Shown: positions 1-32,000 of the stretch, piece by piece
Layout: each line of letters starts with the position of its first letter
How positions within the stretch are numbered: the first letter of the stretch is position 1
From: Candidatus Saccharimonadota bacterium
GTDB taxonomy: Bacteria; Patescibacteriota; Gracilibacteria; UBA1369; 2-02-FULL-48-14
Direction of reading: 5' to 3'
Length of the DNA: 32,000 nt
Assembly: GCA_041661045.1 (NCBI GenBank)
Contig: JBAZVE010000001.1
Coordinates: 240,001 to 272,000, forward strand
Position numbers and translations under genes: made by a program
Notes under the pieces: model-generated
The model's input: the letters and a program-made list of their open reading frames with translations, nothing else
What the model was told of the DNA's origin: nothing
Database searches by the model: none

Positions 1-1542
1 GGTGAGTACTTTTTCTTCGTATTCCTTGAGCTCCGGCGTGATGAACCGTTCGCCGTTCACCAAGGTTTGCTTGCGGATGTAATGCGGCGGCACTTGATCG
101 AGCTTGCCCCGGCTGATTTCAATATAATAGCCAAACACTCGGTTAAAACTCACCTTCAGCGTGCTGATTCCGGTGGCGGCAATTTCCTCTTGTTCGATGC
201 GGCGGAGCGCGGAGCGGGCATCTTTCATGAGTCCGTGGAGCTCATCGAGGCCCGGATGAAAACCGGTTTTTATAATTCCTCCTTCCGTGAGGCGGAGCGG
301 CGGCGTGTCCACAATGGCGCTTTGAATGAGTGCCACGAGTTCATCCAGAGGCTTGAGCTTGCCTCGAAGTTCGGCGAGGAGCGGAGCCTGCGCTCCACCC
401 AGGACGGCTTGAATTTTTGGGATCCGCCCTAGGGCTTGGGCCAGGCCCCCTAAATCTCGAGCATTTCCGGTGGCTCCGCTGAGGCGCCCCGTGAGTCTTT
501 CTAAATCTCCCAATCCCTCTATGCCGTCTTCGAGCCCGGCACGGAGCTCTTCATCTTTCACCAAGTTTTCCACACTGCCCAAGCGCTCTTCAATGGCCTC
601 TTTTTTGAGCAGCGGCCGTGCAATCCATTGGCGCAGCAGTCGCCCTCCCATTGAGGTCTGGGTTTGATCCAGAACTGAAAGCAGCGTTCCCTCCTCATGT
701 TCCCCTCTCAACGGAGAAAAAAGCTCCAAATTGCGGATGGTTGCTTCGTCCAAAGGCATAAAAGACTCCCGATGATACGCTTGAATGCGGTCGATGTGGC
801 TGAGCCCTTCCTTTTGGGTGTCGATGAGGTAGCGGAGCAAAATCCCGGAGGCCTGAATGGCAAAGGGCAAATTCGCGATCCCAAAGAGTTCCAGGGTTGT
901 GATTTTAAAACTTCGGGTCAATAAAATGTGAGCTTCTTCATAAAAATTGCAGGAAGAAATGGGGGCTTCCCCGAGCTCCGCCAAGGCCGCCCGAAGTACC
1001 GGATCTTCATAATCTTCTCGCCTCAGCACTATTTCCGCCGGTTGGAGCCGCAAAAACTCTGTTCGCAGTGCCTCCTCCCCCTGAAATTCCGCCGCATAAA
1101 ATTCCCCCGTGCTCAAATCGGCAAAGGCCAATCCAAAATAATCTTTTTTGGGGAAAAGCGCGCAAATAAAACGACTCCGCTTGTTTTCCAAAACCTGCTC
1201 GCTGGTGGTGGTTCCCGGCGTGATGACGCGGATCACTTTTCGGTCCACAATTCCCGGCAAACTCGGGTCCGTCATCTGTTCACAAATCGCCACTTTTTTC
1301 CCCGCCTTGGTGAGCCGCGCGATGTAATTTTCCGCACTGTGATAAGGCACGCCGCACATGGGCAAAGGGTTTTCACTTTTTTTGTCCCGCGAGGTTAGCG
1401 TGATCTCCAAAATCTTGGATGCCTCGAGCGCGTCAGAGCCGAACATTTCGTAAAAATCCCCCAAACGAAAAAACAAAATCGCGCCCGGATACTGCGCCTT
1501 TATGGCTTGATACTGCTGCATCATGGGGGTCGCTTCGCTCAT
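1..1542 (-). CDS. mutS: DNA mismatch repair protein MutS, N-terminal 514 aa (3' end runs off the left edge of the window)
   Basis: Absent from the ORF track because it has no stop in the window. Manual reverse-strand translation from ATG at 1542 gives MSEATPMMQQYQAIKAQYPGAILFFRLGDFYEMFGSDALEASKILEITLTSRDK..PMCGVPYHSAENYIARL, the canonical MutS mismatch-binding N-terminus. The frame stays open to position 1. The + strand ORFs 67-1398 are its shadows. Confidence 0.9.
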   Translation of the reverse strand, partial: MSEATPMMQQYQAIKAQYPGAILFFRLGDFYEMFGSDALEASKILEITLTSRDKKSENPLPMCGVPYHSAENYIARLTKAGKKVAICEQMTDPSLPGIVDRKVIRVITPGTTTSEQVLENKRSRFICALFPKKDYFGLAFADLSTGEFYAAEFQGEEALRTEFLRLQPAEIVLRREDYEDPVLRAALAELGEAPISSCNFYEEAHILLTRSFKITTLELFGIANLPFAIQASGILLRYLIDTQKEGLSHIDRIQAYHRESFMPLDEATIRNLELFSPLRGEHEEGTLLSVLDQTQTSMGGRLLRQWIARPLLKKEAIEERLGSVENLVKDEELRAGLEDGIEGLGDLERLTGRLSGATGNARDLGGLAQALGRIPKIQAVLGGAQAPLLAELRGKLKPLDELVALIQSAIVDTPPLRLTEGGIIKTGFHPGLDELHGLMKDARSALRRIEQEEIAATGISTLKVSFNRVFGYYIEISRGKLDQVPPHYIRKQTLVNGERFITPELKEYEEKVLT

Positions 1543-1551
1543 GTCCGCATG

Positions 1552-2070
1552 CTAGCGATGCTTGCGGGCGCGCGCAAGGCCACAAAAGGCTCCCAATCCC
1601 GCAAGAATTCCCGCGACTGCCCAAAAAACCGTGAAATCTTTTTGAACTTCCGGGGCTGGAGTCGCCTGGAGTCCCTCCAAAACTTCTTTATTTTCTTCGT
1701 ATAGTAGTGTGATCACTCCGCACGCCTGTCTCACCGAGGTGTAAAAATCCTCCCTTTTTTTAAGGAAAATAATATAGTCCTGATCATCTGTAATCACCAC
1801 ACCGTACTCGCAATCAGCGGTGAAACTTTCCACCCTAATGGGGTTCTCCGTGAGTTCTCCCTTAAAGATTTCTTTTGCCGTGATTTCTATGATCTGCGGG
1901 TATTCTTCTTTGCTTGCGTCGCTTCGCGTTCCCACAATAATCAAATCGCTGGCCTCCATGGTTTCCTCAAGGCCCAAGACTCTATCCGTTGGGCACTCTT
2001 CACACGCCCGAGCCGAAGGAACGGTCCACAAGAGTGTAAGCAAAGCCGTCGTTAGAAGTGTTTTGCGCAT
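1552..2070 (-). CDS. Hypothetical exported protein with N-terminal signal peptide and C-terminal TM anchor plus basic tail
   Basis: ORF 1552..2124, trimmed to internal ATG MRKTLLTTALLTLLWTVPSARA (signal-peptide-like). C-terminus is FWAVAGILAGLGAFCGLARARKHR. It ends 10 nt upstream of the mutS start, so is probably co-transcribed. No family recognised. Confidence 0.6.
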   Translation of the reverse strand: MRKTLLTTALLTLLWTVPSARACEECPTDRVLGLEETMEASDLIIVGTRSDASKEEYPQIIEITAKEIFKGELTENPIRVESFTADCEYGVVITDDQDYIIFLKKREDFYTSVRQACGVITLLYEENKEVLEGLQATPAPEVQKDFTVFWAVAGILAGLGAFCGLARARKHR

Positions 2071-2077
2071 CGCCTTC

Positions 2078-2106
2078 AGCTTAGAGCCGCTACTCAAGTT
2101 TTGCAA
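2078..2106 (-). promoter_or_regulatory. Sigma70-like promoter for the 2070..1552 / mutS operon
   Basis: On the reverse strand: TTGCAA (2106..2101), 17-nt spacer, TAAGCT (2083..2078). The -10 ends 7 nt before the ATG at 2070. Confidence 0.35.
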
Positions 2107-2172
2107 GATTGCCGTTCTCCCCAAAATCCACTAAAGTACCTGGGACGAATGCCGACTTGGCTTCGCCCCAAT

Positions 2173-2247
2173 GCCTCCGTAGTTCAACGGATAGAACAAA
2201 TCCGTCCTAAGGATAAGATGGTGGTTCAATTCCGCCCGGAGGCACCA
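2173..2247 (+). tRNA. tRNA-Arg (anticodon CCU), CCA-3' encoded
   Basis: Manual cloverleaf. Acceptor GCCTCCG/CGGAGGC. D stem GTTC/GAAC. Anticodon stem with 4 Watson-Crick pairs plus one A.A. Loop GU-CCU-AA, anticodon at 2206-2208. T stem GGTGG/CCGCC with TTCAATT loop. Discriminator A then CCA (2245-2247). Confidence 0.85.
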
Positions 2248-2256
2248 CTGCTCAAC

Positions 2257-2724
2257 TCACCATCTCGCCACAGCGGCCACCGTTAAGGCGGTGGTGAGGA
2301 GGAGGGCGAGGATGAAGAAGGCGCCTGATTGGCGGTTTGGGTTTGTGGGGAGGCGAAAGGCGGCCAGACCCAAGACAAGGTTGAGAGGAATGGTCAGGAA
2401 GACCAGGATTTTTTGGGTTGGGAGGAGGGATTCCGGGGCGATGCTGAGGGGAACGATGGGCACAAGGGCCAGGAAGAAAAAGATCCCGGCGAAGGCTTTT
2501 TGGGGGTTGCGGGTCAGCCAAACGAGGGCATCCACAATTCGGGAGGCGTTCCACACAACGAGTATGCTTACAAGTAAGATTGGGGCTAGGGTCGCGAGGG
2601 CCAAAAGAGGCCATTCACCGGGTGCGGCGCTGCGCCAAGTCTGGAAAACAGTGAAGCCCCCAAAGATGAGGATGAATATGGTGACCTCAAGGACGGAGCG
2701 GAGGCGAGGATCGAGCTTTTTCAT
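2257..2724 (-). CDS. Hypothetical polytopic membrane protein
   Basis: ORF 2257..2802, trimmed to MKKLDPRLRSVLEVTIFILIFGG. It has several hydrophobic helices (ILLVSILVVW, IFFFLALVPIVPL, FFILALLLTTALTVAAV). Divergent from lexA. Confidence 0.6.
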   Translation of the reverse strand: MKKLDPRLRSVLEVTIFILIFGGFTVFQTWRSAAPGEWPLLALATLAPILLVSILVVWNASRIVDALVWLTRNPQKAFAGIFFFLALVPIVPLSIAPESLLPTQKILVFLTIPLNLVLGLAAFRLPTNPNRQSGAFFILALLLTTALTVAAVARW

Positions 2725-2780
2725 AAGGCTATAGTGCAAGGCCGATTTTGTTGTGTCAAGGTAAGTTCGCTTGACGAGAC

Positions 2781-2809
2781 TTGACGGTGAGAGAGTGCTC
2801 ACCTATATT
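2781..2809 (+). promoter_or_regulatory. lexA promoter with an embedded inverted repeat (candidate operator)
   Basis: TTGACG (2781-2786), 17-nt spacer, TATATT (2804-2809). The spacer contains GGTGAG (2786-2791), N6, CTCACC (2798-2803). Confidence 0.45.
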
Positions 2810-2833
2810 GAGGGTACACTCACCTTTCACCCT

Positions 2834-3457
2834 ATGATGACCGCAAAACAAGAAGCCGTGCTCAAGTACATTGAGCAATACCAAATGAAACTCGGAAAAT
2901 CCCCCACACTGAGGGAGATGCGTGAACATTTTGGTGTCAGTAGTGACAATAGTGTGCTCAAACACATCAAAGCTTTGGTGGAGAAGGGGTTTTTAAAAAA
3001 GGATGACACTCCCCGAGGTATCGCGATGCTGGACTCCGTAAAAGAGCGCCTGGAAAGCGCCGGCAATATGTCCCGTATTCCTCTTTTGGGAACTATCCCT
3101 GCCGGAGGTCCTGTGCTCAGCGAAGAGCATGTGTTGGATTACTTTGAGGTTGGGAATGATTTGCTCAAACGGCCTCAGGGCTCCTTTGCCCTTCGTGTCA
3201 GCGGACTCAGCATGATCAATGCCGGAATTTTGGAGGGAGACTTTGTGATCGCCAACCAGGAACTCAAGCCCAAAGATGGAGATATTGTGATTGCACTTGT
3301 GGATGGAAATAATACGGTAAAAAGATACCGAAGCGGCACCGTGGAGGGCAAAGCCAAGGTTTGGCTCGAGGCAGATAATCCTGATTATTCCGATATTCAT
3401 CCTGATGAATATCTCGAAGTGCAAGGCGTGGTTACGGCCGTGATCCGCATGTACTGA
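2834..3457 (+). CDS. lexA: LexA repressor (S24 peptidase, SOS regulator)
   Basis: ORF 2771..3457, trimmed to ATGATG at 2834 (MMTAKQEAVLKYIEQYQ..). It has an N-terminal winged HTH, the cleavage-site region IPAGGPV, the catalytic Ser in GLSM and the catalytic Lys in VKRY. Confidence 0.9.
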   Translation: MMTAKQEAVLKYIEQYQMKLGKSPTLREMREHFGVSSDNSVLKHIKALVEKGFLKKDDTPRGIAMLDSVKERLESAGNMSRIPLLGTIPAGGPVLSEEHVLDYFEVGNDLLKRPQGSFALRVSGLSMINAGILEGDFVIANQELKPKDGDIVIALVDGNNTVKRYRSGTVEGKAKVWLEADNPDYSDIHPDEYLEVQGVVTAVIRMY

Positions 3458-3557
3458 GTCTCCGTCACACCTGTTCATATTTTCTCACCACTCCACCCTA
3501 TGTTTAGTCGTAAAACTCGTAAAAAATTTCACATCTCCACTTCTCGCGTTTATTTTG

Positions 3558-3599
3558 CCGGGAGAAGAAGTCTCATGAGCCGGACTTTTAATTTTTTTA
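3558..3599 (+). terminator. Possible intrinsic terminator downstream of lexA
   Basis: An imperfect hairpin (CCGG..GAGA-AGAAG-TCTC..CCGG) is followed by the T-rich run ACTTTTAATTTTTTT. The stem is irregular, hence low confidence. Confidence 0.3.
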
Positions 3600-3674
3600 T
3601 GCCCTATGCTCAAAAGAGCGGCTATCGTTTAAATCGCTCCGGAGCTTTAATGGCCCTTTAGGCTTTGCTGCAGC

Positions 3675-4280
3675 TTAGATCTTGGGTGCAAGTAAAGCAA
3701 AGTCCATCCGATCTTCAGGTAGGCTTGCCCGACTGTTGATCGAGAATTTCTCGGCGGGGATGACTTCGGTCTTCCCCATTGCCTTCAAAAAGTCTGCGGG
3801 GCCGCCGATGCCGAGTTTGGTGTCGGTGGCTGCAAAAAACATTGGGATGACCATACGAGGCTCAATGGCTTCCACCACTTTTTGAGCCAGCTTGCCATCC
3901 AGCACTTCGGCGCCACCCACGGGAACCATTAAGATGTCCACTTCACCGATTTGATTCACCAATTCTTCAGAGAGTTCGTGCGAAAGTGCGCTGAGGTGAC
4001 AGATCTTGATCCCATCGATCGCGAAAATAAAAATGTTGAGGTTTTCGGCCAAAAGGTTGATGGATTCGATGGCGACGGAGCACACCTCAAACTCACCCGG
4101 CCAATCTAGAACTTTTGGGTTTCCATCCACTTCCGCCAACTCTCCTTCTCCGCTCACTGAAACGATGTCCGCCTTGAGCTTTGGAAGCTTTACTCCCAGC
4201 CCTTCAAAAGGGTCGGTGACGATGGTGGCGTCCTTGCCTTTGATAGTAAAACAGGAATGTCCGTGCCAAATGATATCCAT
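3675..4280 (-). CDS. MBL-fold metal-dependent hydrolase (UPF0173/UlaG-like)
   Basis: MDIIWHGHSCFTIKGKDATIVTDPF.. is the typical N-terminus of the small metallo-beta-lactamase-fold hydrolase family. 201 aa. Confidence 0.85.
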   Translation of the reverse strand: MDIIWHGHSCFTIKGKDATIVTDPFEGLGVKLPKLKADIVSVSGEGELAEVDGNPKVLDWPGEFEVCSVAIESINLLAENLNIFIFAIDGIKICHLSALSHELSEELVNQIGEVDILMVPVGGAEVLDGKLAQKVVEAIEPRMVIPMFFAATDTKLGIGGPADFLKAMGKTEVIPAEKFSINSRASLPEDRMDFALLAPKI

Positions 4281-4299
4281 GAGAAGGGTGTCTAATTAA

Positions 4300-5697
<1,398 letters not shown>

Positions 5698-5723
5698 CAG
5701 GAGCAAACTCGACTTTGTCGAGT

Positions 5724-6177
5724 AATCAAAAACCGACTTTTCTCTCGAGCTATCAGAAGCTATTTTCAGAGCTCTGAGCTCATTGATGAGGGAAAGGTCG
5801 GTCTTGTGAATGGTGACGAACTCCATTCTGTTTTTGTTTTTCATCTGCCTTACTTTGGTCGATTTTAGGGCCGGACCGGGGCTACTCTTGGCGTGGATAC
5901 TAGTCGTTGTGCCGAAGCAGGGAGCGAAGCGAGATCCACAGAGTGGAGGTGAGAATCTATTTCTCGCGGGTGATCTAGTCGAGACCACCAGCATAAAGCA
6001 GAGCCGTTTAAGGTAAAGTAACTTTTTGTTTTTATCTTAGTTTTGAAGGAGCGAGGCGAAAGGCTGTGTTTGTGTTTTTCAGCGTTTCATATCAATATAC
6101 GCAAAGGTCTTTCCGTTATCAAGTTTCTACGCTGGACGCGAACAAGAAATTGTTTCAAGATGGGCTGTTTTAATCTG
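5724..6177. repeat. Direct repeat R, copy A (454 bp, non-coding)
   Basis: Aligned by eye to 7036-7489 (offset 1312). Positions 5724-6159 are identical except for one C/T difference (6114 vs 7426). The last ~18 bp are partially conserved. Confidence 0.95.
5796..5989. ncRNA. Candidate structured RNA core inside repeat copy A (class and strand undetermined)
   Basis: A 10-bp long-range helix (5796-5806 with 5980-5989) encloses at least four well-formed hairpins. There is no credible ORF. See findings. Confidence 0.3.
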
Positions 6178-6994
6178 AACCGAATCCACCAATGATCTCT
6201 TCAGAAAGTTCTTGGATTCTCTCTGGATCCCTTAAAAAGGTGTGGACCCGCTCCCACTCCTCGCCCCTCCTTGCAAGCTTCGCAGACATTTCTTCGATCA
6301 CCCTTCGTTTTCCCGTTTCTACCATTCTCCTAGCAAAGGCTAACTCCATGTCAGGGTGAATTTCAATGAGGGCTTGCTGTGTCTCCTCAGTGAGCCCATT
6401 CAGGAGAGCCTCCATCCTTAGCTCCGTTCCACTCGGTATTCCGTTGGCCCCTTCCTCCTCTAATTCCGCCATCTTTCCATCAAAAAATTCCTGATCCTCT
6501 TCATCCAAACTGAGCACAAATTCAGGTACCGGTTTACACGAGCCGTTAGCCATCTCCTGCATCATTCTCCTTATGAAATTTCTCCGCAAGGCCCGCTCGA
6601 ATCTTAATGTTGCCTCCTCCTCCCCAATGGTTAAAACAAGCAGTAAAAAATAAACTCGCGCGCAAGCTATTGTGGGCACCGGATCACGGTAAAATCCATC
6701 CGGATACACTTTTCCAAAGGCCTCTGAAATCACTCTTGCTAATGCATTCAGCTCTTTCGACATTTCCTTGGCATTTGTGAAGAGGTGAGGCAGTTGATCC
6801 AGAACCACTTCCGGGGCCTCTTCGCTCTTTTCTAAGAGTTCCGGACTCACCTCCAAAAAACCCGCTATCGCATTGGGGTCTATTCTGTCTTTTGTTCCAA
6901 GTATTCCTCCATACGCCAATAGTATCGCCTTGAGATCTCTCAAGAGCTGCGCGTCGAGCCCTTTGCCGTCTTCCGGATGATCAATGTTTGCCAT
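6170..6994 (-). CDS. Hypothetical acidic, predicted all-helical protein (orphan, bracketed by the repeats)
   Basis: A 274-aa ORF starting at ATG with non-repetitive composition. It is the only ORF between the repeats. No family recognised by eye. Confidence 0.65.
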   Translation of the reverse strand: MANIDHPEDGKGLDAQLLRDLKAILLAYGGILGTKDRIDPNAIAGFLEVSPELLEKSEEAPEVVLDQLPHLFTNAKEMSKELNALARVISEAFGKVYPDGFYRDPVPTIACARVYFLLLVLTIGEEEATLRFERALRRNFIRRMMQEMANGSCKPVPEFVLSLDEEDQEFFDGKMAELEEEGANGIPSGTELRMEALLNGLTEETQQALIEIHPDMELAFARRMVETGKRRVIEEMSAKLARRGEEWERVHTFLRDPERIQELSEEIIGGFGSD

Positions 6995-7015
6995 TTAGTC
7001 TTAAAATAAGCTCGT

Positions 7016-7024
7016 ATTTTACCA
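7016..7024 (-). promoter_or_regulatory. Extended -10 element (TGgTAAAAT) upstream of the orphan gene
   Basis: The reverse strand reads TGGTAAAAT, 21 nt upstream of the ATG at 6994, in the unique 41 bp between the gene and repeat copy B. Confidence 0.35.
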
Positions 7025-7035
7025 CAATAGGCGTA

Positions 7036-7489
7036 AATCAAAAACCGACTTTTCTCTCGAGCTATCAGAAGCTATTTTCAGAGCTCTGAGCTCATTGATG
7101 AGGGAAAGGTCGGTCTTGTGAATGGTGACGAACTCCATTCTGTTTTTGTTTTTCATCTGCCTTACTTTGGTCGATTTTAGGGCCGGACCGGGGCTACTCT
7201 TGGCGTGGATACTAGTCGTTGTGCCGAAGCAGGGAGCGAAGCGAGATCCACAGAGTGGAGGTGAGAATCTATTTCTCGCGGGTGATCTAGTCGAGACCAC
7301 CAGCATAAAGCAGAGCCGTTTAAGGTAAAGTAACTTTTTGTTTTTATCTTAGTTTTGAAGGAGCGAGGCGAAAGGCTGTGTTTGTGTTTTTCAGCGTTTC
7401 ATATCAATATACGCAAAGGTCTTTCTGTTATCAAGTTTCTACGCTGGACGCGAACAAGAAATTGTTTCAAGGTCGGCTGTTTGAATCTG
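7036..7489. repeat. Direct repeat R, copy B (454 bp, non-coding)
   Basis: See copy A. It ends 58 nt upstream of the sdaAB start. Confidence 0.95.
7108..7301. ncRNA. Candidate structured RNA core inside repeat copy B
   Basis: Identical in sequence to 5796-5989 (offset 1312). Confidence 0.3.
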
Positions 7490-7507
7490 GTGGCTCTTTT
7501 GGGTTCC

Positions 7508-7536
7508 TTGCTTAAAAAATCCATTTGATTCATAAT
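7508..7536 (+). promoter_or_regulatory. Sigma70-like promoter of the sdaAB operon
   Basis: TTGCTT (7508-7513), 17-nt spacer, CATAAT (7531-7536). The ATG at 7547 lies 10 nt after the -10. No SD. Confidence 0.4.
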
Positions 7537-7546
7537 TCCATTACTT

Positions 7547-8230
7547 ATGAGCACCTTTTCCCTCTTCGACATCGCGGGTCCGATCATGGTGGGGCCTTCC
7601 AGCTCTCACACTGCTGGGGCAGCTAAGATTGGGCAGTTTGCGCGAGCCATTTTTGATGCAACCCCTACTAAAGTGCATTTTTTACTCCATGGATCTTTTG
7701 GAGAGGTTTATAAGGGGCATGCCACAGACCGAGCGCTCTTGGGTGGCGTGATGAAGTTTGCCCCCAACGATGCGCGCATTAAAACTTCTTTTGAAATTGC
7801 GGATGAGAAAGGATTGAAATATGAATTTGAACCTGGAGACTTGGGTGCCGGCCATCATCCCAATTCCGTGCGCATCACCTTGGAAAACGCGAATCGAAAG
7901 ACCGTGGTGATTGGCTCTTCCATTGGAGGGGGTAGCGTGGTGATCGATCAAATCAATGGATTTGATGTGCATTTGACCGGGAATAGCGCGGAACAGTTCT
8001 TCACCCTGGTGGTGGAGAATGAGAATAAACCCGGAATGCTTGCCAAGATCACGAGCTTTTTGGGGGAGAAAAATATTCGGATTGTGAATATGCAAAGTTG
8101 CTATTTAGCGTTTGAAAATAAAGTGCTCAGTGTTTTGAGTATTGAAAAATCCCTGGCGCTTGAAGAGCTTTTGGCGCTTGAAAAAGAAGAGGGGATTTTA
8201 TTTGCCCGCTCGCTCGAAAAACTTTCTTAA
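7547..8230 (+). CDS. sdaAB: L-serine dehydratase, iron-sulfur dependent, beta subunit (with C-terminal ACT-like domain)
   Basis: MSTFSLFDIAGPIMVGPSSSHTAGAAKIG.. is the conserved SDH beta N-terminus. It sits directly upstream of the alpha subunit. Confidence 0.9.
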   Translation: MSTFSLFDIAGPIMVGPSSSHTAGAAKIGQFARAIFDATPTKVHFLLHGSFGEVYKGHATDRALLGGVMKFAPNDARIKTSFEIADEKGLKYEFEPGDLGAGHHPNSVRITLENANRKTVVIGSSIGGGSVVIDQINGFDVHLTGNSAEQFFTLVVENENKPGMLAKITSFLGEKNIRIVNMQSCYLAFENKVLSVLSIEKSLALEELLALEKEEGILFARSLEKLS

Positions 8231-8241
8231 CCCTTTTTGAG

Positions 8242-9171
8242 ATGGCTGCTTCGTACATTTTCCACAACGCAAAAGAACTGCTTGAACGCTGTGAGGAACA
8301 CAAAATGTCGATTTGGGAGGTGATGCTCAATTACGAAAAACAATTTTCGAACCGATCGGAAGAAGAGATTCTGAAGATGCTTGGGGAACGATTGCAGGTT
8401 ATTTTTGATGGAATCGATGCGGCGATTGAAAATCCTGAACTCAGTAAGAGTGGAATGGTTGGAAATTCAACGCCTAAATTGGCCCGAGCCGTGAAGGATT
8501 TTAAAGAATGGAGTGATAAATTGCTGCTCAATGAATCGGCGGTGCGCGCCATGCTTGGAGCCGTAGCCACCGGAGAAAACAATGCGCGCATGGGTGTGAT
8601 TTTAGCCTTCCCTACTGCGGGTGCTGCGGGCGTGCTGCCGGGGGTGATTTATGGTGCCAAACACAAGCTCGGTCTGACTCATCAGCAAATGCTGGAAATG
8701 ATGCTCACCGCTTCTGCGATTGGCGTGGTGATTGCAAACACCGCCACGCTTTCGGGCGCGGCTGGCGGTTGCCAAGCTGAGGTCGGAAGTGCCACGGCCA
8801 TGGCCGCGGCGGCCCTCACCGAAGTGCGCGGCTACAGCCCGGAAACCAGCTTGCATGCTTCCTCACTCGCACTCAAAAATATGATTGGTCTGGCCTGCGA
8901 TCCTATTGGTGGACTCGTGGAAGTGCCTTGCATCAAACGGAATGGAATCGGTGCTGTTTTCAGCATGGCTGCCAGCGATATGGCCTGCATGGGCATCGAA
9001 AGTTTTGTGCCTTTTGATGAAGTGGTTCGCGCCATGCGTGAAGTGGGCGACCTCATGTCTCCCAAGATCCGCGAGACGGCTTTAGGCGGCCTCGCCATGA
9101 CGCCCACGGGTCAACGCGTTTCCGAAAAAATGGGCTTACTGAAGATTGGCGATAACCCTTGTGCGAAATGA
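8242..9171 (+). CDS. sdaAA: L-serine dehydratase, iron-sulfur dependent, alpha subunit
   Basis: Contains AGAAGVLPG, GGCQAEVGSA and GLACDPIGGLVEVPCIKRN motifs typical of SDH alpha. Confidence 0.9.
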   Translation: MAASYIFHNAKELLERCEEHKMSIWEVMLNYEKQFSNRSEEEILKMLGERLQVIFDGIDAAIENPELSKSGMVGNSTPKLARAVKDFKEWSDKLLLNESAVRAMLGAVATGENNARMGVILAFPTAGAAGVLPGVIYGAKHKLGLTHQQMLEMMLTASAIGVVIANTATLSGAAGGCQAEVGSATAMAAAALTEVRGYSPETSLHASSLALKNMIGLACDPIGGLVEVPCIKRNGIGAVFSMAASDMACMGIESFVPFDEVVRAMREVGDLMSPKIRETALGGLAMTPTGQRVSEKMGLLKIGDNPCAK

Positions 9172-9773
9172 GCTTTAAACTCGGCGTACTCGCCTCCGGT
9201 AACGGGACCGACCTCGGTGCCATCTATACAGAGATGGATGAAGGCAAAATGCCTGGAATTGAAGTTGTGATTGTGATTTCAAATAAAGAGGATGCGCCGG
9301 TTTTGGAAAAGGCTCGGGTGCGTGGACTGAAGGCCATTTTTGTGGATCCCAAAGGAAAATCCAAAGAAGAGTATGATGCGGAACTGGTACGGCTCATGAA
9401 AGAAGCGACGGTGGATCTGGTCTGTCTGATTGGTTATATGAAGATTCTGACGCCGGTTTTTGTGAGTGCCTTTCCTCGCCACATCATCAATGTTCATCCC
9501 GCCCTGCTCCCCAAATACGGCGGCAATGGTTGGTACGGCATGAAAGTGCACGAAGGTGTTCTGGCGGCCGGCGAAAAGGAGAGCGGCATGACCATTCACT
9601 TTGTGGACATCGGCGTGGACAGCGGCGCCATGATTTTACAGGAAAAAGTGGCCATTGAGCCGGGCGAAACACCGGAGAGTTTGCGCACCAAGGTTTTGAA
9701 ATTGGAAAAGAAGGCGTATCCGGAGGCGATACGGTTGATCTACAGGGAGAGAAAAGGTACCCTGGGTGCGTGA
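9168..9773 (+). CDS. purN: Phosphoribosylglycinamide formyltransferase-like (PurN family)
   Basis: ORF 9159..9773, trimmed to ATG 9168, giving an ATGA overlap with the sdaAA stop. Contains LASGNGTDL, IINVHPALLPKYGG and HFVDIGVDSGAMI motifs. Confidence 0.8.
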   Translation: MSFKLGVLASGNGTDLGAIYTEMDEGKMPGIEVVIVISNKEDAPVLEKARVRGLKAIFVDPKGKSKEEYDAELVRLMKEATVDLVCLIGYMKILTPVFVSAFPRHIINVHPALLPKYGGNGWYGMKVHEGVLAAGEKESGMTIHFVDIGVDSGAMILQEKVAIEPGETPESLRTKVLKLEKKAYPEAIRLIYRERKGTLGA

Positions 9774-10039
9774 ATCCCCAAGATAAAAAATATCGAATCC
9801 GTCACGATCGACCGAACTGCATCGGGTGTAATGCCTGTGCGGCTATTGCGCCGAAGTTTTGGGAAATGAGTGATTTGGATGGAAGATCGGATATTATTGG
9901 GTCTAAAATGGGGGAAGACGGGTGGGAGGAAATCGAGATTTTGGAGGAGGATTTGGATTTAAATCAAGCTGCGGCTGAATCTTGCCCCGTGAATGTGATA
10001 CACTTGATTCGGATAGGCGATAATAAGCAACTCATCTAA
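9770..10039 (+). CDS. Small ferredoxin, single [4Fe-4S]/[3Fe-4S]-type cluster
   Basis: CIGCNACAAIAP ... ESCPV pattern (C-x2-C-x2-C ... CP). The GTG start overlaps the purN stop (GTGA). Confidence 0.75.
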   Translation: MNPQDKKYRIRHDRPNCIGCNACAAIAPKFWEMSDLDGRSDIIGSKMGEDGWEEIEILEEDLDLNQAAAESCPVNVIHLIRIGDNKQLI

Positions 10040-11802
10040 TGAAAAGCGTTTATGAACCATTGACATGGTTGGTGGGCGGTGAGGCCGGATACGGAATCAC
10101 CACCATGGGCCAAATGTTTGCACGGGCCTGCTCGCGGGCCGGGCTGAATGTGTTTGGTTATGTGGAATATCCTTCTTTGATTCGTGGCGGACATAATATT
10201 GCGATGGTGCGAGTGGGAACGGAAACCGTGCACGCGCACAGCGACAAAATCGACATTATGCTGGCGCTCAATAAAGAAACGGTGGACTTGCATAGTACGG
10301 AAATGGCGGAGGGAGGCGTGATTATTTATGATGGAGAAACGGTGGTCTTGGACGCGGAGAAGTGTGCGGGTTTGCGATTGATTTCGGTGCCGCTGGCACG
10401 GATCACCAAAGAGCTTGGAGCAGAACGCGTGATGCGCAATACAGTGGCTCTGGGAGCCAGTTTTGCGATTGTTGGAATGGGCTTTGGGCCGGTGGAGAAT
10501 GTTTTGCAAAGCACTTTTGAACGCAAGGGGCCGGAAGTGGTGGCACACAATATTGGGGTGGCGAAAGCGGGCTTTGATTTTGTGATGGAAAATTACAAGG
10601 AGCCTTTTGCGAAGACGCTTGCGGCGGTGCCCGGTGCTCCCAAACGCATGGTGATTTCCGGGAATGAGGCGATTGCGCTCGGTGCTTTGAAGGCGGGGGT
10701 AAAATTTATGGCCGCCTACCCCATGACTCCGGTGACTTCCATCATGCAGATTATTGCCAAATATGGGGTGAAACATAAAATTGTGATGAAGCACAGTGAG
10801 GATGAAATTGCGGCCATCAACATGGCCATTGGCGCGGCGCACATGGGGGTTCGCAGCATGACGGCAACGGCGGGTGGCGGGTTTTCACTTATGGCGGAAG
10901 CCCTGGGAATGGCGGGCATCACCGAAACACCGCTTGTGGTGGTGGAAGGCATGCGTCCGGGCCCTTCAACAGGACTTCCCACTTGGACGGATCAGGCGGA
11001 TTTGCGCTTTTTAATGCATGCTTCGCAAGGCGAATTCCCTCGAGTGATTTTCCTCCCCGGAGACATGAAAGAGTGTTTTGAAATGACGCTAAAAGCCTTT
11101 AATACCGCGGAAAAATATCAAATGATTTGTATGCTTTTGACGGATAAATATTTGGGGGAATCGGTGCAGTCGGTGGAACTTTTTATGCAGGATTATACGG
11201 TGGATCGCGGGGCGCGCGTGAGCATGGAAGAGGCCGCGGCGATGAAACAAGGCGACTACAAACGATTTGAATTTACCGAGAGCGGTGTGTCTAAGCGCGC
11301 AGTGCCGGGAATGCCAAATACCATTTACGCTGTGTCTACGGATGAGCACAAAGAAGATGGCGATTTGGATGAGGGCAGTGAAAATCGCATCAAGATGGTG
11401 GACAAGCGGGCACGCAAATTGGAGACGCTGAGGAAGGAATATTTGAGCGCCGTCGAGATGTGTGAACTCCACGGACCCGCGGATGCGGAGCTCACACTGG
11501 TGGGCTGGGGCTCTACCAAGGGGCCTATCTTGGAAGCGATGGGCGTGGCCAATGAAAATGGTCTCAAAGTGAACTTTTTACAGATCAAAATGGTGCTGCC
11601 CTTCCCCACGGAAGCAGTGGCGGCAATTCTGGGGGCGGCAAAAAAAAGGGTGCTGGTGGAGAACAATTCCGAAGGTCAAATGGGCGGTGTGATTCGTCAA
11701 TACACGGGCATCGAAATCACCGATCGCTTGCTCCGTTACGACGGACGGCCCCTGCATCCCGCTGAAATTCTTGCTAAAATTCATGACACCCTGAACGCAT
11801 GA
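10039..11802 (+). CDS. korA: 2-oxoacid:ferredoxin oxidoreductase, alpha subunit with fused N-terminal gamma domain (substrate not determinable from sequence)
   Basis: The gamma-like N-terminus is GGEAGYGITTMGQMFARA..YPSLIRGGHN. The alpha core has AAYPMTPVTS and GMRPGPSTGLPT. The start overlaps the ferredoxin stop by 1 nt. Confidence 0.9.
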   Translation: MKSVYEPLTWLVGGEAGYGITTMGQMFARACSRAGLNVFGYVEYPSLIRGGHNIAMVRVGTETVHAHSDKIDIMLALNKETVDLHSTEMAEGGVIIYDGETVVLDAEKCAGLRLISVPLARITKELGAERVMRNTVALGASFAIVGMGFGPVENVLQSTFERKGPEVVAHNIGVAKAGFDFVMENYKEPFAKTLAAVPGAPKRMVISGNEAIALGALKAGVKFMAAYPMTPVTSIMQIIAKYGVKHKIVMKHSEDEIAAINMAIGAAHMGVRSMTATAGGGFSLMAEALGMAGITETPLVVVEGMRPGPSTGLPTWTDQADLRFLMHASQGEFPRVIFLPGDMKECFEMTLKAFNTAEKYQMICMLLTDKYLGESVQSVELFMQDYTVDRGARVSMEEAAAMKQGDYKRFEFTESGVSKRAVPGMPNTIYAVSTDEHKEDGDLDEGSENRIKMVDKRARKLETLRKEYLSAVEMCELHGPADAELTLVGWGSTKGPILEAMGVANENGLKVNFLQIKMVLPFPTEAVAAILGAAKKRVLVENNSEGQMGGVIRQYTGIEITDRLLRYDGRPLHPAEILAKIHDTLNA

Positions 11803-12680
11803 ACAAATCCTTAAAAATGCTGGAAAAACTCACCGATTTGGACACCGGTTCCAAGTGCAACTGGTGCCCGGGCTGTGGTGATTTTGGAATTTTGGTGGCG
11901 CTGAAACAAGCTTTGTTTGAACTCAAATTGGATCCCGAGGAAACCATGATCGTTTCCGGAATTGGTTGTGGTTCTCAGGCTCCCCATTTGGTGAAGGTCT
12001 ACGGGTTCCATTCTATTCACGGACGATCGCTCCCTGTGGCCACCGGAATGAAAATCGCAAACCATAAAATGAATGTTATTGTGATTGGCGGAGATGGGGA
12101 TGGATATGGAATTGGAATGGCGCATTTGGTGCACAGCTCACGCCGCAATTTCAACCTCACCTACATCGTACAAAACAATCAGGTGTATGGTCTCACCAAG
12201 GGGCAAACCTCCCCCACTTCCGACCATGGATTTAAAACCAAAAGCACGCCGGAAGGAGTGATTGAAATGGCGGCTCGACCGCTGGGCATTGCACTGGCTT
12301 CCGGGGCCACCTTTTTGGCACGCGGTTATGCCGGCGATATCATGCATCTCAAAAAAATGATCATGGAAGGCATTCAACATCGTGGATTTTCTTTGATCGA
12401 TGTGCTTCAACCCTGCGTGACTTTTAATAAAGTGAACACCTACCAGTGGTACCAAGAAAGGATTCATAAATTGGAAACTGAACCGGATTATGATCCCACC
12501 AGTCGTGCCATGGCTTTTGCGAAGGCCGAGGAGTGGGGAGACAAAATCAATATTGGGGTTTACTACAAAGAAGACCGCTCGACATATGAGGATGAACTCC
12601 CTATGATTGCCGAGCAGCCTCTGGTGGATCACGACATTTCGAGTGTGGACATCAGCGACGCGATGAAATTTTACCTCTAA
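11799..12680 (+). CDS. korB: 2-oxoacid:ferredoxin oxidoreductase, beta (TPP-binding) subunit
   Basis: Contains WCPGCGDFGIL, GGDGDGYGIG and QNNQVYGLTKGQ motifs. ATGA overlap with the alpha subunit. Confidence 0.9.
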   Translation: MNKSLKMLEKLTDLDTGSKCNWCPGCGDFGILVALKQALFELKLDPEETMIVSGIGCGSQAPHLVKVYGFHSIHGRSLPVATGMKIANHKMNVIVIGGDGDGYGIGMAHLVHSSRRNFNLTYIVQNNQVYGLTKGQTSPTSDHGFKTKSTPEGVIEMAARPLGIALASGATFLARGYAGDIMHLKKMIMEGIQHRGFSLIDVLQPCVTFNKVNTYQWYQERIHKLETEPDYDPTSRAMAFAKAEEWGDKINIGVYYKEDRSTYEDELPMIAEQPLVDHDISSVDISDAMKFYL

Positions 12681-12683
12681 TGT

Positions 12684-12968
12684 ATGCCAACCGTTAAAAA
12701 TCATTCCACCGGTGCCACCGCGCAATGCGCAGTGGGCTCAAGTTTCCGTGAAGTCGCCCAAACTGCGGGTCTCGATATTGCCTTTGCTTGTGAGAGTGGG
12801 ATTTGTTCCACCTGCCTTATTCAAATCAAGAGTGGTGCAGAAAATTTGGGGCCGAAAACTGAACAAGAAGAATTCACTTTGGAGGTACGGGGTGTGGATG
12901 CCGGTGACATGACCACCCGACTCGGCTGCCAGTGCACCGTGAATGGAGATGTGGAATTTGAGCAGTAA
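12684..12968 (+). CDS. [2Fe-2S] ferredoxin (plant/adrenodoxin-like)
   Basis: CESGICSTC (C-x4-C-x2-C) plus a distal Cys in LGCQCTV. It starts 3 nt after the korB stop. Confidence 0.8.
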   Translation: MPTVKNHSTGATAQCAVGSSFREVAQTAGLDIAFACESGICSTCLIQIKSGAENLGPKTEQEEFTLEVRGVDAGDMTTRLGCQCTVNGDVEFEQ

Positions 12969-12996
12969 ACATAAGACCGTACATAACTACTTCCTT

Positions 12997-14556
12997 ATGA
13001 AGAAATCTTTCTCCATTGCCATACTGTTTTCTCTGCTCTTGGTCTCCTTTCCGGCTTTTGCCTTTGACGACATCGACACCTCCCCTAATAAAGATGCGAT
13101 CGAATATCTGGAAGAAGCTGGCGTTGTGGAGGGCTACAGCAATGATGAATTCCACCCCTATGCTGACATCAATCGAGCAGAGTTCACCAAAATCGTGATG
13201 GAGCAACTCTATCCCGGTGAGTCTAGCGGCGAAAACTGTTTCCTGGATGTCGGATACGATTGGTATGCGGATTATGTTTGTGAAGCCAGATCCCGGGGCG
13301 TTGTAGGCGGTTATCCTGATGGAAATTTCCATCCCGAGGCTGAAATCAATCTTGTGGAAGCTTTGAGTGTGGTGTTGAATGCCTATGATATTGAGGTGAC
13401 GAGTAGCCATCAAGAATGGTATGAGCAATACTATTGGATGGCATTCGAACTGAGCTTATTGGAAACCATCGACTCTGGAATGTTTGATTCGATTTCCCGT
13501 GGGGAGATGGCCCAGCTTGTTTATAATGTGGAAATGTATTTGACTGAAGATGAACCAAGTTATGCAAATGGGAAAGAATGTTTTTTGTATGACGATACGG
13601 AAAGTTATGTTTTTGATTATTGGGAACTTTTAGAAGTTCCTGGCGATGAGGCTATTGTTGTCGAAAGTGCTGGTTCGGACGCAGAATGTGCAGAGTATGC
13701 AGAGGCGCGTTACGGTGAGGATTATGAGATCTATGAAACCACTAATGAAGACTATGACATCACATGGCTTGGGGACGAAGAACTTGAAACAACGATTATG
13801 GCCATTGAAAAAGAAAATGTTGTGGTGCTTGTCCCTGAAGGATATGAAGAACTTGGCAAAGTTTATGTGGATGATTTGTTGTATTGCGATCCACTTCTAA
13901 GTGATTTTTTTGGTTTTGATTTTCCTGAAGATGAACTCGTAACTAAAATTTATATAAGCAGTGATGACTCCAATCAGAGTTCTAGCATTTTTGGGAAAAT
14001 TTTCTATCGAAAAAGCCAAGAGAATATGGATTTTGCTCTTGAGGATATTTTGACCAATAATCCGGAGGGATTCTTGTATAATTCAAGCTCAAGTTACTGT
14101 GCTAATAGTCATGAATTGGCTCATGCATTTGTTCAAGAAGCGCCAGTACCTGGCTGGTTTAATGAAGGGTTGGCAGAATTTACACAAAAATACAACCAAG
14201 GAGACATCAAGGATTCCATCTCCTGTGGTGAAAATGGTTACTACCGCGATGATGATTACTATCCCTACCCTAATCTTAGAGAAGATCTTGATTATCCCGC
14301 AGCAATGTGTCTGGTGGAAACATTGCTGAATGATCCTGAAAACAGCCATTTTGGAGATGTAATGGATGCGATTTATGCTTTCATTGAAGACCCTGAGCTT
14401 GAATCAGAATATCTGGATATTATCCCTGATGGGCAAGGTGTCTATACAACCACCGAGCTTATTTTCTCAAAAGTCTTGATAGAAGTGTTGGGTACTAGTG
14501 TCTCTGAAGATCTCATCAAATATGGGATCGACTTGGAAGACATGAATTTGTTGTGA
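12997..14556 (+). CDS. Secreted SLH-domain protein with C-terminal HExxH (peptidase MA-like) domain
   Basis: ORF 12943..14556, trimmed to MKKSFSIAILFSLLLVSFPAFA (signal peptide). It has two SLH-like repeats (FDDIDTSPNKDAIEYLEEAGVVEGYSNDEFHP..INRAEF; FLDVGYDWYADYVCEARSRGVVGGYPDGNFHP), an acidic linker, HELAH at 14110-14124 and WFNEGLAEF at 14155-14181. Confidence 0.8.
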   Translation: MKKSFSIAILFSLLLVSFPAFAFDDIDTSPNKDAIEYLEEAGVVEGYSNDEFHPYADINRAEFTKIVMEQLYPGESSGENCFLDVGYDWYADYVCEARSRGVVGGYPDGNFHPEAEINLVEALSVVLNAYDIEVTSSHQEWYEQYYWMAFELSLLETIDSGMFDSISRGEMAQLVYNVEMYLTEDEPSYANGKECFLYDDTESYVFDYWELLEVPGDEAIVVESAGSDAECAEYAEARYGEDYEIYETTNEDYDITWLGDEELETTIMAIEKENVVVLVPEGYEELGKVYVDDLLYCDPLLSDFFGFDFPEDELVTKIYISSDDSNQSSSIFGKIFYRKSQENMDFALEDILTNNPEGFLYNSSSSYCANSHELAHAFVQEAPVPGWFNEGLAEFTQKYNQGDIKDSISCGENGYYRDDDYYPYPNLREDLDYPAAMCLVETLLNDPENSHFGDVMDAIYAFIEDPELESEYLDIIPDGQGVYTTTELIFSKVLIEVLGTSVSEDLIKYGIDLEDMNLL

Positions 14557-15801
14557 TCACTGCCGTCGATTCTCTTGAATACTAAGCTCCATTTTTCCGC
14601 TCACGAATTTGCCGTTGTCGATGTCTTCTGCAATCACTAAGCCGGAGGTGATGCTGGTGTTGGAGCCGATGCGGATGCCCGGCATGAGGCTGGTGTTTAC
14701 GCCAATGCGGATGTGGCTGCCCAGGATTGGGCCAAGTTTATCGCAAGGGCTTATGACGCCGCCGCTCTTCACTTTTCCTGCGTCCAGACGAAGGTTGGCG
14801 CAAATAGCTCCGGCGCCAAAACTGCAATCATCGCCCATCACGGTGTCGCCGACATAGTTGGTGTGGAACCAGCAATCGTCTCCAACAAAAGACCGTGCGA
14901 CTTCGGTGTTGTAACCCACCACGCAGTTGTCCCCAATCATGGCTTCCCGCACCAAAGCGTTATTTCCAATGACGGTGTTTTTTCCAATGTAGGCTGGCCC
15001 GACAATGGTGGCGTGGTCCATGATGCGTGTGCCTTCTTCGATGCGGACCGCCCCCTTGATGACAGCGGTTTCAGCGATTTCCACGGAAGAGTGGACCTCA
15101 CTGCCCATGACTTTGAATGAAAATTTCATGAGCTCTAAAATGTGCCATGGATATTTGATCGGTTGCCAAAATCCACTGTAGGGAACGGCTTCAAAATGCT
15201 GTTTGGCCATGAGCGTTTGTAGCGCCTCTTCATAACGATCGTCTTGATCGCTGCTCACGGTTTTAAGCGCGGTGAGGAGTGAAGTCGGGTCTTTGAATAG
15301 GTGTAAAACGATGTTCACCCAGTTGGATGGCTCCTTCCCCGCCCCGGGTTTTTCCACGATTCCCGTGATGCGCTTCCCTTCGGTTTTCAAGTAGCCTCCC
15401 GGGAAATATTCCTGCACTTCGTAAGCCAAAAGATAGGCGTCTGCCTCTGAATCTTTTGCCTTGAGCATGGCCTCAAATGCGCTTTGCGCCAAGACATCGT
15501 TGCTGCTAAAAATCAGCAGGGGTTCGTTTTTTATTTCGTGCTCAGCGGCCAAAATGGCGCCCGCCATACCTTCATCCAAATCTTCCTGCTCAATCAGTTT
15601 TGCTCCATATTCTTTTGCAATTTTTTCAAGTTTCTCCAAATTATGTCCTCCACCCACAATGCAAATGTCCGTCAGTCCCACTCTTTTCAGGGTGTCCAAT
15701 TGGTGCTCGATCAGCGTTTTTCCCGCAAACTTAAGGAAGTTCTTGTCTTCAATGGGTTTGACCCGACGACTGCGACCGGCTGCGAGTAAGAGTGTTTTCA
15801 T
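14557..15801 (-). CDS. Sugar-phosphate nucleotidyltransferase with C-terminal left-handed beta-helix (GlmU/GCD1-like bifunctional type)
   Basis: The N-terminus MKTLLLAAGRSRRVKP is an NTP-transferase G-loop. The C-terminal half has hexapeptide-repeat character (IGKNTVIGNNALVREAMIGDNCVVGYNTEV..). Confidence 0.85.
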   Translation of the reverse strand: MKTLLLAAGRSRRVKPIEDKNFLKFAGKTLIEHQLDTLKRVGLTDICIVGGGHNLEKLEKIAKEYGAKLIEQEDLDEGMAGAILAAEHEIKNEPLLIFSSNDVLAQSAFEAMLKAKDSEADAYLLAYEVQEYFPGGYLKTEGKRITGIVEKPGAGKEPSNWVNIVLHLFKDPTSLLTALKTVSSDQDDRYEEALQTLMAKQHFEAVPYSGFWQPIKYPWHILELMKFSFKVMGSEVHSSVEIAETAVIKGAVRIEEGTRIMDHATIVGPAYIGKNTVIGNNALVREAMIGDNCVVGYNTEVARSFVGDDCWFHTNYVGDTVMGDDCSFGAGAICANLRLDAGKVKSGGVISPCDKLGPILGSHIRIGVNTSLMPGIRIGSNTSITSGLVIAEDIDNGKFVSGKMELSIQENRRQ

Positions 15802-15869
15802 AGCTAAAAAGCCCGTTTATTCTACCTATAAAGCTTGCGGAAAGGAAGGGGTGCTCAAGAATCGCCGGC

Positions 15870-15898
15870 TTGAGGAAAAGTTGAAGCAAGGCTAGAAT
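15870..15898 (+). promoter_or_regulatory. Sigma70-like promoter of paralog 1 (probably leaderless)
   Basis: TTGAGG (15870-15875), 17-nt spacer, TAGAAT (15893-15898). The ATG at 15906 is 7 nt after the -10. Confidence 0.4.
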
Positions 15899-15905
15899 CG
15901 AGTCT

Positions 15906-17492
15906 ATGCCGCCTCTCACTCAAAACTGTCGACTGACCGGGAAACCCTTCACGGTGAGTGAATGGGAACAGGAGTTTTGTGCGCGGATGGGTGTGCCGGT
16001 GCCTTCGCTTTGTCCGGAGGAGCGGCAACGGAAAAGACTGGCGCACAGGAATGAACGGTCGCTATATAAACGGGGCTGTGATTTGTGTAAAAAAGTGATG
16101 ATCGCCATTTATCCGGAGTCTGCGCCCTTCCCCGTGTATTGCAGCGAGTGTTGGTGGGGCGATGGATGGGATCCCATGGATTACGGACAAGCGTTTGATT
16201 TTTCCAAACCTTTTTTTGATCAATTTAAGGAAGTGTATTTTCGGGTGCCGCGGGTGGGTGTGCTCAGTAGAAATGGAGAGAACAGCGAGTACACAAACTG
16301 TGAAGAGGGATCGAAAAATTGTTACCTCACCTTTGCCGGAGGATATTCGGAGGATTGCTCCTATTGTTATTTGAGCATCTCCTGCCGGGACTGTGTGGAC
16401 TGTTCACTCATCAACCATTCTGAGCTCTGTTACGAAGGCTTGGAACTCGACAATTGTTACCACTGTTTTTATCTCCAAAATTCACAAAACTGCAGTGATT
16501 GTGTGCTTGGGGTAGACCTCGTCTCCTGTAAAAATTGCTTTGGCTGCAAGGGGCTCCGGAATAAAGAGTTTTATATTTTCAATGAACCGTATTCAAAAGA
16601 GACTTATGAGGCAAAAATCGCCGAGTTGGATCCGCGTTCACCGGAAGTTCAGGCTCAGTTTTCTGCCCTTTGCTTGTCTATACCGAATAAATTTGCCCAC
16701 CTCAATAATTGTGAGAATTGTACGGGGGATTATATATTAAATAGTCAAAATTGTTTCAACTCTTTTGACATCAAAAATGGGAAGGATCTTATGTATGTCT
16801 ATTTAGGGCAAGATTTAAAAGATGCTTACGACTCTAATGTGATCTTCATCGGCACAGAGCTGATTTATAATTCTCACAGCATCTGCGTGAATTGTTTTCA
16901 AGTGCGTTGTTCCAACTTTTCCTGGAATATTTCTTTTTCGGATTACTGTGATTTCTGCCATTATTCAAAGAATTTGTTTGGGTGCGTTGCATTGAAGCGG
17001 AAAGAATATTGCATCCTCAATAAACAGTATTCAAAGGAGGAATACGAGGTGCTTGTGCCCCGCATCATCGAACACATGAAACAGACCGGCGAATGGGGTG
17101 AGTTCTTTCCTTATTCCGTTTTTGCCTACAATGAAACTTTGGCGCAGGAGTATTTTCCTCTGAGTAAAGAAGAGGCCGTGGAGCTTGGCTACCAATGGAA
17201 AGAACCCGTTGCTCAGGAGTTCGTGGCTGTCCCCGGTGCAAAGACCTGTGAGACCTGTAGAAAGGTGTTCAAATGCATTCAAAAAGAATTGGATTTTTAC
17301 AAGAAAATGAGCTTACCTGAACCGCAGAAATGTCATGATTGCCGACATAAGGCTCGAATGATGGGGCACAATCCACGAGAACTCTGGGCACGACAATGCA
17401 TGAAGTGTTCACGGGACATTCAAAGCAGCACTTCCCCAGATCGGGCGGAACCTGTGTACTGCGAGAAGTGCTATCTTGCTTTGATTTATTGA
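15906..17492 (+). CDS. Cys-rich double-zinc-ribbon / Cys-ladder family protein, paralog 1 of 8 (function unknown)
   Basis: 528 aa, ~42 Cys by my count. Alignable end to end with the seven other copies. The C-terminal module has four intact C-x2-C knuckles (CETC, CHDC, CMKC, CEKC). Confidence 0.9.
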   Translation: MPPLTQNCRLTGKPFTVSEWEQEFCARMGVPVPSLCPEERQRKRLAHRNERSLYKRGCDLCKKVMIAIYPESAPFPVYCSECWWGDGWDPMDYGQAFDFSKPFFDQFKEVYFRVPRVGVLSRNGENSEYTNCEEGSKNCYLTFAGGYSEDCSYCYLSISCRDCVDCSLINHSELCYEGLELDNCYHCFYLQNSQNCSDCVLGVDLVSCKNCFGCKGLRNKEFYIFNEPYSKETYEAKIAELDPRSPEVQAQFSALCLSIPNKFAHLNNCENCTGDYILNSQNCFNSFDIKNGKDLMYVYLGQDLKDAYDSNVIFIGTELIYNSHSICVNCFQVRCSNFSWNISFSDYCDFCHYSKNLFGCVALKRKEYCILNKQYSKEEYEVLVPRIIEHMKQTGEWGEFFPYSVFAYNETLAQEYFPLSKEEAVELGYQWKEPVAQEFVAVPGAKTCETCRKVFKCIQKELDFYKKMSLPEPQKCHDCRHKARMMGHNPRELWARQCMKCSRDIQSSTSPDRAEPVYCEKCYLALIY

Positions 17493-17517
17493 AATCCTCG
17501 GGCAGACCTGCTATTCT
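17489..17517 (+). promoter_or_regulatory. Sigma70-like promoter of paralog 2
   Basis: TTGAAA (17489-17494, overlapping the paralog 1 stop), 17-nt spacer, TATTCT (17512-17517) preceded by TGc. Confidence 0.4.
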
Positions 17518-17537
17518 GGGCCGTCTAACCCATTTGG

Positions 17538-19208
17538 ATGGCCGCGTGCAGGCAATGCAATCAAACCTTTGAAGTCGCTGCGGAGGACCTTGCTTTTTAT
17601 GACAGTATTTCGCCAAGTTTTGCTGGGAAAAAATATCCTATTCCGGCTCCAAAAATGTGTCCGCAATGTCGTCTTCAGCGGCGGATGGCGTTTAGGAATG
17701 AACGCAAGCTTTACACACGGAAAAGTGATTTGAGTGGACGGAGTATTATCAGCAATTATTCTCCTGATAAGCCTCATAAGATATATGACCAGGATGAATG
17801 GTGGTCTGACGCATGGGACCCGCTCGGTTATGGACGAGATTTTGATTTTAGTAGAACCTTTAATGAGCAGTTTAGGGGATTGGTGGAGACCGTGCCTCAG
17901 GTCTCTCTCGTCAATAAAAGTGGTGAGAACAGTTATTATACTAATTTTGCAATTTTTGTACGCAATTGTTATCTCGTATTTGGAGCGGGCAATGATGAGG
18001 ACTGTATGTATGGAAAGTACATTGTGGACAGCAAAGACTGCGTGGACAATTTGGCCATTTACTCCTGTGAACTCTGTTATGAGGGGGTTGCCTCCGAAGG
18101 CTGCTATCAATGCCGGTACTTTTTGAATTCTCGAAATTGTAGCGACTGTTTGATGGTGGATTCCTGCCTTTCATGTAAAAACTGTATCGCCTGCTTTGGC
18201 TTGGTCTCAAAGGAATATTATTATTTGAATACCTTTGTTGGGAAGGAGCGTTTTGAAGAGTTGAAAAAGGAATATGAATATTTAACGGCTAAAAAAGTGG
18301 CCTTTTTGCGGGAGCAGTTGGATGTGCTGAAGGGCCCTTTGCCCCACCGACAAGCGCAAACTTACGGGTGTGAGAATTGCACGGGAGACAATGTCTACAA
18401 CTCTAAAAACTGCCACCATGTTTTTGATGCCAAGGAATGCGAAGATTCTAAATATTTAAACTTTTCCCCAAAAACAAAGAATTCTTATGACATTATTTTT
18501 TGCGCTCCCGACGGAGTAGAGTTTTCTTACAATTTGTGCTCTGTGTTGAGTTTGAAAAACGCAATGAGTAATTATTTGGTTTGGAATGGCAGTGACATTT
18601 ATTATTCTCTCTCCTGCCACAGCTGCAATTCCATCTTTGGCTGCGTGGGCCTCCACAATAAACAGTACTGCATTTTTAATAAGCAGTATTCAAAAGAGGA
18701 GTATGAAATTTTGGTCGGCCGCATTATTGAACACATGCAAAAAACAGGAGAATGGGGAGAGTTTTTTGACTATTCCGTTTCGCCTTTTGGCTACAATGAG
18801 ACGGTGGCGGAGGAGTACTTTCCCCTGAATAAAGATCAAGTGCTGGCTTTGGATGCCAAGTGGCATGAAGAGTGTGACGAACAAATAGATGGAGCGCCTG
18901 TAGATGAAATTCCGGAGGATATTCGGTCTGTGGATGATGAAATTCTAAAAAAAGTACTCCACTGTGAAGTGAGCGGACGCCCTTATAAAATCACGCCCCA
19001 AGAGTTGAAATTTTATAGAAACATGAAATTGCCGTTACCACGGCGCCACCACGATGAACGGCATTTGAATCGCATCGCGCTACACAATCCCTACACCCTT
19101 TTTGACCGGTCTTGTGGAAAGTGTGGCAAAGCTATCCAGACTACTTACACTGAGCTTAGGGCAAAAGTGGTGTACTGCGAGGCCTGTTATTTGGCTAAGG
19201 TTTACTAA
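17538..19208 (+). CDS. Cys-rich family protein, paralog 2 of 8
   Basis: 556 aa. MAACRQCNQTFEV..CPQCRLQRRMAFRNERKLY; conserved block CIFNKQYSKEEYEILVGRIIEHMQKTGEWGEFF; C-terminus ..CGKCGKAIQTTY..VVYCEACYL. Confidence 0.9.
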   Translation: MAACRQCNQTFEVAAEDLAFYDSISPSFAGKKYPIPAPKMCPQCRLQRRMAFRNERKLYTRKSDLSGRSIISNYSPDKPHKIYDQDEWWSDAWDPLGYGRDFDFSRTFNEQFRGLVETVPQVSLVNKSGENSYYTNFAIFVRNCYLVFGAGNDEDCMYGKYIVDSKDCVDNLAIYSCELCYEGVASEGCYQCRYFLNSRNCSDCLMVDSCLSCKNCIACFGLVSKEYYYLNTFVGKERFEELKKEYEYLTAKKVAFLREQLDVLKGPLPHRQAQTYGCENCTGDNVYNSKNCHHVFDAKECEDSKYLNFSPKTKNSYDIIFCAPDGVEFSYNLCSVLSLKNAMSNYLVWNGSDIYYSLSCHSCNSIFGCVGLHNKQYCIFNKQYSKEEYEILVGRIIEHMQKTGEWGEFFDYSVSPFGYNETVAEEYFPLNKDQVLALDAKWHEECDEQIDGAPVDEIPEDIRSVDDEILKKVLHCEVSGRPYKITPQELKFYRNMKLPLPRRHHDERHLNRIALHNPYTLFDRSCGKCGKAIQTTYTELRAKVVYCEACYLAKVY

Positions 19209-19210
19209 TT

Positions 19211-19219
19211 TGCTAAAAT
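19211..19219 (+). promoter_or_regulatory. Extended -10 (TGcTAAAAT) of paralog 3 (probably leaderless)
   Basis: TG at 19211-19212 and TAAAAT at 19214-19219. The ATG at 19226 is 6 nt downstream. Confidence 0.35.
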
Positions 19220-19225
19220 CACTTC

Positions 19226-20848
19226 ATGCAGAGCTGTAAGCAGTGTCAAAACCCTTTTGAAGTCACCCCCACCGAGCGTGAATTCCTTAAAAAAGTGGCT
19301 CCAGTTATTGGCGAGCGGCGCTTTGAGATCCCGGAACCCTCCCTTTGCGCTGATTGTCGGCGACAAAGACGATATGCGATTCGAAACGACAGAATTCTTT
19401 ACAAACGGAAATGTGATAAGACCGGTAAGCCGATTGTTTCCGTACACCACGCTGATAAGCCCTTCCCCGTCTACGCCCTGGATGTGTGGTGGAGTGATGC
19501 GTACGATCCCCTGAGCTATGGTCGGGATTTCGACTTTTCCAGGACCTTTTTTGATCAGTTTCATGAGCTATCGACCGCGGTTCCTCGGGCGGCATGCATT
19601 GTTGTGAATTCCGAGAACTGTGACTACACGGCCTTTACTTTACAGTCTCGCAACTGTTTTCTTTCTTCTCGCTTGGCCGACACGGAAGATATTTATTACA
19701 CTTACTTGGCGCTCAAGAGTCGTTCTTGCTTTGACGGGTATAACTTAGCCGAGTGTGAACTTTGTTACGAGTGCATCGATTGCCGCAAATGCTATCGGTG
19801 TTTTTACACGGAAAATTCCAGAGGCTCTTTTAACCTCTTGTTTTGTGCCGATATGTCCGGCTGCAACGACTGTTTTGGCTGTGTGGGTTTGGTGCAAAAA
19901 AAATATCATTTCTTCAATCAGGCCCTTTCAAAAGAAGAGTATGAGAAACGAGTTCAGGAATGGTGGGATGGTTCTCATGAGGCGTTTGTGAAATGCCGGG
20001 CTGCTTTTGAAGCTTTTAGGAAAACCGTTCCGGTTCGTGCAACGGTGGTCCTCAACTCTGAGTATGTGCAAGGAAGTCATATTTTTGACAGTAAGAATGT
20101 GAACAATTCCTTTGATATCGTGGGCTGCGAAGATGTCCTTGATTGCACTCAAACTGAGTTTAGCAAAGACTGTATGGATACCGATTTTGCTTATGAAGTC
20201 GAGCTTCTGTACGAAGTGCTTTCAGGTGGGAAAAGCTCCAGAAGCCTTTTTTCTTTCGCTTTGGTTGGTGGCAGCAGTGAGACGATCTATTCCTGTTATT
20301 GCAGTAACGGTAACCAAAACCTTTTTGGGTGCATCGGTATGAAGGGCAGCAAGTATTGCATTTTCAATAAACAGTATTCAAAAGAGGAGTATGAGATTTT
20401 GGTGCCGCGCATCATTGAGCACATGCAAAAGACCGGAGAATGGGGTGAGTTTTTCCCGGTGGAGCATTCCACAATGGCCTACAACGAGTCTGTGGCACAA
20501 GAACGGTTCCCTCTCACGAAAGAAGAAGTCTTGCAGCGAGGGTGGAGTTGGTACGATGCTCCTGAAAGTGCGGCGGCCCAGGCTGAGGGAGACAATGTGC
20601 TCACCTGTGAAGTGAGTGGCCGAGCTTTCCGTTTGATCCCTCAGGAACTCAAATTCTACAAAGAGATGAACTTACCTTTGCCCACGAAGTGTCCAGATGA
20701 ACGCCATGCCGACCGTTTGGCAAAACGCACCCCTTATCGCTTACGCCCTACCCGGTGCCGGAAATGTTCCACGGAGATATTGACCGACATCCCCACGGAT
20801 GAAAAAATGATTTATTGTGAAGCTTGTTATTTAGCCGAAATCTACTGA
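19226..20848 (+). CDS. Cys-rich family protein, paralog 3 of 8
   Basis: 540 aa. MQSCKQCQNPFEV..CADCRRQRRYAIRNDRILY; CIFNKQYSKEEYEILVPRIIEHMQKTGEWGEFFP; ends CEACYLAEIY. Confidence 0.9.
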   Translation: MQSCKQCQNPFEVTPTEREFLKKVAPVIGERRFEIPEPSLCADCRRQRRYAIRNDRILYKRKCDKTGKPIVSVHHADKPFPVYALDVWWSDAYDPLSYGRDFDFSRTFFDQFHELSTAVPRAACIVVNSENCDYTAFTLQSRNCFLSSRLADTEDIYYTYLALKSRSCFDGYNLAECELCYECIDCRKCYRCFYTENSRGSFNLLFCADMSGCNDCFGCVGLVQKKYHFFNQALSKEEYEKRVQEWWDGSHEAFVKCRAAFEAFRKTVPVRATVVLNSEYVQGSHIFDSKNVNNSFDIVGCEDVLDCTQTEFSKDCMDTDFAYEVELLYEVLSGGKSSRSLFSFALVGGSSETIYSCYCSNGNQNLFGCIGMKGSKYCIFNKQYSKEEYEILVPRIIEHMQKTGEWGEFFPVEHSTMAYNESVAQERFPLTKEEVLQRGWSWYDAPESAAAQAEGDNVLTCEVSGRAFRLIPQELKFYKEMNLPLPTKCPDERHADRLAKRTPYRLRPTRCRKCSTEILTDIPTDEKMIYCEACYLAEIY

Positions 20849-20854
20849 TTTTTT

Positions 20855-22504
20855 ATGCCCGATATTCATCTCACCTGCCGCCTCACAGGAAAACCTTTTA
20901 CGGTTAGTGAGTGGGAGCAAGAACATCTTAAAAAATTTGATGCCCCTTTGCCGGATTTGTGCCCGGAGGAAAGACATCGCAAACGACTTTCCCATCGCAA
21001 TGAACGACGGCTTTATAAGAGAAATTGCTCCATGACGGGGGAGCCTGTAATTTCCGTGTTTTCGCCTGATAAAGATTTGCTCGTTTACCGCACGGAGGCA
21101 TGGAGAGGGGATGCCTGGGATGGACGCGATTATGGGATCGACTATGATTTCTCGAAACCTTTTTTTGAACAATTTGCGGCGTTGCAACGCATGGTGCCTC
21201 ACATGGCACTATTGAATGTGAATGGAGAGAATAGCGAGTATTGCAACATTACAACTGGGAATAAAAATTGTTATCTGGTCTTTGGTGGTGACTTTTGTGA
21301 AGACTGTAGATATTCGGTCTTTAGTATGCACTGCCGAGATGTCTCTGATGTGTATTGGGTGAATGGTTCGGAGCTCGTTTATGACACCTTAGACTCTGAG
21401 AATTGTTATAATATACGCTACTCTCAAAAGGCTTTTGGATGCAGGGATAGCAGTTTTTTGTTTGAGTGTCGCAATTGTGAAAACTGCTTCGGATGTGTGG
21501 GTTTGGTTGGAAAGAAATATCATATTTTCAACAAACCTTATCCCCCTGAAGAGTACAAAGAAAAGATCAAAGCCATGCGTTTGGACACCTGGAGTGGGGT
21601 AGAGAATATGCGAAAAGAATTTACTGAGTTCAAACTACAATTTCCTCATCGTTATGTGAAAATTATAAATAGTGAACACTGCACGGGTGATGACATTTCC
21701 GGAGCTAAGAACTGCGAGAATTGTTTTGGTATTTATGGGCCTGCGGAAGATTTGAAGGATATCTTTTTAGGGGGCTGGGGACTCAATGATTCCGCAAGCT
21801 CCGACCATATCGGTCATAAGGCTGAGCTTTTCTACGAAATGTTGGGCTCTATTGATGGTTCTCATTGTGCTTTCTGTACATTTTCTTGGAGTTCTCAAGA
21901 CACTTTTTATTGTAACTTTGTTCTCAACTCCCACGACCTCTTTGGCTGCAGTAATTTGAAGCGGGCGGAGTACTGCATCCTCAATAAGCAGTACAGCAAA
22001 GAAGATTATTTCGCTTTGCGGGGACGGATTGTGGAGCACATGAAATCTACCGGTGAATGGGGGCAATTTTTCCCTGCAAAAAACTCCCTTTTTGCTTACA
22101 ACGAGACAGTGGCTCAAGATTATTTCCCTCTCACAAAGGAGGCGGCTTTGGCTCAGGGATTGCGGTGGTTTGATGAAGAGAAACGGGCACTCACCCCCAA
22201 CGATTTACCTGACTCTATCCATGACATTACGGATGAAATTTTGAGCAAAACCCTGGTCTGTGAAAAAACTGGGCGACCTTACAAAATCATTCCAAGCGAG
22301 CTCAAGCTTTATCGTCAGATGGAAATCCCTATTCCACGGTATGCCCCCGAAACACGCAATGAAATCCGTATTGCTTCCCGAAATCCCATTCAAACATGGA
22401 CCAGGCAATGCGCAAAATGTGCGAAACCCATTGAAACCACTTATGCCCCCGATCGCCCCGAAAAAGTGTACTGTGAGGCCTGTTATTTAGCCGAAATCTA
22501 CTGA
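20855..22504 (+). CDS. Cys-rich family protein, paralog 4 of 8
   Basis: 549 aa. It starts 6 nt after paralog 3. The N-terminal CRLTGKPFTVSEWEQE is identical to paralog 1. It ends CEACYLAEIY. Confidence 0.9.
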   Translation: MPDIHLTCRLTGKPFTVSEWEQEHLKKFDAPLPDLCPEERHRKRLSHRNERRLYKRNCSMTGEPVISVFSPDKDLLVYRTEAWRGDAWDGRDYGIDYDFSKPFFEQFAALQRMVPHMALLNVNGENSEYCNITTGNKNCYLVFGGDFCEDCRYSVFSMHCRDVSDVYWVNGSELVYDTLDSENCYNIRYSQKAFGCRDSSFLFECRNCENCFGCVGLVGKKYHIFNKPYPPEEYKEKIKAMRLDTWSGVENMRKEFTEFKLQFPHRYVKIINSEHCTGDDISGAKNCENCFGIYGPAEDLKDIFLGGWGLNDSASSDHIGHKAELFYEMLGSIDGSHCAFCTFSWSSQDTFYCNFVLNSHDLFGCSNLKRAEYCILNKQYSKEDYFALRGRIVEHMKSTGEWGQFFPAKNSLFAYNETVAQDYFPLTKEAALAQGLRWFDEEKRALTPNDLPDSIHDITDEILSKTLVCEKTGRPYKIIPSELKLYRQMEIPIPRYAPETRNEIRIASRNPIQTWTRQCAKCAKPIETTYAPDRPEKVYCEACYLAEIY

Positions 22505-24105
22505 TGCAGAAAGTATGTAAAAAGTGCAGCGGGCCGTTTGAAATCACTCTTGAGGATGAAGTGTTTTTGAAGAAATTTGAAGTGCCTGCGCCTTCCCTTT
22601 GTCCCGAGTGTCGTAACCAAAGACGATGGACCTTTCGCAATGATCGGAACTTTTATAAGCGGGATTGTGACTTGTGCCATGCCGTCATGATTAGTATTTA
22701 TTCAAAAGAAAAACCTTTTCCTGTTTACTGCAAAGACTGCTATCTCAGTGACGCCTTCGATCCTTTGAAGTACGGCGTTGATTATGACCCCACTCGATCT
22801 TTTTTTGAACAATTTGGTGAGATGCGGGCTCGAGTTCCCCGCATGGCCAGTTACCAAACCCAAAGTGAGAATTCCGACTACACCGTGCACAGTGCTAAAA
22901 ACAGAAACTGCTACATGGGGAACTCTTTCCGTGAGTGCGAGGATGTTTTTTATTCTGATTTTGCTCAGTTTTCAAAGGACAGCATGGATCTTTATATGTG
23001 CAGTAATGTGGAACAATGCTACGACTGCACGGATAGCGACCAATGTTACCATTCCATTCACTTGGAGAATTGCATGAGCACGAATTTTTCTTGTCTTTGT
23101 TTTGATTGCCGCAGCAGCAGCAACTTGATTGCCTGCGTTGGGCTCCGAAGAAAAGAATTCATGGTCTTGAATAAACCTGTTAGTAAAGAGGAATTTGAAC
23201 AGACTTGGACCCGCTTCAATACAGATCCCACTTTCCGTAAAGATTTGGAGGAAAAATATAAGCAACTGCGCCTAGAAACTCCCGTAAAAAGTTTTTGGGA
23301 GAAGAATAGTGAGAATTGCAGTGGGAATTACATCGTGAATTCCAAGAATGCTCAGCACTGTTATAACAGCCGCAGCGTTGAGGATTCTCGTTATAATTTT
23401 GATGTGATTGATGTGAAAGATGCGATGGATATCACTCGCGCCGCGGGTGGTGAATTTTTGTACGAAGTTCATGCCATGATCGATCTTTTCTTCAGTAAAT
23501 TTTGTAACCTTTGCTACCAGTCGAGCGAGCTTGAATACTGTGACAACTGCCAGGCTAGCAAAAAGAGTTTTGGCTGCATGAGCCTTAAGGGGCACAGCAA
23601 CTGCATCCTCAACAAACACTATTCTCCGGAGGACTATGAAAAGCTCCGTGATCAAATAAAAGCGCAAATGTTGGCCGATTCCGAGTATGGCGAATTTTTT
23701 CCGTCTTCTCTCTCGGTTTTTGCCTACAATGAAAGTAAGGCTCGGGACTTTTTCCCGCTGACTCGTGAGCAAGCACTCGCTCAAGGTTACCAATGGCGTG
23801 ATCCGGAGGAAGCGGCCCGCCCCGTGCAGGGTGCTCAAGTCTCCGCAGACATTTTGGCGTGCGAAGGCTGTGGTAAAAATTATCGCATCATCCCTCAAGA
23901 GCTCGCGTTCTATCGCAAAATGGGGCTGCCCCTTCCTCACTTTTGTTTTGACTGTCGTCACCTCAAACGAGTGGCGCTTCAAAATCCTCAACGGCTCTAC
24001 TCGCGCGCGTGCGCAAAATGCTCGGCTCCCTTTGAAACCACCTACGCCCCCGACCGTCCCGAAAAAGTGTACTGCGAAAAGTGCTACTTGGAGACCGTGG
24101 GCTAG
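22504..24105 (+). CDS. Cys-rich family protein, paralog 5 of 8 (most divergent; all eight terminal knuckles intact)
   Basis: 533 aa. The start overlaps the paralog 4 stop (TGATG). Knuckles are CKKC, CPEC, CDLC, CKDC at the N-terminus and CEGC, CFDC, CAKC, CEKC at the C-terminus. Confidence 0.9.
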   Translation: MQKVCKKCSGPFEITLEDEVFLKKFEVPAPSLCPECRNQRRWTFRNDRNFYKRDCDLCHAVMISIYSKEKPFPVYCKDCYLSDAFDPLKYGVDYDPTRSFFEQFGEMRARVPRMASYQTQSENSDYTVHSAKNRNCYMGNSFRECEDVFYSDFAQFSKDSMDLYMCSNVEQCYDCTDSDQCYHSIHLENCMSTNFSCLCFDCRSSSNLIACVGLRRKEFMVLNKPVSKEEFEQTWTRFNTDPTFRKDLEEKYKQLRLETPVKSFWEKNSENCSGNYIVNSKNAQHCYNSRSVEDSRYNFDVIDVKDAMDITRAAGGEFLYEVHAMIDLFFSKFCNLCYQSSELEYCDNCQASKKSFGCMSLKGHSNCILNKHYSPEDYEKLRDQIKAQMLADSEYGEFFPSSLSVFAYNESKARDFFPLTREQALAQGYQWRDPEEAARPVQGAQVSADILACEGCGKNYRIIPQELAFYRKMGLPLPHFCFDCRHLKRVALQNPQRLYSRACAKCSAPFETTYAPDRPEKVYCEKCYLETVG

Positions 24106-24121
24106 AGGGGTGCCAGGATTT

Positions 24122-24940
24122 TCACTGCGCCACAAAGGCCGTGGCTCCGAGCCACGCCAGGTTAAAAATGGCCCGTTGAGTGCGTGCGTACACGGCGGAC
24201 TCAATGTGCATTCCCATCCGTTCATCCGGATTTAAGGACATTATGGCGACCTTGTTTTCGTAGATGGAAATTTGGTTTTCAAAATTGAATTCTTTTGGAT
24301 TCACAAAGAGAATTTCCACCAATTCCTGCGGATATTTTTTGGGGTAGAAGCGTTTTACGAATTGCCGTGCCTGCTCTGTGGAAGGCGAAAGTAAGCGCAC
24401 CTTGATGTGATTTTTGACGAGTTTCTCCGTATAAGTGGGGAGATAATCGGGGAGGAGCTCACCCAGGGCCTCCAGGTTGGTGTAACCCAACACCTCCGAT
24501 TTTGCCTCGAGCGTTTGCTCAAAAATGGTCTTGATACCCTCCAGTCCTTCGTACGAGCGGATGATGGGCTTAAAAGCCAGCGCATTGGTGATGGAGAGCA
24601 GCTCGGGAAGGAGCTTTTTTGCGCTTTGATACTGCGTTTCCATTTGGTTCACCAAGACTTGGGGGGGCTCCGCTACAAAAAACTTCACTTTGCCCTTAAA
24701 ATTGGCGGTCACAAGGCCGTGTTTTCGTAGGTTTTCCAAGACATAATAACAGTTTACGCGCGGGATTTTTGCTTGGCTCGCGATGGTGCTTGCAAAAGAA
24801 CCCCCAAGCTCCAAAACCGTGAGGTAAACCTGAGCTTCCTCCTCCGAAAGGCCGAATTCTTGGAGTTTTTCCTGCAGCAATTGGCTTTGTTGTAAAATAA
24901 TTTCTACAACTAATCTAACCTGTAATTTACTATTTTTCAA
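24122..24940 (-). CDS. TrmB-family transcriptional regulator (winged HTH plus C-terminal domain)
   Basis: FGLSEEEAQVYLTVLELGGSFASTIASQAKIPRVNCYYVLENLRKHGLV is the typical TrmB N-terminal HTH. Convergent with paralog 5 (16-nt gap). Confidence 0.8.
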   Translation of the reverse strand: MKNSKLQVRLVVEIILQQSQLLQEKLQEFGLSEEEAQVYLTVLELGGSFASTIASQAKIPRVNCYYVLENLRKHGLVTANFKGKVKFFVAEPPQVLVNQMETQYQSAKKLLPELLSITNALAFKPIIRSYEGLEGIKTIFEQTLEAKSEVLGYTNLEALGELLPDYLPTYTEKLVKNHIKVRLLSPSTEQARQFVKRFYPKKYPQELVEILFVNPKEFNFENQISIYENKVAIMSLNPDERMGMHIESAVYARTQRAIFNLAWLGATAFVAQ

Positions 24941-24995
24941 GCTAAAATTATTATTGAACTTACAGTTGTGATAGGATTGAAGCTAATCAAAATTT

Positions 24996-25328
24996 ATGGC
25001 AAACATCGACGACTTTCAAAAATTGGACATTCGCGTGGGCCGCGTGCTGGCCGCCGAACCCTTCCCCGAGGCACGCAAGCCTGCCTACAAGCTCACCATC
25101 GATTTCGGCGGCGAAGTGGGCACAAAAAAATCTTCCGTCCAAATCACCAAGCACTATGCCCGGGAAGAACTCGTGGGACGACTGGTGCTCGGCGTGGTCA
25201 ATTTTCCTCCTCGCCAAATCGGCCCCTTTGTTTCCGAAGTGCTCACCCTGGGCCTCCCGGACAGCGATGGCGAAGTGGTCTTGACTCAACCTGAACGGGA
25301 TGTACCCGTGGGTGGACGATTGTTTTAA
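24996..25328 (+). CDS. csaA: tRNA-binding domain protein CsaA
   Basis: MANIDDFQKLDIRVGRVLAAEPFPEARKPAYKLTIDFGGEVGTKKSSVQIT..VVNFPPRQIGPFVSEVL closely resembles B. subtilis CsaA / Trbp111-type OB-fold proteins. Confidence 0.85.
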   Translation: MANIDDFQKLDIRVGRVLAAEPFPEARKPAYKLTIDFGGEVGTKKSSVQITKHYAREELVGRLVLGVVNFPPRQIGPFVSEVLTLGLPDSDGEVVLTQPERDVPVGGRLF

Positions 25329-25329
25329 T

Positions 25330-26106
25330 ATGACACCCGATACCCCTATCGCCATTATTGGACTTGGACATCTTGGCAGCAGTATTGCAAAACGGCTCAT
25401 TAGAAATGGACACAAGAAACTTGTTGCTACTCGACGAAATGAAAACGAACTCCAAGCACCTAAAGATCTGAGTCCACATTTAGTCCTGACGACCGACAAT
25501 GAAATGGCCGTGAAAAATGCTGCCGTGATTATATTGGCGACTAAAGAAGCAAGCTTTGAGGACTTTGCAGCTGCCATTAAAGCCGGCCGACAAGGGAAGC
25601 TCTTAATCAGTCTTGGTCCGACCTTCAAACTGAACAAGCTCGATGAACTATTTGGTGGGCACAATGTTCGCTTGATCACTCCGGTAGACGCTAGAAATGA
25701 TGTTATTTGTTACTCAACGGATTCTTTTTGTTCTGATGAAGACGAAAAAGTTCTCCACTATATTTTTGGAGAGTGTATTCAAAAAGTCCCCGAAGAAGAG
25801 ATGCCTCTCGCAACGGCTTTCGTGCTTTTCAGAGGAGTACTCAATTCATTCCTCGATCCCTTCATTCGGGTTGCCGCTCAAGAGGGACTTGATGCACAAA
25901 GCTCACAGAAAATAATGGGGGAAATGCTTATTTCTTGTGGTGAGGAGCTTAGGGATGGAATCTCCTCTGAGAAGCGCCTTGAAAATGCGAGTGGTGGCTT
26001 TAATGAAAAGAGCTTCACCATGCGGCTTTACAAAGAGCTGGAGCCAGCTCAAGTGCTTTTAAAAGACCTGTTTGAGAAGGTTTGTAAACAATTTAAGAAT
26101 CTATGA
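25330..26106 (+). CDS. Pyrroline-5-carboxylate reductase-like NAD(P)-dependent oxidoreductase
   Basis: ORF 25300..26106, trimmed to ATG 25330, 1 nt after the csaA stop. It has the Rossmann motif IAIIGLGHLGSSIAKRL and a ProC-like length and C-terminal helical domain. Assignment to the ProC family is by resemblance only. Confidence 0.7.
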   Translation: MTPDTPIAIIGLGHLGSSIAKRLIRNGHKKLVATRRNENELQAPKDLSPHLVLTTDNEMAVKNAAVIILATKEASFEDFAAAIKAGRQGKLLISLGPTFKLNKLDELFGGHNVRLITPVDARNDVICYSTDSFCSDEDEKVLHYIFGECIQKVPEEEMPLATAFVLFRGVLNSFLDPFIRVAAQEGLDAQSSQKIMGEMLISCGEELRDGISSEKRLENASGGFNEKSFTMRLYKELEPAQVLLKDLFEKVCKQFKNL

Positions 26107-27764
26107 CTCCGATCACAAAAACTTGTACGGTCAGCGGAAAACCCTTCATCATCTCTGATGAGGATCAAGCCTACTACACAAAGATTGGCGTCCCCATGCC
26201 TTCGCTATGTCCCAAAGAACGGCAACGACGACGCCTCAGCTTTCGGAATGAGCGCAATCTTTATCATCGCAAATGCGATCTTACGGGACACCAAATTATT
26301 TCCAACTATTCACCGGATAAGATGTTTAAGGTTTATGAGAAAGACTCCTGGTGGTCTGACGCCTGGGATCCATTGAGTTATGGAAGGCCTTACGATTTTT
26401 CCAGATCTTTTTTCGACCAGTTTCATGAGCTACAACTCGTGGTTCCTCGCATCAATCTTTTTTCAAAGGGAGGTGAGAATGTTGCTTATACAAATCATGC
26501 TACTTACAACAAGGACTGCTATCTTCTTTTTAACGCCACACATTGTGAAGGGGTTCATTACTCGACAAATTATGTCCTCAACTGCAAGAACTGTGTCGAC
26601 TGTTACTCCATCGACCGTTGTGAACTTTTGTACAATAGTGTTTTTTGTGAACAATGCTTTTCATCCACCGACTTGGTGAGTTCCAAGAATTGCTCTGAAA
26701 GTGCTTTTCTTTATGACTGTAGAAATTGCCAAAACTGTTTCATGTCTTATGGCCTAAGAAACAAGAAGTTTTGTATTGGGAATAAACAATACTCTGAAGG
26801 TGAGTATCGGGAACAAATGAAGAAATATGATCTTGGAAGTTATAAAGTCTATAATGAATTAAAAGAAGAGTTTCGTAAAATGTTGAGGGATTCTGCTGTC
26901 CATCGCTTTGCGATTATAGATTTGAGTGAAGACTGCTCCGGAGACTATATTTTTGAGTCTCAAAATACAAAGGAGTCCTTTTACGCGATCAAATGCAAAG
27001 ATTCCAAGTTCATTTATGACGGCTACGAGAACATTGACTGTTATGATGTTTATGAAAGTGCGCTTCAATGTGAAAGGCAGTATGAATGTTACGCCTGTAA
27101 TTACACAAAATATTCCTACGGCTCACATGTGTCTCACGAGAGCTATAATCTCTACTACAGTGATCACTGTTTCAACTCAAATGACTTATTTGGATGTATC
27201 GGTTTAAAGAAAAAAACCTACTGCATTTTGAACAAACAGTATTCCAAAGAAGAGTATCTTGAACTTTTCCCTCGCATCGTTGAACACATGAAACAAACCG
27301 GAGAGTGGGGAGAGTTTCACCCTTCGACACTTTCTCCTTTTGCCTACAATGAATCTGTTGCGCAAGATTTCCTACCTCTTTCCAAGGAAGAAGTTTTAAG
27401 TCGAGGACTTGTTTGGAAGGAAAAGTTGGACGATGGTGCGGCTTATGCGGGACCCGTGATATCCATCCCAGACAATATTAAAGATGTTGAACCCAGTATT
27501 TGTGAGGCTATCTTGCAATGTGATGTCACCGGAAAATATTTCAAAATCATTCCACAAGAGCTAGCGTTCTATAAACAGCTTGGCCTTCCCATCCCTCGCC
27601 AGTGCTTTGAAGAACGCCACAAGGGCCGCACGCAATTCAGGAATCCACGGATTTTGTGGGACCGCACCTGCATGCACTGTAACGCTCCCATCAAAACCAC
27701 TTACTCTCCGGAAAGACCCGAGAAAGTCTACTGCGAAGCCTGTTACTTAAAAACCGTTTATTGA
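26103..27764 (+). CDS. Cys-rich family protein, paralog 6 of 8
   Basis: 553 aa. ATGA overlap with the preceding oxidoreductase gene. Contains CILNKQYSKEEYLELFPRIVEHMKQTGEWGEFHP and ends CEACYLKTVY. Confidence 0.9.
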   Translation: MTPITKTCTVSGKPFIISDEDQAYYTKIGVPMPSLCPKERQRRRLSFRNERNLYHRKCDLTGHQIISNYSPDKMFKVYEKDSWWSDAWDPLSYGRPYDFSRSFFDQFHELQLVVPRINLFSKGGENVAYTNHATYNKDCYLLFNATHCEGVHYSTNYVLNCKNCVDCYSIDRCELLYNSVFCEQCFSSTDLVSSKNCSESAFLYDCRNCQNCFMSYGLRNKKFCIGNKQYSEGEYREQMKKYDLGSYKVYNELKEEFRKMLRDSAVHRFAIIDLSEDCSGDYIFESQNTKESFYAIKCKDSKFIYDGYENIDCYDVYESALQCERQYECYACNYTKYSYGSHVSHESYNLYYSDHCFNSNDLFGCIGLKKKTYCILNKQYSKEEYLELFPRIVEHMKQTGEWGEFHPSTLSPFAYNESVAQDFLPLSKEEVLSRGLVWKEKLDDGAAYAGPVISIPDNIKDVEPSICEAILQCDVTGKYFKIIPQELAFYKQLGLPIPRQCFEERHKGRTQFRNPRILWDRTCMHCNAPIKTTYSPERPEKVYCEACYLKTVY

Positions 27765-29410
27765 TGGCACCACTTACTAAAAACTGTGCGGCGAGCGGAA
27801 AATCTTTCGTTATCTCCGATGAAAATCAAGCTTTTTATGCAAAGATGGGCTTACCCTTGCCCACCCTGTGCCCGGAAGAACGGAGGCGAAGAAGGTTTTC
27901 TCACCGCAATGAACGAAACCTTTATCACCGCAAATGCGATCTTTCAGGGAAGAGCATTATTTCTAATTTTGCACCTGATGGGGACTATAGTGTTTATGAG
28001 CACGGGGAGTGGTGGAGTGATCAATGGGATGCTAAAACTTATGGACAGGATTTTGATTTCAACCGTCCATTTTTTGAGCAGTTTGAGGGTCTGAGCAAGA
28101 AAGTTCCTAAACTGGCCATGTCCGTTTGGAACTCGGAAAATAGCAGTTACTGCAACTATGTTGGGAATGTGAAAGACTCGTATTTGATCTTTGGATCGGT
28201 CTACAGCGAAAAGTGTTTTTACGGCTCGCCTTACTACTCTTTTGACTGCTTGGATACCCTGGTTGTGCGCGAGTGTGAGCACTGTTACGAGTGTGTGGAC
28301 TCTCGAAAACTATACGAGTGTTTCTACTGCCAAGACTGCCACAGTTCGCGAAATTTGATCTATTGTTATGACCTCCAAGCTTGCAGCGATTGCATTGCTT
28401 GTGCAGGCCTGCGGAACAAGCAGTACTGCATTTTTAATGAGCAACTCAGCAAAGAAGAGTATGAGAAACGAAAATCTGAATTTAAATTGTGGGATCCAAA
28501 AATTCAAACGCTTTTAAAGGCCAAACTTGCGGCACTCAAACTTCAAATCCCACATCGCTATATGCAGAGTCGACAGGTAGAAAATGTGAGTGGAAACTAT
28601 GTTTTCCAATCTAAAAATATCGAGAATTCTTACTTCACTGATCGGGCGGAAGACTGTGCTTATTGTATGCAAGTGGTGGACTTAAAGGATTGTTATGATA
28701 ATAATTTCACCGAGGAGAATGAACTGTGTTACGAGTACCTTGGCGCCTACCAAAATCAAAAGCTGCTTTTCTCAAAGTTCTGCAATAAAGTTTTCGAAAG
28801 TGCTTACTGCAACAGTTGTTTCAATTCTCATCACCTTTTTGCTTGTGATGGAATCCGCAATTCGTCTTATTGTATTTTCAATAAACAGTATACAAAAGAG
28901 GACTATGAGGCTTTGGTGCCAAAAATAATTGAGCACATGGGAAAGACCGGCGAATGGGGCGAGTTCTTCCCTGTTACTGGTTCTCCTTTTGGCTACAATG
29001 AGACCGTGGCCAATGAGTACTTCCCTCTTTCAAAAGAAGAAGCTTTAGCTCAGGGCTACCATTGGAAAGAGGACGACGAAAGCAATAGCTATCACGGTCC
29101 GATAACGGAGTTCTCTGAAAACATTGAAGAAGTGGGTGATGATATTTTACAAAAAATTCTGACCTGCGAAGTAAGCGGCAACTTGTACAAATTGATTCCA
29201 CAGGAGTTGGAATTCTACCGCCGAATGAAGTTGCCCATTCCCAAGCGAGCCCCCAATGAACGACATAAAGACCGCTTGGCTATGCGAAATCCACAGACCC
29301 TTTGGCCCAGGAATTGTGAAGGATGTACGATGGCTATAGAAAGCACCTACGCCCCCGAACGACCGGAAAAGGTGTATTGCGAGGCGTGTTATTTAAAGAT
29401 GGTGTATTAA
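27764..29410 (+). CDS. Cys-rich family protein, paralog 7 of 8
   Basis: The ORF track starts at TTG 27761. I prefer ATG 27764, which overlaps the paralog 6 stop as TGATG, the same junction as paralogs 4/5. Contains CIFNKQYTKEDYEALVPKIIEHMGKTGEWGEFFP. Confidence 0.9.
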   Translation: MAPLTKNCAASGKSFVISDENQAFYAKMGLPLPTLCPEERRRRRFSHRNERNLYHRKCDLSGKSIISNFAPDGDYSVYEHGEWWSDQWDAKTYGQDFDFNRPFFEQFEGLSKKVPKLAMSVWNSENSSYCNYVGNVKDSYLIFGSVYSEKCFYGSPYYSFDCLDTLVVRECEHCYECVDSRKLYECFYCQDCHSSRNLIYCYDLQACSDCIACAGLRNKQYCIFNEQLSKEEYEKRKSEFKLWDPKIQTLLKAKLAALKLQIPHRYMQSRQVENVSGNYVFQSKNIENSYFTDRAEDCAYCMQVVDLKDCYDNNFTEENELCYEYLGAYQNQKLLFSKFCNKVFESAYCNSCFNSHHLFACDGIRNSSYCIFNKQYTKEDYEALVPKIIEHMGKTGEWGEFFPVTGSPFGYNETVANEYFPLSKEEALAQGYHWKEDDESNSYHGPITEFSENIEEVGDDILQKILTCEVSGNLYKLIPQELEFYRRMKLPIPKRAPNERHKDRLAMRNPQTLWPRNCEGCTMAIESTYAPERPEKVYCEACYLKMVY

Positions 29411-29571
29411 AAAACTTCGGACTGAATGATAAGCCACTCATCTTCAGTGGGGAGATCGTCAAACTTTAATTTAGCTAAAGCCTTAGCGTCTTTCTCTAGC
29501 TGTTTCTCTGAGAATTCTTTTTTCATTGTGAATGGAATCATGGAATGCCATTAATTCCTTAGAATAATATC

Positions 29572-30327
29572 TTAAATCCTCTCCCACATCCAGTTGAAGA
29601 GGGTGAGGAGAGATTCGTGTAGGTATTTTTCACGGATCTTGATACCCACTTCTTTTTTAGGATCGTAGCTGTTTAGGATGATGTAGTCGTTCACCAAAAT
29701 GATGTCCGACAAAAAAGAGCTTTCCTTCGCAATTTCCTTGATTTGATGATTGGGATTTTTGACCTGACTTTTGTACCAATCTGTGGTGGGGCCGGCGACT
29801 AAAATTTCACGGATGTTGGCCTTGCTTTGGGCGGTGGCTTGCAAAAAATCCTTCACCAGATTTTTGAGGCGCTCATTTGGAATAGCGATTTGAGGGTTGA
29901 AGAAAGCATTGAAATCCCCACTGATCAAGGTTTGAGAGAGTTGCTGATATACGGCTTCCATGGATTCAAATGTAGAAATTTCAAAAGCTCCGAAGTCCTG
30001 TTTCTTGGGTAAAAGCTCTTTCAAATGAGTTTGAAGCAAGCGCGTGGCACTATGAACTTCTTCAAACTGCTCACGAGCACGACCTTCCAAGACTTTAGCC
30101 ACCATTTCTGGAGGTAAACAGTTGAAGTAACTGGTGGACCCACGCTTTTTGCGAGTTACGATCCCAAAATGAACCAAGGCGTCCAAAGCAGCGTACACGG
30201 TAGTCCTTTTGACTTGCAGTTGTTTGGCCACTACGCTGGCGATGCCCTCCCCTCGTTCAAACAAGTGAAGAAACACTTTTTGCTCCATGGAGTTGAGACC
30301 GCAGGTTTGAAGTAGATTGTGGAGCAT
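29572..30327 (-). CDS. TrmB-family transcriptional regulator
   Basis: ORF 29572..30357 (TTG), trimmed to ATG 30327 (MLHNLLQTCGLNSMEQKVFLHLFERGEGIASVVAKQLQVKRTTVYAALDALVHFGIV, a TrmB-type HTH). The start choice is uncertain. Divergent from paralog 8. Confidence 0.75.
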   Translation of the reverse strand: MLHNLLQTCGLNSMEQKVFLHLFERGEGIASVVAKQLQVKRTTVYAALDALVHFGIVTRKKRGSTSYFNCLPPEMVAKVLEGRAREQFEEVHSATRLLQTHLKELLPKKQDFGAFEISTFESMEAVYQQLSQTLISGDFNAFFNPQIAIPNERLKNLVKDFLQATAQSKANIREILVAGPTTDWYKSQVKNPNHQIKEIAKESSFLSDIILVNDYIILNSYDPKKEVGIKIREKYLHESLLTLFNWMWERI

Positions 30328-30375
30328 GGTTGATGTGGCTATCCGCCTTGTTGTCAAAATTATTTTGACAATATT

Positions 30376-30399
30376 AGCTTAACATTAACGGGTTAAGCT
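30376..30399. promoter_or_regulatory. Perfect 8-bp inverted repeat AGCTTAAC-N8-GTTAAGCT in the TrmB/paralog-8 divergent intergenic region (candidate operator)
   Basis: Arms at 30376-30383 and 30392-30399 are exact reverse complements. They lie between the regulator start and the paralog 8 promoter. Confidence 0.4.
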
Positions 30400-30421
30400 T
30401 GCAAGTCATGTTGCTGGACTA

Positions 30422-30450
30422 TTGTTAATTTATGACAAAAGGCTTAGTAT
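30422..30450 (+). promoter_or_regulatory. Sigma70-like promoter of paralog 8
   Basis: TTGTTA (30422-30427), 17-nt spacer, TAGTAT (30445-30450). The predicted TSS falls downstream of the alternative ATG at 30432, which favours the ATG at 30471. Confidence 0.35.
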
Positions 30451-30470
30451 TCGTTCTTGTAACAACCCTT

Positions 30471-32000
30471 ATGGAAACTCTCCAAAAAACCTGTACGCAC
30501 TGCCAAAAGAACTTCGATCTGGATGAAAAGGATCAGGCCTTCTACAGAGAAATGGGTGTGCCCCACCCCACGCAGTGTCCGAACTGCCGTGAACAACGCC
30601 GCTTGGCCTGGCGCAATGAACGCACTCTATATTTGAGGAAATGTGACCTCACGGGTGAGCCCACTTTGTCGGTTTTTTCTGAAGATAAGCCTTACAAGGT
30701 CTACAAAAACGAGCACTGGTATTCGGACAAATGGAACGCCATGAACTACGGGCAGGATTTTGACTTCACTCGGCCTTTCTTTGAACAATTTAATGAACTG
30801 CTACGGAAAGTTCCGCAACTGGCGCTTTCATCCACCGGAAACCAGAACTCCGACTACATCAACCAAGCGGGCTGGTGCAAAGATTGCTATTTGATTTTTG
30901 AGGCTGATTACAATGATAAATGCATGTATTCCACGCATATTGGAGACTCGCGGGACTGCATGGATACCTTGCAAGTGATGAAGTCCGAACTTTGTTATGA
31001 ATGCATCGATTGCCAGAATTGTTATGGTTTGCGTTTTGGGCAAGACTGTATGAACTGCTCCGATTCTTGGTTCCTTAAAAATTGTATTGGCTGCAGCGAT
31101 TGTTTTGGCTGCGTGAATTTGAGAAATAAAAAATATTGCATCTACAATCAACAATATTCACGCGAGGAATACTTGCAGAAATTGGCCGGATTTGACCTGC
31201 AAAACTTGGCTAGCTTACAAAAAATAGGGGAGGACTTCTCAAAATATGCCGTCCAGTTCCCTTGCAAAAATTACCATGGCACCCAGAATGAAGGGTCGGA
31301 GGGTGACTACCTCTATAATACTCAAAATTGCCGCGATTGTTTCGATGTCTACAATGCGCAAGATTGTCGTTTTGTGACGGAGTCGCGCAATGTGAAAAAG
31401 GTCTATGATATGACCGTTTTCGGTTCGCAAAAGGGTGTTGAGTTTTGTTATGAATGTCATGAAATTGGCGAGAGTGTTCGTAACATTTATTTTTCTGACC
31501 AGGTTTGGGAAGGCTGTTACGACATTTATTACAGCAAACTCTGCATGCAAAATTCTCATAATTTGTTTGGCTGCGTGGGGCTGCGTAAGGCCACCTACTG
31601 CATTTTGAATAAACAGTATTCGAAAGAAGAGTATGAAGCGCTGATGCCACGCATCGTTGAACACATGAAAAAGACTGGCGAGTGGGGCGAGTTTTTTCCG
31701 GCGAGTATGAGTCCATTTGCTTACAATGAAACCTTGGCGCAACAGTACTACCCCCTCAGTAAAGAAGAGGCCGAGAACTCTGGCTATGACTGGAAAGAAG
31801 AGGTCAAAAACCCTGTGGTGGAGGGGATCCCAATCTGTAAAGACTGTGGAAAAAACTTCAAAATCGTGACCCAAGAACAAGAGTTTTACAAAAAAATGAA
31901 GTTGCCTGAGCCCACGACTTGTTCCGAGTGCCGCCATAAAAACCGCTTCTCAAAGCGGAACCCACGAAAACTGTGGGAACGGAACTGTGAAGAGTGTCAG
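30471..32000 (+). CDS. Cys-rich family protein, paralog 8 of 8 or more (3' end runs off the right edge of the window)
   Basis: Absent from the ORF track because it has no stop in the window. Manual translation gives METLQKTCTHCQKNFDLDEKDQAFYREMGVPHPTQCPNCREQRRLAWRNERTLYLRKCDLTG...CILNKQYSKEEYEALMPRIVEHMKKTGEWGEFFP...CKDCGKNFKIVTQEQEFYKKMKLPEPTTCSECRHKNRFSKRNPRKLWERNCEECQ. The frame is open for 510 codons to position 32000. Confidence 0.9.
   Translation, partial: METLQKTCTHCQKNFDLDEKDQAFYREMGVPHPTQCPNCREQRRLAWRNERTLYLRKCDLTGEPTLSVFSEDKPYKVYKNEHWYSDKWNAMNYGQDFDFTRPFFEQFNELLRKVPQLALSSTGNQNSDYINQAGWCKDCYLIFEADYNDKCMYSTHIGDSRDCMDTLQVMKSELCYECIDCQNCYGLRFGQDCMNCSDSWFLKNCIGCSDCFGCVNLRNKKYCIYNQQYSREEYLQKLAGFDLQNLASLQKIGEDFSKYAVQFPCKNYHGTQNEGSEGDYLYNTQNCRDCFDVYNAQDCRFVTESRNVKKVYDMTVFGSQKGVEFCYECHEIGESVRNIYFSDQVWEGCYDIYYSKLCMQNSHNLFGCVGLRKATYCILNKQYSKEEYEALMPRIVEHMKKTGEWGEFFPASMSPFAYNETLAQQYYPLSKEEAENSGYDWKEEVKNPVVEGIPICKDCGKNFKIVTQEQEFYKKMKLPEPTTCSECRHKNRFSKRNPRKLWERNCEECQ

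Follow-up and report, generated by a model that had tools for sequence, protein, structure and literature searches.

The interval between eno (enolase) and the L-serine dehydratase genes sdaAB in the 32-kb window (the whole stretch of DNA that was analysed) is occupied by two direct repeats, termed here R copies A and B, with a single orphan gene, X, located between them (Table 1). The two copies of the 454-bp R, offset by 1312 bp, show only one difference in their first 436 nt (C at 6114 in copy A, T at 7426 in copy B), and their similarity ends after the last ~18–24 nt, where 3–5 mismatches are found. The resulting identity (99.8% in the first 436 nt and 98.7% for the whole module) is far beyond chance and bears out the initial annotation of this locus, which had described near-identical repeats with one C/T difference followed by decay; no third copy of R was found in the 32-kb window. 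Two other elements of that description also hold, as X is the only long ORF between the repeats (with its TAA stop codon inside the end of copy A), and a domain scan that covered 10 of the large ORFs in the window revealed no integrase or transposase near the repeats.

Both flanks of the repeat pair are conserved. The eno gene of the window is 72–86% identical to those located upstream of R in relatives, and the closest relatives of SdaB belong to Peribacteria/Peregrinibacteria MAGs. The small hairpin following the eno stop codon, noted initially as a singular feature of this side of the locus, is indeed present and is not peculiar to this genome: covarying counterparts (CTCGCC/GGCGAG, CTTGCC/GGCAAG and CTGCAC-TTCG-GTGCAG) are found after the eno stop codon in relatives, and the hairpin is probably a part of the eno 3' end. 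On the opposite side, the candidate sdaAB promoter lies outside the repeat and conforms to a TTGCnn-17-CATAAT pattern kept in relatives between the sdaAB-proximal R copy and sdaB. Genetic code 25 was considered, as the source MAG is labelled Gracilibacteria, and rejected, since table 11 gives intact genes and TGA serves as a stop codon (paralogous genes end in TGA).

Table 1. Features of the eno–sdaAB interval, in window positions (strand "." where the module as a whole is meant)
Feature	Positions	Strand	Basis
eno (enolase), converging on RNA copy A	4435–5697	+	ORF and translation
Small conserved hairpin CTCGAC-ttt-GTCGAG just after the eno stop codon	5708–5722	+	Covaries in relatives
R copy A, complete ncRNA gene module	5724–6177	.	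Profile match 5721–6180
Predicted ncRNA transcript of copy A, ~360 nt, ends approximate	5726–6087	-	Promoter and terminator positions
Terminator hairpin of copy A (minus-strand U-tract at 5723–5732)	5733–5804	-	Helix 8
Multi-helix RNA core of copy A	5829–6002	-	Covariance model R1: 196 bits, E 5e-50
Sigma-70-type promoter of copy A, TTGATA-17-TATATT	6094–6122	-	Promoter scan, 10/12 matches
X, 274-aa acidic, predicted all-helical orphan protein	6170–6994	-	ORF and translation
Possible extended -10 element for X (TGGTAAAAT)	7016–7024	-	Read from sequence, inference only
R copy B, second complete ncRNA gene module	7036–7489	.	Profile match 7036–7491
Predicted ncRNA transcript of copy B (terminator hairpin 7045–7116, U-tract 7035–7044)	7038–7399	-	
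RNA core of copy B	7141–7314	-	Covariance model R1: 196 bits
Sigma-70-type promoter of copy B	7406–7434	-	Promoter scan and conservation
Candidate sdaAB promoter TTGCTT-17-CATAAT, outside the repeat	7508–7536	+	Inference from conservation
sdaAB, L-serine dehydratase (beta 7547–8230, alpha 8242–9171), divergent from RNA copy B	7547–9171	+	

The X protein has only two relatives, both remote, among 1.8 billion representative proteins (exhaustive HMMER search), and a profile search added none beyond these two. A comparison with Pfam yielded only a sub-threshold match to NleF (E 0.0026), the searches against PADLOC, PHROGs and PDB profiles gave nothing significant, and the AlphaFold model of X is all-helical and of low confidence (pLDDT 44). 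The GC content of the gene is host-like, with no compositional anomaly. Homologues of X and R were sought in phage, plasmid and viral collections, as proposed along with the initial annotation, and none were found; thus, nothing points to a circle carrying R and X. The earlier picture of X as a gene simply opposed to its neighbours requires a correction, as its orientation is shared with the two RNA genes described below. X lacks a separate terminator ahead of copy A, and its possible -10 element sits in the 41 nt of unique sequence that separate its start from copy B.

The X–repeat junctions are confirmed by an independent raw-read unitig from Logan (locus L001, SRR18595301, 936 bp), in which X is bounded on either side by exactly 30 nt of the shared repeat; the linear order R-X-R is not proved by this unitig, and short-read assembly alone cannot tell R-X-R from a single R accompanied by a 1312-bp R+X circle. 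An assembly artefact or a mixed population (either a mis-joined repeat or one chromosomal R coexisting with R+X in a separate or alternative form) would be in line with a repeat that, at 454 bp, exceeds typical reads and at which the unitig breaks exactly, as well as with the precedent of the complete Peribacteria genomes, where the assembly path through one direct repeat of about insert size was chosen by hand (PMC4736985). We nevertheless consider this explanation very unlikely, given that both junctions are present in an independent assembly, that diverged copies in relatives assemble unambiguously into the same R-cargo-R and R-R architectures, that copies A and B retain a private SNP and private ends, and that a 1.3-kb circle with no replication gene would hardly persist. 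From a practical standpoint, a repeat of about the length of a sequencing insert is a likely trap in assembling these genomes.

R as a predicted minus-strand RNA gene

Comparison of R across relatives indicates that it is a complete gene for a predicted structured non-coding RNA of ~360 nt, located on the minus strand and absent from Rfam. The module consists of: (i) ~90 bp of conserved upstream sequence; (ii) a sigma-70-type promoter; (iii) a multi-helix core; and (iv) a long hairpin with a U-tract as a terminator. The TTGATA-17-TATATT promoter was called by the promoter scan on the minus strand of both copies, and its hexamers are conserved among 32 R copies while the 17-nt spacer varies freely; the sole mismatch between copies A and B in their first 436 nt (6114 in copy A) falls in this spacer. 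Upstream of the copy B promoter, the conserved blocks (TGGAC, AAATTGTTTCA and AATCTG) reach position 7489. The core takes the form of a multi-helix junction between two invariant A5CA5 tracts, and the terminator helix (helix 8), with compensatory changes in 9 of its 15 pairs, precedes an invariant CGGTTTTT.

The consensus structure derived for the close family on the minus strand contains 54 pairs in 8 helices, of which 37 pairs show compensatory changes (vs. 19 in shuffled alignments), with 95.9% of cells paired vs. 86.8% in shuffles. The observed value was reached in none of the 500 shuffles, and slid partners were paired in only 36–47% of cells. Conserved pairs read on the minus strand include 163 G-U vs. 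24 A-C combinations, which fixes the minus strand as the RNA strand. The opposite reading, in which R would act in cis on the plus strand as a regulatory leader of sdaAB (such as a riboswitch or an attenuator) or as a 3' UTR of eno, with tandem regulators as the outcome of its duplication, would make sense of a spacer between eno and sdaAB that is filled by R, of a stronger folding z-score on the plus strand (-3.2 vs. -1.8 on the minus strand), and of two small plus-strand hairpins, each followed by a U5GU5 tract, which appear terminator-like. Apart from the G-U bias in the covarying helices, this reading is contradicted by the consensus energy (-45.8 kcal/mol with a covariation term of -8.2 for the minus strand vs. 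-34.3 and -3.6 for the plus strand), by the conserved promoter and terminator framing the minus-strand structure, by the position of the candidate sdaAB promoter downstream of R, and by one distant lineage in which another gene separates the RNA from sdaB. We give it hardly any credence.

A protein-coding role of R was also considered and rejected, as the 68-aa plus-strand and 95-aa minus-strand ORFs are not conserved in frame and have no Pfam match; indeed, neither the frame nor the extent of the ORFs within R is constant from species to species, and the core alignment contains single-base indels. A search of the window with Rfam 15 on both strands revealed nothing at gathering scores and, at E <= 10, only a chance-level match to the bantam miRNA (E ~8), and no match was obtained for seven homologue loci at E <= 1. 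ARAGORN found no tmRNA. Likenesses noted by eye to tmRNA 5' ends, to 4.5S/SRP RNA (GGUCCGG...AAGGCAGAUGA) and to RNase P motifs were dropped, because no model backed them. With no Rfam match and no published description found in the literature, the R RNA is previously undescribed.

Homologues of R occupy the eno–sdaAB spacer in about 30 relatives among the Peribacteria, each genome having a single locus, and in related loci fetched by an SdaB search R can be aligned at this position at 72–82% identity in 18 GTDB species. Matches in metagenomes to a pattern drawn from the invariant core were all (14 of 14) in the eno-R-sdaAB context with one locus per contig, which applies even to contigs of 0.85–1.25 Mb, and a profile search found full-length R modules only at the eno–sdaAB locus. 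Thus, R, as a conserved sequence confined to one locus, does not qualify as a dispersed repeat or as a scar of recombination: when compared with mobile repeats of the MITE, IS or REP type, it always adjoins sdaAB and occurs at one locus per contig. The initial view of R as a copied target site gives way, accordingly, to that of a conserved self-contained gene for a predicted minus-strand ncRNA.

Outside the close family, a covariance model of the 174-nt core yielded full-length matches in ~30 loci of distant Peregrinibacteria, with SdaB identities of only about 50–58%; in these loci the core lies upstream of sdaB and on the strand opposite to it. The structure calculated for this phylum-wide set (44 distinct sequences) is 92.5% paired vs. 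70.9% in shuffles, with compensatory changes in 31 of 38 pairs; these figures are inflated, as the alignment was fitted to the model and so favours the structure. Most of the distant homologues examined have a promoter-like TTGnnn-17-TAnnnT site upstream of the core and, after the core, an A-rich motif followed by an often GC-rich hairpin and a T-run. In most of these distant loci, the place of eno is taken by an unannotated gene of ~350 aa, on which the RNA gene converges. Overall, the predicted RNA gene divergently adjoins sdaAB throughout Peregrinibacteria and is located between eno and sdaAB in this Peribacteria family. Since this divergent arrangement is fixed, co-regulation of the RNA with sdaAB suggests itself, and our guess would be a trans-acting or protein-binding RNA that is co-regulated with sdaAB via a shared divergent control region.

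Copy number, cargo and history of the locus

The number of R copies and the genes associated with them vary between related loci (designated below by L-numbers). A single R is found in the sister species L002 as well as in L094, L010, L011 and L016, and two full-length copies separated by only 27–48 bp, with no cargo, are found in six loci (L006, L013, L019, L088/L084 and L089). The R-cargo-R arrangement is observed in the window (with X), in L003 (with a SAM methyltransferase) and in L028 (with HATPase and DUF4325 proteins, which match the N-terminal part of the DrmA model), and in all three cases the cargo is on the RNA strand. In other species, the space separating eno from the RNA gene holds GNAT, PemK/MazF toxin or orphan genes, and no insert is present between the proximal RNA gene and sdaAB in the loci compared.

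A two-copy architecture appears to be old, because seven other species carry diverged copies with different or no cargo. Within-genome identity of the copies is 81–87% in these seven species vs. 98.7–99.8% here, and copy-1 and copy-2 sequences form separate clades, each common to several species. Thus, the paralogue clades predate the species and yet the copies in this genome are nearly identical, which is the pattern expected of concerted evolution. The 99.8% identity points to a recent gene conversion or re-duplication, in support of the earlier suggestion that the near-identity reflects recent recombination or gene conversion. Campbell-type integration, one of the two origins proposed along with it, is not required as such, given that two R copies are common in relatives at 81–87% identity, with cargo either absent or different. 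The initial annotation had set against its own reading an ancient, fixed architecture with strongly diverged repeats; the diverged two-copy loci come close to this picture, although single-R species also exist.

Additional hints are provided by the R sequence itself, which in the window mixes sites diagnostic of both paralogue types (aaa.abbbbaabbbbbaaaaaaab), with conflicting trees for individual segments. Such a mixture would fit recombination among paralogues; as the mosaic signal comes partly from two covarying strands of one helix, it could also reflect compensatory evolution. The graded decay of identity at one end of the repeat is more readily explained as the border of a conversion tract than as the junction of a fresh duplication. 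The duplication in L006 took in about 20 nt of the left flank. The spacers of adjacent tandem copies show no clear similarity to the flanks of X, and hence they offer no direct trace of an insertion of X into an ancestral spacer.

The presence of one R in the sister species L002 leaves room for a recent single-crossover event, in which a non-replicating circle or a linear fragment carrying R and X, excised or taken up from another strain, would have entered a single R by Campbell-type integration or homologous cassette exchange. The five single-R loci resemble an empty site, R together with eno and sdaAB would offer long homology arms across species, and the R-cargo-R arrangement recurs with three different cargoes. 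Near-identical copies are what a recent event of this kind predicts, and a mixture of both paralogue types would be expected if two types of R were joined. Nevertheless, phage, plasmid and viral collections contain no donor, X has only its two remote homologues and no anomalous composition, there is no integrase, the identity of the copies fades gradually over the last ~20 nt with no sharp end, and the old, diverged, cargo-free two-copy loci in many relatives are not produced by this model. Overall, we regard it as unlikely, and the locus can be explained without Campbell-type integration.

Gene conversion, or a collapse followed by re-duplication, is favoured because of the old two-copy architecture, the mosaic R and the graded decay; with a single R in the sister species, a single-copy ancestor and a fresh duplication together with X are equally parsimonious. 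In the account that we prefer, the gene for the predicted structured RNA would have been tandemly duplicated long ago, or repeatedly, and the space downstream of each R terminator would tolerate insertions, so that different accessory genes have gathered in different species. The slot between the copies would here be occupied by X, which probably uses its own -10 element and whose transcript would end at the copy A terminator. The two RNA copies would then have been recently homogenised, most likely by RecA-type gene conversion between paralogues or, alternatively, through a collapse to one chimeric copy and its re-duplication. The resulting direct repeats would permit deletion of X, after which one R would be left, as in L002; indeed, the earlier proposal that the 1312-bp unit can be excised or amplified by homologous recombination is supported in principle. 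Taken in its entirety (a structured RNA gene, an old duplication, a variable slot holding X and a recent homogenisation), we consider this account fairly probable.

A broader and much more speculative extension, which we regard as rather improbable, combines a new, large and phylum-wide structured RNA, whose specific biochemical or regulatory role would be tied to sdaAB, with an additional role of its duplicated gene as a homology anchor for a recombinase-free cassette exchange. If so, strains would acquire, lose and exchange R-cargo-R units through homologous recombination following the uptake of DNA. CPR bacteria appear to be poor in mobile elements, and such an exchange would represent a plausible way for them to trade accessory and defence genes.

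Comparison with known systems

Copies of tandem sRNA genes and of rRNA operons are known to be kept similar by gene conversion (concerted evolution). R resembles these systems in that its repeat unit is a whole gene with a promoter and a terminator, that paralogues are found in many relatives, and that the two copies in this genome are much closer to each other than orthologues from different species are. It differs from them in being a new family, in bracketing a slot with variable protein-coding cargo, and in the limited occurrence of homogenisation, seen in only one of the eight two-copy species.

With respect to its cargo, the locus is reminiscent of tRNA/tmRNA islands and transfer hot spots, where variable accessory, toxin and defence-like genes adjoin a conserved RNA gene between core genes, and, as in such islands, direct repeats that stem from the RNA gene lie on both sides of the cargo. 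In contrast to these islands, it has no integrase, the cargo comprises only one or two genes, and the repeat spans the gene in full (454 bp), not just a short stretch of its 3' end. A similar likeness to integron cassettes (single promoter-poor genes in one orientation between repeated structured elements) is limited by the lack of an integron integrase and of attC features, by the presence of at most two repeats, and by the length of R, which is about four times that of attC (an imperfect palindrome of well under 150 bp). A turnover of accessory genes (toxins, a defence-like ATPase pair, a methyltransferase and orphans) takes place at one site with no visible mobile-element machinery, and the direct repeats at this site are supplied by a duplicated RNA gene.

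As a predicted RNA, R can be compared with OLE, GOLLD, ROOL, HEARO and raiA, large structured bacterial ncRNAs of unknown function that are all represented in Rfam. In common with these, it is several hundred nt long and confined to one lineage, with a multi-helix junction, invariant single-stranded blocks and strong covariation; unlike them, it has no Rfam match on either strand, and its locus is fixed, divergent from sdaAB and limited to Peregrinibacteria (CPR). Bacterial RNAs that combine large size, an intricate fold and strong covariation are rare, and ribozymes and RNA-protein machines are among those characterised so far. Conservation of the R RNA extends over an entire candidate phylum of uncultured bacteria with small genomes, and this, together with the fixed link of the RNA to the L-serine dehydratase genes, provides a concrete hypothesis to test.

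Predicted RNA and transcription signals between eno and sdaAB

Two invariant A5CA5 tracts flank the conserved multi-helix core of R, the predicted minus-strand RNA gene present in two copies at this locus, and an AAAACAAAAACAAA motif, which fits a putative (ARN)n-type single-stranded binding site, is retained even among distant homologues. The hairpin directly 3' of the eno stop codon is kept in relatives with compensatory changes, a UUCG tetraloop version (plus strand) being among their forms, and is probably part of the 3' end of the eno mRNA. On the other side of the locus, the motif of the candidate sdaAB promoter is also kept in relatives; this promoter lies only ~10 nt before the start codon, which suggests a very short sdaAB leader.

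Flanking genes of the window

No mobile-element domains were detected in the flanking ORFs scanned in the window. Cysteine-rich paralogues, at least ten of them, stand in tandem at 15906-32000 and encode products of ~530-556 aa each. Blocks of 60-80% nucleotide identity recur among these genes; the two members scanned gave no Pfam match.

Features of the window (window coordinates)
Feature	Position	Remark
tRNA-Arg(CCT)	2173-2247	
LexA gene	2771-3457	
Post-eno hairpin	5708-5722	
A5CA5 tract	5829-5841	T5GT5 on plus strand; matching position in copy B
A5CA5 tract	5998-6010	T5GT5 on plus strand; matching position in copy B
Candidate sdaAB promoter	7508-7536	TTGCTT-17-CATAAT
SLH-domain protein	12943-14556	
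Cysteine-rich array, example members	15906-17492	
	17538-19208	
	19226-20848	
	20855-22504	
	22504-24105	
	26103-27764	
	27761-29410	

Accessory genes at related loci

A related two-gene cassette is found at the eno-sdaAB hot spot in two different species (L028, 413-1662; L018, 3775-4967), in a different slot and orientation in each. Its first gene encodes an ATPase-type protein (with a HATPase domain in L028) that matches the N-terminal part of the DrmA (DISARM) model in both species; the small protein that follows is DUF4325/STAS-like in L028, and its L018 counterpart matches nothing in Pfam or PADLOC. Separately, on a Logan contig (L098, 5043-6735), a gene for a XerC/XerD-type tyrosine recombinase sits immediately upstream of P0003, a remote homologue of X, the orphan protein gene between the R copies.

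All five complete Ca. Peribacter riflensis genomes are described as carrying one direct repeat, of approximately read-insert size, around a ~3-kb sequence (PMC4736985), and this repeat could be the same locus, with two R copies flanking accessory cargo.

Follow-up and report, generated by a model that had tools for sequence, protein, structure and literature searches.

Eight ancient paralogs in one array belong to a previously undescribed soluble protein family centred on the Peregrinibacteria–Gracilibacteria branch of the CPR

Among the described sequences closest to the proteins analyzed here are probable treble-clef zinc fingers, i.e., zf_Tbcl (PF13451), zf_Tbcl_2 (PF23477), and TIGR04272 (CxxC-x17-CxxC). 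Their motif, a CxxC followed by an F...FY helix and then P.P..CP.CR..RR, recurs in both end modules of our proteins; at each end, some 40 of roughly 550 residues are covered by the match. The matches to these uncharacterised fingers are weak at both ends: among 79 diverse members, zf_Tbcl_2 was found in 54 and zf_Tbcl in 21 at E ≤ 1. The C-terminal zf_Tbcl match of copy 8 passed the Pfam cutoff (42.3 versus 24 bits). Phage proteins annotated as 'zinc-ribbon domain' could be overlaid on the family finger by Foldseek with 0.4 Å over 40 residues. In contrast to zf_Tbcl, the finger is frequently degenerate here (CxxSG / CPxE) and is joined with a second zinc ribbon and a conserved WWSD.WDP..YG.DFDFS.PFF cap. 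As the zf_Tbcl-type Pfam families are uncharacterised small domains, they give no account of function.

The middle of the proteins recalls the Tenebrio molitor antifreeze protein (TmAFP, PDB 1ezg), a 12-residue Cys-rich right-handed beta-helix. Both have a 12-residue coil with small residues at every third position, which reads TCTxSxxCxxAx (Cys/Ser/Ala) in TmAFP and [KE]-[ND]-C-Y... with Cys/Ser at positions 1, 4, 7, and 10 in the family. TmAFP was the sole non-finger PDB sequence touched by the family profile in the solenoid (residues 144–211), with a non-significant E of 0.75, and the likeness is at most an analogy. Unlike TmAFP, the family has neither a Thr-x-Thr ice-binding ladder nor a signal peptide, most of its coils carry one dominant Cys instead of an i/i+6 disulfide pair, and its context is that of a bacterium, probably in the cytoplasm. 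The general beta-solenoid shape is shared by left-handed beta-helix (hexapeptide-repeat) acyltransferases and gamma-carbonic anhydrases (LpxD, GlmU, LpxA, and Cam). Such proteins gave the best Foldseek matches in the PDB (E ~3e-4, TM 0.07–0.11, rmsd 12–20 Å); their periods are 18 and 6 residues, compared with 12 and 3 in the family. From the same lineage, Ca. Peribacter riflensis encodes large secreted proteins with a comparable Cys fraction (~5–11%) in clustered genes (PMC4736985). These differ in length (580–3,860 aa), mostly carry signal peptides, and have pappalysin-, FG-GAP-, or lipoprotein-like annotations, whereas the family described here comprises proteins of 530–560 aa without signal peptide. 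It is not mentioned in Anantharaman et al. 2016 (PMC4736985). Searches of Pfam, NCBIfam, PADLOC, PHROGs, PDB sequences, and PDB/viral folds returned no characterised enzyme, defence, secretion, or mobile-element match, in agreement with a first-pass annotation that had recognised no characterised family. For the central ~400 residues, Pfam, NCBIfam, PADLOC, PDB sequences, and Foldseek gave no match that would explain them.

The eight genes of this ultra-small (CPR) bacterium lie on the + strand of the window, i.e., the whole stretch of 32,000 nucleotides that was analyzed. The first five are copy 1 (15906..17492; 528 aa, 42 Cys, 686 bits to the family HMM), copy 2 (17538..19208; 556 aa, 33 Cys, 730 bits), copy 3 (19226..20848; 540 aa, 33 Cys, 668 bits), copy 4 (20855..22504; 549 aa, 27 Cys, 727 bits; identical to the database protein P0402), and copy 5 (22504..24105; 533 aa, 35 Cys, 666 bits), with which the first operon ends. 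They are followed by copy 6 (26103..27764; 553 aa, 32 Cys), copy 7 (27764..29410; 548 aa, 31 Cys; same ATG in the Logan gene call), and copy 8, which starts with an ATG at 30471 and is cut by the window end at 32000. Gaps between genes are 45, 17, and 6 bp, besides stop/start overlaps such as those between copies 4 and 5 (1 base) and between copies 6 and 7, and none of the eight coding sequences contains an internal stop. In an independently obtained Logan assembly of this locus, copy 8 (full length 536 aa) ends at about window position 32081. The array consists of exactly eight copies, because the gene that follows 62 bp later (about window position 32144) encodes a different protein, a soluble DUF8128-VirD4-like ATPase. 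As the first-pass annotation had claimed, the copies can be aligned end to end (35–46% pairwise identity; copies 2–8 are 40–46% identical to copy 1), its four landmark motif blocks are present in the alignment, and copy 1 has 42 Cys (7.9%). The other copies have 27–36 Cys (4.9–7.1%). All eight score far above chance against the family HMM (659–850 bits). A ninth ORF at 12943–14556, added as a control, was rejected as a member; it is 18% identical and encodes an SLH-domain protein.

The family comprises ~6,200 clusters at 50% identity. Almost all of these come from Peregrinibacteria, Peribacteria, Abawacabacteria, or Gracilibacteria, and a search with the family HMM revealed tandem arrays of 2–11 copies as the norm across the first three. 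The proposed lineage-specific expansion holds as far as a specific lineage is concerned; it is not peculiar to this genome. Outside the CPR, we found one ameliorated single copy in a Bdellovibrionota MAG. With thousands of members, no assigned function, and an orphan secretion-type motor ATPase as usual neighbour, this previously undescribed family deserves attention.

An AF2 model of copy 6 (pLDDT 93.3, pTM 0.91) shows two beta-solenoid stretches between zinc-finger ends. The layout is a pseudo-symmetric Z-S-S'-Z' rod, in which the N- and C-terminal double zinc-finger modules (Z and Z') are homologous to each other (hhalign 99.7%, E 4.8e-26), as are the two solenoid-plus-cap units (S and S'; 99.7%, E 1.4e-26). 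In copy 6, the approximate segments on the + strand are the N-terminal finger module (26103–26438), solenoid 1 plus cap (26439–26786), linker helices (26787–26897), solenoid 2 plus cap (26898–27233), the conserved GEWGEFFP...YNET segment (27234–27512), and the C-terminal finger module (27513–27761). The solenoids are narrow, consist of 12-residue coils, and are each closed by an 'NKQYSKEEYE' helix; Cys/Ser are confined to one phase of a 3-residue period, and a K/E-N/D-C-Y ladder recurs every 12 residues. Judging from sequence periodicity and DSSP, which also suggest the coil geometry, these Cys/Ser residues presumably point inward. A purely structural role does not account for why Cys is so strongly preferred to other small residues.

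Among 230 full-length members, CxxC...CxxC is kept in finger 4 (94–98%) and finger 1 (78–97%), while degeneration is common in fingers 2 and 3, as would be expected for structural sites. Within the array, all four zinc sites are intact in copy 5 only; copy 1 has all four Cys ligands in fingers 2, 3, and 4 and a degenerate finger 1 (CxxTG / CPEE), and copy 2 has a 9-residue insertion in its N-terminal finger module. We infer that the proteins bind zinc and form rigid rods. Identity between paralogs is highest in the ends and the 373–465 block (0.48–0.54) and lower in the solenoids (0.32–0.35) and the linker (0.23). The GEWGEFFP...YNET segment has no independent fold when modeled alone (pLDDT 62). 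Aromatic residues, Asn, Gly, Pro, Arg, and Cys make up most of the invariant positions, among which there is neither a catalytic constellation nor a conserved catalytic His. No signal peptide or TM helix was found in any of the eight copies (highest 19-residue Kyte-Doolittle mean 1.47), as the first-pass annotation had stated, and the family is soluble.

For seven of the eight copies, distinct orthologs exist in related genomes at 62–80% identity, compared with ≤46% between paralogs. Examples are those of copies 1 and 2 in locus L056 (77% and 75%), copies 3 and 6 in L001 (71% and 80%), and copies 5 and 7 in L047 (65% and 72%); the ortholog group of copy 4 takes in the lone Bdellovibrionota copy, and the best match of copy 8 is 56% identical. 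Divergence between orthologs is similar to that of ordinary proteins encoded nearby, with 0.11–0.25 non-synonymous differences per site (pN) against saturated synonymous ones (pS, 0.82–0.91), and only 21 of 230 members have their nearest relative in their own locus. The copies are ancient, well conserved, and under strong purifying selection, so that the "diversifying" function suggested by the first-pass annotation is unsupported in the sense of fast evolution. The chance that the array reflects misassembly or decaying duplicates is negligible. An assembly artefact is excluded, because copies ≤46% identical cannot be collapsed or duplicated repeats and because a 1.32-Mb JGI contig and the Logan contig, assembled independently of each other, contain the same genes. 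At other loci (e.g., L020, L023, L039, and L046), a few family ORFs are split or shortened, which could speak for decay; however, some of the seeming fragments prove to be intact code-25 genes once TGA is read as Gly, 230 of 275 HMM matches in 79 sources are full length, and the stop-free copies and the purifying selection contradict it.

Several neighbouring genes accompany the array. TrmB-like winged-helix regulator 1 (24122..24940, − strand; 272 aa; Pfam TrmB 9.8e-16) has orthologs in L003 and L047 (74% identity) and is divergent from the second operon. This operon opens with a gene for a CsaA-like tRNA_bind protein (24996..25328, + strand; 110 aa; Pfam tRNA_bind 3.4e-15; NCBIfam tRNA-binding protein/chaperone CsaA 1e-51) and continues with a ProC-like NAD(P) oxidoreductase gene (25300..26106, + strand; 268 aa), whose stop codon shares an ATGA with the start codon of copy 6, and copies 6 and 7. 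The ProC-like gene is not a conserved neighbour at other loci. TrmB-like regulator 2 (29572..30357, − strand; 238–261 aa by the start chosen; Pfam TrmB 8.3e-12) is divergent from copy 8 and only ~24–26% identical to the orthologs of regulator 1. Across the 79 loci, 32 contain TrmB-like genes of the same neighbour family as regulator 1 (44 in total), 24 of which are located directly upstream of, and divergent from, a family gene.

The ATPase downstream of copy 8 is, like type IV coupling proteins (T4CPs), a VirD4/TraD/TrwB-like P-loop ATPase. In conjugative systems, a T4CP is typically encoded beside the relaxase that it takes as substrate (PMC12102498); the ATPase gene lies here beside the array. 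Unlike T4CPs, the ATPase carries a DUF8128 N-terminal domain where TM helices would be, contains no TM segment, and scores far under every NCBIfam T4CP cutoff, and no T4SS channel genes were found near it in the examined loci. The array proteins, unlike T4CP substrates, have neither relaxase motifs nor a disordered C-terminal signal. Most of the 5,713 VirD4 homologs of Patescibacteria are encoded away from virB4 and may be exapted for another function (PMC12102498), and the ATPase family is spread throughout the CPR, including lineages where the array family is unseen (PMC12102498). We found the ATPase in 20 of 79 loci, usually directly downstream of or embedded in the array, a figure that is inflated because 78 of the loci were picked by similarity to copy 6, whose orthologs lie near the ATPase. 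In the reverse test, which started from ATPase loci of diverse genomes, four of six had 2–9 family genes within 10 kb and two had none nearby. The connection is one of gene linkage only.

Our tentative reading, to which we assign a probability of roughly 0.35, is that the proteins are rigid zinc-stabilised scaffold or adaptor proteins and clients of the orphan DUF8128-VirD4-like ATPase. The end modules and the GEWGEFFP...YNET segment would bind a common partner, while specificity of the individual paralogs would come from the solenoid faces, which vary more. Expressed as translationally coupled operons, the array genes would supply the soluble ATPase at the array end with adaptors or cargo. 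A scaffold is favored over an enzyme because the invariant residues form no catalytic constellation and the ends and the 373–465 block are the most conserved regions.

The same ends might instead contact nucleic acids. The proteins would then be bridging or measuring factors whose Arg-rich finger ends bind DNA or RNA at a fixed distance set by the solenoid rod, and would work together with the FtsK/TraD-type DNA translocase to take up or process DNA or to organise the nucleoid. Behind the zinc knuckles lie conserved basic helices (RxxRRxxxRNER at the N-terminus and RHxxRxxxRNPR at the C-terminus; R40, R44, R48, N49, R505, and R509 are invariant or nearly so), the C-terminal module has a net charge of +3 to +8, the ATPase is closest to the DNA translocases TraD, VirD4, TrwB, and CedD, a tRNA_bind gene adjoins arrays in four loci, and one source labels a member 'Zn ribbon nucleic-acid-binding protein'. 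However, the proteins are acidic overall (pI 5.5–6.3), the N-terminal module is almost neutral (0 to +3), no characterised DNA- or RNA-binding domain matches, the label just named is automatic, and the need for 8–11 ancient paralogs is hard to see; we regard this role as rather unlikely. It is doubtful, too, that the ATPase sends the proteins to the cell surface or a host as effectors or subunits of a host-contact filament. Outside the cell, the Cys ladder would form disulfides as in the Tenebrio beta-helix, whose coil resembles the 12-residue Cys/Ser coil; i/i+6 Cys pairs are, however, frequent in the last coil only. Linkage to a T4CP-like ATPase, the lack of a signal peptide as in T4SS substrates, arrays of several paralogs whose ends are conserved and whose middle varies, a homolog of the export chaperone CsaA inside the operon, DsbA or thioredoxin genes beside the array or the ATPase (L084 and L083), and the typically epibiotic life of CPR bacteria (PMC12102498) would all suit export. 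Against it stand the missing TM segment and channel genes, a C-terminus formed by a folded near-invariant zinc finger, the rarity of zinc fingers in exported proteins, ortholog divergence at ordinary rates under purifying selection, which is untypical of effectors, and the report that the t4cp homolog is non-essential for epibiotic growth of Southlakia (PMC12102498).

The Cys content itself (27–42 per protein) raises the prospect of Cys-lined solenoids that hold stacks of Zn, Fe, or Fe-S, or buffer thiols, and thereby serve metal storage, detoxification, or electron transfer. In solenoid 1, the final coil reads C-x2-C-x2-C-x2-C (Cys in 74, 88, 96, and 81%), C360 and C369 (HMM columns) are Cys in 98% and 92%, regulator 2 has a weak ArsR/SmtB-type HTH match, and Fur and ferredoxin genes adjoin the array in L082. 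Yet most ladder positions exchange freely between Cys and Ser, and also Thr, Val, Leu, and Gly, which suits small-residue packing and not metal ligands. Copy 5 has C-S-L-C even in the best C4 coil, which is one Cys short in four other copies, no Fe-S Pfam domain was detected, the aromatic-rich proteins of 530–560 aa are unlike metallothioneins, and the paralogs are ancient and show no recent amplification, all of which makes such a role improbable. We give very little credence to beta-helix transferase-type enzymes, e.g., sugar or amino-sugar acyltransferases, each with its own substrate and induced by sugar-sensing TrmB regulators. LpxD, GlmU, LpxA, and NeuO are the top Foldseek matches, TrmB regulators are classically sugar-sensing, and Peribacteria invest heavily in amino-sugar envelope polymers (PMC4736985). 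These structural matches are nominal, though, the repeat length differs, a conserved catalytic His is absent, and neither regulator has a TrmB sugar-binding domain detectable with Pfam or NCBIfam. Pfam Hexapep matched none of 79 members, yet it detects the GlmU-like gene adjacent to the array at 8e-17.

Under the scaffold/adaptor reading, dedicated divergent TrmB-like regulators would control subsets of the array, and separate regulators for the sub-operons argue against one fixed hetero-complex. The Bdellovibrionota copy has neither a TrmB nor an ATPase neighbour, so that a family protein can work alone. The first-pass annotation had overlooked the TrmB-like and VirD4-like genes as conserved neighbours, as well as the internal duplications and the 3- and 12-residue Cys periodicity. 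In the divergent region between regulator 2 and copy 8, a perfect 10-1-10 palindrome (TTGTCAAAAT-T-ATTTTGACAA, 30351..30371) is the sole match in the window at ≤3 mismatches, with 0.02 expected by chance, and represents a candidate operator.

Eight alignable plus-strand paralogs of the cysteine-rich family fill window positions 15906-32000, as the first-pass annotation had described, and the ORF list, a MAFFT alignment and an independent assembly of the same locus (Logan, L079/L080) agree on this. Seven complete ORFs lie on the plus strand exactly where they had been placed. Translation kept the frame of copy 8 open from the ATG at 30471 to the window end and revealed no internal stop in any of the eight copies. 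All copies align end to end, with 40-46% identity to copy 1 (MAFFT) and 35-46% pairwise identity over HMM match columns. The Logan assembly recovered identical genes and gave copy 8 a full length of 536 aa, ending at about window position 32081. The gene 62 bp past copy 8 encodes a different protein, and the array therefore has eight members; the proposed rightward extension of the locus thus ended the array after copy 8. The window copies comprise 528-556 aa with 4.9-7.9% Cys (42 Cys in the 528 aa of copy 1, 27-36 in the others), and the earlier description of the proteins was accurate. Across all copies, the maximum Kyte-Doolittle mean over 19 residues was 1.47, from which it follows that the proteins have neither a TM helix nor a signal peptide, in line with what had been noted before. 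The left flank encodes tRNA-Arg(CCT) (2173-2247), a LexA-like repressor (2771-3457), enolase (4312-5697), serine dehydratase beta/alpha (7547-9171), a PurN-like formyltransferase (9159-9773), 2-oxoacid:ferredoxin oxidoreductase (POR) alpha/beta (10039-12680), an SLH-domain protein (12943-14556) and, on the minus strand, a GlmU-like nucleotidyltransferase/hexapeptide protein (14557-15801). The SLH-domain ORF, which we added as a control, shares just 18% identity and falls outside the family. GC content is about 0.52 in this left flank and drops to about 0.44 within the array.

The AlphaFold2 model of copy 6, based on a 125-sequence alignment, was confident (pLDDT 93.3, pTM 0.91). It comprises an N-terminal finger region (residues 1 to ~115), a first beta-solenoid (~120-225), helices (232-263), a second beta-solenoid (~266-375), a helix-and-coil segment (382-470), and a C-terminal finger region. 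Profile-profile comparison demonstrated homology between the N- and C-terminal modules (99.7%, E 4.8e-26) and between the two solenoid-plus-cap units (99.7%, E 1.4e-26). These two internal duplications give the plan Z-S-S'-Z', with Z and Z' as double zinc-finger modules and S and S' as solenoids. Paralogs are most alike in the end modules and the 373-465 block (identity 0.48-0.54) and least alike in the solenoids (0.32-0.35) and the linker (0.23). The segment with the strongest conservation, GEWGEFFP...YNET, did not fold in isolation, as the C-terminal 191 residues modelled alone from the eight window sequences gave a poor model (pLDDT 62.5, pTM 0.35). Since this segment does not fold when modelled alone but has high confidence in the full model, it probably packs on the solenoid and is not a separate domain.

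Weak matches of the end fingers were obtained to the "probable treble clef" families zf_Tbcl and zf_Tbcl_2, to TIGR04272, and to LIM-like fingers (Pfam, NCBIfam); the zf_Tbcl families, to which the end fingers thus weakly belong, are themselves uncharacterised. The C-terminal module of copy 8 (42.3 bits) is the sole one in the window above the Pfam gathering thresholds (24 bits for PF13451 and 27 bits for PF23477), and the other copies score 13.6-20.6 bits. Among 79 diverse members, 54 and 21 match zf_Tbcl_2 and zf_Tbcl, respectively, at E ≤ 1, with best E-values of 1.2e-8 and 7.6e-7. To follow the individual positions, 230 full-length members from 79 loci were aligned to the family HMM. Numbering the fingers 1-4 from the N-terminus, the four Cys of finger 4 are present in 98, 95, 95, and 94% of these members and those of finger 1 in 97, 79, 93, and 78%, and both fingers have the paired CxxC able to form one predicted Cys4 zinc site. 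Fingers 2 and 3 are frequently down to one Cys. In the window, all seven complete copies retain a full finger 4, and copies 2, 3, 5, and 8 a full finger 1; copy 5 has all four finger sites, and copies 4, 6, and 7 have the last site only. This pattern of loss suggests that the predicted zinc sites are structural and dispensable.

In the same alignment, the Cys of both solenoids are restricted to a single phase of a strict 3-residue periodicity and are most often replaced by Ser. A K/E-N/D-C-Y ladder returns at 12-residue intervals (HMM columns 134-137, 146-149, 158-161, and 170-173), and solenoid 1 closes with a coil of the form C-x2-C-x2-C-x2-C, its four positions being 74-96% Cys. A 12-residue coil with a small residue (Cys, Ser, or Ala) at each third position is also found in TmAFP, the Tenebrio antifreeze beta-helix (TCTxSxxCxxAx), and its structure 1ezg is the only non-finger PDB sequence touched by the family profile, at a non-significant E of 0.75. 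Unlike TmAFP, however, the family lacks a Thr-x-Thr ladder and a signal peptide; judged by these repeats, the likeness is an analogy of repeat logic and not membership. Membership in the hexapeptide repeats (PF00132) was rejected, as no Hexapep match occurred in the eight copies or the 79 members and the neighbouring GlmU-like gene, serving as positive control, matched at 8.2e-17. Hexapeptide-repeat left-handed beta-helices have 18-residue coils, whereas the period of the family is 3 and 12 residues. LpxD, the best Foldseek match (E 3.4e-4), failed to superpose (TM 0.07-0.10, rmsd 18.8 A).

Other database searches were equally sparse. Foldseek with the full model against PDB and BFVD returned generic beta-helix and zinc-ribbon matches alone (TM < 0.12), and profile searches of the PDB sequences, started from alignments of 9 and 125 sequences, retrieved LIM fingers and TmAFP and nothing else. 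Pfam and NCBIfam (eight copies) and Pfam (79 members) gave weak zinc-finger/LIM matches only, with no Pfam match over the central ~400 residues in either set; a recurrent Med15 KIX match falls on one helix and is meaningless. Metallothionein-like storage does not fit proteins of this length and Cys content, with an aromatic-rich core and Cys/Ser interchange on the ladder. PADLOC defence profiles had no match for the three copies tested, PHROGs yielded only the weak phrog_15341 (function unassigned, E ~5e-3), and tblastn against 50,697 phage and 72,556 plasmid records found no match. In IMG/VR, the single match was partial, spanning 135 bp at the end of a viral contig of 6 kb. With no integrase, transposase, or defence match and a conserved chromosomal context (POR, GlmU-like), a mobile element or defence island was rejected as well. 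The cysteine-rich proteins of Ca. Peribacter are different proteins. Our literature search retrieved no paper mentioning PF13451, PF23477, TIGR04272, or DUF8128, and the family is covered by no paper, Pfam model, or structure that we could find. The family had initially been left unassigned, and it stays so after Pfam, NCBIfam, PADLOC, PHROGs, PDB, and Foldseek, none of which gave an explanatory match. We therefore rate it as outside the known kinds, the novelty being that of a new architecture with no characterised relative and not of a demonstrated mechanism.

A word-indexed search identified 6739 homologs, labelled "hypothetical", "zinc-ribbon domain containing", or obviously spuriously; P0432, for instance, carries the NCBI name "Epidermal growth factor receptor". 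An exhaustive profile search gave 6248 clusters at 50% identity (E ≤ 1e-3), 2507 of them with E ≤ 1e-30. A pattern search of the GTDB species representatives gave 599 matches, of which 583 encode relatives; almost all of these carry the label Peregrinibacteria, Peribacteria, Abawacabacteria, or Gracilibacteria. The family is real, large, conserved, and previously undescribed. A member in an ALOHA "Gracilibacteria" MAG (L077:10001-11683) contains four in-frame TGA and is intact solely under code 25 (TGA = Gly), so the family reaches recoded lineages. In the window genome, TGA is a stop, as complete copies end in ...CYLxxxY plus a stop that overlaps the next start. The deposited protein WC777_01200 (P0008, "Candidatus Gracilibacteria bacterium") consists of the C-terminal 57% of copy 6 and an out-of-frame read-through, and its annotation evidently used code 25, with the TGA stop of copy 6 read as Gly. 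Two apparent fusions were likewise dismissed: P0193 (731 aa, GNAT domain plus family protein) looks like a read-through or gene-call artefact, and P0213 (808 aa), whose C-terminal extension lacks a Pfam domain, also looks artefactual. One family copy (L059:10001-11650) is located on a 1.87-Mb "Bdellovibrionota" MAG contig. Its GC content equals that of the flanks (0.56), its neighbours are ordinary Gram-negative genes (acyl-CoA dehydrogenase, B12-radical SAM, YjdM/PhnA, two-component, PEP-CTERM), and its nearest relatives are CPR (Patescibacteria) orthologs of copy 4 (49-55% identity). Judged by its sequence, it was probably acquired by horizontal transfer out of CPR.

Tandem arrays are the rule. 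An ORF and HMM survey of 78 fetched loci revealed 275 family ORFs, with up to 11 copies in 21 kb (L028) and 10 copies in L005. The median identity of within-locus pairs is 42% (95th percentile 50%), and for only 21 of 230 members is the closest relative found within the same locus. Each of seven window copies has a separate ortholog in related genomes at 62-80% identity, and the best match of copy 8 is 56% identical. For the seven ortholog pairs, pN was 0.11-0.25 versus pS saturated at 0.82-0.91. In the same genome pairs, a neighbouring ATPase (92% and 77% identical), POR-beta (90%), and the GlmU-like protein (66% and 61%) served for comparison. Taken together, pN/pS and the divergence of these neighbours indicate an ordinary rate and purifying selection. 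Relatives vary in array content; in the stretches covered of the L001/L056 genome, for example, copies 4, 5, and 7 have no ortholog. The "diversifying" function suggested in the first-pass annotation was therefore not borne out: the paralogs are ancient, and the arrays reflect slow birth-and-death and not rapid diversification.

Clustering the non-family ORFs of all loci revealed two prominent recurrent neighbours. The first is a TrmB-like winged-helix regulator (44 genes in 32 of 79 loci), which in 24 of the 44 cases sits immediately upstream of a family gene in divergent orientation. Two such regulators are encoded in the window, at 24122-24940 and 29572-30357. Between the second one and copy 8, a perfect 21-bp palindrome, TTGTCAAAAT-T-ATTTTGACAA (30351-30371), is unique in the window and represents a candidate operator. 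A scan for promoters and terminators performed no better than on shuffled sequence.

The second neighbour is a VirD4-like ATPase of ~750 aa (22 genes in 20 of 79 loci, the loci being chosen by similarity to copy 6 and hence biased toward copy-6 orthologs). It is usually encoded directly downstream of the array or inside it; in the window genome it follows 62 bp after copy 8, with a start at about 32144 (L079:14381-16129). The protein combines a DUF8128 N-terminal domain with a VirD4/TraD/TrwB-like P-loop domain and has no TM segment by hydropathy. Over most of its length, it matches phrog_5156 (function unassigned; E 2.9e-72 for L079:14381-16129 and L005:13471-15711), so relatives occur in viral or prophage sequence. 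Because of the copy-6-based choice of loci, we ran the reverse test from six ATPase genes on diverse long contigs. In four cases, 2-9 family genes were located no more than 10 kb away, frequently accompanied by TrmB-like genes; the other two had no family gene nearby. No VirB4- or VirB6-like gene was present in the loci examined. Regarding features of T4SS substrates, gene linkage was found and nothing else, and in place of an unstructured positive signal the family has a folded, nearly invariant zinc finger at its C-terminus, with the end ...CYLxxVY. A 2025 survey counted 5713 VirD4 homologs in Patescibacteria, only 148 of them near virB4, and suggests that they may be exapted for another function; the role of these ATPases is explicitly named as an open question (PMC12102498).

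The proteins are soluble, with a confident predicted fold, a Cys/Ser ladder, and conserved ends around a variable middle, and their tight operons are linked to TrmB-like and ATPase genes. We tentatively propose, at a probability of about 0.35, that they are zinc-stabilised rigid scaffolds or adaptors, with TrmB-regulated subsets and the ATPase as a common partner or handler. The conserved parts would bind one common partner, the variable solenoid faces would give each paralog its own binding specificity, the TrmB-like proteins would control subsets of paralogs, and the neighbouring ATPase would be the partner or handler they share. A scaffold is preferred over an enzyme because the invariant residues show no catalytic constellation, and a beta-helix-type enzyme, which the generic Foldseek matches might call to mind, is highly improbable. 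Nucleic-acid bridging by the finger modules at the two ends appears unlikely. It is distinctly improbable that the proteins are exported, as cargo or as filament subunits, and form disulfides outside the cell. A metal or redox role is very unlikely, and with intact frames recovered from two assemblies, artefact or decaying genes can practically be neglected.

A bolder and quite doubtful version is that the arrays encode the long-sought clients of orphan soluble VirD4-like ATPases, with conserved zinc-finger "handles" recognised and the narrow cysteine-ladder rods moved or assembled by a channel-less motor, in TrmB-switched subsets. Here, a motor derived from coupling proteins would act without a canonical T4SS channel, and subsets would be switched on, e.g., to build or arm a host-contact structure. 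If true, this would represent a novel type of protein handling peculiar to ultra-small symbiotic bacteria, along with a new bacterial cysteine-ladder solenoid fold class. As to the scaffold proposal, the single non-CPR copy of L059 has neither a TrmB nor an ATPase neighbour and shows that the protein is able to function in their absence; the pair of ATPase loci without a family gene points the same way, and both count against strict dependence. CPR genomes are small, and an assigned function is lacking for a large share of their genes; the family by itself takes up ~13 kb (~1%) of the 1.32 Mb in one genome. Its fold is predicted with confidence, yet its core is without a Pfam model, a solved relative, or a mention in the literature searched. 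New handles are now provided by the Z-S-S'-Z' plan with its predicted zinc sites, the TrmB-like regulators with a candidate operator, and the recurrent ATPase linkage. If the latter is functional, the family is a concrete candidate partner for an orphan VirD4-like ATPase; if not, it is still a clean structural-genomics target, a bacterial 12-residue cysteine-ladder solenoid.

Further neighbours are less widespread. A CsaA-like tRNA_bind gene (110 aa, NCBIfam 1e-51) adjoins the arrays in four loci (window 24996-25328, L001, L047, and L070); CsaA in Bacillus has been described as an export-related chaperone. MazF-like and ORF6N genes are located near arrays in a few loci. In L001, L003, and L045, the last array gene and the ATPase gene are separated by an opposite-strand gene of ~112 aa that looks like a MazF/PemK toxin by sequence (e.g., L003:13311-13649). 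A ProC-like gene was discarded as a conserved partner, as it is not kept at other loci, and the remaining neighbours are housekeeping or sporadic. Two genes caught our interest: a DsbA/thioredoxin_4 gene directly after a 10-copy array (L084:21393-21980), and a thioredoxin gene after an ATPase gene without an array (L083:12749-13246). They may be relevant to cysteine chemistry, or a coincidence.

Follow-up and report, generated by a model that had tools for sequence, protein, structure and literature searches.

Two-finger Cys4 modules at both ends of a Cys-rich paralog family and the joint loss of their paired knuckles

The window, by which we mean the whole stretch of 32,000 nucleotides that was analysed, comes from an uncultured bacterium of the candidate phyla radiation (CPR) and carries on its forward strand an array of eight neighbouring paralog genes (p1-p8), each encoding homologous modules of ~85 residues at both ends. 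The locus raises the question of which domain these modules represent and why their Cys knuckles are intact in some copies and degraded in others. The four potential Cys4 sites of each protein are denoted here N-a, N-b, C-a and C-b according to module and finger, and the two knuckles of a site are denoted a1 and a2 or b1 and b2.

The paralog array and its family

The features of the array are collected in Table 1. Intergenic gaps among p1-p5 range from -1 to 45 nt, with the start of p5 overlapping the stop of p4 (TGATG), while the start of p7 is likely the ATG at 27764, which overlaps the stop of p6. Given this tight packing, one transcript probably covers paralogs that differ in site pattern. 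The overlapping TGATG stops and starts show that TGA ends these genes, and genetic code 25, considered in view of the 'Gracilibacteria' label, was therefore rejected; because TGA clearly acts as a stop, translation table 11 is appropriate. The N module of p2 contains a 9-aa insert within finger a. The window ends inside p8, between the third and fourth knuckles of the C module, so that C-b was counted in the seven complete copies; the orthologues of p8 display the pattern 1011. Two genes for TrmB-family HTH regulators are interleaved with the paralogs. A relative was observed in 32 of 80 sequences (79 loci and the window), and 28 of 44 copies adjoin a gene of the family.

Table 1. Features of the paralog array. 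Four-digit patterns give the sites in the order N-a/N-b/C-a/C-b, with 1 for an intact and 0 for a degraded site.
Feature	Position	Strand	Length	Pattern	Remarks
p1	15906-17492	+	528 aa	0111	gene of the finding; from ORF and alignment
p1 N module	15906-16154	+	aa 1-83		finger a degraded, finger b intact
p1 N finger a knuckles	CRLT 15927-15938; CPEE 16011-16022	+			degraded
p1 N finger b knuckles	CDLC 16077-16088; CSEC 16140-16151	+			intact; CxxC-x17-CxxC
p1 C module	17229-17489	+	aa 442-528		PF13451 18.0 bits, PF23477 21.8 bits
p1 C finger a knuckles	CETC 17247-17258; CHDC 17331-17342	+			
p1 C finger b knuckles	CMKC 17397-17408; CEKC 17460-17471	+			
p2	17538-19208	+	556 aa	1001	N module 17538-17801, C module 18945-19205
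p3	19226-20848	+	540 aa	1001	N module 19226-19489, C module 20588-20845
p4	20855-22504	+	549 aa	0001	N module 20855-21103, C module 22241-22501
p5	22504-24105	+	533 aa	1111	none of the eight knuckles degraded; N module 22504-22743, C module 23842-24102
TrmB-family HTH regulator	24122-24940	-			interleaved within the paralog array
p6	26103-27764	+	553 aa	0001	N module 26103-26351, C module 27501-27761
p7	27761/27764-29410	+	548-549 aa	0001	N module 27764-28012, C module 29147-29407
second TrmB-family HTH regulator	29572-30357	-			between p7 and p8
p8	30471-32000	+		101?	N module 30471-30719, C module from 31818

Identity between paralogs inside the window is about 40% and does not exceed 45%. 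The orthologues of each window paralog share 72-92% identity with it and display an identical site pattern. For example, two orthologues of p1 (82% and 77% identity) were found with the pattern unchanged. Judging from these alignments, the pattern of predicted zinc sites is fixed within each ancient paralog subfamily.

The host proteins belong to a family of uncharacterised proteins of ~550 aa; clustering at 90% identity leaves more than 7,600 of them, and clustering at 50% identity leaves 4,572 representatives that bear the module. Nearly all are labelled Peregrinibacteria, Peribacteria, Gracilibacteria or Patescibacteria, and their genes sit in arrays of ancient paralogs. The architecture consists of a module, two copies (repeat 1 and repeat 2) of a duplicated Cys-rich, β-rich repeat, an acidic tail and a second module. 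Cysteine forms 5-8% of the paralogs overall, the central region also being very Cys-rich. No paper on this host family was found in the literature, in which the Pfam and TIGRFAM identifiers return only a study of Methanosarcina mazei. The Peribacteria genome paper treats a different set, namely large secreted Cys-rich proteins (PMC4736985).

Homology of the two ends and joint loss of knuckles

The two ends of each protein had been described as homologous modules, and profile and pairwise comparisons both bear this out. Alignment of the eight N modules with the seven C modules by hhalign gave a probability of 99.7% (E 8.7e-26) over 81 gapless columns, and BLASTP of the two modules of p5 gave 32% identity over 78 gapless residues (E 3e-17). 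A chance or compositional likeness of the two ends was rejected on these results. A short secondary BLAST match prompted us to consider an internal duplication relating finger a to finger b, which was also rejected as the hhalign probability was 6.6%.

The preliminary description had further listed which knuckles are intact in each paralog and had proposed that they are lost in matched pairs. Every entry of that list proved correct on a MAFFT alignment, in which N-a is intact in p2, p3, p5 and p8, N-b in p1 and p5, C-a in p1, p5 and p8, and C-b in all seven complete copies. In degraded sites Cxx[ST]G is found together with CP[EK]E or xxxE. The matched loss was then found to hold throughout 326 non-identical family members, where each site behaves as one evolutionary unit. 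With the counts given in the order both knuckles, first only, second only and neither, these were 215/12/2/92 for N-a, 92/0/0/234 for N-b, 125/0/6/194 for C-a and 318/0/1/4 for C-b, the last site being nearly always intact. The pairing of knuckles within a site is highly significant (Fisher p 4e-64 to 1e-83), whereas knuckles of different sites are loosely associated, as the counts of 79/148/13/81 for a1 against b1 illustrate. As a control, 58 variable Cys columns were compared with each other; the five top-correlated pairs are the knuckle pairs (r 0.90-1.00), and the next best pairs reach 0.65 and 0.62. Each module has two independent Cys4 sites, in which a1 belongs with a2 and b1 with b2. 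If each knuckle pair forms one metal site, such unitary behaviour is what would be expected. Physical linkage was rejected as the cause of the joint loss since a2 and b1 are closer to each other than a1 and a2, yet they are loosely associated.

At least 28-56 parsimony changes per variable site were counted, both knuckles changing together, on a UPGMA tree built from the central region only, although gene conversion among paralogs could inflate these counts. Nine of the 16 on/off combinations of the four sites occur in the family. The rare half-sites are mostly CxxH, CxxD/E or CxH, all of which offer alternative metal ligands. The 'degraded' sites usually keep the leading Cys of their hairpin knuckle (a1 or b1), a near-universal feature that a purely metal-centred account leaves unexplained.

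Predicted fold and known relatives of the module

The AlphaFold model of full-length p5 (pLDDT 89.2, pTM 0.87) displays the same layout in both modules, where a strand-knuckle-strand unit is followed by a helix and a CxxC at a helix N-terminus, twice over. In the N module, finger a has strands E2-4 and E11-13 flanking C5/C8, with C33/C36 at the start of helix H34-42, while finger b has strands E51-54 and E61-64 flanking C55/C58, with C76/C79 at the start of helix H77-81. A module-only model of the p1 C module agrees in topology (pLDDT 89, pTM 0.49). On these models the fingers are treble clefs, each with one hairpin knuckle and a second CxxC that caps a helix. The modules had been labelled zinc ribbons, a name that does not suit them because each of the four fingers of the p5 model has its second CxxC as a helix cap and the module matches the Pfam families zf_Tbcl and zf_Tbcl_2. 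Classical zinc ribbons carry both ligand pairs on β-hairpin knuckles, an arrangement that is absent from the AlphaFold models. Similarly, the basic segment, which had been placed as a linker inside a site, is predicted to form a helix after finger a that connects the two fingers.

Foldseek comparison of the two-finger module with the PDB returned nothing significant (best E 0.22; the matches are unrelated tandem zinc fingers), and no solved relative of finger a was found in the PDB by sequence. The neighbours of the full-length model are weak, low-TM matches to the left-handed β-helix enzymes LpxD, GlmU and γ-carbonic anhydrase, which would describe only the core, and that loosely.

Judged by its sequence, the module corresponds to a free-standing bacterial protein of ~90 aa that is composed of zf_Tbcl (PF13451) and zf_Tbcl_2 (PF23477/TIGR04272), of which it is a divergent copy fused into a larger protein. 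Most of the window modules fall under the gathering thresholds of Pfam and NCBIfam (24 bits for PF13451, 27 bits for PF23477, 36 bits for TIGR04272 and 22.9 bits for LIM). The PF13451 threshold is exceeded by the N and C modules of p8 (31.3 and 35.1 bits); the C module of p1 reaches 18.0 bits and its N module has no match, and the remaining window modules with a match lie at 15-21 bits. PF23477 scores 17.6-22.7 bits on the seven complete C modules, all below its threshold, and its scan of the N-terminal finger b gave no detection even where the Cys are intact. Against TIGR04272, p1 scores 15 bits. When isolated modules were scanned (E<=0.01), PF13451 was found in 33 of 46 modules (best E 7e-8) and PF23477 in 29 of 46, with a best E of 2e-7 in the wider family. 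In addition, several family members bear precomputed PF13451 matches.

The likeness to the free-standing protein, annotated as 'zinc-ribbon domain containing protein', extends over its full length. WP_187028406.1 from Pusillibacter faecalis (92 aa), which scores 88.3 bits with PF13451 and 68.4 bits with PF23477/TIGR04272, aligned to the 46-module profile by hhalign with a probability of 98.8% (E 9.5e-17) over 84 columns with all eight Cys in register. Searches by tblastn also reached small two-finger proteins with PF13451 and PF23477 (E 4e-4 and 1e-5). The two forms agree in finger order and length and share the FY motif, the Pro before the second knuckle, the basic helix after it and the CxxC-x17-CxxC spacing. 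The domain pair forms the whole of the free-standing protein, whereas in the paralogs two divergent copies (~27% identity to it) cap a Cys-rich core of ~380 aa and, unlike in the free-standing protein, many modules of the family lack the cysteines. The module is thus already catalogued as a domain pair and is not new; the novelty lies in the host family.

The spacing of exactly 17 residues in finger b was observed in p1 (C61-C79 and C501-C519) and p5 (C58-C76 and C506-C524), and the other window copies align gaplessly with these across the finger. An identical spacing is found in the TIGR04272 small proteins of M. mazei, which are single-finger archaeal micro-proteins, in contrast to the modules described here, and on whose profile the window sequences reach only 15 bits against the cutoff of 36. 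Such CxxC-x17-CxxC proteins bind zinc, as measured by ICP-MS (PMC12704099). Finger b also aligns Cys-for-Cys with the second LIM finger of CRP1, CRP2 and MLP (PDB 1b8t, 1ctl and 1cxx; E 5e-6 to 1e-3), a treble-clef Zn(Cys)4 site of solved structure with which it shares C-x2-C-x17-C-x2-C and the sequence VYC..CY. LIM domains, which are eukaryotic protein-interaction modules, have a contiguous CCHC first finger and a 2-residue spacer, both of which are absent from the paralog modules. Only positions 28-57 of the LIM profile (finger 2) were matched, at 15.7-20.8 bits.

Loss of whole sites also has parallels. The concept of C+/C- ribosomal proteins reportedly goes back to Makarova and co-workers in 2001. 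In these proteins, as between the Topo_C_ZnRpt and Topo_C_Rpt repeats of type IA topoisomerases, a structural zinc site loses all its ligands jointly while the fold and the host protein persist (PMC3087516, PMC5912738 and PMC9369019); both resemble the paralogs. The paralogs differ from these systems in having four sites per protein that switch independently across many paralog subfamilies. Furthermore, their variants share one array and are not alternative isoforms under separate regulation.

Proposed mechanism, alternative readings and meaning

We consider it probable, at roughly 75%, that each paralog is capped by two-finger treble-clef modules with one structural zinc per finger, that each site is kept or lost whole and that an arginine stripe is functional. 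Each paralog would be a cytoplasmic protein of ~550 aa without a signal peptide, ending on both sides in a tandem of two different Cys4 treble-clef fingers (~85 aa). Finger a, which is zf_Tbcl-like, would comprise a β-hairpin CxxC, a short helix (FY..M), an LPxP loop and a CxxC capping an arginine-rich helix. Finger b, which resembles zf_Tbcl_2 and the second LIM finger, would comprise a hairpin knuckle and a CxxC capping the terminal helix. Each finger would hold one zinc ion between both knuckles, and the identity of the metal and its structural role are themselves inferred; with one zinc held by two knuckles a site would be useful only when complete, and hence kept or abandoned as a unit. 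Zinc binding by the modules is strongly suggested by their sequence and by analogy with their relatives. In abandoned sites the hairpin knuckle has Ser or Thr, then Gly, where its second Cys stood, and in the helix-cap knuckle the second Cys has given way to Glu, Gln, Thr, Ala or Val, the metal presumably being replaced by side-chain hydrogen bonds and packing against the rest of the protein. The C-terminal finger b would be the sole indispensable finger.

An arginine stripe (i, i+4, i+8, i+12) follows finger a in every module whatever its zinc status, with the Arg positions conserved at 81-100%. The modules are net basic (+3.9 and +6.4) and the host protein is net acidic. This stripe is the likeliest functional surface, and its ligand may be a polyanion, for example nucleic acid or an acidic partner protein; nucleic-acid binding itself is a conjecture from the conserved stripe.

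The modules might instead be LIM-like adaptors through which the co-expressed paralogs, or other partners, assemble as hetero-oligomers, with no binding of nucleic acid, a reading that we regard as unlikely though still credible. It would suit the resemblance of finger b to the second LIM finger, the close gene spacing of paralogs with differing patterns and the co-maintenance of the ancient subfamilies. The pTM of the full-length model against that of the module alone also suggests that the fingers are placed by contacts with the rest of the protein, and the basic modules could pair with the acidic tail and the repeats. However, no LIM score reaches the threshold and the match is confined to one of the two LIM fingers, and treble clefs that bind nucleic acid also typically carry a regular Arg stripe on the helix after a Cys pair. 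At least eight ancient co-located paralogs occupy about 1% of the 1.3-Mb genome. It is conceivable, if quite improbable, that the eight are subunits of one CPR-specific cytoplasmic assembly in which Cys-laddered, β-rich cores stack or pair and the modules serve as connectors or as RNA/DNA clamps.

The remaining alternatives concern the sites themselves. That the Cys4 sites bind iron in a rubredoxin-like manner or act as redox-active dithiols is very doubtful. Fe can be coordinated by two CxxC knuckles, pyruvate:ferredoxin oxidoreductase genes at 10039-12680 point to a probably anaerobic host, and the proteins are rich in Cys as noted above, but the homologous CxxC-x17-CxxC domain was purified with zinc (PMC12704099), the topology and best sequence matches are those of zinc fingers, and joint loss of all four ligands does not fit a two-Cys redox couple. 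It is equally doubtful that each site consists of two β-hairpin knuckles, in the manner of a classical zinc ribbon, which the NCBI name of members ('zinc-ribbon domain containing protein') and weak matches to several Zn_ribbon Pfam families would suggest, since both AlphaFold models place the second CxxC at a helix N-terminus (C33-C36 and C76-C79 in p5) and the best Pfam matches are two 'treble clef' families. A zinc-sparing set, in which zinc-poor copies (0001) replace zinc-rich ones (1111) under zinc scarcity as in C+/C- ribosomal pairs, seems highly improbable. Copies with one to four sites do occur in both the window and the family, and it is a known adaptation for small zinc-binding proteins to exist in forms with and without zinc (PMC5912738 and PMC3087516). 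However, copies with patterns 0111, 1001, 1001, 0001 and 1111 stand head-to-tail in one apparent operon, whose overlapping or near-adjacent stops and starts leave little room for separate regulation. The paralogs, only about 40% identical and each conserved across genomes, are not interchangeable isoforms, and the adjacent regulators are TrmB-like.

As both finger types and the loss of whole zinc sites were already known, the finding opens no new category. With it, known domains can be assigned to both ends in a very large uncharacterised family whose labelled members come almost entirely from CPR bacteria. The natural series of site patterns on an otherwise conserved scaffold lends itself, as it stands, to the question of how a treble-clef finger keeps its fold once the metal is gone, and function should be sought in the conserved arginine stripe and not in the metal sites. 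If the paralogs did form a single assembly, bacteria of the Peregrinibacteria type would possess a cellular machine or scaffold that has so far gone unrecognised, its dependence on zinc set separately for each subunit.

Homology, domain identity and predicted fold of the terminal modules

The first ~83-88 and the last ~87 residues of each of the eight paralogs (p1 to p8) align with one another without gaps. Profile-profile comparison of the 8 N-terminal with the 7 C-terminal modules gave a probability of 99.7% (E = 8.7e-26), and the two modules of p5 share 32% identity in a single-sequence BLASTP comparison (E = 3e-17); the homology of the two ends put forward in the preliminary description is thus significant. 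When 46 N and C modules are aligned together, one Cys, one Pro and two Arg are invariant. Each module consists of finger a followed by finger b, each with two CxxC knuckles (a1 and a2, b1 and b2), giving sites N-a, N-b, C-a and C-b. A 9-residue insertion of the SISPSFAGK or VAPVIGERR type, located between the FY helix and the LPxP loop of N-module finger a in p2 and p3, is common to many family members with an intact N-a.

Finger a matches zf_Tbcl (PF13451) in 33 of the 46 isolated modules and finger b matches zf_Tbcl_2 (PF23477, the CxxC-x17-CxxC domain of TIGR04272) in 29, and Pfam describes each family as a probable treble-clef zinc finger. Of the window modules, those of p8 alone pass the PF13451 threshold, with 31.3 and 35.1 bits; the others that match it reach 15-21 bits, neither p1 nor p4 matches PF13451 with its N module, and the seven complete C modules obtain 17.6-22.7 bits on PF23477, below the cutoff of 27. 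A tblastn search with one module retrieved a free-standing 92-aa "zinc-ribbon domain containing protein" from Pusillibacter faecalis, with relatives in Subdoligranulum and on a phage-like contig. The P. faecalis protein reaches 88 bits against PF13451 and 68 bits against PF23477/TIGR04272, and it aligns with the 46-module profile with all eight cysteines in register (probability 98.8%, E = 9.5e-17). The double module is therefore a divergent version of an already catalogued small two-finger protein, fused into a larger chain. Finger a can also stand by itself, for example in a 50-aa protein of Clostridium perfringens pCW3, and no relationship between fingers a and b was detectable. The free-standing two-finger gene lies directly downstream of a SigH-like sigma-70 family gene on both a P. 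faecalis megaplasmid and phage-like contig MT837064, which, within the one bacterial lineage sampled, is a hint that the stand-alone module could act in transcription.

The full-length AlphaFold model of p5, built from 124 sequences, has a mean pLDDT of 89.2 (above 90 in both modules) and a pTM of 0.87. In finger a of its N module, C5/C8 lie between strands E2-4 and E11-13 and C33/C36 open helix H34-42, while in finger b C55/C58 lie between E51-54 and E61-64 and C76/C79 open H77-81; the C module has the same layout. Since in every finger the first CxxC is flanked by two short strands and the second stands at the start of a helix, the predicted topology is that of a treble clef and the earlier name of zinc ribbon, a two-hairpin fold, does not apply to these models. 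A module-only model retained this topology (pLDDT 89), and its pTM of 0.49 suggests that the rest of the protein orients the two fingers. Solved structures included none resembling the whole two-finger module and no sequence relative of finger a. In the solved CRP1/CRP2 LIM domains, the CCCC finger lines up Cys for Cys with finger b (E = 5e-6 to 1e-3), and two Methanosarcina mazei CxxC-x17-CxxC small proteins were found to bind zinc by ICP-MS (PMC12704099). Both analogies give indirect support to the idea that the fingers would hold zinc.

Paired loss of the putative zinc sites

Among the window copies, N-a is intact in p2, p3, p5 and p8, N-b in p1 and p5, C-a in p1, p5 and p8 and C-b in all seven complete copies, exactly as first tabulated. 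The matched knuckle loss, which the initial proposal expected if each pair forms one metal site, was confirmed in 326 non-identical family members, drawn from the 8 window copies, the 117 best database matches and 206 full-length ORFs located by a family HMM in 79 genome loci. Counted as both knuckles CxxC, first only, second only and neither, the numbers were 215/12/2/92 for N-a, 92/0/0/234 for N-b, 125/0/6/194 for C-a and 318/0/1/4 for C-b (Fisher p = 4e-64 to 1e-83). The rare half-sites mostly carry CxxH, CxxD/E or CxH, residues still able to ligate metal. Knuckles of different sites are loosely associated (79/148/13/81 for a1 against b1). Physical linkage is not the explanation for the paired loss because a2 and b1 are closer in sequence than a1 and a2, yet are loosely associated.

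As an internal control, the presence of Cys was correlated between all pairs of the 58 variable Cys columns in the protein. Knuckle partners, and no other columns, make up the top five pairs (58-79, 76-79, 58-76, 456-484 and 8-36; r = 0.90-1.00), and the best non-partner correlations were 0.65 and 0.62. On a UPGMA tree of the central region alone, every variable site requires at least 28-56 parsimony changes, with its two knuckles changing together; the tree is a rough one, and the count may be too high if gene conversion has occurred.

Where a site has been abandoned, Thr or Ser followed by Gly takes the place of the second hairpin-knuckle Cys, and the second Cys of the helix-cap knuckle gives way to Glu in N-a, to Gln, Thr or Glu in C-a and, in N-b, to Glu, Ala or Val. 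Nearly always the first hairpin-knuckle Cys is kept (57/61 at N-a1, 94/107 at N-b1 and 98/100 at C-a1 in a 125-sequence sample), and all 46 modules carry C7 of the module alignment; the simplest guess is that the retained Cys has a packing role in the knuckle. Furthermore, the helix after finger a carries Arg at i, i+4, i+8 and i+12, 81-100% conserved whatever the zinc status. The N and C modules carry net positive charges (+3.9 and +6.4) and the remainder of the protein is acidic, the tail preceding the C module having a mean charge of -7 and the lowest value, -17, in p2. This Arg stripe is the best candidate for the functional surface, and its ligand may be nucleic acid, as originally suggested, or an acidic protein surface.

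Core repeats, gene arrays and distribution

Between the modules lies an internally duplicated core (p5 residues ~102-238 against ~250-385; hhalign probability 99.9%, E = 7.5e-33), each half of which ends in FGCxGLxxKxYxIxNKxYSKEEYE, so that each protein reads module, repeat, repeat, acidic tail, module. Long β-strands are predicted for the repeats, which matched nothing in Pfam or among PDB sequences and have a weak fold resemblance to left-handed β-helix enzymes. Their variable cysteines occupy strictly every third position, in C..C..C..C ladders with a period of 12 residues. Weak co-variation (r up to 0.62) links Cys columns 12 residues apart, and these cysteines may form a core ladder, additional metal sites or some other feature.

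Coordinates of the features discussed (window positions unless a collected genome locus, L-number, is named)
Feature	Position	Strand	Remark
PFOR subunit genes	10039-12680		
537-aa protein gene	12943-14556	+	Upstream of array; signal-peptide-like N-terminus, two S-layer-homology domains
Paralog genes p1-p8	15906 to window end	+	Products of 528-556 aa
Duplicated core, p1	16200-17230	+	Equivalent region in every paralog
Insertion, p2	17586-17612	+	
Insertion, p3	19274-19300	+	
C8, C36, C58 of p4	20876, 20960, 21026	+	Example of abandoned zinc sites
p4-p5 stop/start overlap	22501-22506	+	TGATG
Cys ladder, p5 residues 121-220	~22864-23163	+	Same region in all paralogs
Cys ladder, p5 residues 269-355	~23308-23568	+	Same region in all paralogs
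TrmB-family HTH regulator	24122-24940	-	Interrupts paralog array
Oxidoreductase-like gene-p6 stop/start overlap	26103-26106		
p6-p7 stop/start overlap	27762-27766	+	TGATG
TrmB-family HTH regulator	29572-30357	-	Interrupts paralog array
p8	30471-32000	+	Leaves window after third knuckle of C-terminal module
VirD4/TraG-like ATPase	L045:11712-13952	-	
SigH-like gene and two-finger gene	L080:2303-3264		P. faecalis megaplasmid
SigH-like gene and two-finger gene	L081:2308-3267		MT837064

Genes p1 to p5 run head to tail with intergenic gaps of 45, 17, 6 and -1 nt, and p6/p7 are preceded by a tRNA-binding-domain gene and an NADP-oxidoreductase-like gene. The stop/start overlaps suggest translational coupling inside the arrays and, as TGA serves as a stop codon, the standard bacterial code applies. 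TrmB-like proteins of ~250-270 aa accompany the family in 32 of 80 sequences (79 loci and the window), and 28 of 44 TrmB-family copies adjoin a family gene, mostly with the reverse orientation; these proteins may regulate the arrays. A ~747-aa type IV coupling ATPase resembling VirD4/TraG (PF02534, PF12696) was observed near family genes in 18 of the 80 sequences and is absent from the window.

The family is large, with more than 7,600 matches among 8,000 scored candidates, and the module is present in 4,572 representatives at 50% identity. Organism-named matches are nearly all labelled Peregrinibacteria, Peribacteria, Gracilibacteria or Patescibacteria, and arrays are common, with up to 11 copies per ~21-kb locus. 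Each window paralog has orthologues elsewhere with 72-92% identity and the identical zinc-site pattern, whereas the window copies share 37-46% with each other, and no more than 45% in the comparison that also gave the orthologue values; the paralogs are therefore old, co-maintained subfamilies and not a rapidly diversifying array. Rare short variants were also found, with a single repeat in the order module, repeat, tail, module (database proteins P0167, 391 aa, and P0202, 359 aa) or as a module-module fusion (P0265, 157 aa), which may be ancestral forms, products of unequal recombination or assembly artefacts.

Interpretation of the zinc-site patterns

The best-supported account has four parts: the protein ends are two homologous two-finger modules, each finger would carry one structural zinc, each site is kept or abandoned as a unit and C-terminal finger b would be obligatory. 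Copies that differ in having one to four sites share one apparent operon and are not interchangeable, which makes a zinc-sparing switch among paralog isoforms unlikely. As to what the modules do, a serious rival is that they are LIM-like adaptors that may link the co-expressed paralogs to one another.

Both finger families, zinc binding by them and concerted ligand loss are already known. Such joint loss is exemplified by C+/C- ribosomal proteins and by type IA topoisomerase repeats with and without Cys (PMC3087516, PMC5912738, PMC9369019). What is new is the architecture and its scale: a duplicated, Cys-laddered core has a catalogued two-finger protein fused to either end, with four independently switching putative zinc sites, and the uncharacterised family built in this way is huge and comes almost entirely from CPR bacteria.

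What the first reader, a model, noticed from the sequence alone, without database searches (positions are those of the whole stretch)
16250..17060. Central region is an internally duplicated Cys-ladder with ~11-12 aa periodicity, each half closed by the same cap motif
Seen in sequence (paralog 1, and equally in the others): after GENSEYTN the chain shows short repeats with Cys at a fixed position: SKNCYLTFAGG / YSEDCSYCYLSI / SCRDCVDCSLIN / HSELCYEGLEL / DNCYHCFYLQN / SQNCSDCVLGVD / LVSCKNCFGC. It ends in a cap, CFGCKGLRNKEFYIFNEPYSKETYE. A helical linker follows. A second, more degenerate ladder then follows (NCENCTGDYILNSQNCFNSFD ... ICVNCFQVRCSN ... YCDFCHYSKN), ending in the same cap, LFGCVALKRKEYCILNKQYSKEEYE.
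All eight copies contain both caps. Examples: paralog 7 has CIACAGLRNKQYCIFNEQLSKEEYE and LFACDGIRNSSYCIFNKQYTKEDYE; paralog 8 has CFGCVNLRNKKYCIYNQQYSREEYL and LFGCVGLRKATYCILNKQYSKEEYE.
The overall architecture is therefore ZnR module - (ladder+cap) x2 - GEWGEFFP domain - ZnR module, which is pseudo-symmetric. Inference: one Cys or C-x2-C per ~11-12 residues resembles a solenoid-type fold in which successive coils stack Cys, as in 12-residue Cys-ladder beta-helices. For a cytoplasmic protein this could form metal ladders rather than disulfides. The first ladder is the most variable part between paralogs.
Basis: partly seen in the sequence, partly recalled or inferred. Interest (0 to 1): 0.65.

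Follow-up and report, generated by a model that had tools for sequence, protein, structure and literature searches.

The report
Duplicated cysteine-cored 12-residue beta-solenoid
The centre of each of these eight paralogous proteins from a tiny candidate-phyla-radiation bacterium is two copies of a narrow protein coil with 12 residues per turn; its cysteines fill the core instead of holding metals, and the family is large, uncharacterised and has no fold match among solved structures.

Summary
In paralog 1, residues 115-385 (window 16250-17060) are an internal duplication: profile-profile comparison of the two halves gives probability 99.9%, E 1.5e-33. Each half ends in the same cap, and all eight paralogs carry both caps.

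The period is exactly 12, riding on a 3-residue in/out pattern. In paralog 1, 14 of 15 ladder-1 Cys share one mod-3 phase. Coevolution analysis on 419 sequences puts 50 of the top 150 couplings at separation 12, where about 1 is expected. With separations 11-13 the count is 74, and 69 of these lie inside the two ladders. AlphaFold2 (pLDDT 87.8) predicts short periodic strands. Foldseek finds no solved structure at E below 0.001.

The metal-ladder inference is not supported:
- Ladder Cys columns alternate with Ser, Leu, Val and Ile, not His, Asp or Glu.
- They co-occur only weakly (phi at most 0.38). The terminal zinc sites in the same proteins are all-or-none (phi 0.89-1.0).
- Cross-core i,i+6 Cys pairs, the beetle antifreeze disulfide position, are depleted.

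The ladders are the least conserved regions between paralogs, after the linker helix, but the most conserved between orthologs. This suggests specificity surfaces.

The family is large, restricted to the Peregrinibacteria/Gracilibacteria lineages, and has no Pfam model for its centre. Its function remains inferred.

The parts
15906..17492 (+). Paralog 1, the whole CDS (528 aa), cytoplasmic by sequence: no signal peptide or membrane segment.
   Evidence: ORF list and translation. AlphaFold2 full-length model: pLDDT 87.8, pTM 0.87.
15906..16160 (+). N-terminal double Zn-knuckle module (residues 1-85), treble-clef/zinc-ribbon type. In paralog 1 the first site has lost two ligands (C8, C36 only). 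The second site is intact (C58, C61, C79, C82).
   Evidence: Homologous to the C-terminal module: hhalign E 2.9e-32. All-or-none Cys co-occurrence: phi 0.98-1.00 for 61/79/82 and 0.89 for 11/39. Pfam zf_Tbcl hits in paralogs 3 and 8.
16161..16256 (+). Conserved Trp/Phe/Asp-rich helical connector (residues 86-117; WWxDxWD...FFEQF...VP).
   Evidence: Nearly invariant W83, D86, W88, G94, D98, F99, F103, F104, Q106, F107, P115. Helices in the model.
16257..16526 (+). Solenoid 1 (residues 118-207): about 7.5 coils of 12 residues. Consensus coil: [C/S]-[E/K]-[D/N]-C-[Y/F]-x-[C/S]-x-[D/N/G]-[C/L/S]-x-[N/G]. Inward positions are 1, 4, 7 and 10.
   Evidence: Stacked-coil table and per-position composition. 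39 of the top 150 DCA couplings are at separation 11-13 in this region plus cap 1. 55 of 96 positions have their strongest partner at +/-12.
16527..16619 (+). Cap 1 (residues 208-238): C-x-N-C-F-G-C-x-G-L-R-N-K-x-Y-x-I-F-N-x-x-Y-S-K-E-E-Y-E. It comprises the last coil, a hairpin and the start of a helix. It holds the best-conserved Cys of the ladder (C208, C211, C214).
   Evidence: Conservation. pLDDT 93-98. C208/C211 is the only obligately paired Cys pair in the ladder, odds ratio 28. K/E charge swaps at 209/221.
16620..16700 (+). Helical linker between the two halves (residues 239-265). This is the most variable segment of the protein and is slightly basic.
   Evidence: Helix 246-258 in the model. 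Entropy 2.96 and paralog identity 0.23. Net charge +2.
16701..16967 (+). Solenoid 2 (residues 266-354): a homologous, more degenerate ladder with small insertions. It has the same 12-residue pitch.
   Evidence: hhalign against half 1. 30 of the top 150 DCA couplings are at separation 11-13 here plus cap 2; 43 of 99 positions have their strongest partner at +/-12. pLDDT is lower, 68-75, and the domain-only model differs here.
16968..17060 (+). Cap 2 (residues 355-385): x-N-L-F-G-C-x-G-L-K-x-x-x-Y-C-I-L-N-K-Q-Y-S-K-E-E-Y-E. C360 and C369 are nearly invariant.
   Evidence: Conservation. Aligned to cap 1 by hhalign. K/E swaps at 355/367 mirror those at 209/221.
17061..17240 (+). Conserved helical domain (residues 386-445; IIEHM..TGEWGEFFP..S.FAYNET.AQ..FPL).
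   Evidence: Nearly invariant H390, M391, G395, E396, W397, G398, F400, F401, P402, Y408, N409, E410. No detectable homology to the N-terminal connector.
17241..17489 (+). C-terminal double Zn-knuckle module (residues 446-528). Both C4 sites are intact in paralog 1.
   Evidence: Sub-threshold Pfam PF23477 and TIGR04272 hits. Homology to the N-terminal module. Cys 451/476/479 co-occurrence phi 0.72-0.95.
17538..19208 (+). Paralog 2 (556 aa).
19226..20848 (+). Paralog 3 (540 aa).
20855..22504 (+). Paralog 4 (549 aa).
22504..24105 (+). Paralog 5 (533 aa).
26103..27764 (+). Paralog 6 (553 aa).
27761..29410 (+). Paralog 7 (549 aa).
30471..32000 (+). Paralog 8. It runs off the window and ends 78 nt beyond it. 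The family profile starts matching at 30471, so that is the likely start, not the upstream ATG at 30432.
24122..24940 (-). TrmB-family HTH regulator interrupting the array.
   Evidence: Pfam TrmB, E 9.7e-16. The same regulator type is next to family members in 22 of 79 loci from other genomes.
29572..30357 (-). Second TrmB-family HTH regulator, divergent from paralog 8.
   Evidence: Pfam TrmB, E 8.2e-12. 5 of the genome's 12 TrmB genes lie within 2 kb of a family copy.

Best explanation
Residues about 118-385 of each paralog form two homologous, narrow beta-solenoids. Each has about nine coils of exactly 12 residues, counting the cap coil. Each is closed at its C-terminal end by a conserved cap: a last Cys-rich coil, a hairpin and the helix NKQYSKEEYE.

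Within a coil every third residue (positions 1, 4, 7, 10) points into a core too small for large side chains. That core is filled with Cys, Ser and occasional Leu, Val or Ile. Positions 3, 9 and 12 are Asp/Asn/Gly turn residues. This is the geometry of the 12-residue beetle antifreeze beta-helix.

Unlike that protein, this one is cytoplasmic. The cysteines act mainly as compact core-packing residues stacked coil on coil. They are not ligands of discrete metal sites and not obligate disulfide partners.

One half of each coil (positions 1-6) is conserved family-wide. The other half (positions 8-12) differs between paralogs yet is conserved between orthologs. The solenoids are therefore most likely paralog-specific recognition surfaces carried on a constant scaffold. 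Homologous zinc-knuckle modules at both ends provide a common partner- or nucleic-acid-binding function.

Shown here: the duplication, the 12-residue coil contacts, the buried character of the Cys columns, their lack of site-like covariation, and the ortholog/paralog contrast. Inferred: free-thiol state, handedness, the recognition role and the identity of the ligand.
For: Duplication: hhalign E 1.5e-33.

12-residue coils:
- DCA gives 50 of the top 150 couplings at separation 12, against about 1 expected.
- Separations 11-13 account for 74, with 69 inside the ladders. 55 of 96 and 43 of 99 ladder positions couple most strongly at +/-12, against 1 of 37 in the helices.
- Surface i,i+12 pairs show K-E/E-K and R-D swaps (209/221, 355/367, 334/346).
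- AlphaFold2 predicts short strands spaced by 12, with pLDDT 72-98 across ladder 1 and its cap.

Buried Cys columns: composition is C/S/L/V/I/A, with D/N/G in the next phase.

Cys are not metal-site or disulfide partners:
- Ladder phi is at most 0.38. Terminal Zn sites in the same proteins give 0.89-1.00, serving as an internal positive control.
- i,i+6 Cys-Cys pairs are depleted (odds ratios 0.11-0.44, p down to 1e-20). Small-large combinations (S-C, C-L) are enriched, indicating volume compensation.
- i,i+12 Cys-Cys pairs are modestly enriched, odds ratio up to 6.3, consistent with stacking.

One variable face: entropy is 1.2-2.2 at coil positions 1-6 and 2.7-3.3 at positions 8, 9, 11 and 12.

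Specificity signature: ladder 1 identity is 0.32 between paralogs and about 0.82 between orthologs, the highest of all segments, across 10 ortholog pairs covering all 7 complete paralogs.

Geometry precedent: TmAFP inward residues C2, S5, C8 and A11 (PMC8038014). The only PDB sequence hit of the ladder profile is TmAFP 1EZG, at a non-significant E of 3.8.
Against: - No coordinates were available, so the solenoid topology, its handedness and S-S distances in the model were not inspected.
- Foldseek finds no significant PDB match. The best hits are left-handed beta-helices at E 0.09-3.
- The domain-only model is less confident (pLDDT 78.6). It gives long strands in ladder 2, unlike the full-length model.
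- The Cys co-occurrence statistics ignore phylogeny.
- DCA used an effective depth of only about 390 sequences for 285 columns.
- Sequence cannot show the redox state. The enriched i,i+12 Cys stacking and the obligate C208/C211 pair leave room for some metal or redox chemistry.
- The recognition function has no direct evidence.
Confidence: 0.65

Rival explanations
1. Metal ladder. The inward Cys of successive coils ligate a row of Zn, Fe-S, Cu(I) or similar centres along the solenoid axis. The family would then act in metal storage, metal sensing or electron transfer.
For: The domain is 8.7% Cys. There are up to four inward Cys per coil at C-x2-C spacing. Stacked i,i+12 Cys pairs are enriched, with odds ratio up to 6.3. 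C208/C211 are co-lost, odds ratio 28. Position 223 is Cys, His or Tyr and couples to C214. The protein is cytoplasmic and carries genuine Zn modules, and neighbouring genes encode ferredoxin-dependent enzymes.
Against: No ladder column except 139, 208, 211 and 214 exceeds 80% Cys. Replacements are Ser, Leu, Val, Ile and Ala rather than His, Asp or Glu. Within-coil Cys co-occurrence is near independence (phi at most 0.38), whereas the real C4 sites in the same proteins are all-or-none. Cross-core Cys pairs are anticorrelated. Cap 2 keeps only two Cys.
Confidence: 0.1
2. Disulfide-braced solenoid of the beetle antifreeze type. Each coil would be cross-linked by an i,i+6 disulfide, implying an oxidising compartment or export.
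For: It has the same 12-residue period and the same inward positions as TmAFP. The only PDB sequence hit is TmAFP.
Against: i,i+6 Cys-Cys pairs are never enriched and are mostly depleted. There is no signal peptide or membrane segment. Zn-knuckle modules point to a reducing cytoplasm. There is no TCT motif. The E-value of 3.8 is not significant and the match carries high compositional bias.
Confidence: 0.05
3. Not a solenoid. The region would be a string of small independent Zn-knuckle or zinc-ribbon-like hairpins (C-x2-C ... C-x2-C), as in DnaJ-type or furin-like Cys-rich repeats. One homolog was annotated 'Epidermal growth factor receptor'.
For: There are many C-x2-C motifs. The termini are real Zn ribbons. 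A source gave one homolog that name. Foldseek found no significant solenoid match.
Against: Couplings at i,i+12 run continuously along all coil positions, including non-Cys surface positions with charge swaps. Cys are not conserved as sets of four. Cys columns are replaced by hydrophobic residues. The weak Foldseek hits are all beta-helices, not zinc fingers, for this region.
Confidence: 0.08
4. The periodicity is a by-product of low-complexity, Cys-rich composition with no defined fold.
For: pLDDT is only about 70-75 in parts of both ladders.
Against: 14 of 15 Cys share one phase in a single sequence. The duplication has E 1.5e-33. Position-specific conservation holds across more than 2,300 cluster representatives. 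Ortholog identity in ladder 1 is 0.82. The coevolution signal is strong.
Confidence: 0.02

Closest known systems
Beetle hyperactive antifreeze proteins (Tenebrio molitor TmAFP, PDB 1EZG; DhbAFP)
   Same: Tandem 12-residue coils form a very narrow beta-helix. Every third residue points inward, giving four small inward residues per coil, with Cys and Ser prominent in the core. A capping element closes the end. It is the only PDB chain picked up by the ladder profile. The geometry is described in PMC8038014.
   Different: TmAFP is secreted and eukaryotic, with 7-11 coils. It is braced by a C2-C8 (i,i+6) disulfide in every coil and carries a TCT ice-binding face. Here there is no signal peptide and no TCT motif. 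i,i+6 Cys pairs are depleted, and Leu, Val and Ile are tolerated in the core. The solenoid is duplicated and embedded between Zn modules. Sequence similarity is not significant (E 3.8), so this is an analogy of fold type, not membership.
Left-handed beta-helix (hexapeptide-repeat) proteins: LpxA, LpxD, GlmU, gamma-carbonic anhydrase
   Same: They are cytoplasmic beta-solenoids. They are the top, though insignificant, Foldseek hits for both models.
   Different: They have 18-residue triangular coils with an aliphatic core. Here the coil is 12 residues by coevolution. There is no Pfam Hexapep hit. Foldseek E is at least 0.09 and TM-scores are at most 0.21.
Pentapeptide-repeat proteins (MfpA, Qnr)
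   Same: They are cytoplasmic, acidic, quadrilateral beta-solenoids used as binding surfaces or DNA mimics (my knowledge). The two solenoids here are also acidic, with mean net charge -5 and -6.
   Different: They have 20-residue coils and a Leu/Phe core, with no Cys. There was no sequence or fold match. The functional analogy is speculative.
zf_Tbcl (PF13451) and zf_Tbcl_2 / CxxC-x17-CxxC (PF23477, TIGR04272) domains
   Same: The N- and C-terminal modules match these models. Paralog 8 scores 42 bits against a 24-bit cut-off; the others fall below threshold. BFVD hits to phage 'zinc-ribbon domain' proteins superpose at 0.5 Å over about 40 residues.
   Different: These models cover only the termini. 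Nothing in Pfam, NCBIfam or PADLOC covers residues 86-445.
Furin-like / EGF-receptor Cys-rich repeats
   Same: They are Cys-rich with C-x2-C spacing. One homolog carries this name in a public record.
   Different: They are extracellular, disulfide-knotted modules. There was no Pfam furin-like hit. The name is best read as a composition-driven misannotation.

Membership tests
TmAFP-type 12-residue antifreeze beta-helix | Tandem 12-residue coils with inward residues at every third position | tested here: met
   DCA peak at separation 12. C/S/L/V at coil positions 1, 4, 7 and 10. The TmAFP pattern is given in PMC8038014.
TmAFP-type 12-residue antifreeze beta-helix | Conserved intra-coil disulfide pair at i,i+6 in every coil | tested here: not met
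   None of 21 i,i+6 Cys pairs is enriched. Nine are depleted, with odds ratios 0.11-0.44.
TmAFP-type 12-residue antifreeze beta-helix | Thr-Cys-Thr ice-binding face and a secretion signal | tested here: not met
   The consensus coil is [C/S]-[E/K]-[D/N]-C-[Y/F]... with no TCT. The N-terminus is a Zn module, not a signal peptide.
TmAFP-type 12-residue antifreeze beta-helix | Significant sequence or fold similarity | tested here: not met
   hmmsearch E 3.8 with high bias. TmAFP is absent from the Foldseek hit lists.
Hexapeptide-repeat left-handed beta-helix | 6-residue repeat, 18-residue coil, Pfam Hexapep match | tested here: not met
   No coupling peak at separation 18: 0 of the top 150. No Pfam hit. 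Foldseek E is at least 0.09.
zf_Tbcl / CxxC-x17-CxxC zinc-ribbon domains (PF13451, PF23477, TIGR04272) | Paired CxxC knuckles matching the profile above the curated cut-off | tested here: met
   Paralog 8 scores 42.2 bits against a cut-off of 24. The other paralogs score 13-21 bits, below cut-off. Ligand sets are all-or-none across the family. This applies to the terminal modules only.
Discrete Cys4 metal sites (zinc ribbon, metallothionein or Fe-S type) within the ladder | Ligand Cys conserved or lost together, with substitutions limited to other ligands | tested here: not met
   Ladder phi is at most 0.38, against 0.89-1.00 for the terminal sites. Substitutes are S, L, V, I and A. The exception is the C208/C211 pair, odds ratio 28.
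Discrete Cys4 metal sites within the ladder | Measured metal content | not testable with these tools
   This needs ICP-MS or UV-vis on purified protein.
Beta-solenoid (general) | Coils stacked in register in three dimensions, with terminal caps | tested here: inconclusive
   Coevolution and DSSP periodicity fit this, and conserved caps are present. Model coordinates were not obtainable and no solved structure matches.

The most novel reading that the evidence does not exclude
The solenoids are a cytoplasmic, disulfide-free counterpart of the antifreeze-type 12-residue beta-helix. Their stacked Cys columns would form continuous thiol(ate) ladders that reversibly bind soft metal ions or carry sulfur or redox equivalents along the coil axis. 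The expanded, TrmB-flanked paralog arrays would then be a set of sensors or carriers with different surface specificities. They are often followed by a VirD4-like ATPase, so they may be handed to a translocation ATPase in these host-dependent bacteria. The enriched i,i+12 Cys stacking, the obligate C208/C211 pair and the Cys/His position 223 are not explained away by pure core packing.
Probability: 0.08. Interest if true: 0.9.

Novelty: new variant of a known kind. Interest (0 to 1): 0.6.

Why it matters
Candidate-phyla-radiation bacteria have tiny genomes, yet this 1.32-Mb genome holds about 15 copies of the gene, roughly 2% of its DNA. The family has thousands of members (more than 7,600 hits; 2,393 cluster representatives at E below 1e-30). 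No source gives it a functional name, no Pfam model covers its centre, and no solved structure resembles it.

Coevolution shows, without relying on a structure predictor, that the centre is a duplicated 12-residue beta-solenoid. That gives the family a concrete structural hypothesis. It also provides a natural example of an antifreeze-like narrow coil that seems stable without disulfides, which is useful for solenoid design.

The contrast between paralogs and orthologs points to the half-coils that should carry specificity. That makes binding-partner experiments straightforward to design.

Tried and rejected
- Pfam, NCBIfam and PADLOC scans of the paralogs: nothing for residues 86-445.
- Foldseek of the full-length model against the PDB and BFVD, and of the domain-only model against the PDB: no hit at E below 0.001. 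There were only weak left-handed beta-helix hits and, for the termini, phage zinc-ribbon proteins.
- Profile search of PDB sequences: only TmAFP, at a non-significant E of 3.8.
- tblastn against phage genomes: no match.
- The domain-only AlphaFold2 run was less confident than the full-length run. It was inconsistent in ladder 2, so I did not rely on it.
- A recent 'Knotted Solenoid' paper (PMC13123833) was checked. It concerns Brevundimonas proteins related to pentapeptide repeats and is unrelated.
- The Peribacteria genome paper (PMC4736985) describes large secreted Cys-rich proteins of about 1,655 aa with signal peptides, a different set.
- I looked for a full type IV secretion system because a VirD4-like ATPase follows the array. 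No VirB4 homolog exists in the genome, so a classical T4SS-effector reading was dropped.
- The connector (84-125) and the GEWGEFFP domain (383-445) were tested for homology and none was found.
- Model coordinates are not exposed, so Cys-Cys distances could not be measured.
Full report
**What is there.** The window carries eight + strand paralogs of 528-556 aa: 15906-17492, 17538-19208, 19226-20848, 20855-22504, 22504-24105, 26103-27764, 27761-29410, and 30471 to beyond the window end. They align end to end at 40-46% identity. The finding's coordinates, 16250-17060, correspond to residues 115-385 of paralog 1.

**Internal duplication.** I built an 80-sequence family alignment and compared residues 118-240 with 262-385 by profile-profile alignment. 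The result was probability 99.9%, E 1.5e-33, over 118 aligned columns. The alignment runs from the GENSEY/NCENCTGD starts to the NKxYSKEEYE ends. The two terminal zinc modules are also homologous to each other (E 2.9e-32). The connector 84-125 and the GEWGEFFP domain 383-445 are not. The nested architecture is therefore real: Zn module, solenoid, solenoid', unrelated domain, Zn module'.

**Periodicity.**
- Profile self-comparison shows a 3-residue comb. Shift 12 gives the best score among single-coil shifts (1-26) in both ladders; in ladder 1 shift 33 scores slightly higher.
- Family-wide Cys columns in ladder 1 sit at positions congruent to 1, 4, 7 and 10 modulo 12.
- In paralog 1 alone, 14 of 15 ladder-1 Cys share one mod-3 phase (p about 6e-6, my arithmetic).
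- Stacking the sequence in 12-mers gives eight coils in register. The consensus is [C/S]-[E/K]-[D/N]-C-[Y/F]-x-[C/S]-x-[D/N/G]-[C/L/S]-x-[N/G].

**Independent structural test by coevolution.** I ran mean-field DCA on 419 non-identical domain sequences, effective number about 390.
- 50 of the top 150 couplings fall at separation exactly 12, against about 1 expected.
- Allowing 11-13 to absorb small indels in ladder 2 gives 74 of 150. Of these, 69 lie inside the two ladders and cover every coil from 119 to 225 and from 266 to 367.
- 55 of 96 ladder-1 positions and 43 of 99 ladder-2 positions have their strongest partner at +/-12. The figures are 1 of 37 in the helical linker and 2 of 22 after cap 2.
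- Surface pairs show classic compensation: K-E/E-K at 209/221 and at the equivalent 355/367, and K-E/R-D at 334/346.
- Eight top couplings are at separation 6, all between inward positions. This is as expected for residues facing each other across a 12-residue rectangular coil.
- Ladder 1 is gap-free in the alignment, so register slippage does not explain the signal.

**Structure prediction.**
- AlphaFold2 on the 80-sequence alignment gives pLDDT 87.8 and pTM 0.87. It predicts short strands spaced by 12 in ladder 1: 167-170, 179-182, 188-191, 200-203, 209-215 and 221-224. Confidence is very high in both caps (93-98) and lower in the ladders (68-83).
- A domain-only run with 150 sequences was less confident (pLDDT 78.6) and differed in ladder 2.
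- Foldseek against the PDB found nothing at E below 0.001 for either model. The weak top hits are all left-handed beta-helices. BFVD matched only the terminal zinc ribbons.
- A profile search of PDB sequences returned one chain, the Tenebrio antifreeze protein 1EZG, at a non-significant E of 3.8.
- Coordinates are not exposed by the tool, so Cys geometry could not be measured.

**What the cysteines do.** Three results bear on this.
- Composition. The Cys-bearing columns are otherwise Ser, Leu, Val, Ile, Ala and Gly, which indicates buried positions rather than ligand positions. The next phase is Asp/Asn/Gly, which indicates turns.
- Co-occurrence. The terminal modules of the same 272 proteins serve as an internal positive control, because their ligand sets are all-or-none: 61/79/82 give phi 0.98-1.00, 11/39 give 0.89 and 451/479 give 0.95. 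In the ladder the maximum is 0.38, for the stacked pair 187/199.
- Odds ratios. None of 21 cross-core i,i+6 Cys pairs is enriched. Nine are strongly depleted (odds ratios 0.11-0.44, p down to 1e-20), while S-C, C-L and L-C combinations are enriched, indicating volume compensation. Stacked i,i+12 Cys pairs are modestly enriched, with 12 of 21 at p below 0.01 and odds ratios up to 6.3. The only obligate pair is C208/C211 in cap 1 (odds ratio 28). The equivalent positions in cap 2 are mostly Ser and Leu.

These data fit Cys as compact core residues stacked along the coil. They do not fit rows of C4 metal sites, and they do not fit the C2-C8 disulfide that defines the beetle antifreeze helix. [quoted passage not shown] The in/out pattern is shared with this family but the disulfide is not.

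**Variability.**
- Between the window paralogs the least conserved segments are the linker helix (identity 0.23), ladder 2 (0.29) and ladder 1 (0.32). The caps, connector and GEWGEFFP domain are at 0.45-0.59. 'Ladder 1 most variable' is therefore only approximately right.
- Within a coil, positions 1-6 are conserved (entropy 1.2-2.2). Positions 8, 9, 11 and 12 are variable (2.7-3.3), so variability sits on one side of the coil.
- The pattern reverses between orthologs. In ten ortholog pairs covering all seven complete paralogs (60-82% overall identity), ladder 1 is the most conserved segment (about 0.82) and ladder 2 is next among the large segments (about 0.77). The zinc modules are at 0.63-0.74 and the linker helix at 0.56.
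- Regions that differ between paralogs but are held constant within each orthologous line are the usual signature of specificity determinants.
- Both solenoids are acidic, with mean net charge -5 and -6.

**Family and context.**
- The family is very large. Of the 8,000 best candidates, 7,660 scored E at most 0.001 in the 5.8-billion-protein set. There are 2,393 cluster-50 representatives at E below 1e-30 and 583 confirmed loci among GTDB species representatives.
- Named sources are Candidatus Peregrinibacteria, Peribacteria, Gracilibacteria, Abawacabacteria and a few other Patescibacteria bins. All are called hypothetical, apart from a few generic 'zinc-ribbon domain' or 'CxxC-x17-CxxC domain' names and one 'Epidermal growth factor receptor' misnomer.
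- Only 13 of 201 sampled genomes of the phylum have it, usually in many copies.
- The window's own 1.32-Mb, 98.8%-complete genome has eight clustered copies, six dispersed copies and one fragmented copy.
- Tandem arrays are common elsewhere, with up to five copies in a 9.6-kb locus.
- Two neighbours recur across 79 loci from other genomes. A TrmB-family regulator of about 253 aa appears in 22 loci. A VirD4/TrwB/TraG-like P-loop ATPase appears in 12 loci, mostly directly downstream on the same strand.
- In this genome two TrmB genes interrupt the array. Five of the twelve TrmB genes lie within 2 kb of a family copy. A 747-aa VirD4-like ATPase starts 66 nt after paralog 8. The genome has four such ATPases and no VirB4.
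- There was no PADLOC hit for the family and no phage match.

**Interpretation.** The best-supported reading is a cytoplasmic protein whose centre is a tandem pair of capped, 12-residue beta-solenoids with a Cys/Ser/aliphatic core. The geometry is antifreeze-like but not homologous to the antifreeze proteins, and it lacks their disulfides. The solenoids present a paralog-specific face. They are framed by two homologous zinc-knuckle modules that are often degenerate.

The structural statements rest on computation done here. The free-thiol state, the handedness and the recognition role are inferences. A minority possibility remains that stacked thiols do metal or redox chemistry, and only biochemistry can settle it.

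**Verdict.**
- Observation: confirmed.
- Interpretation: solenoid supported, metal ladder not supported.
- Novelty: a new variant of a known fold class in a large uncharacterised family.
- Interest: 0.6.

Noticed in passing
G000:C1:272144-274384 (locus L092:144-2384), 66 nt downstream of paralog 8, just beyond the window end: A 747-aa VirD4/TrwB/TraG-like coupling-type ATPase follows the array on the same strand. Homologous ATPases sit next to family members in 12 of 79 loci from other genomes. The genome has four such ATPases and no VirB4. The ATPase also hits the PADLOC model mad8 (E 2.8e-11).
   Followed up: partly
window 24122-24940 (-) and 29572-30357 (-); also L094:14981-15811 and L095:5974-6753: TrmB-family regulators are themselves expanded, with 12 copies in a 1.32-Mb genome. 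Five of them lie within 2 kb of a copy of the Cys-ladder family. The same pairing occurs in 22 of 79 loci from other genomes.
   Followed up: partly
G000:C1:508656-509896 (locus L095, about 3656-4896, minus strand): A fragmented family copy. The N-terminal module (profile 5-85) and the solenoid region (profile 102-409) match in separate pieces, and the C-terminal zinc module is missing. It is probably a pseudogene or a truncated variant. A TrmB gene lies 1.1 kb away.
   Followed up: no
window 15906-16160 and equivalents in all paralogs: Zinc ligands of the terminal modules are lost in complete sets. Cys 61/79/82 are present together in only 34% of family members, Cys 11/39 in about 60%, and Cys 451/479 in 41%. 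C8, C36, C58 and C448 stay above 90%. Many family members must therefore carry metal-free versions of these knuckles.
   Followed up: partly
window 30432-30470: The longest ORF of paralog 8 starts at ATG 30432 with a hydrophobic 13-residue extension (MTKGLVFVLVTTL). The family profile starts matching at 30471, the second Met, which is the more likely start.
   Followed up: no
window 16572-16589 (residues 223 and 228 of paralog 1): The strongest coupling in the whole domain is between cap-1 positions 223 and 228, with pairings C-Q, H-P and Y-P/K. Position 223 alternates between Cys, His and Tyr and also couples to C214. This is unexplained and could be a small optional metal or hydrogen-bond site in cap 1.
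   Followed up: no
window 12943-14556 (+) and 14557-15801 (-): Immediately upstream of the array lie a secreted protein bearing an SLH domain and a GlmU-like nucleotidyltransferase with a hexapeptide-repeat tail. The latter is a genuine left-handed beta-helix protein. It is unrelated to the family despite the weak Foldseek resemblance of the family model to GlmU.
   Followed up: no
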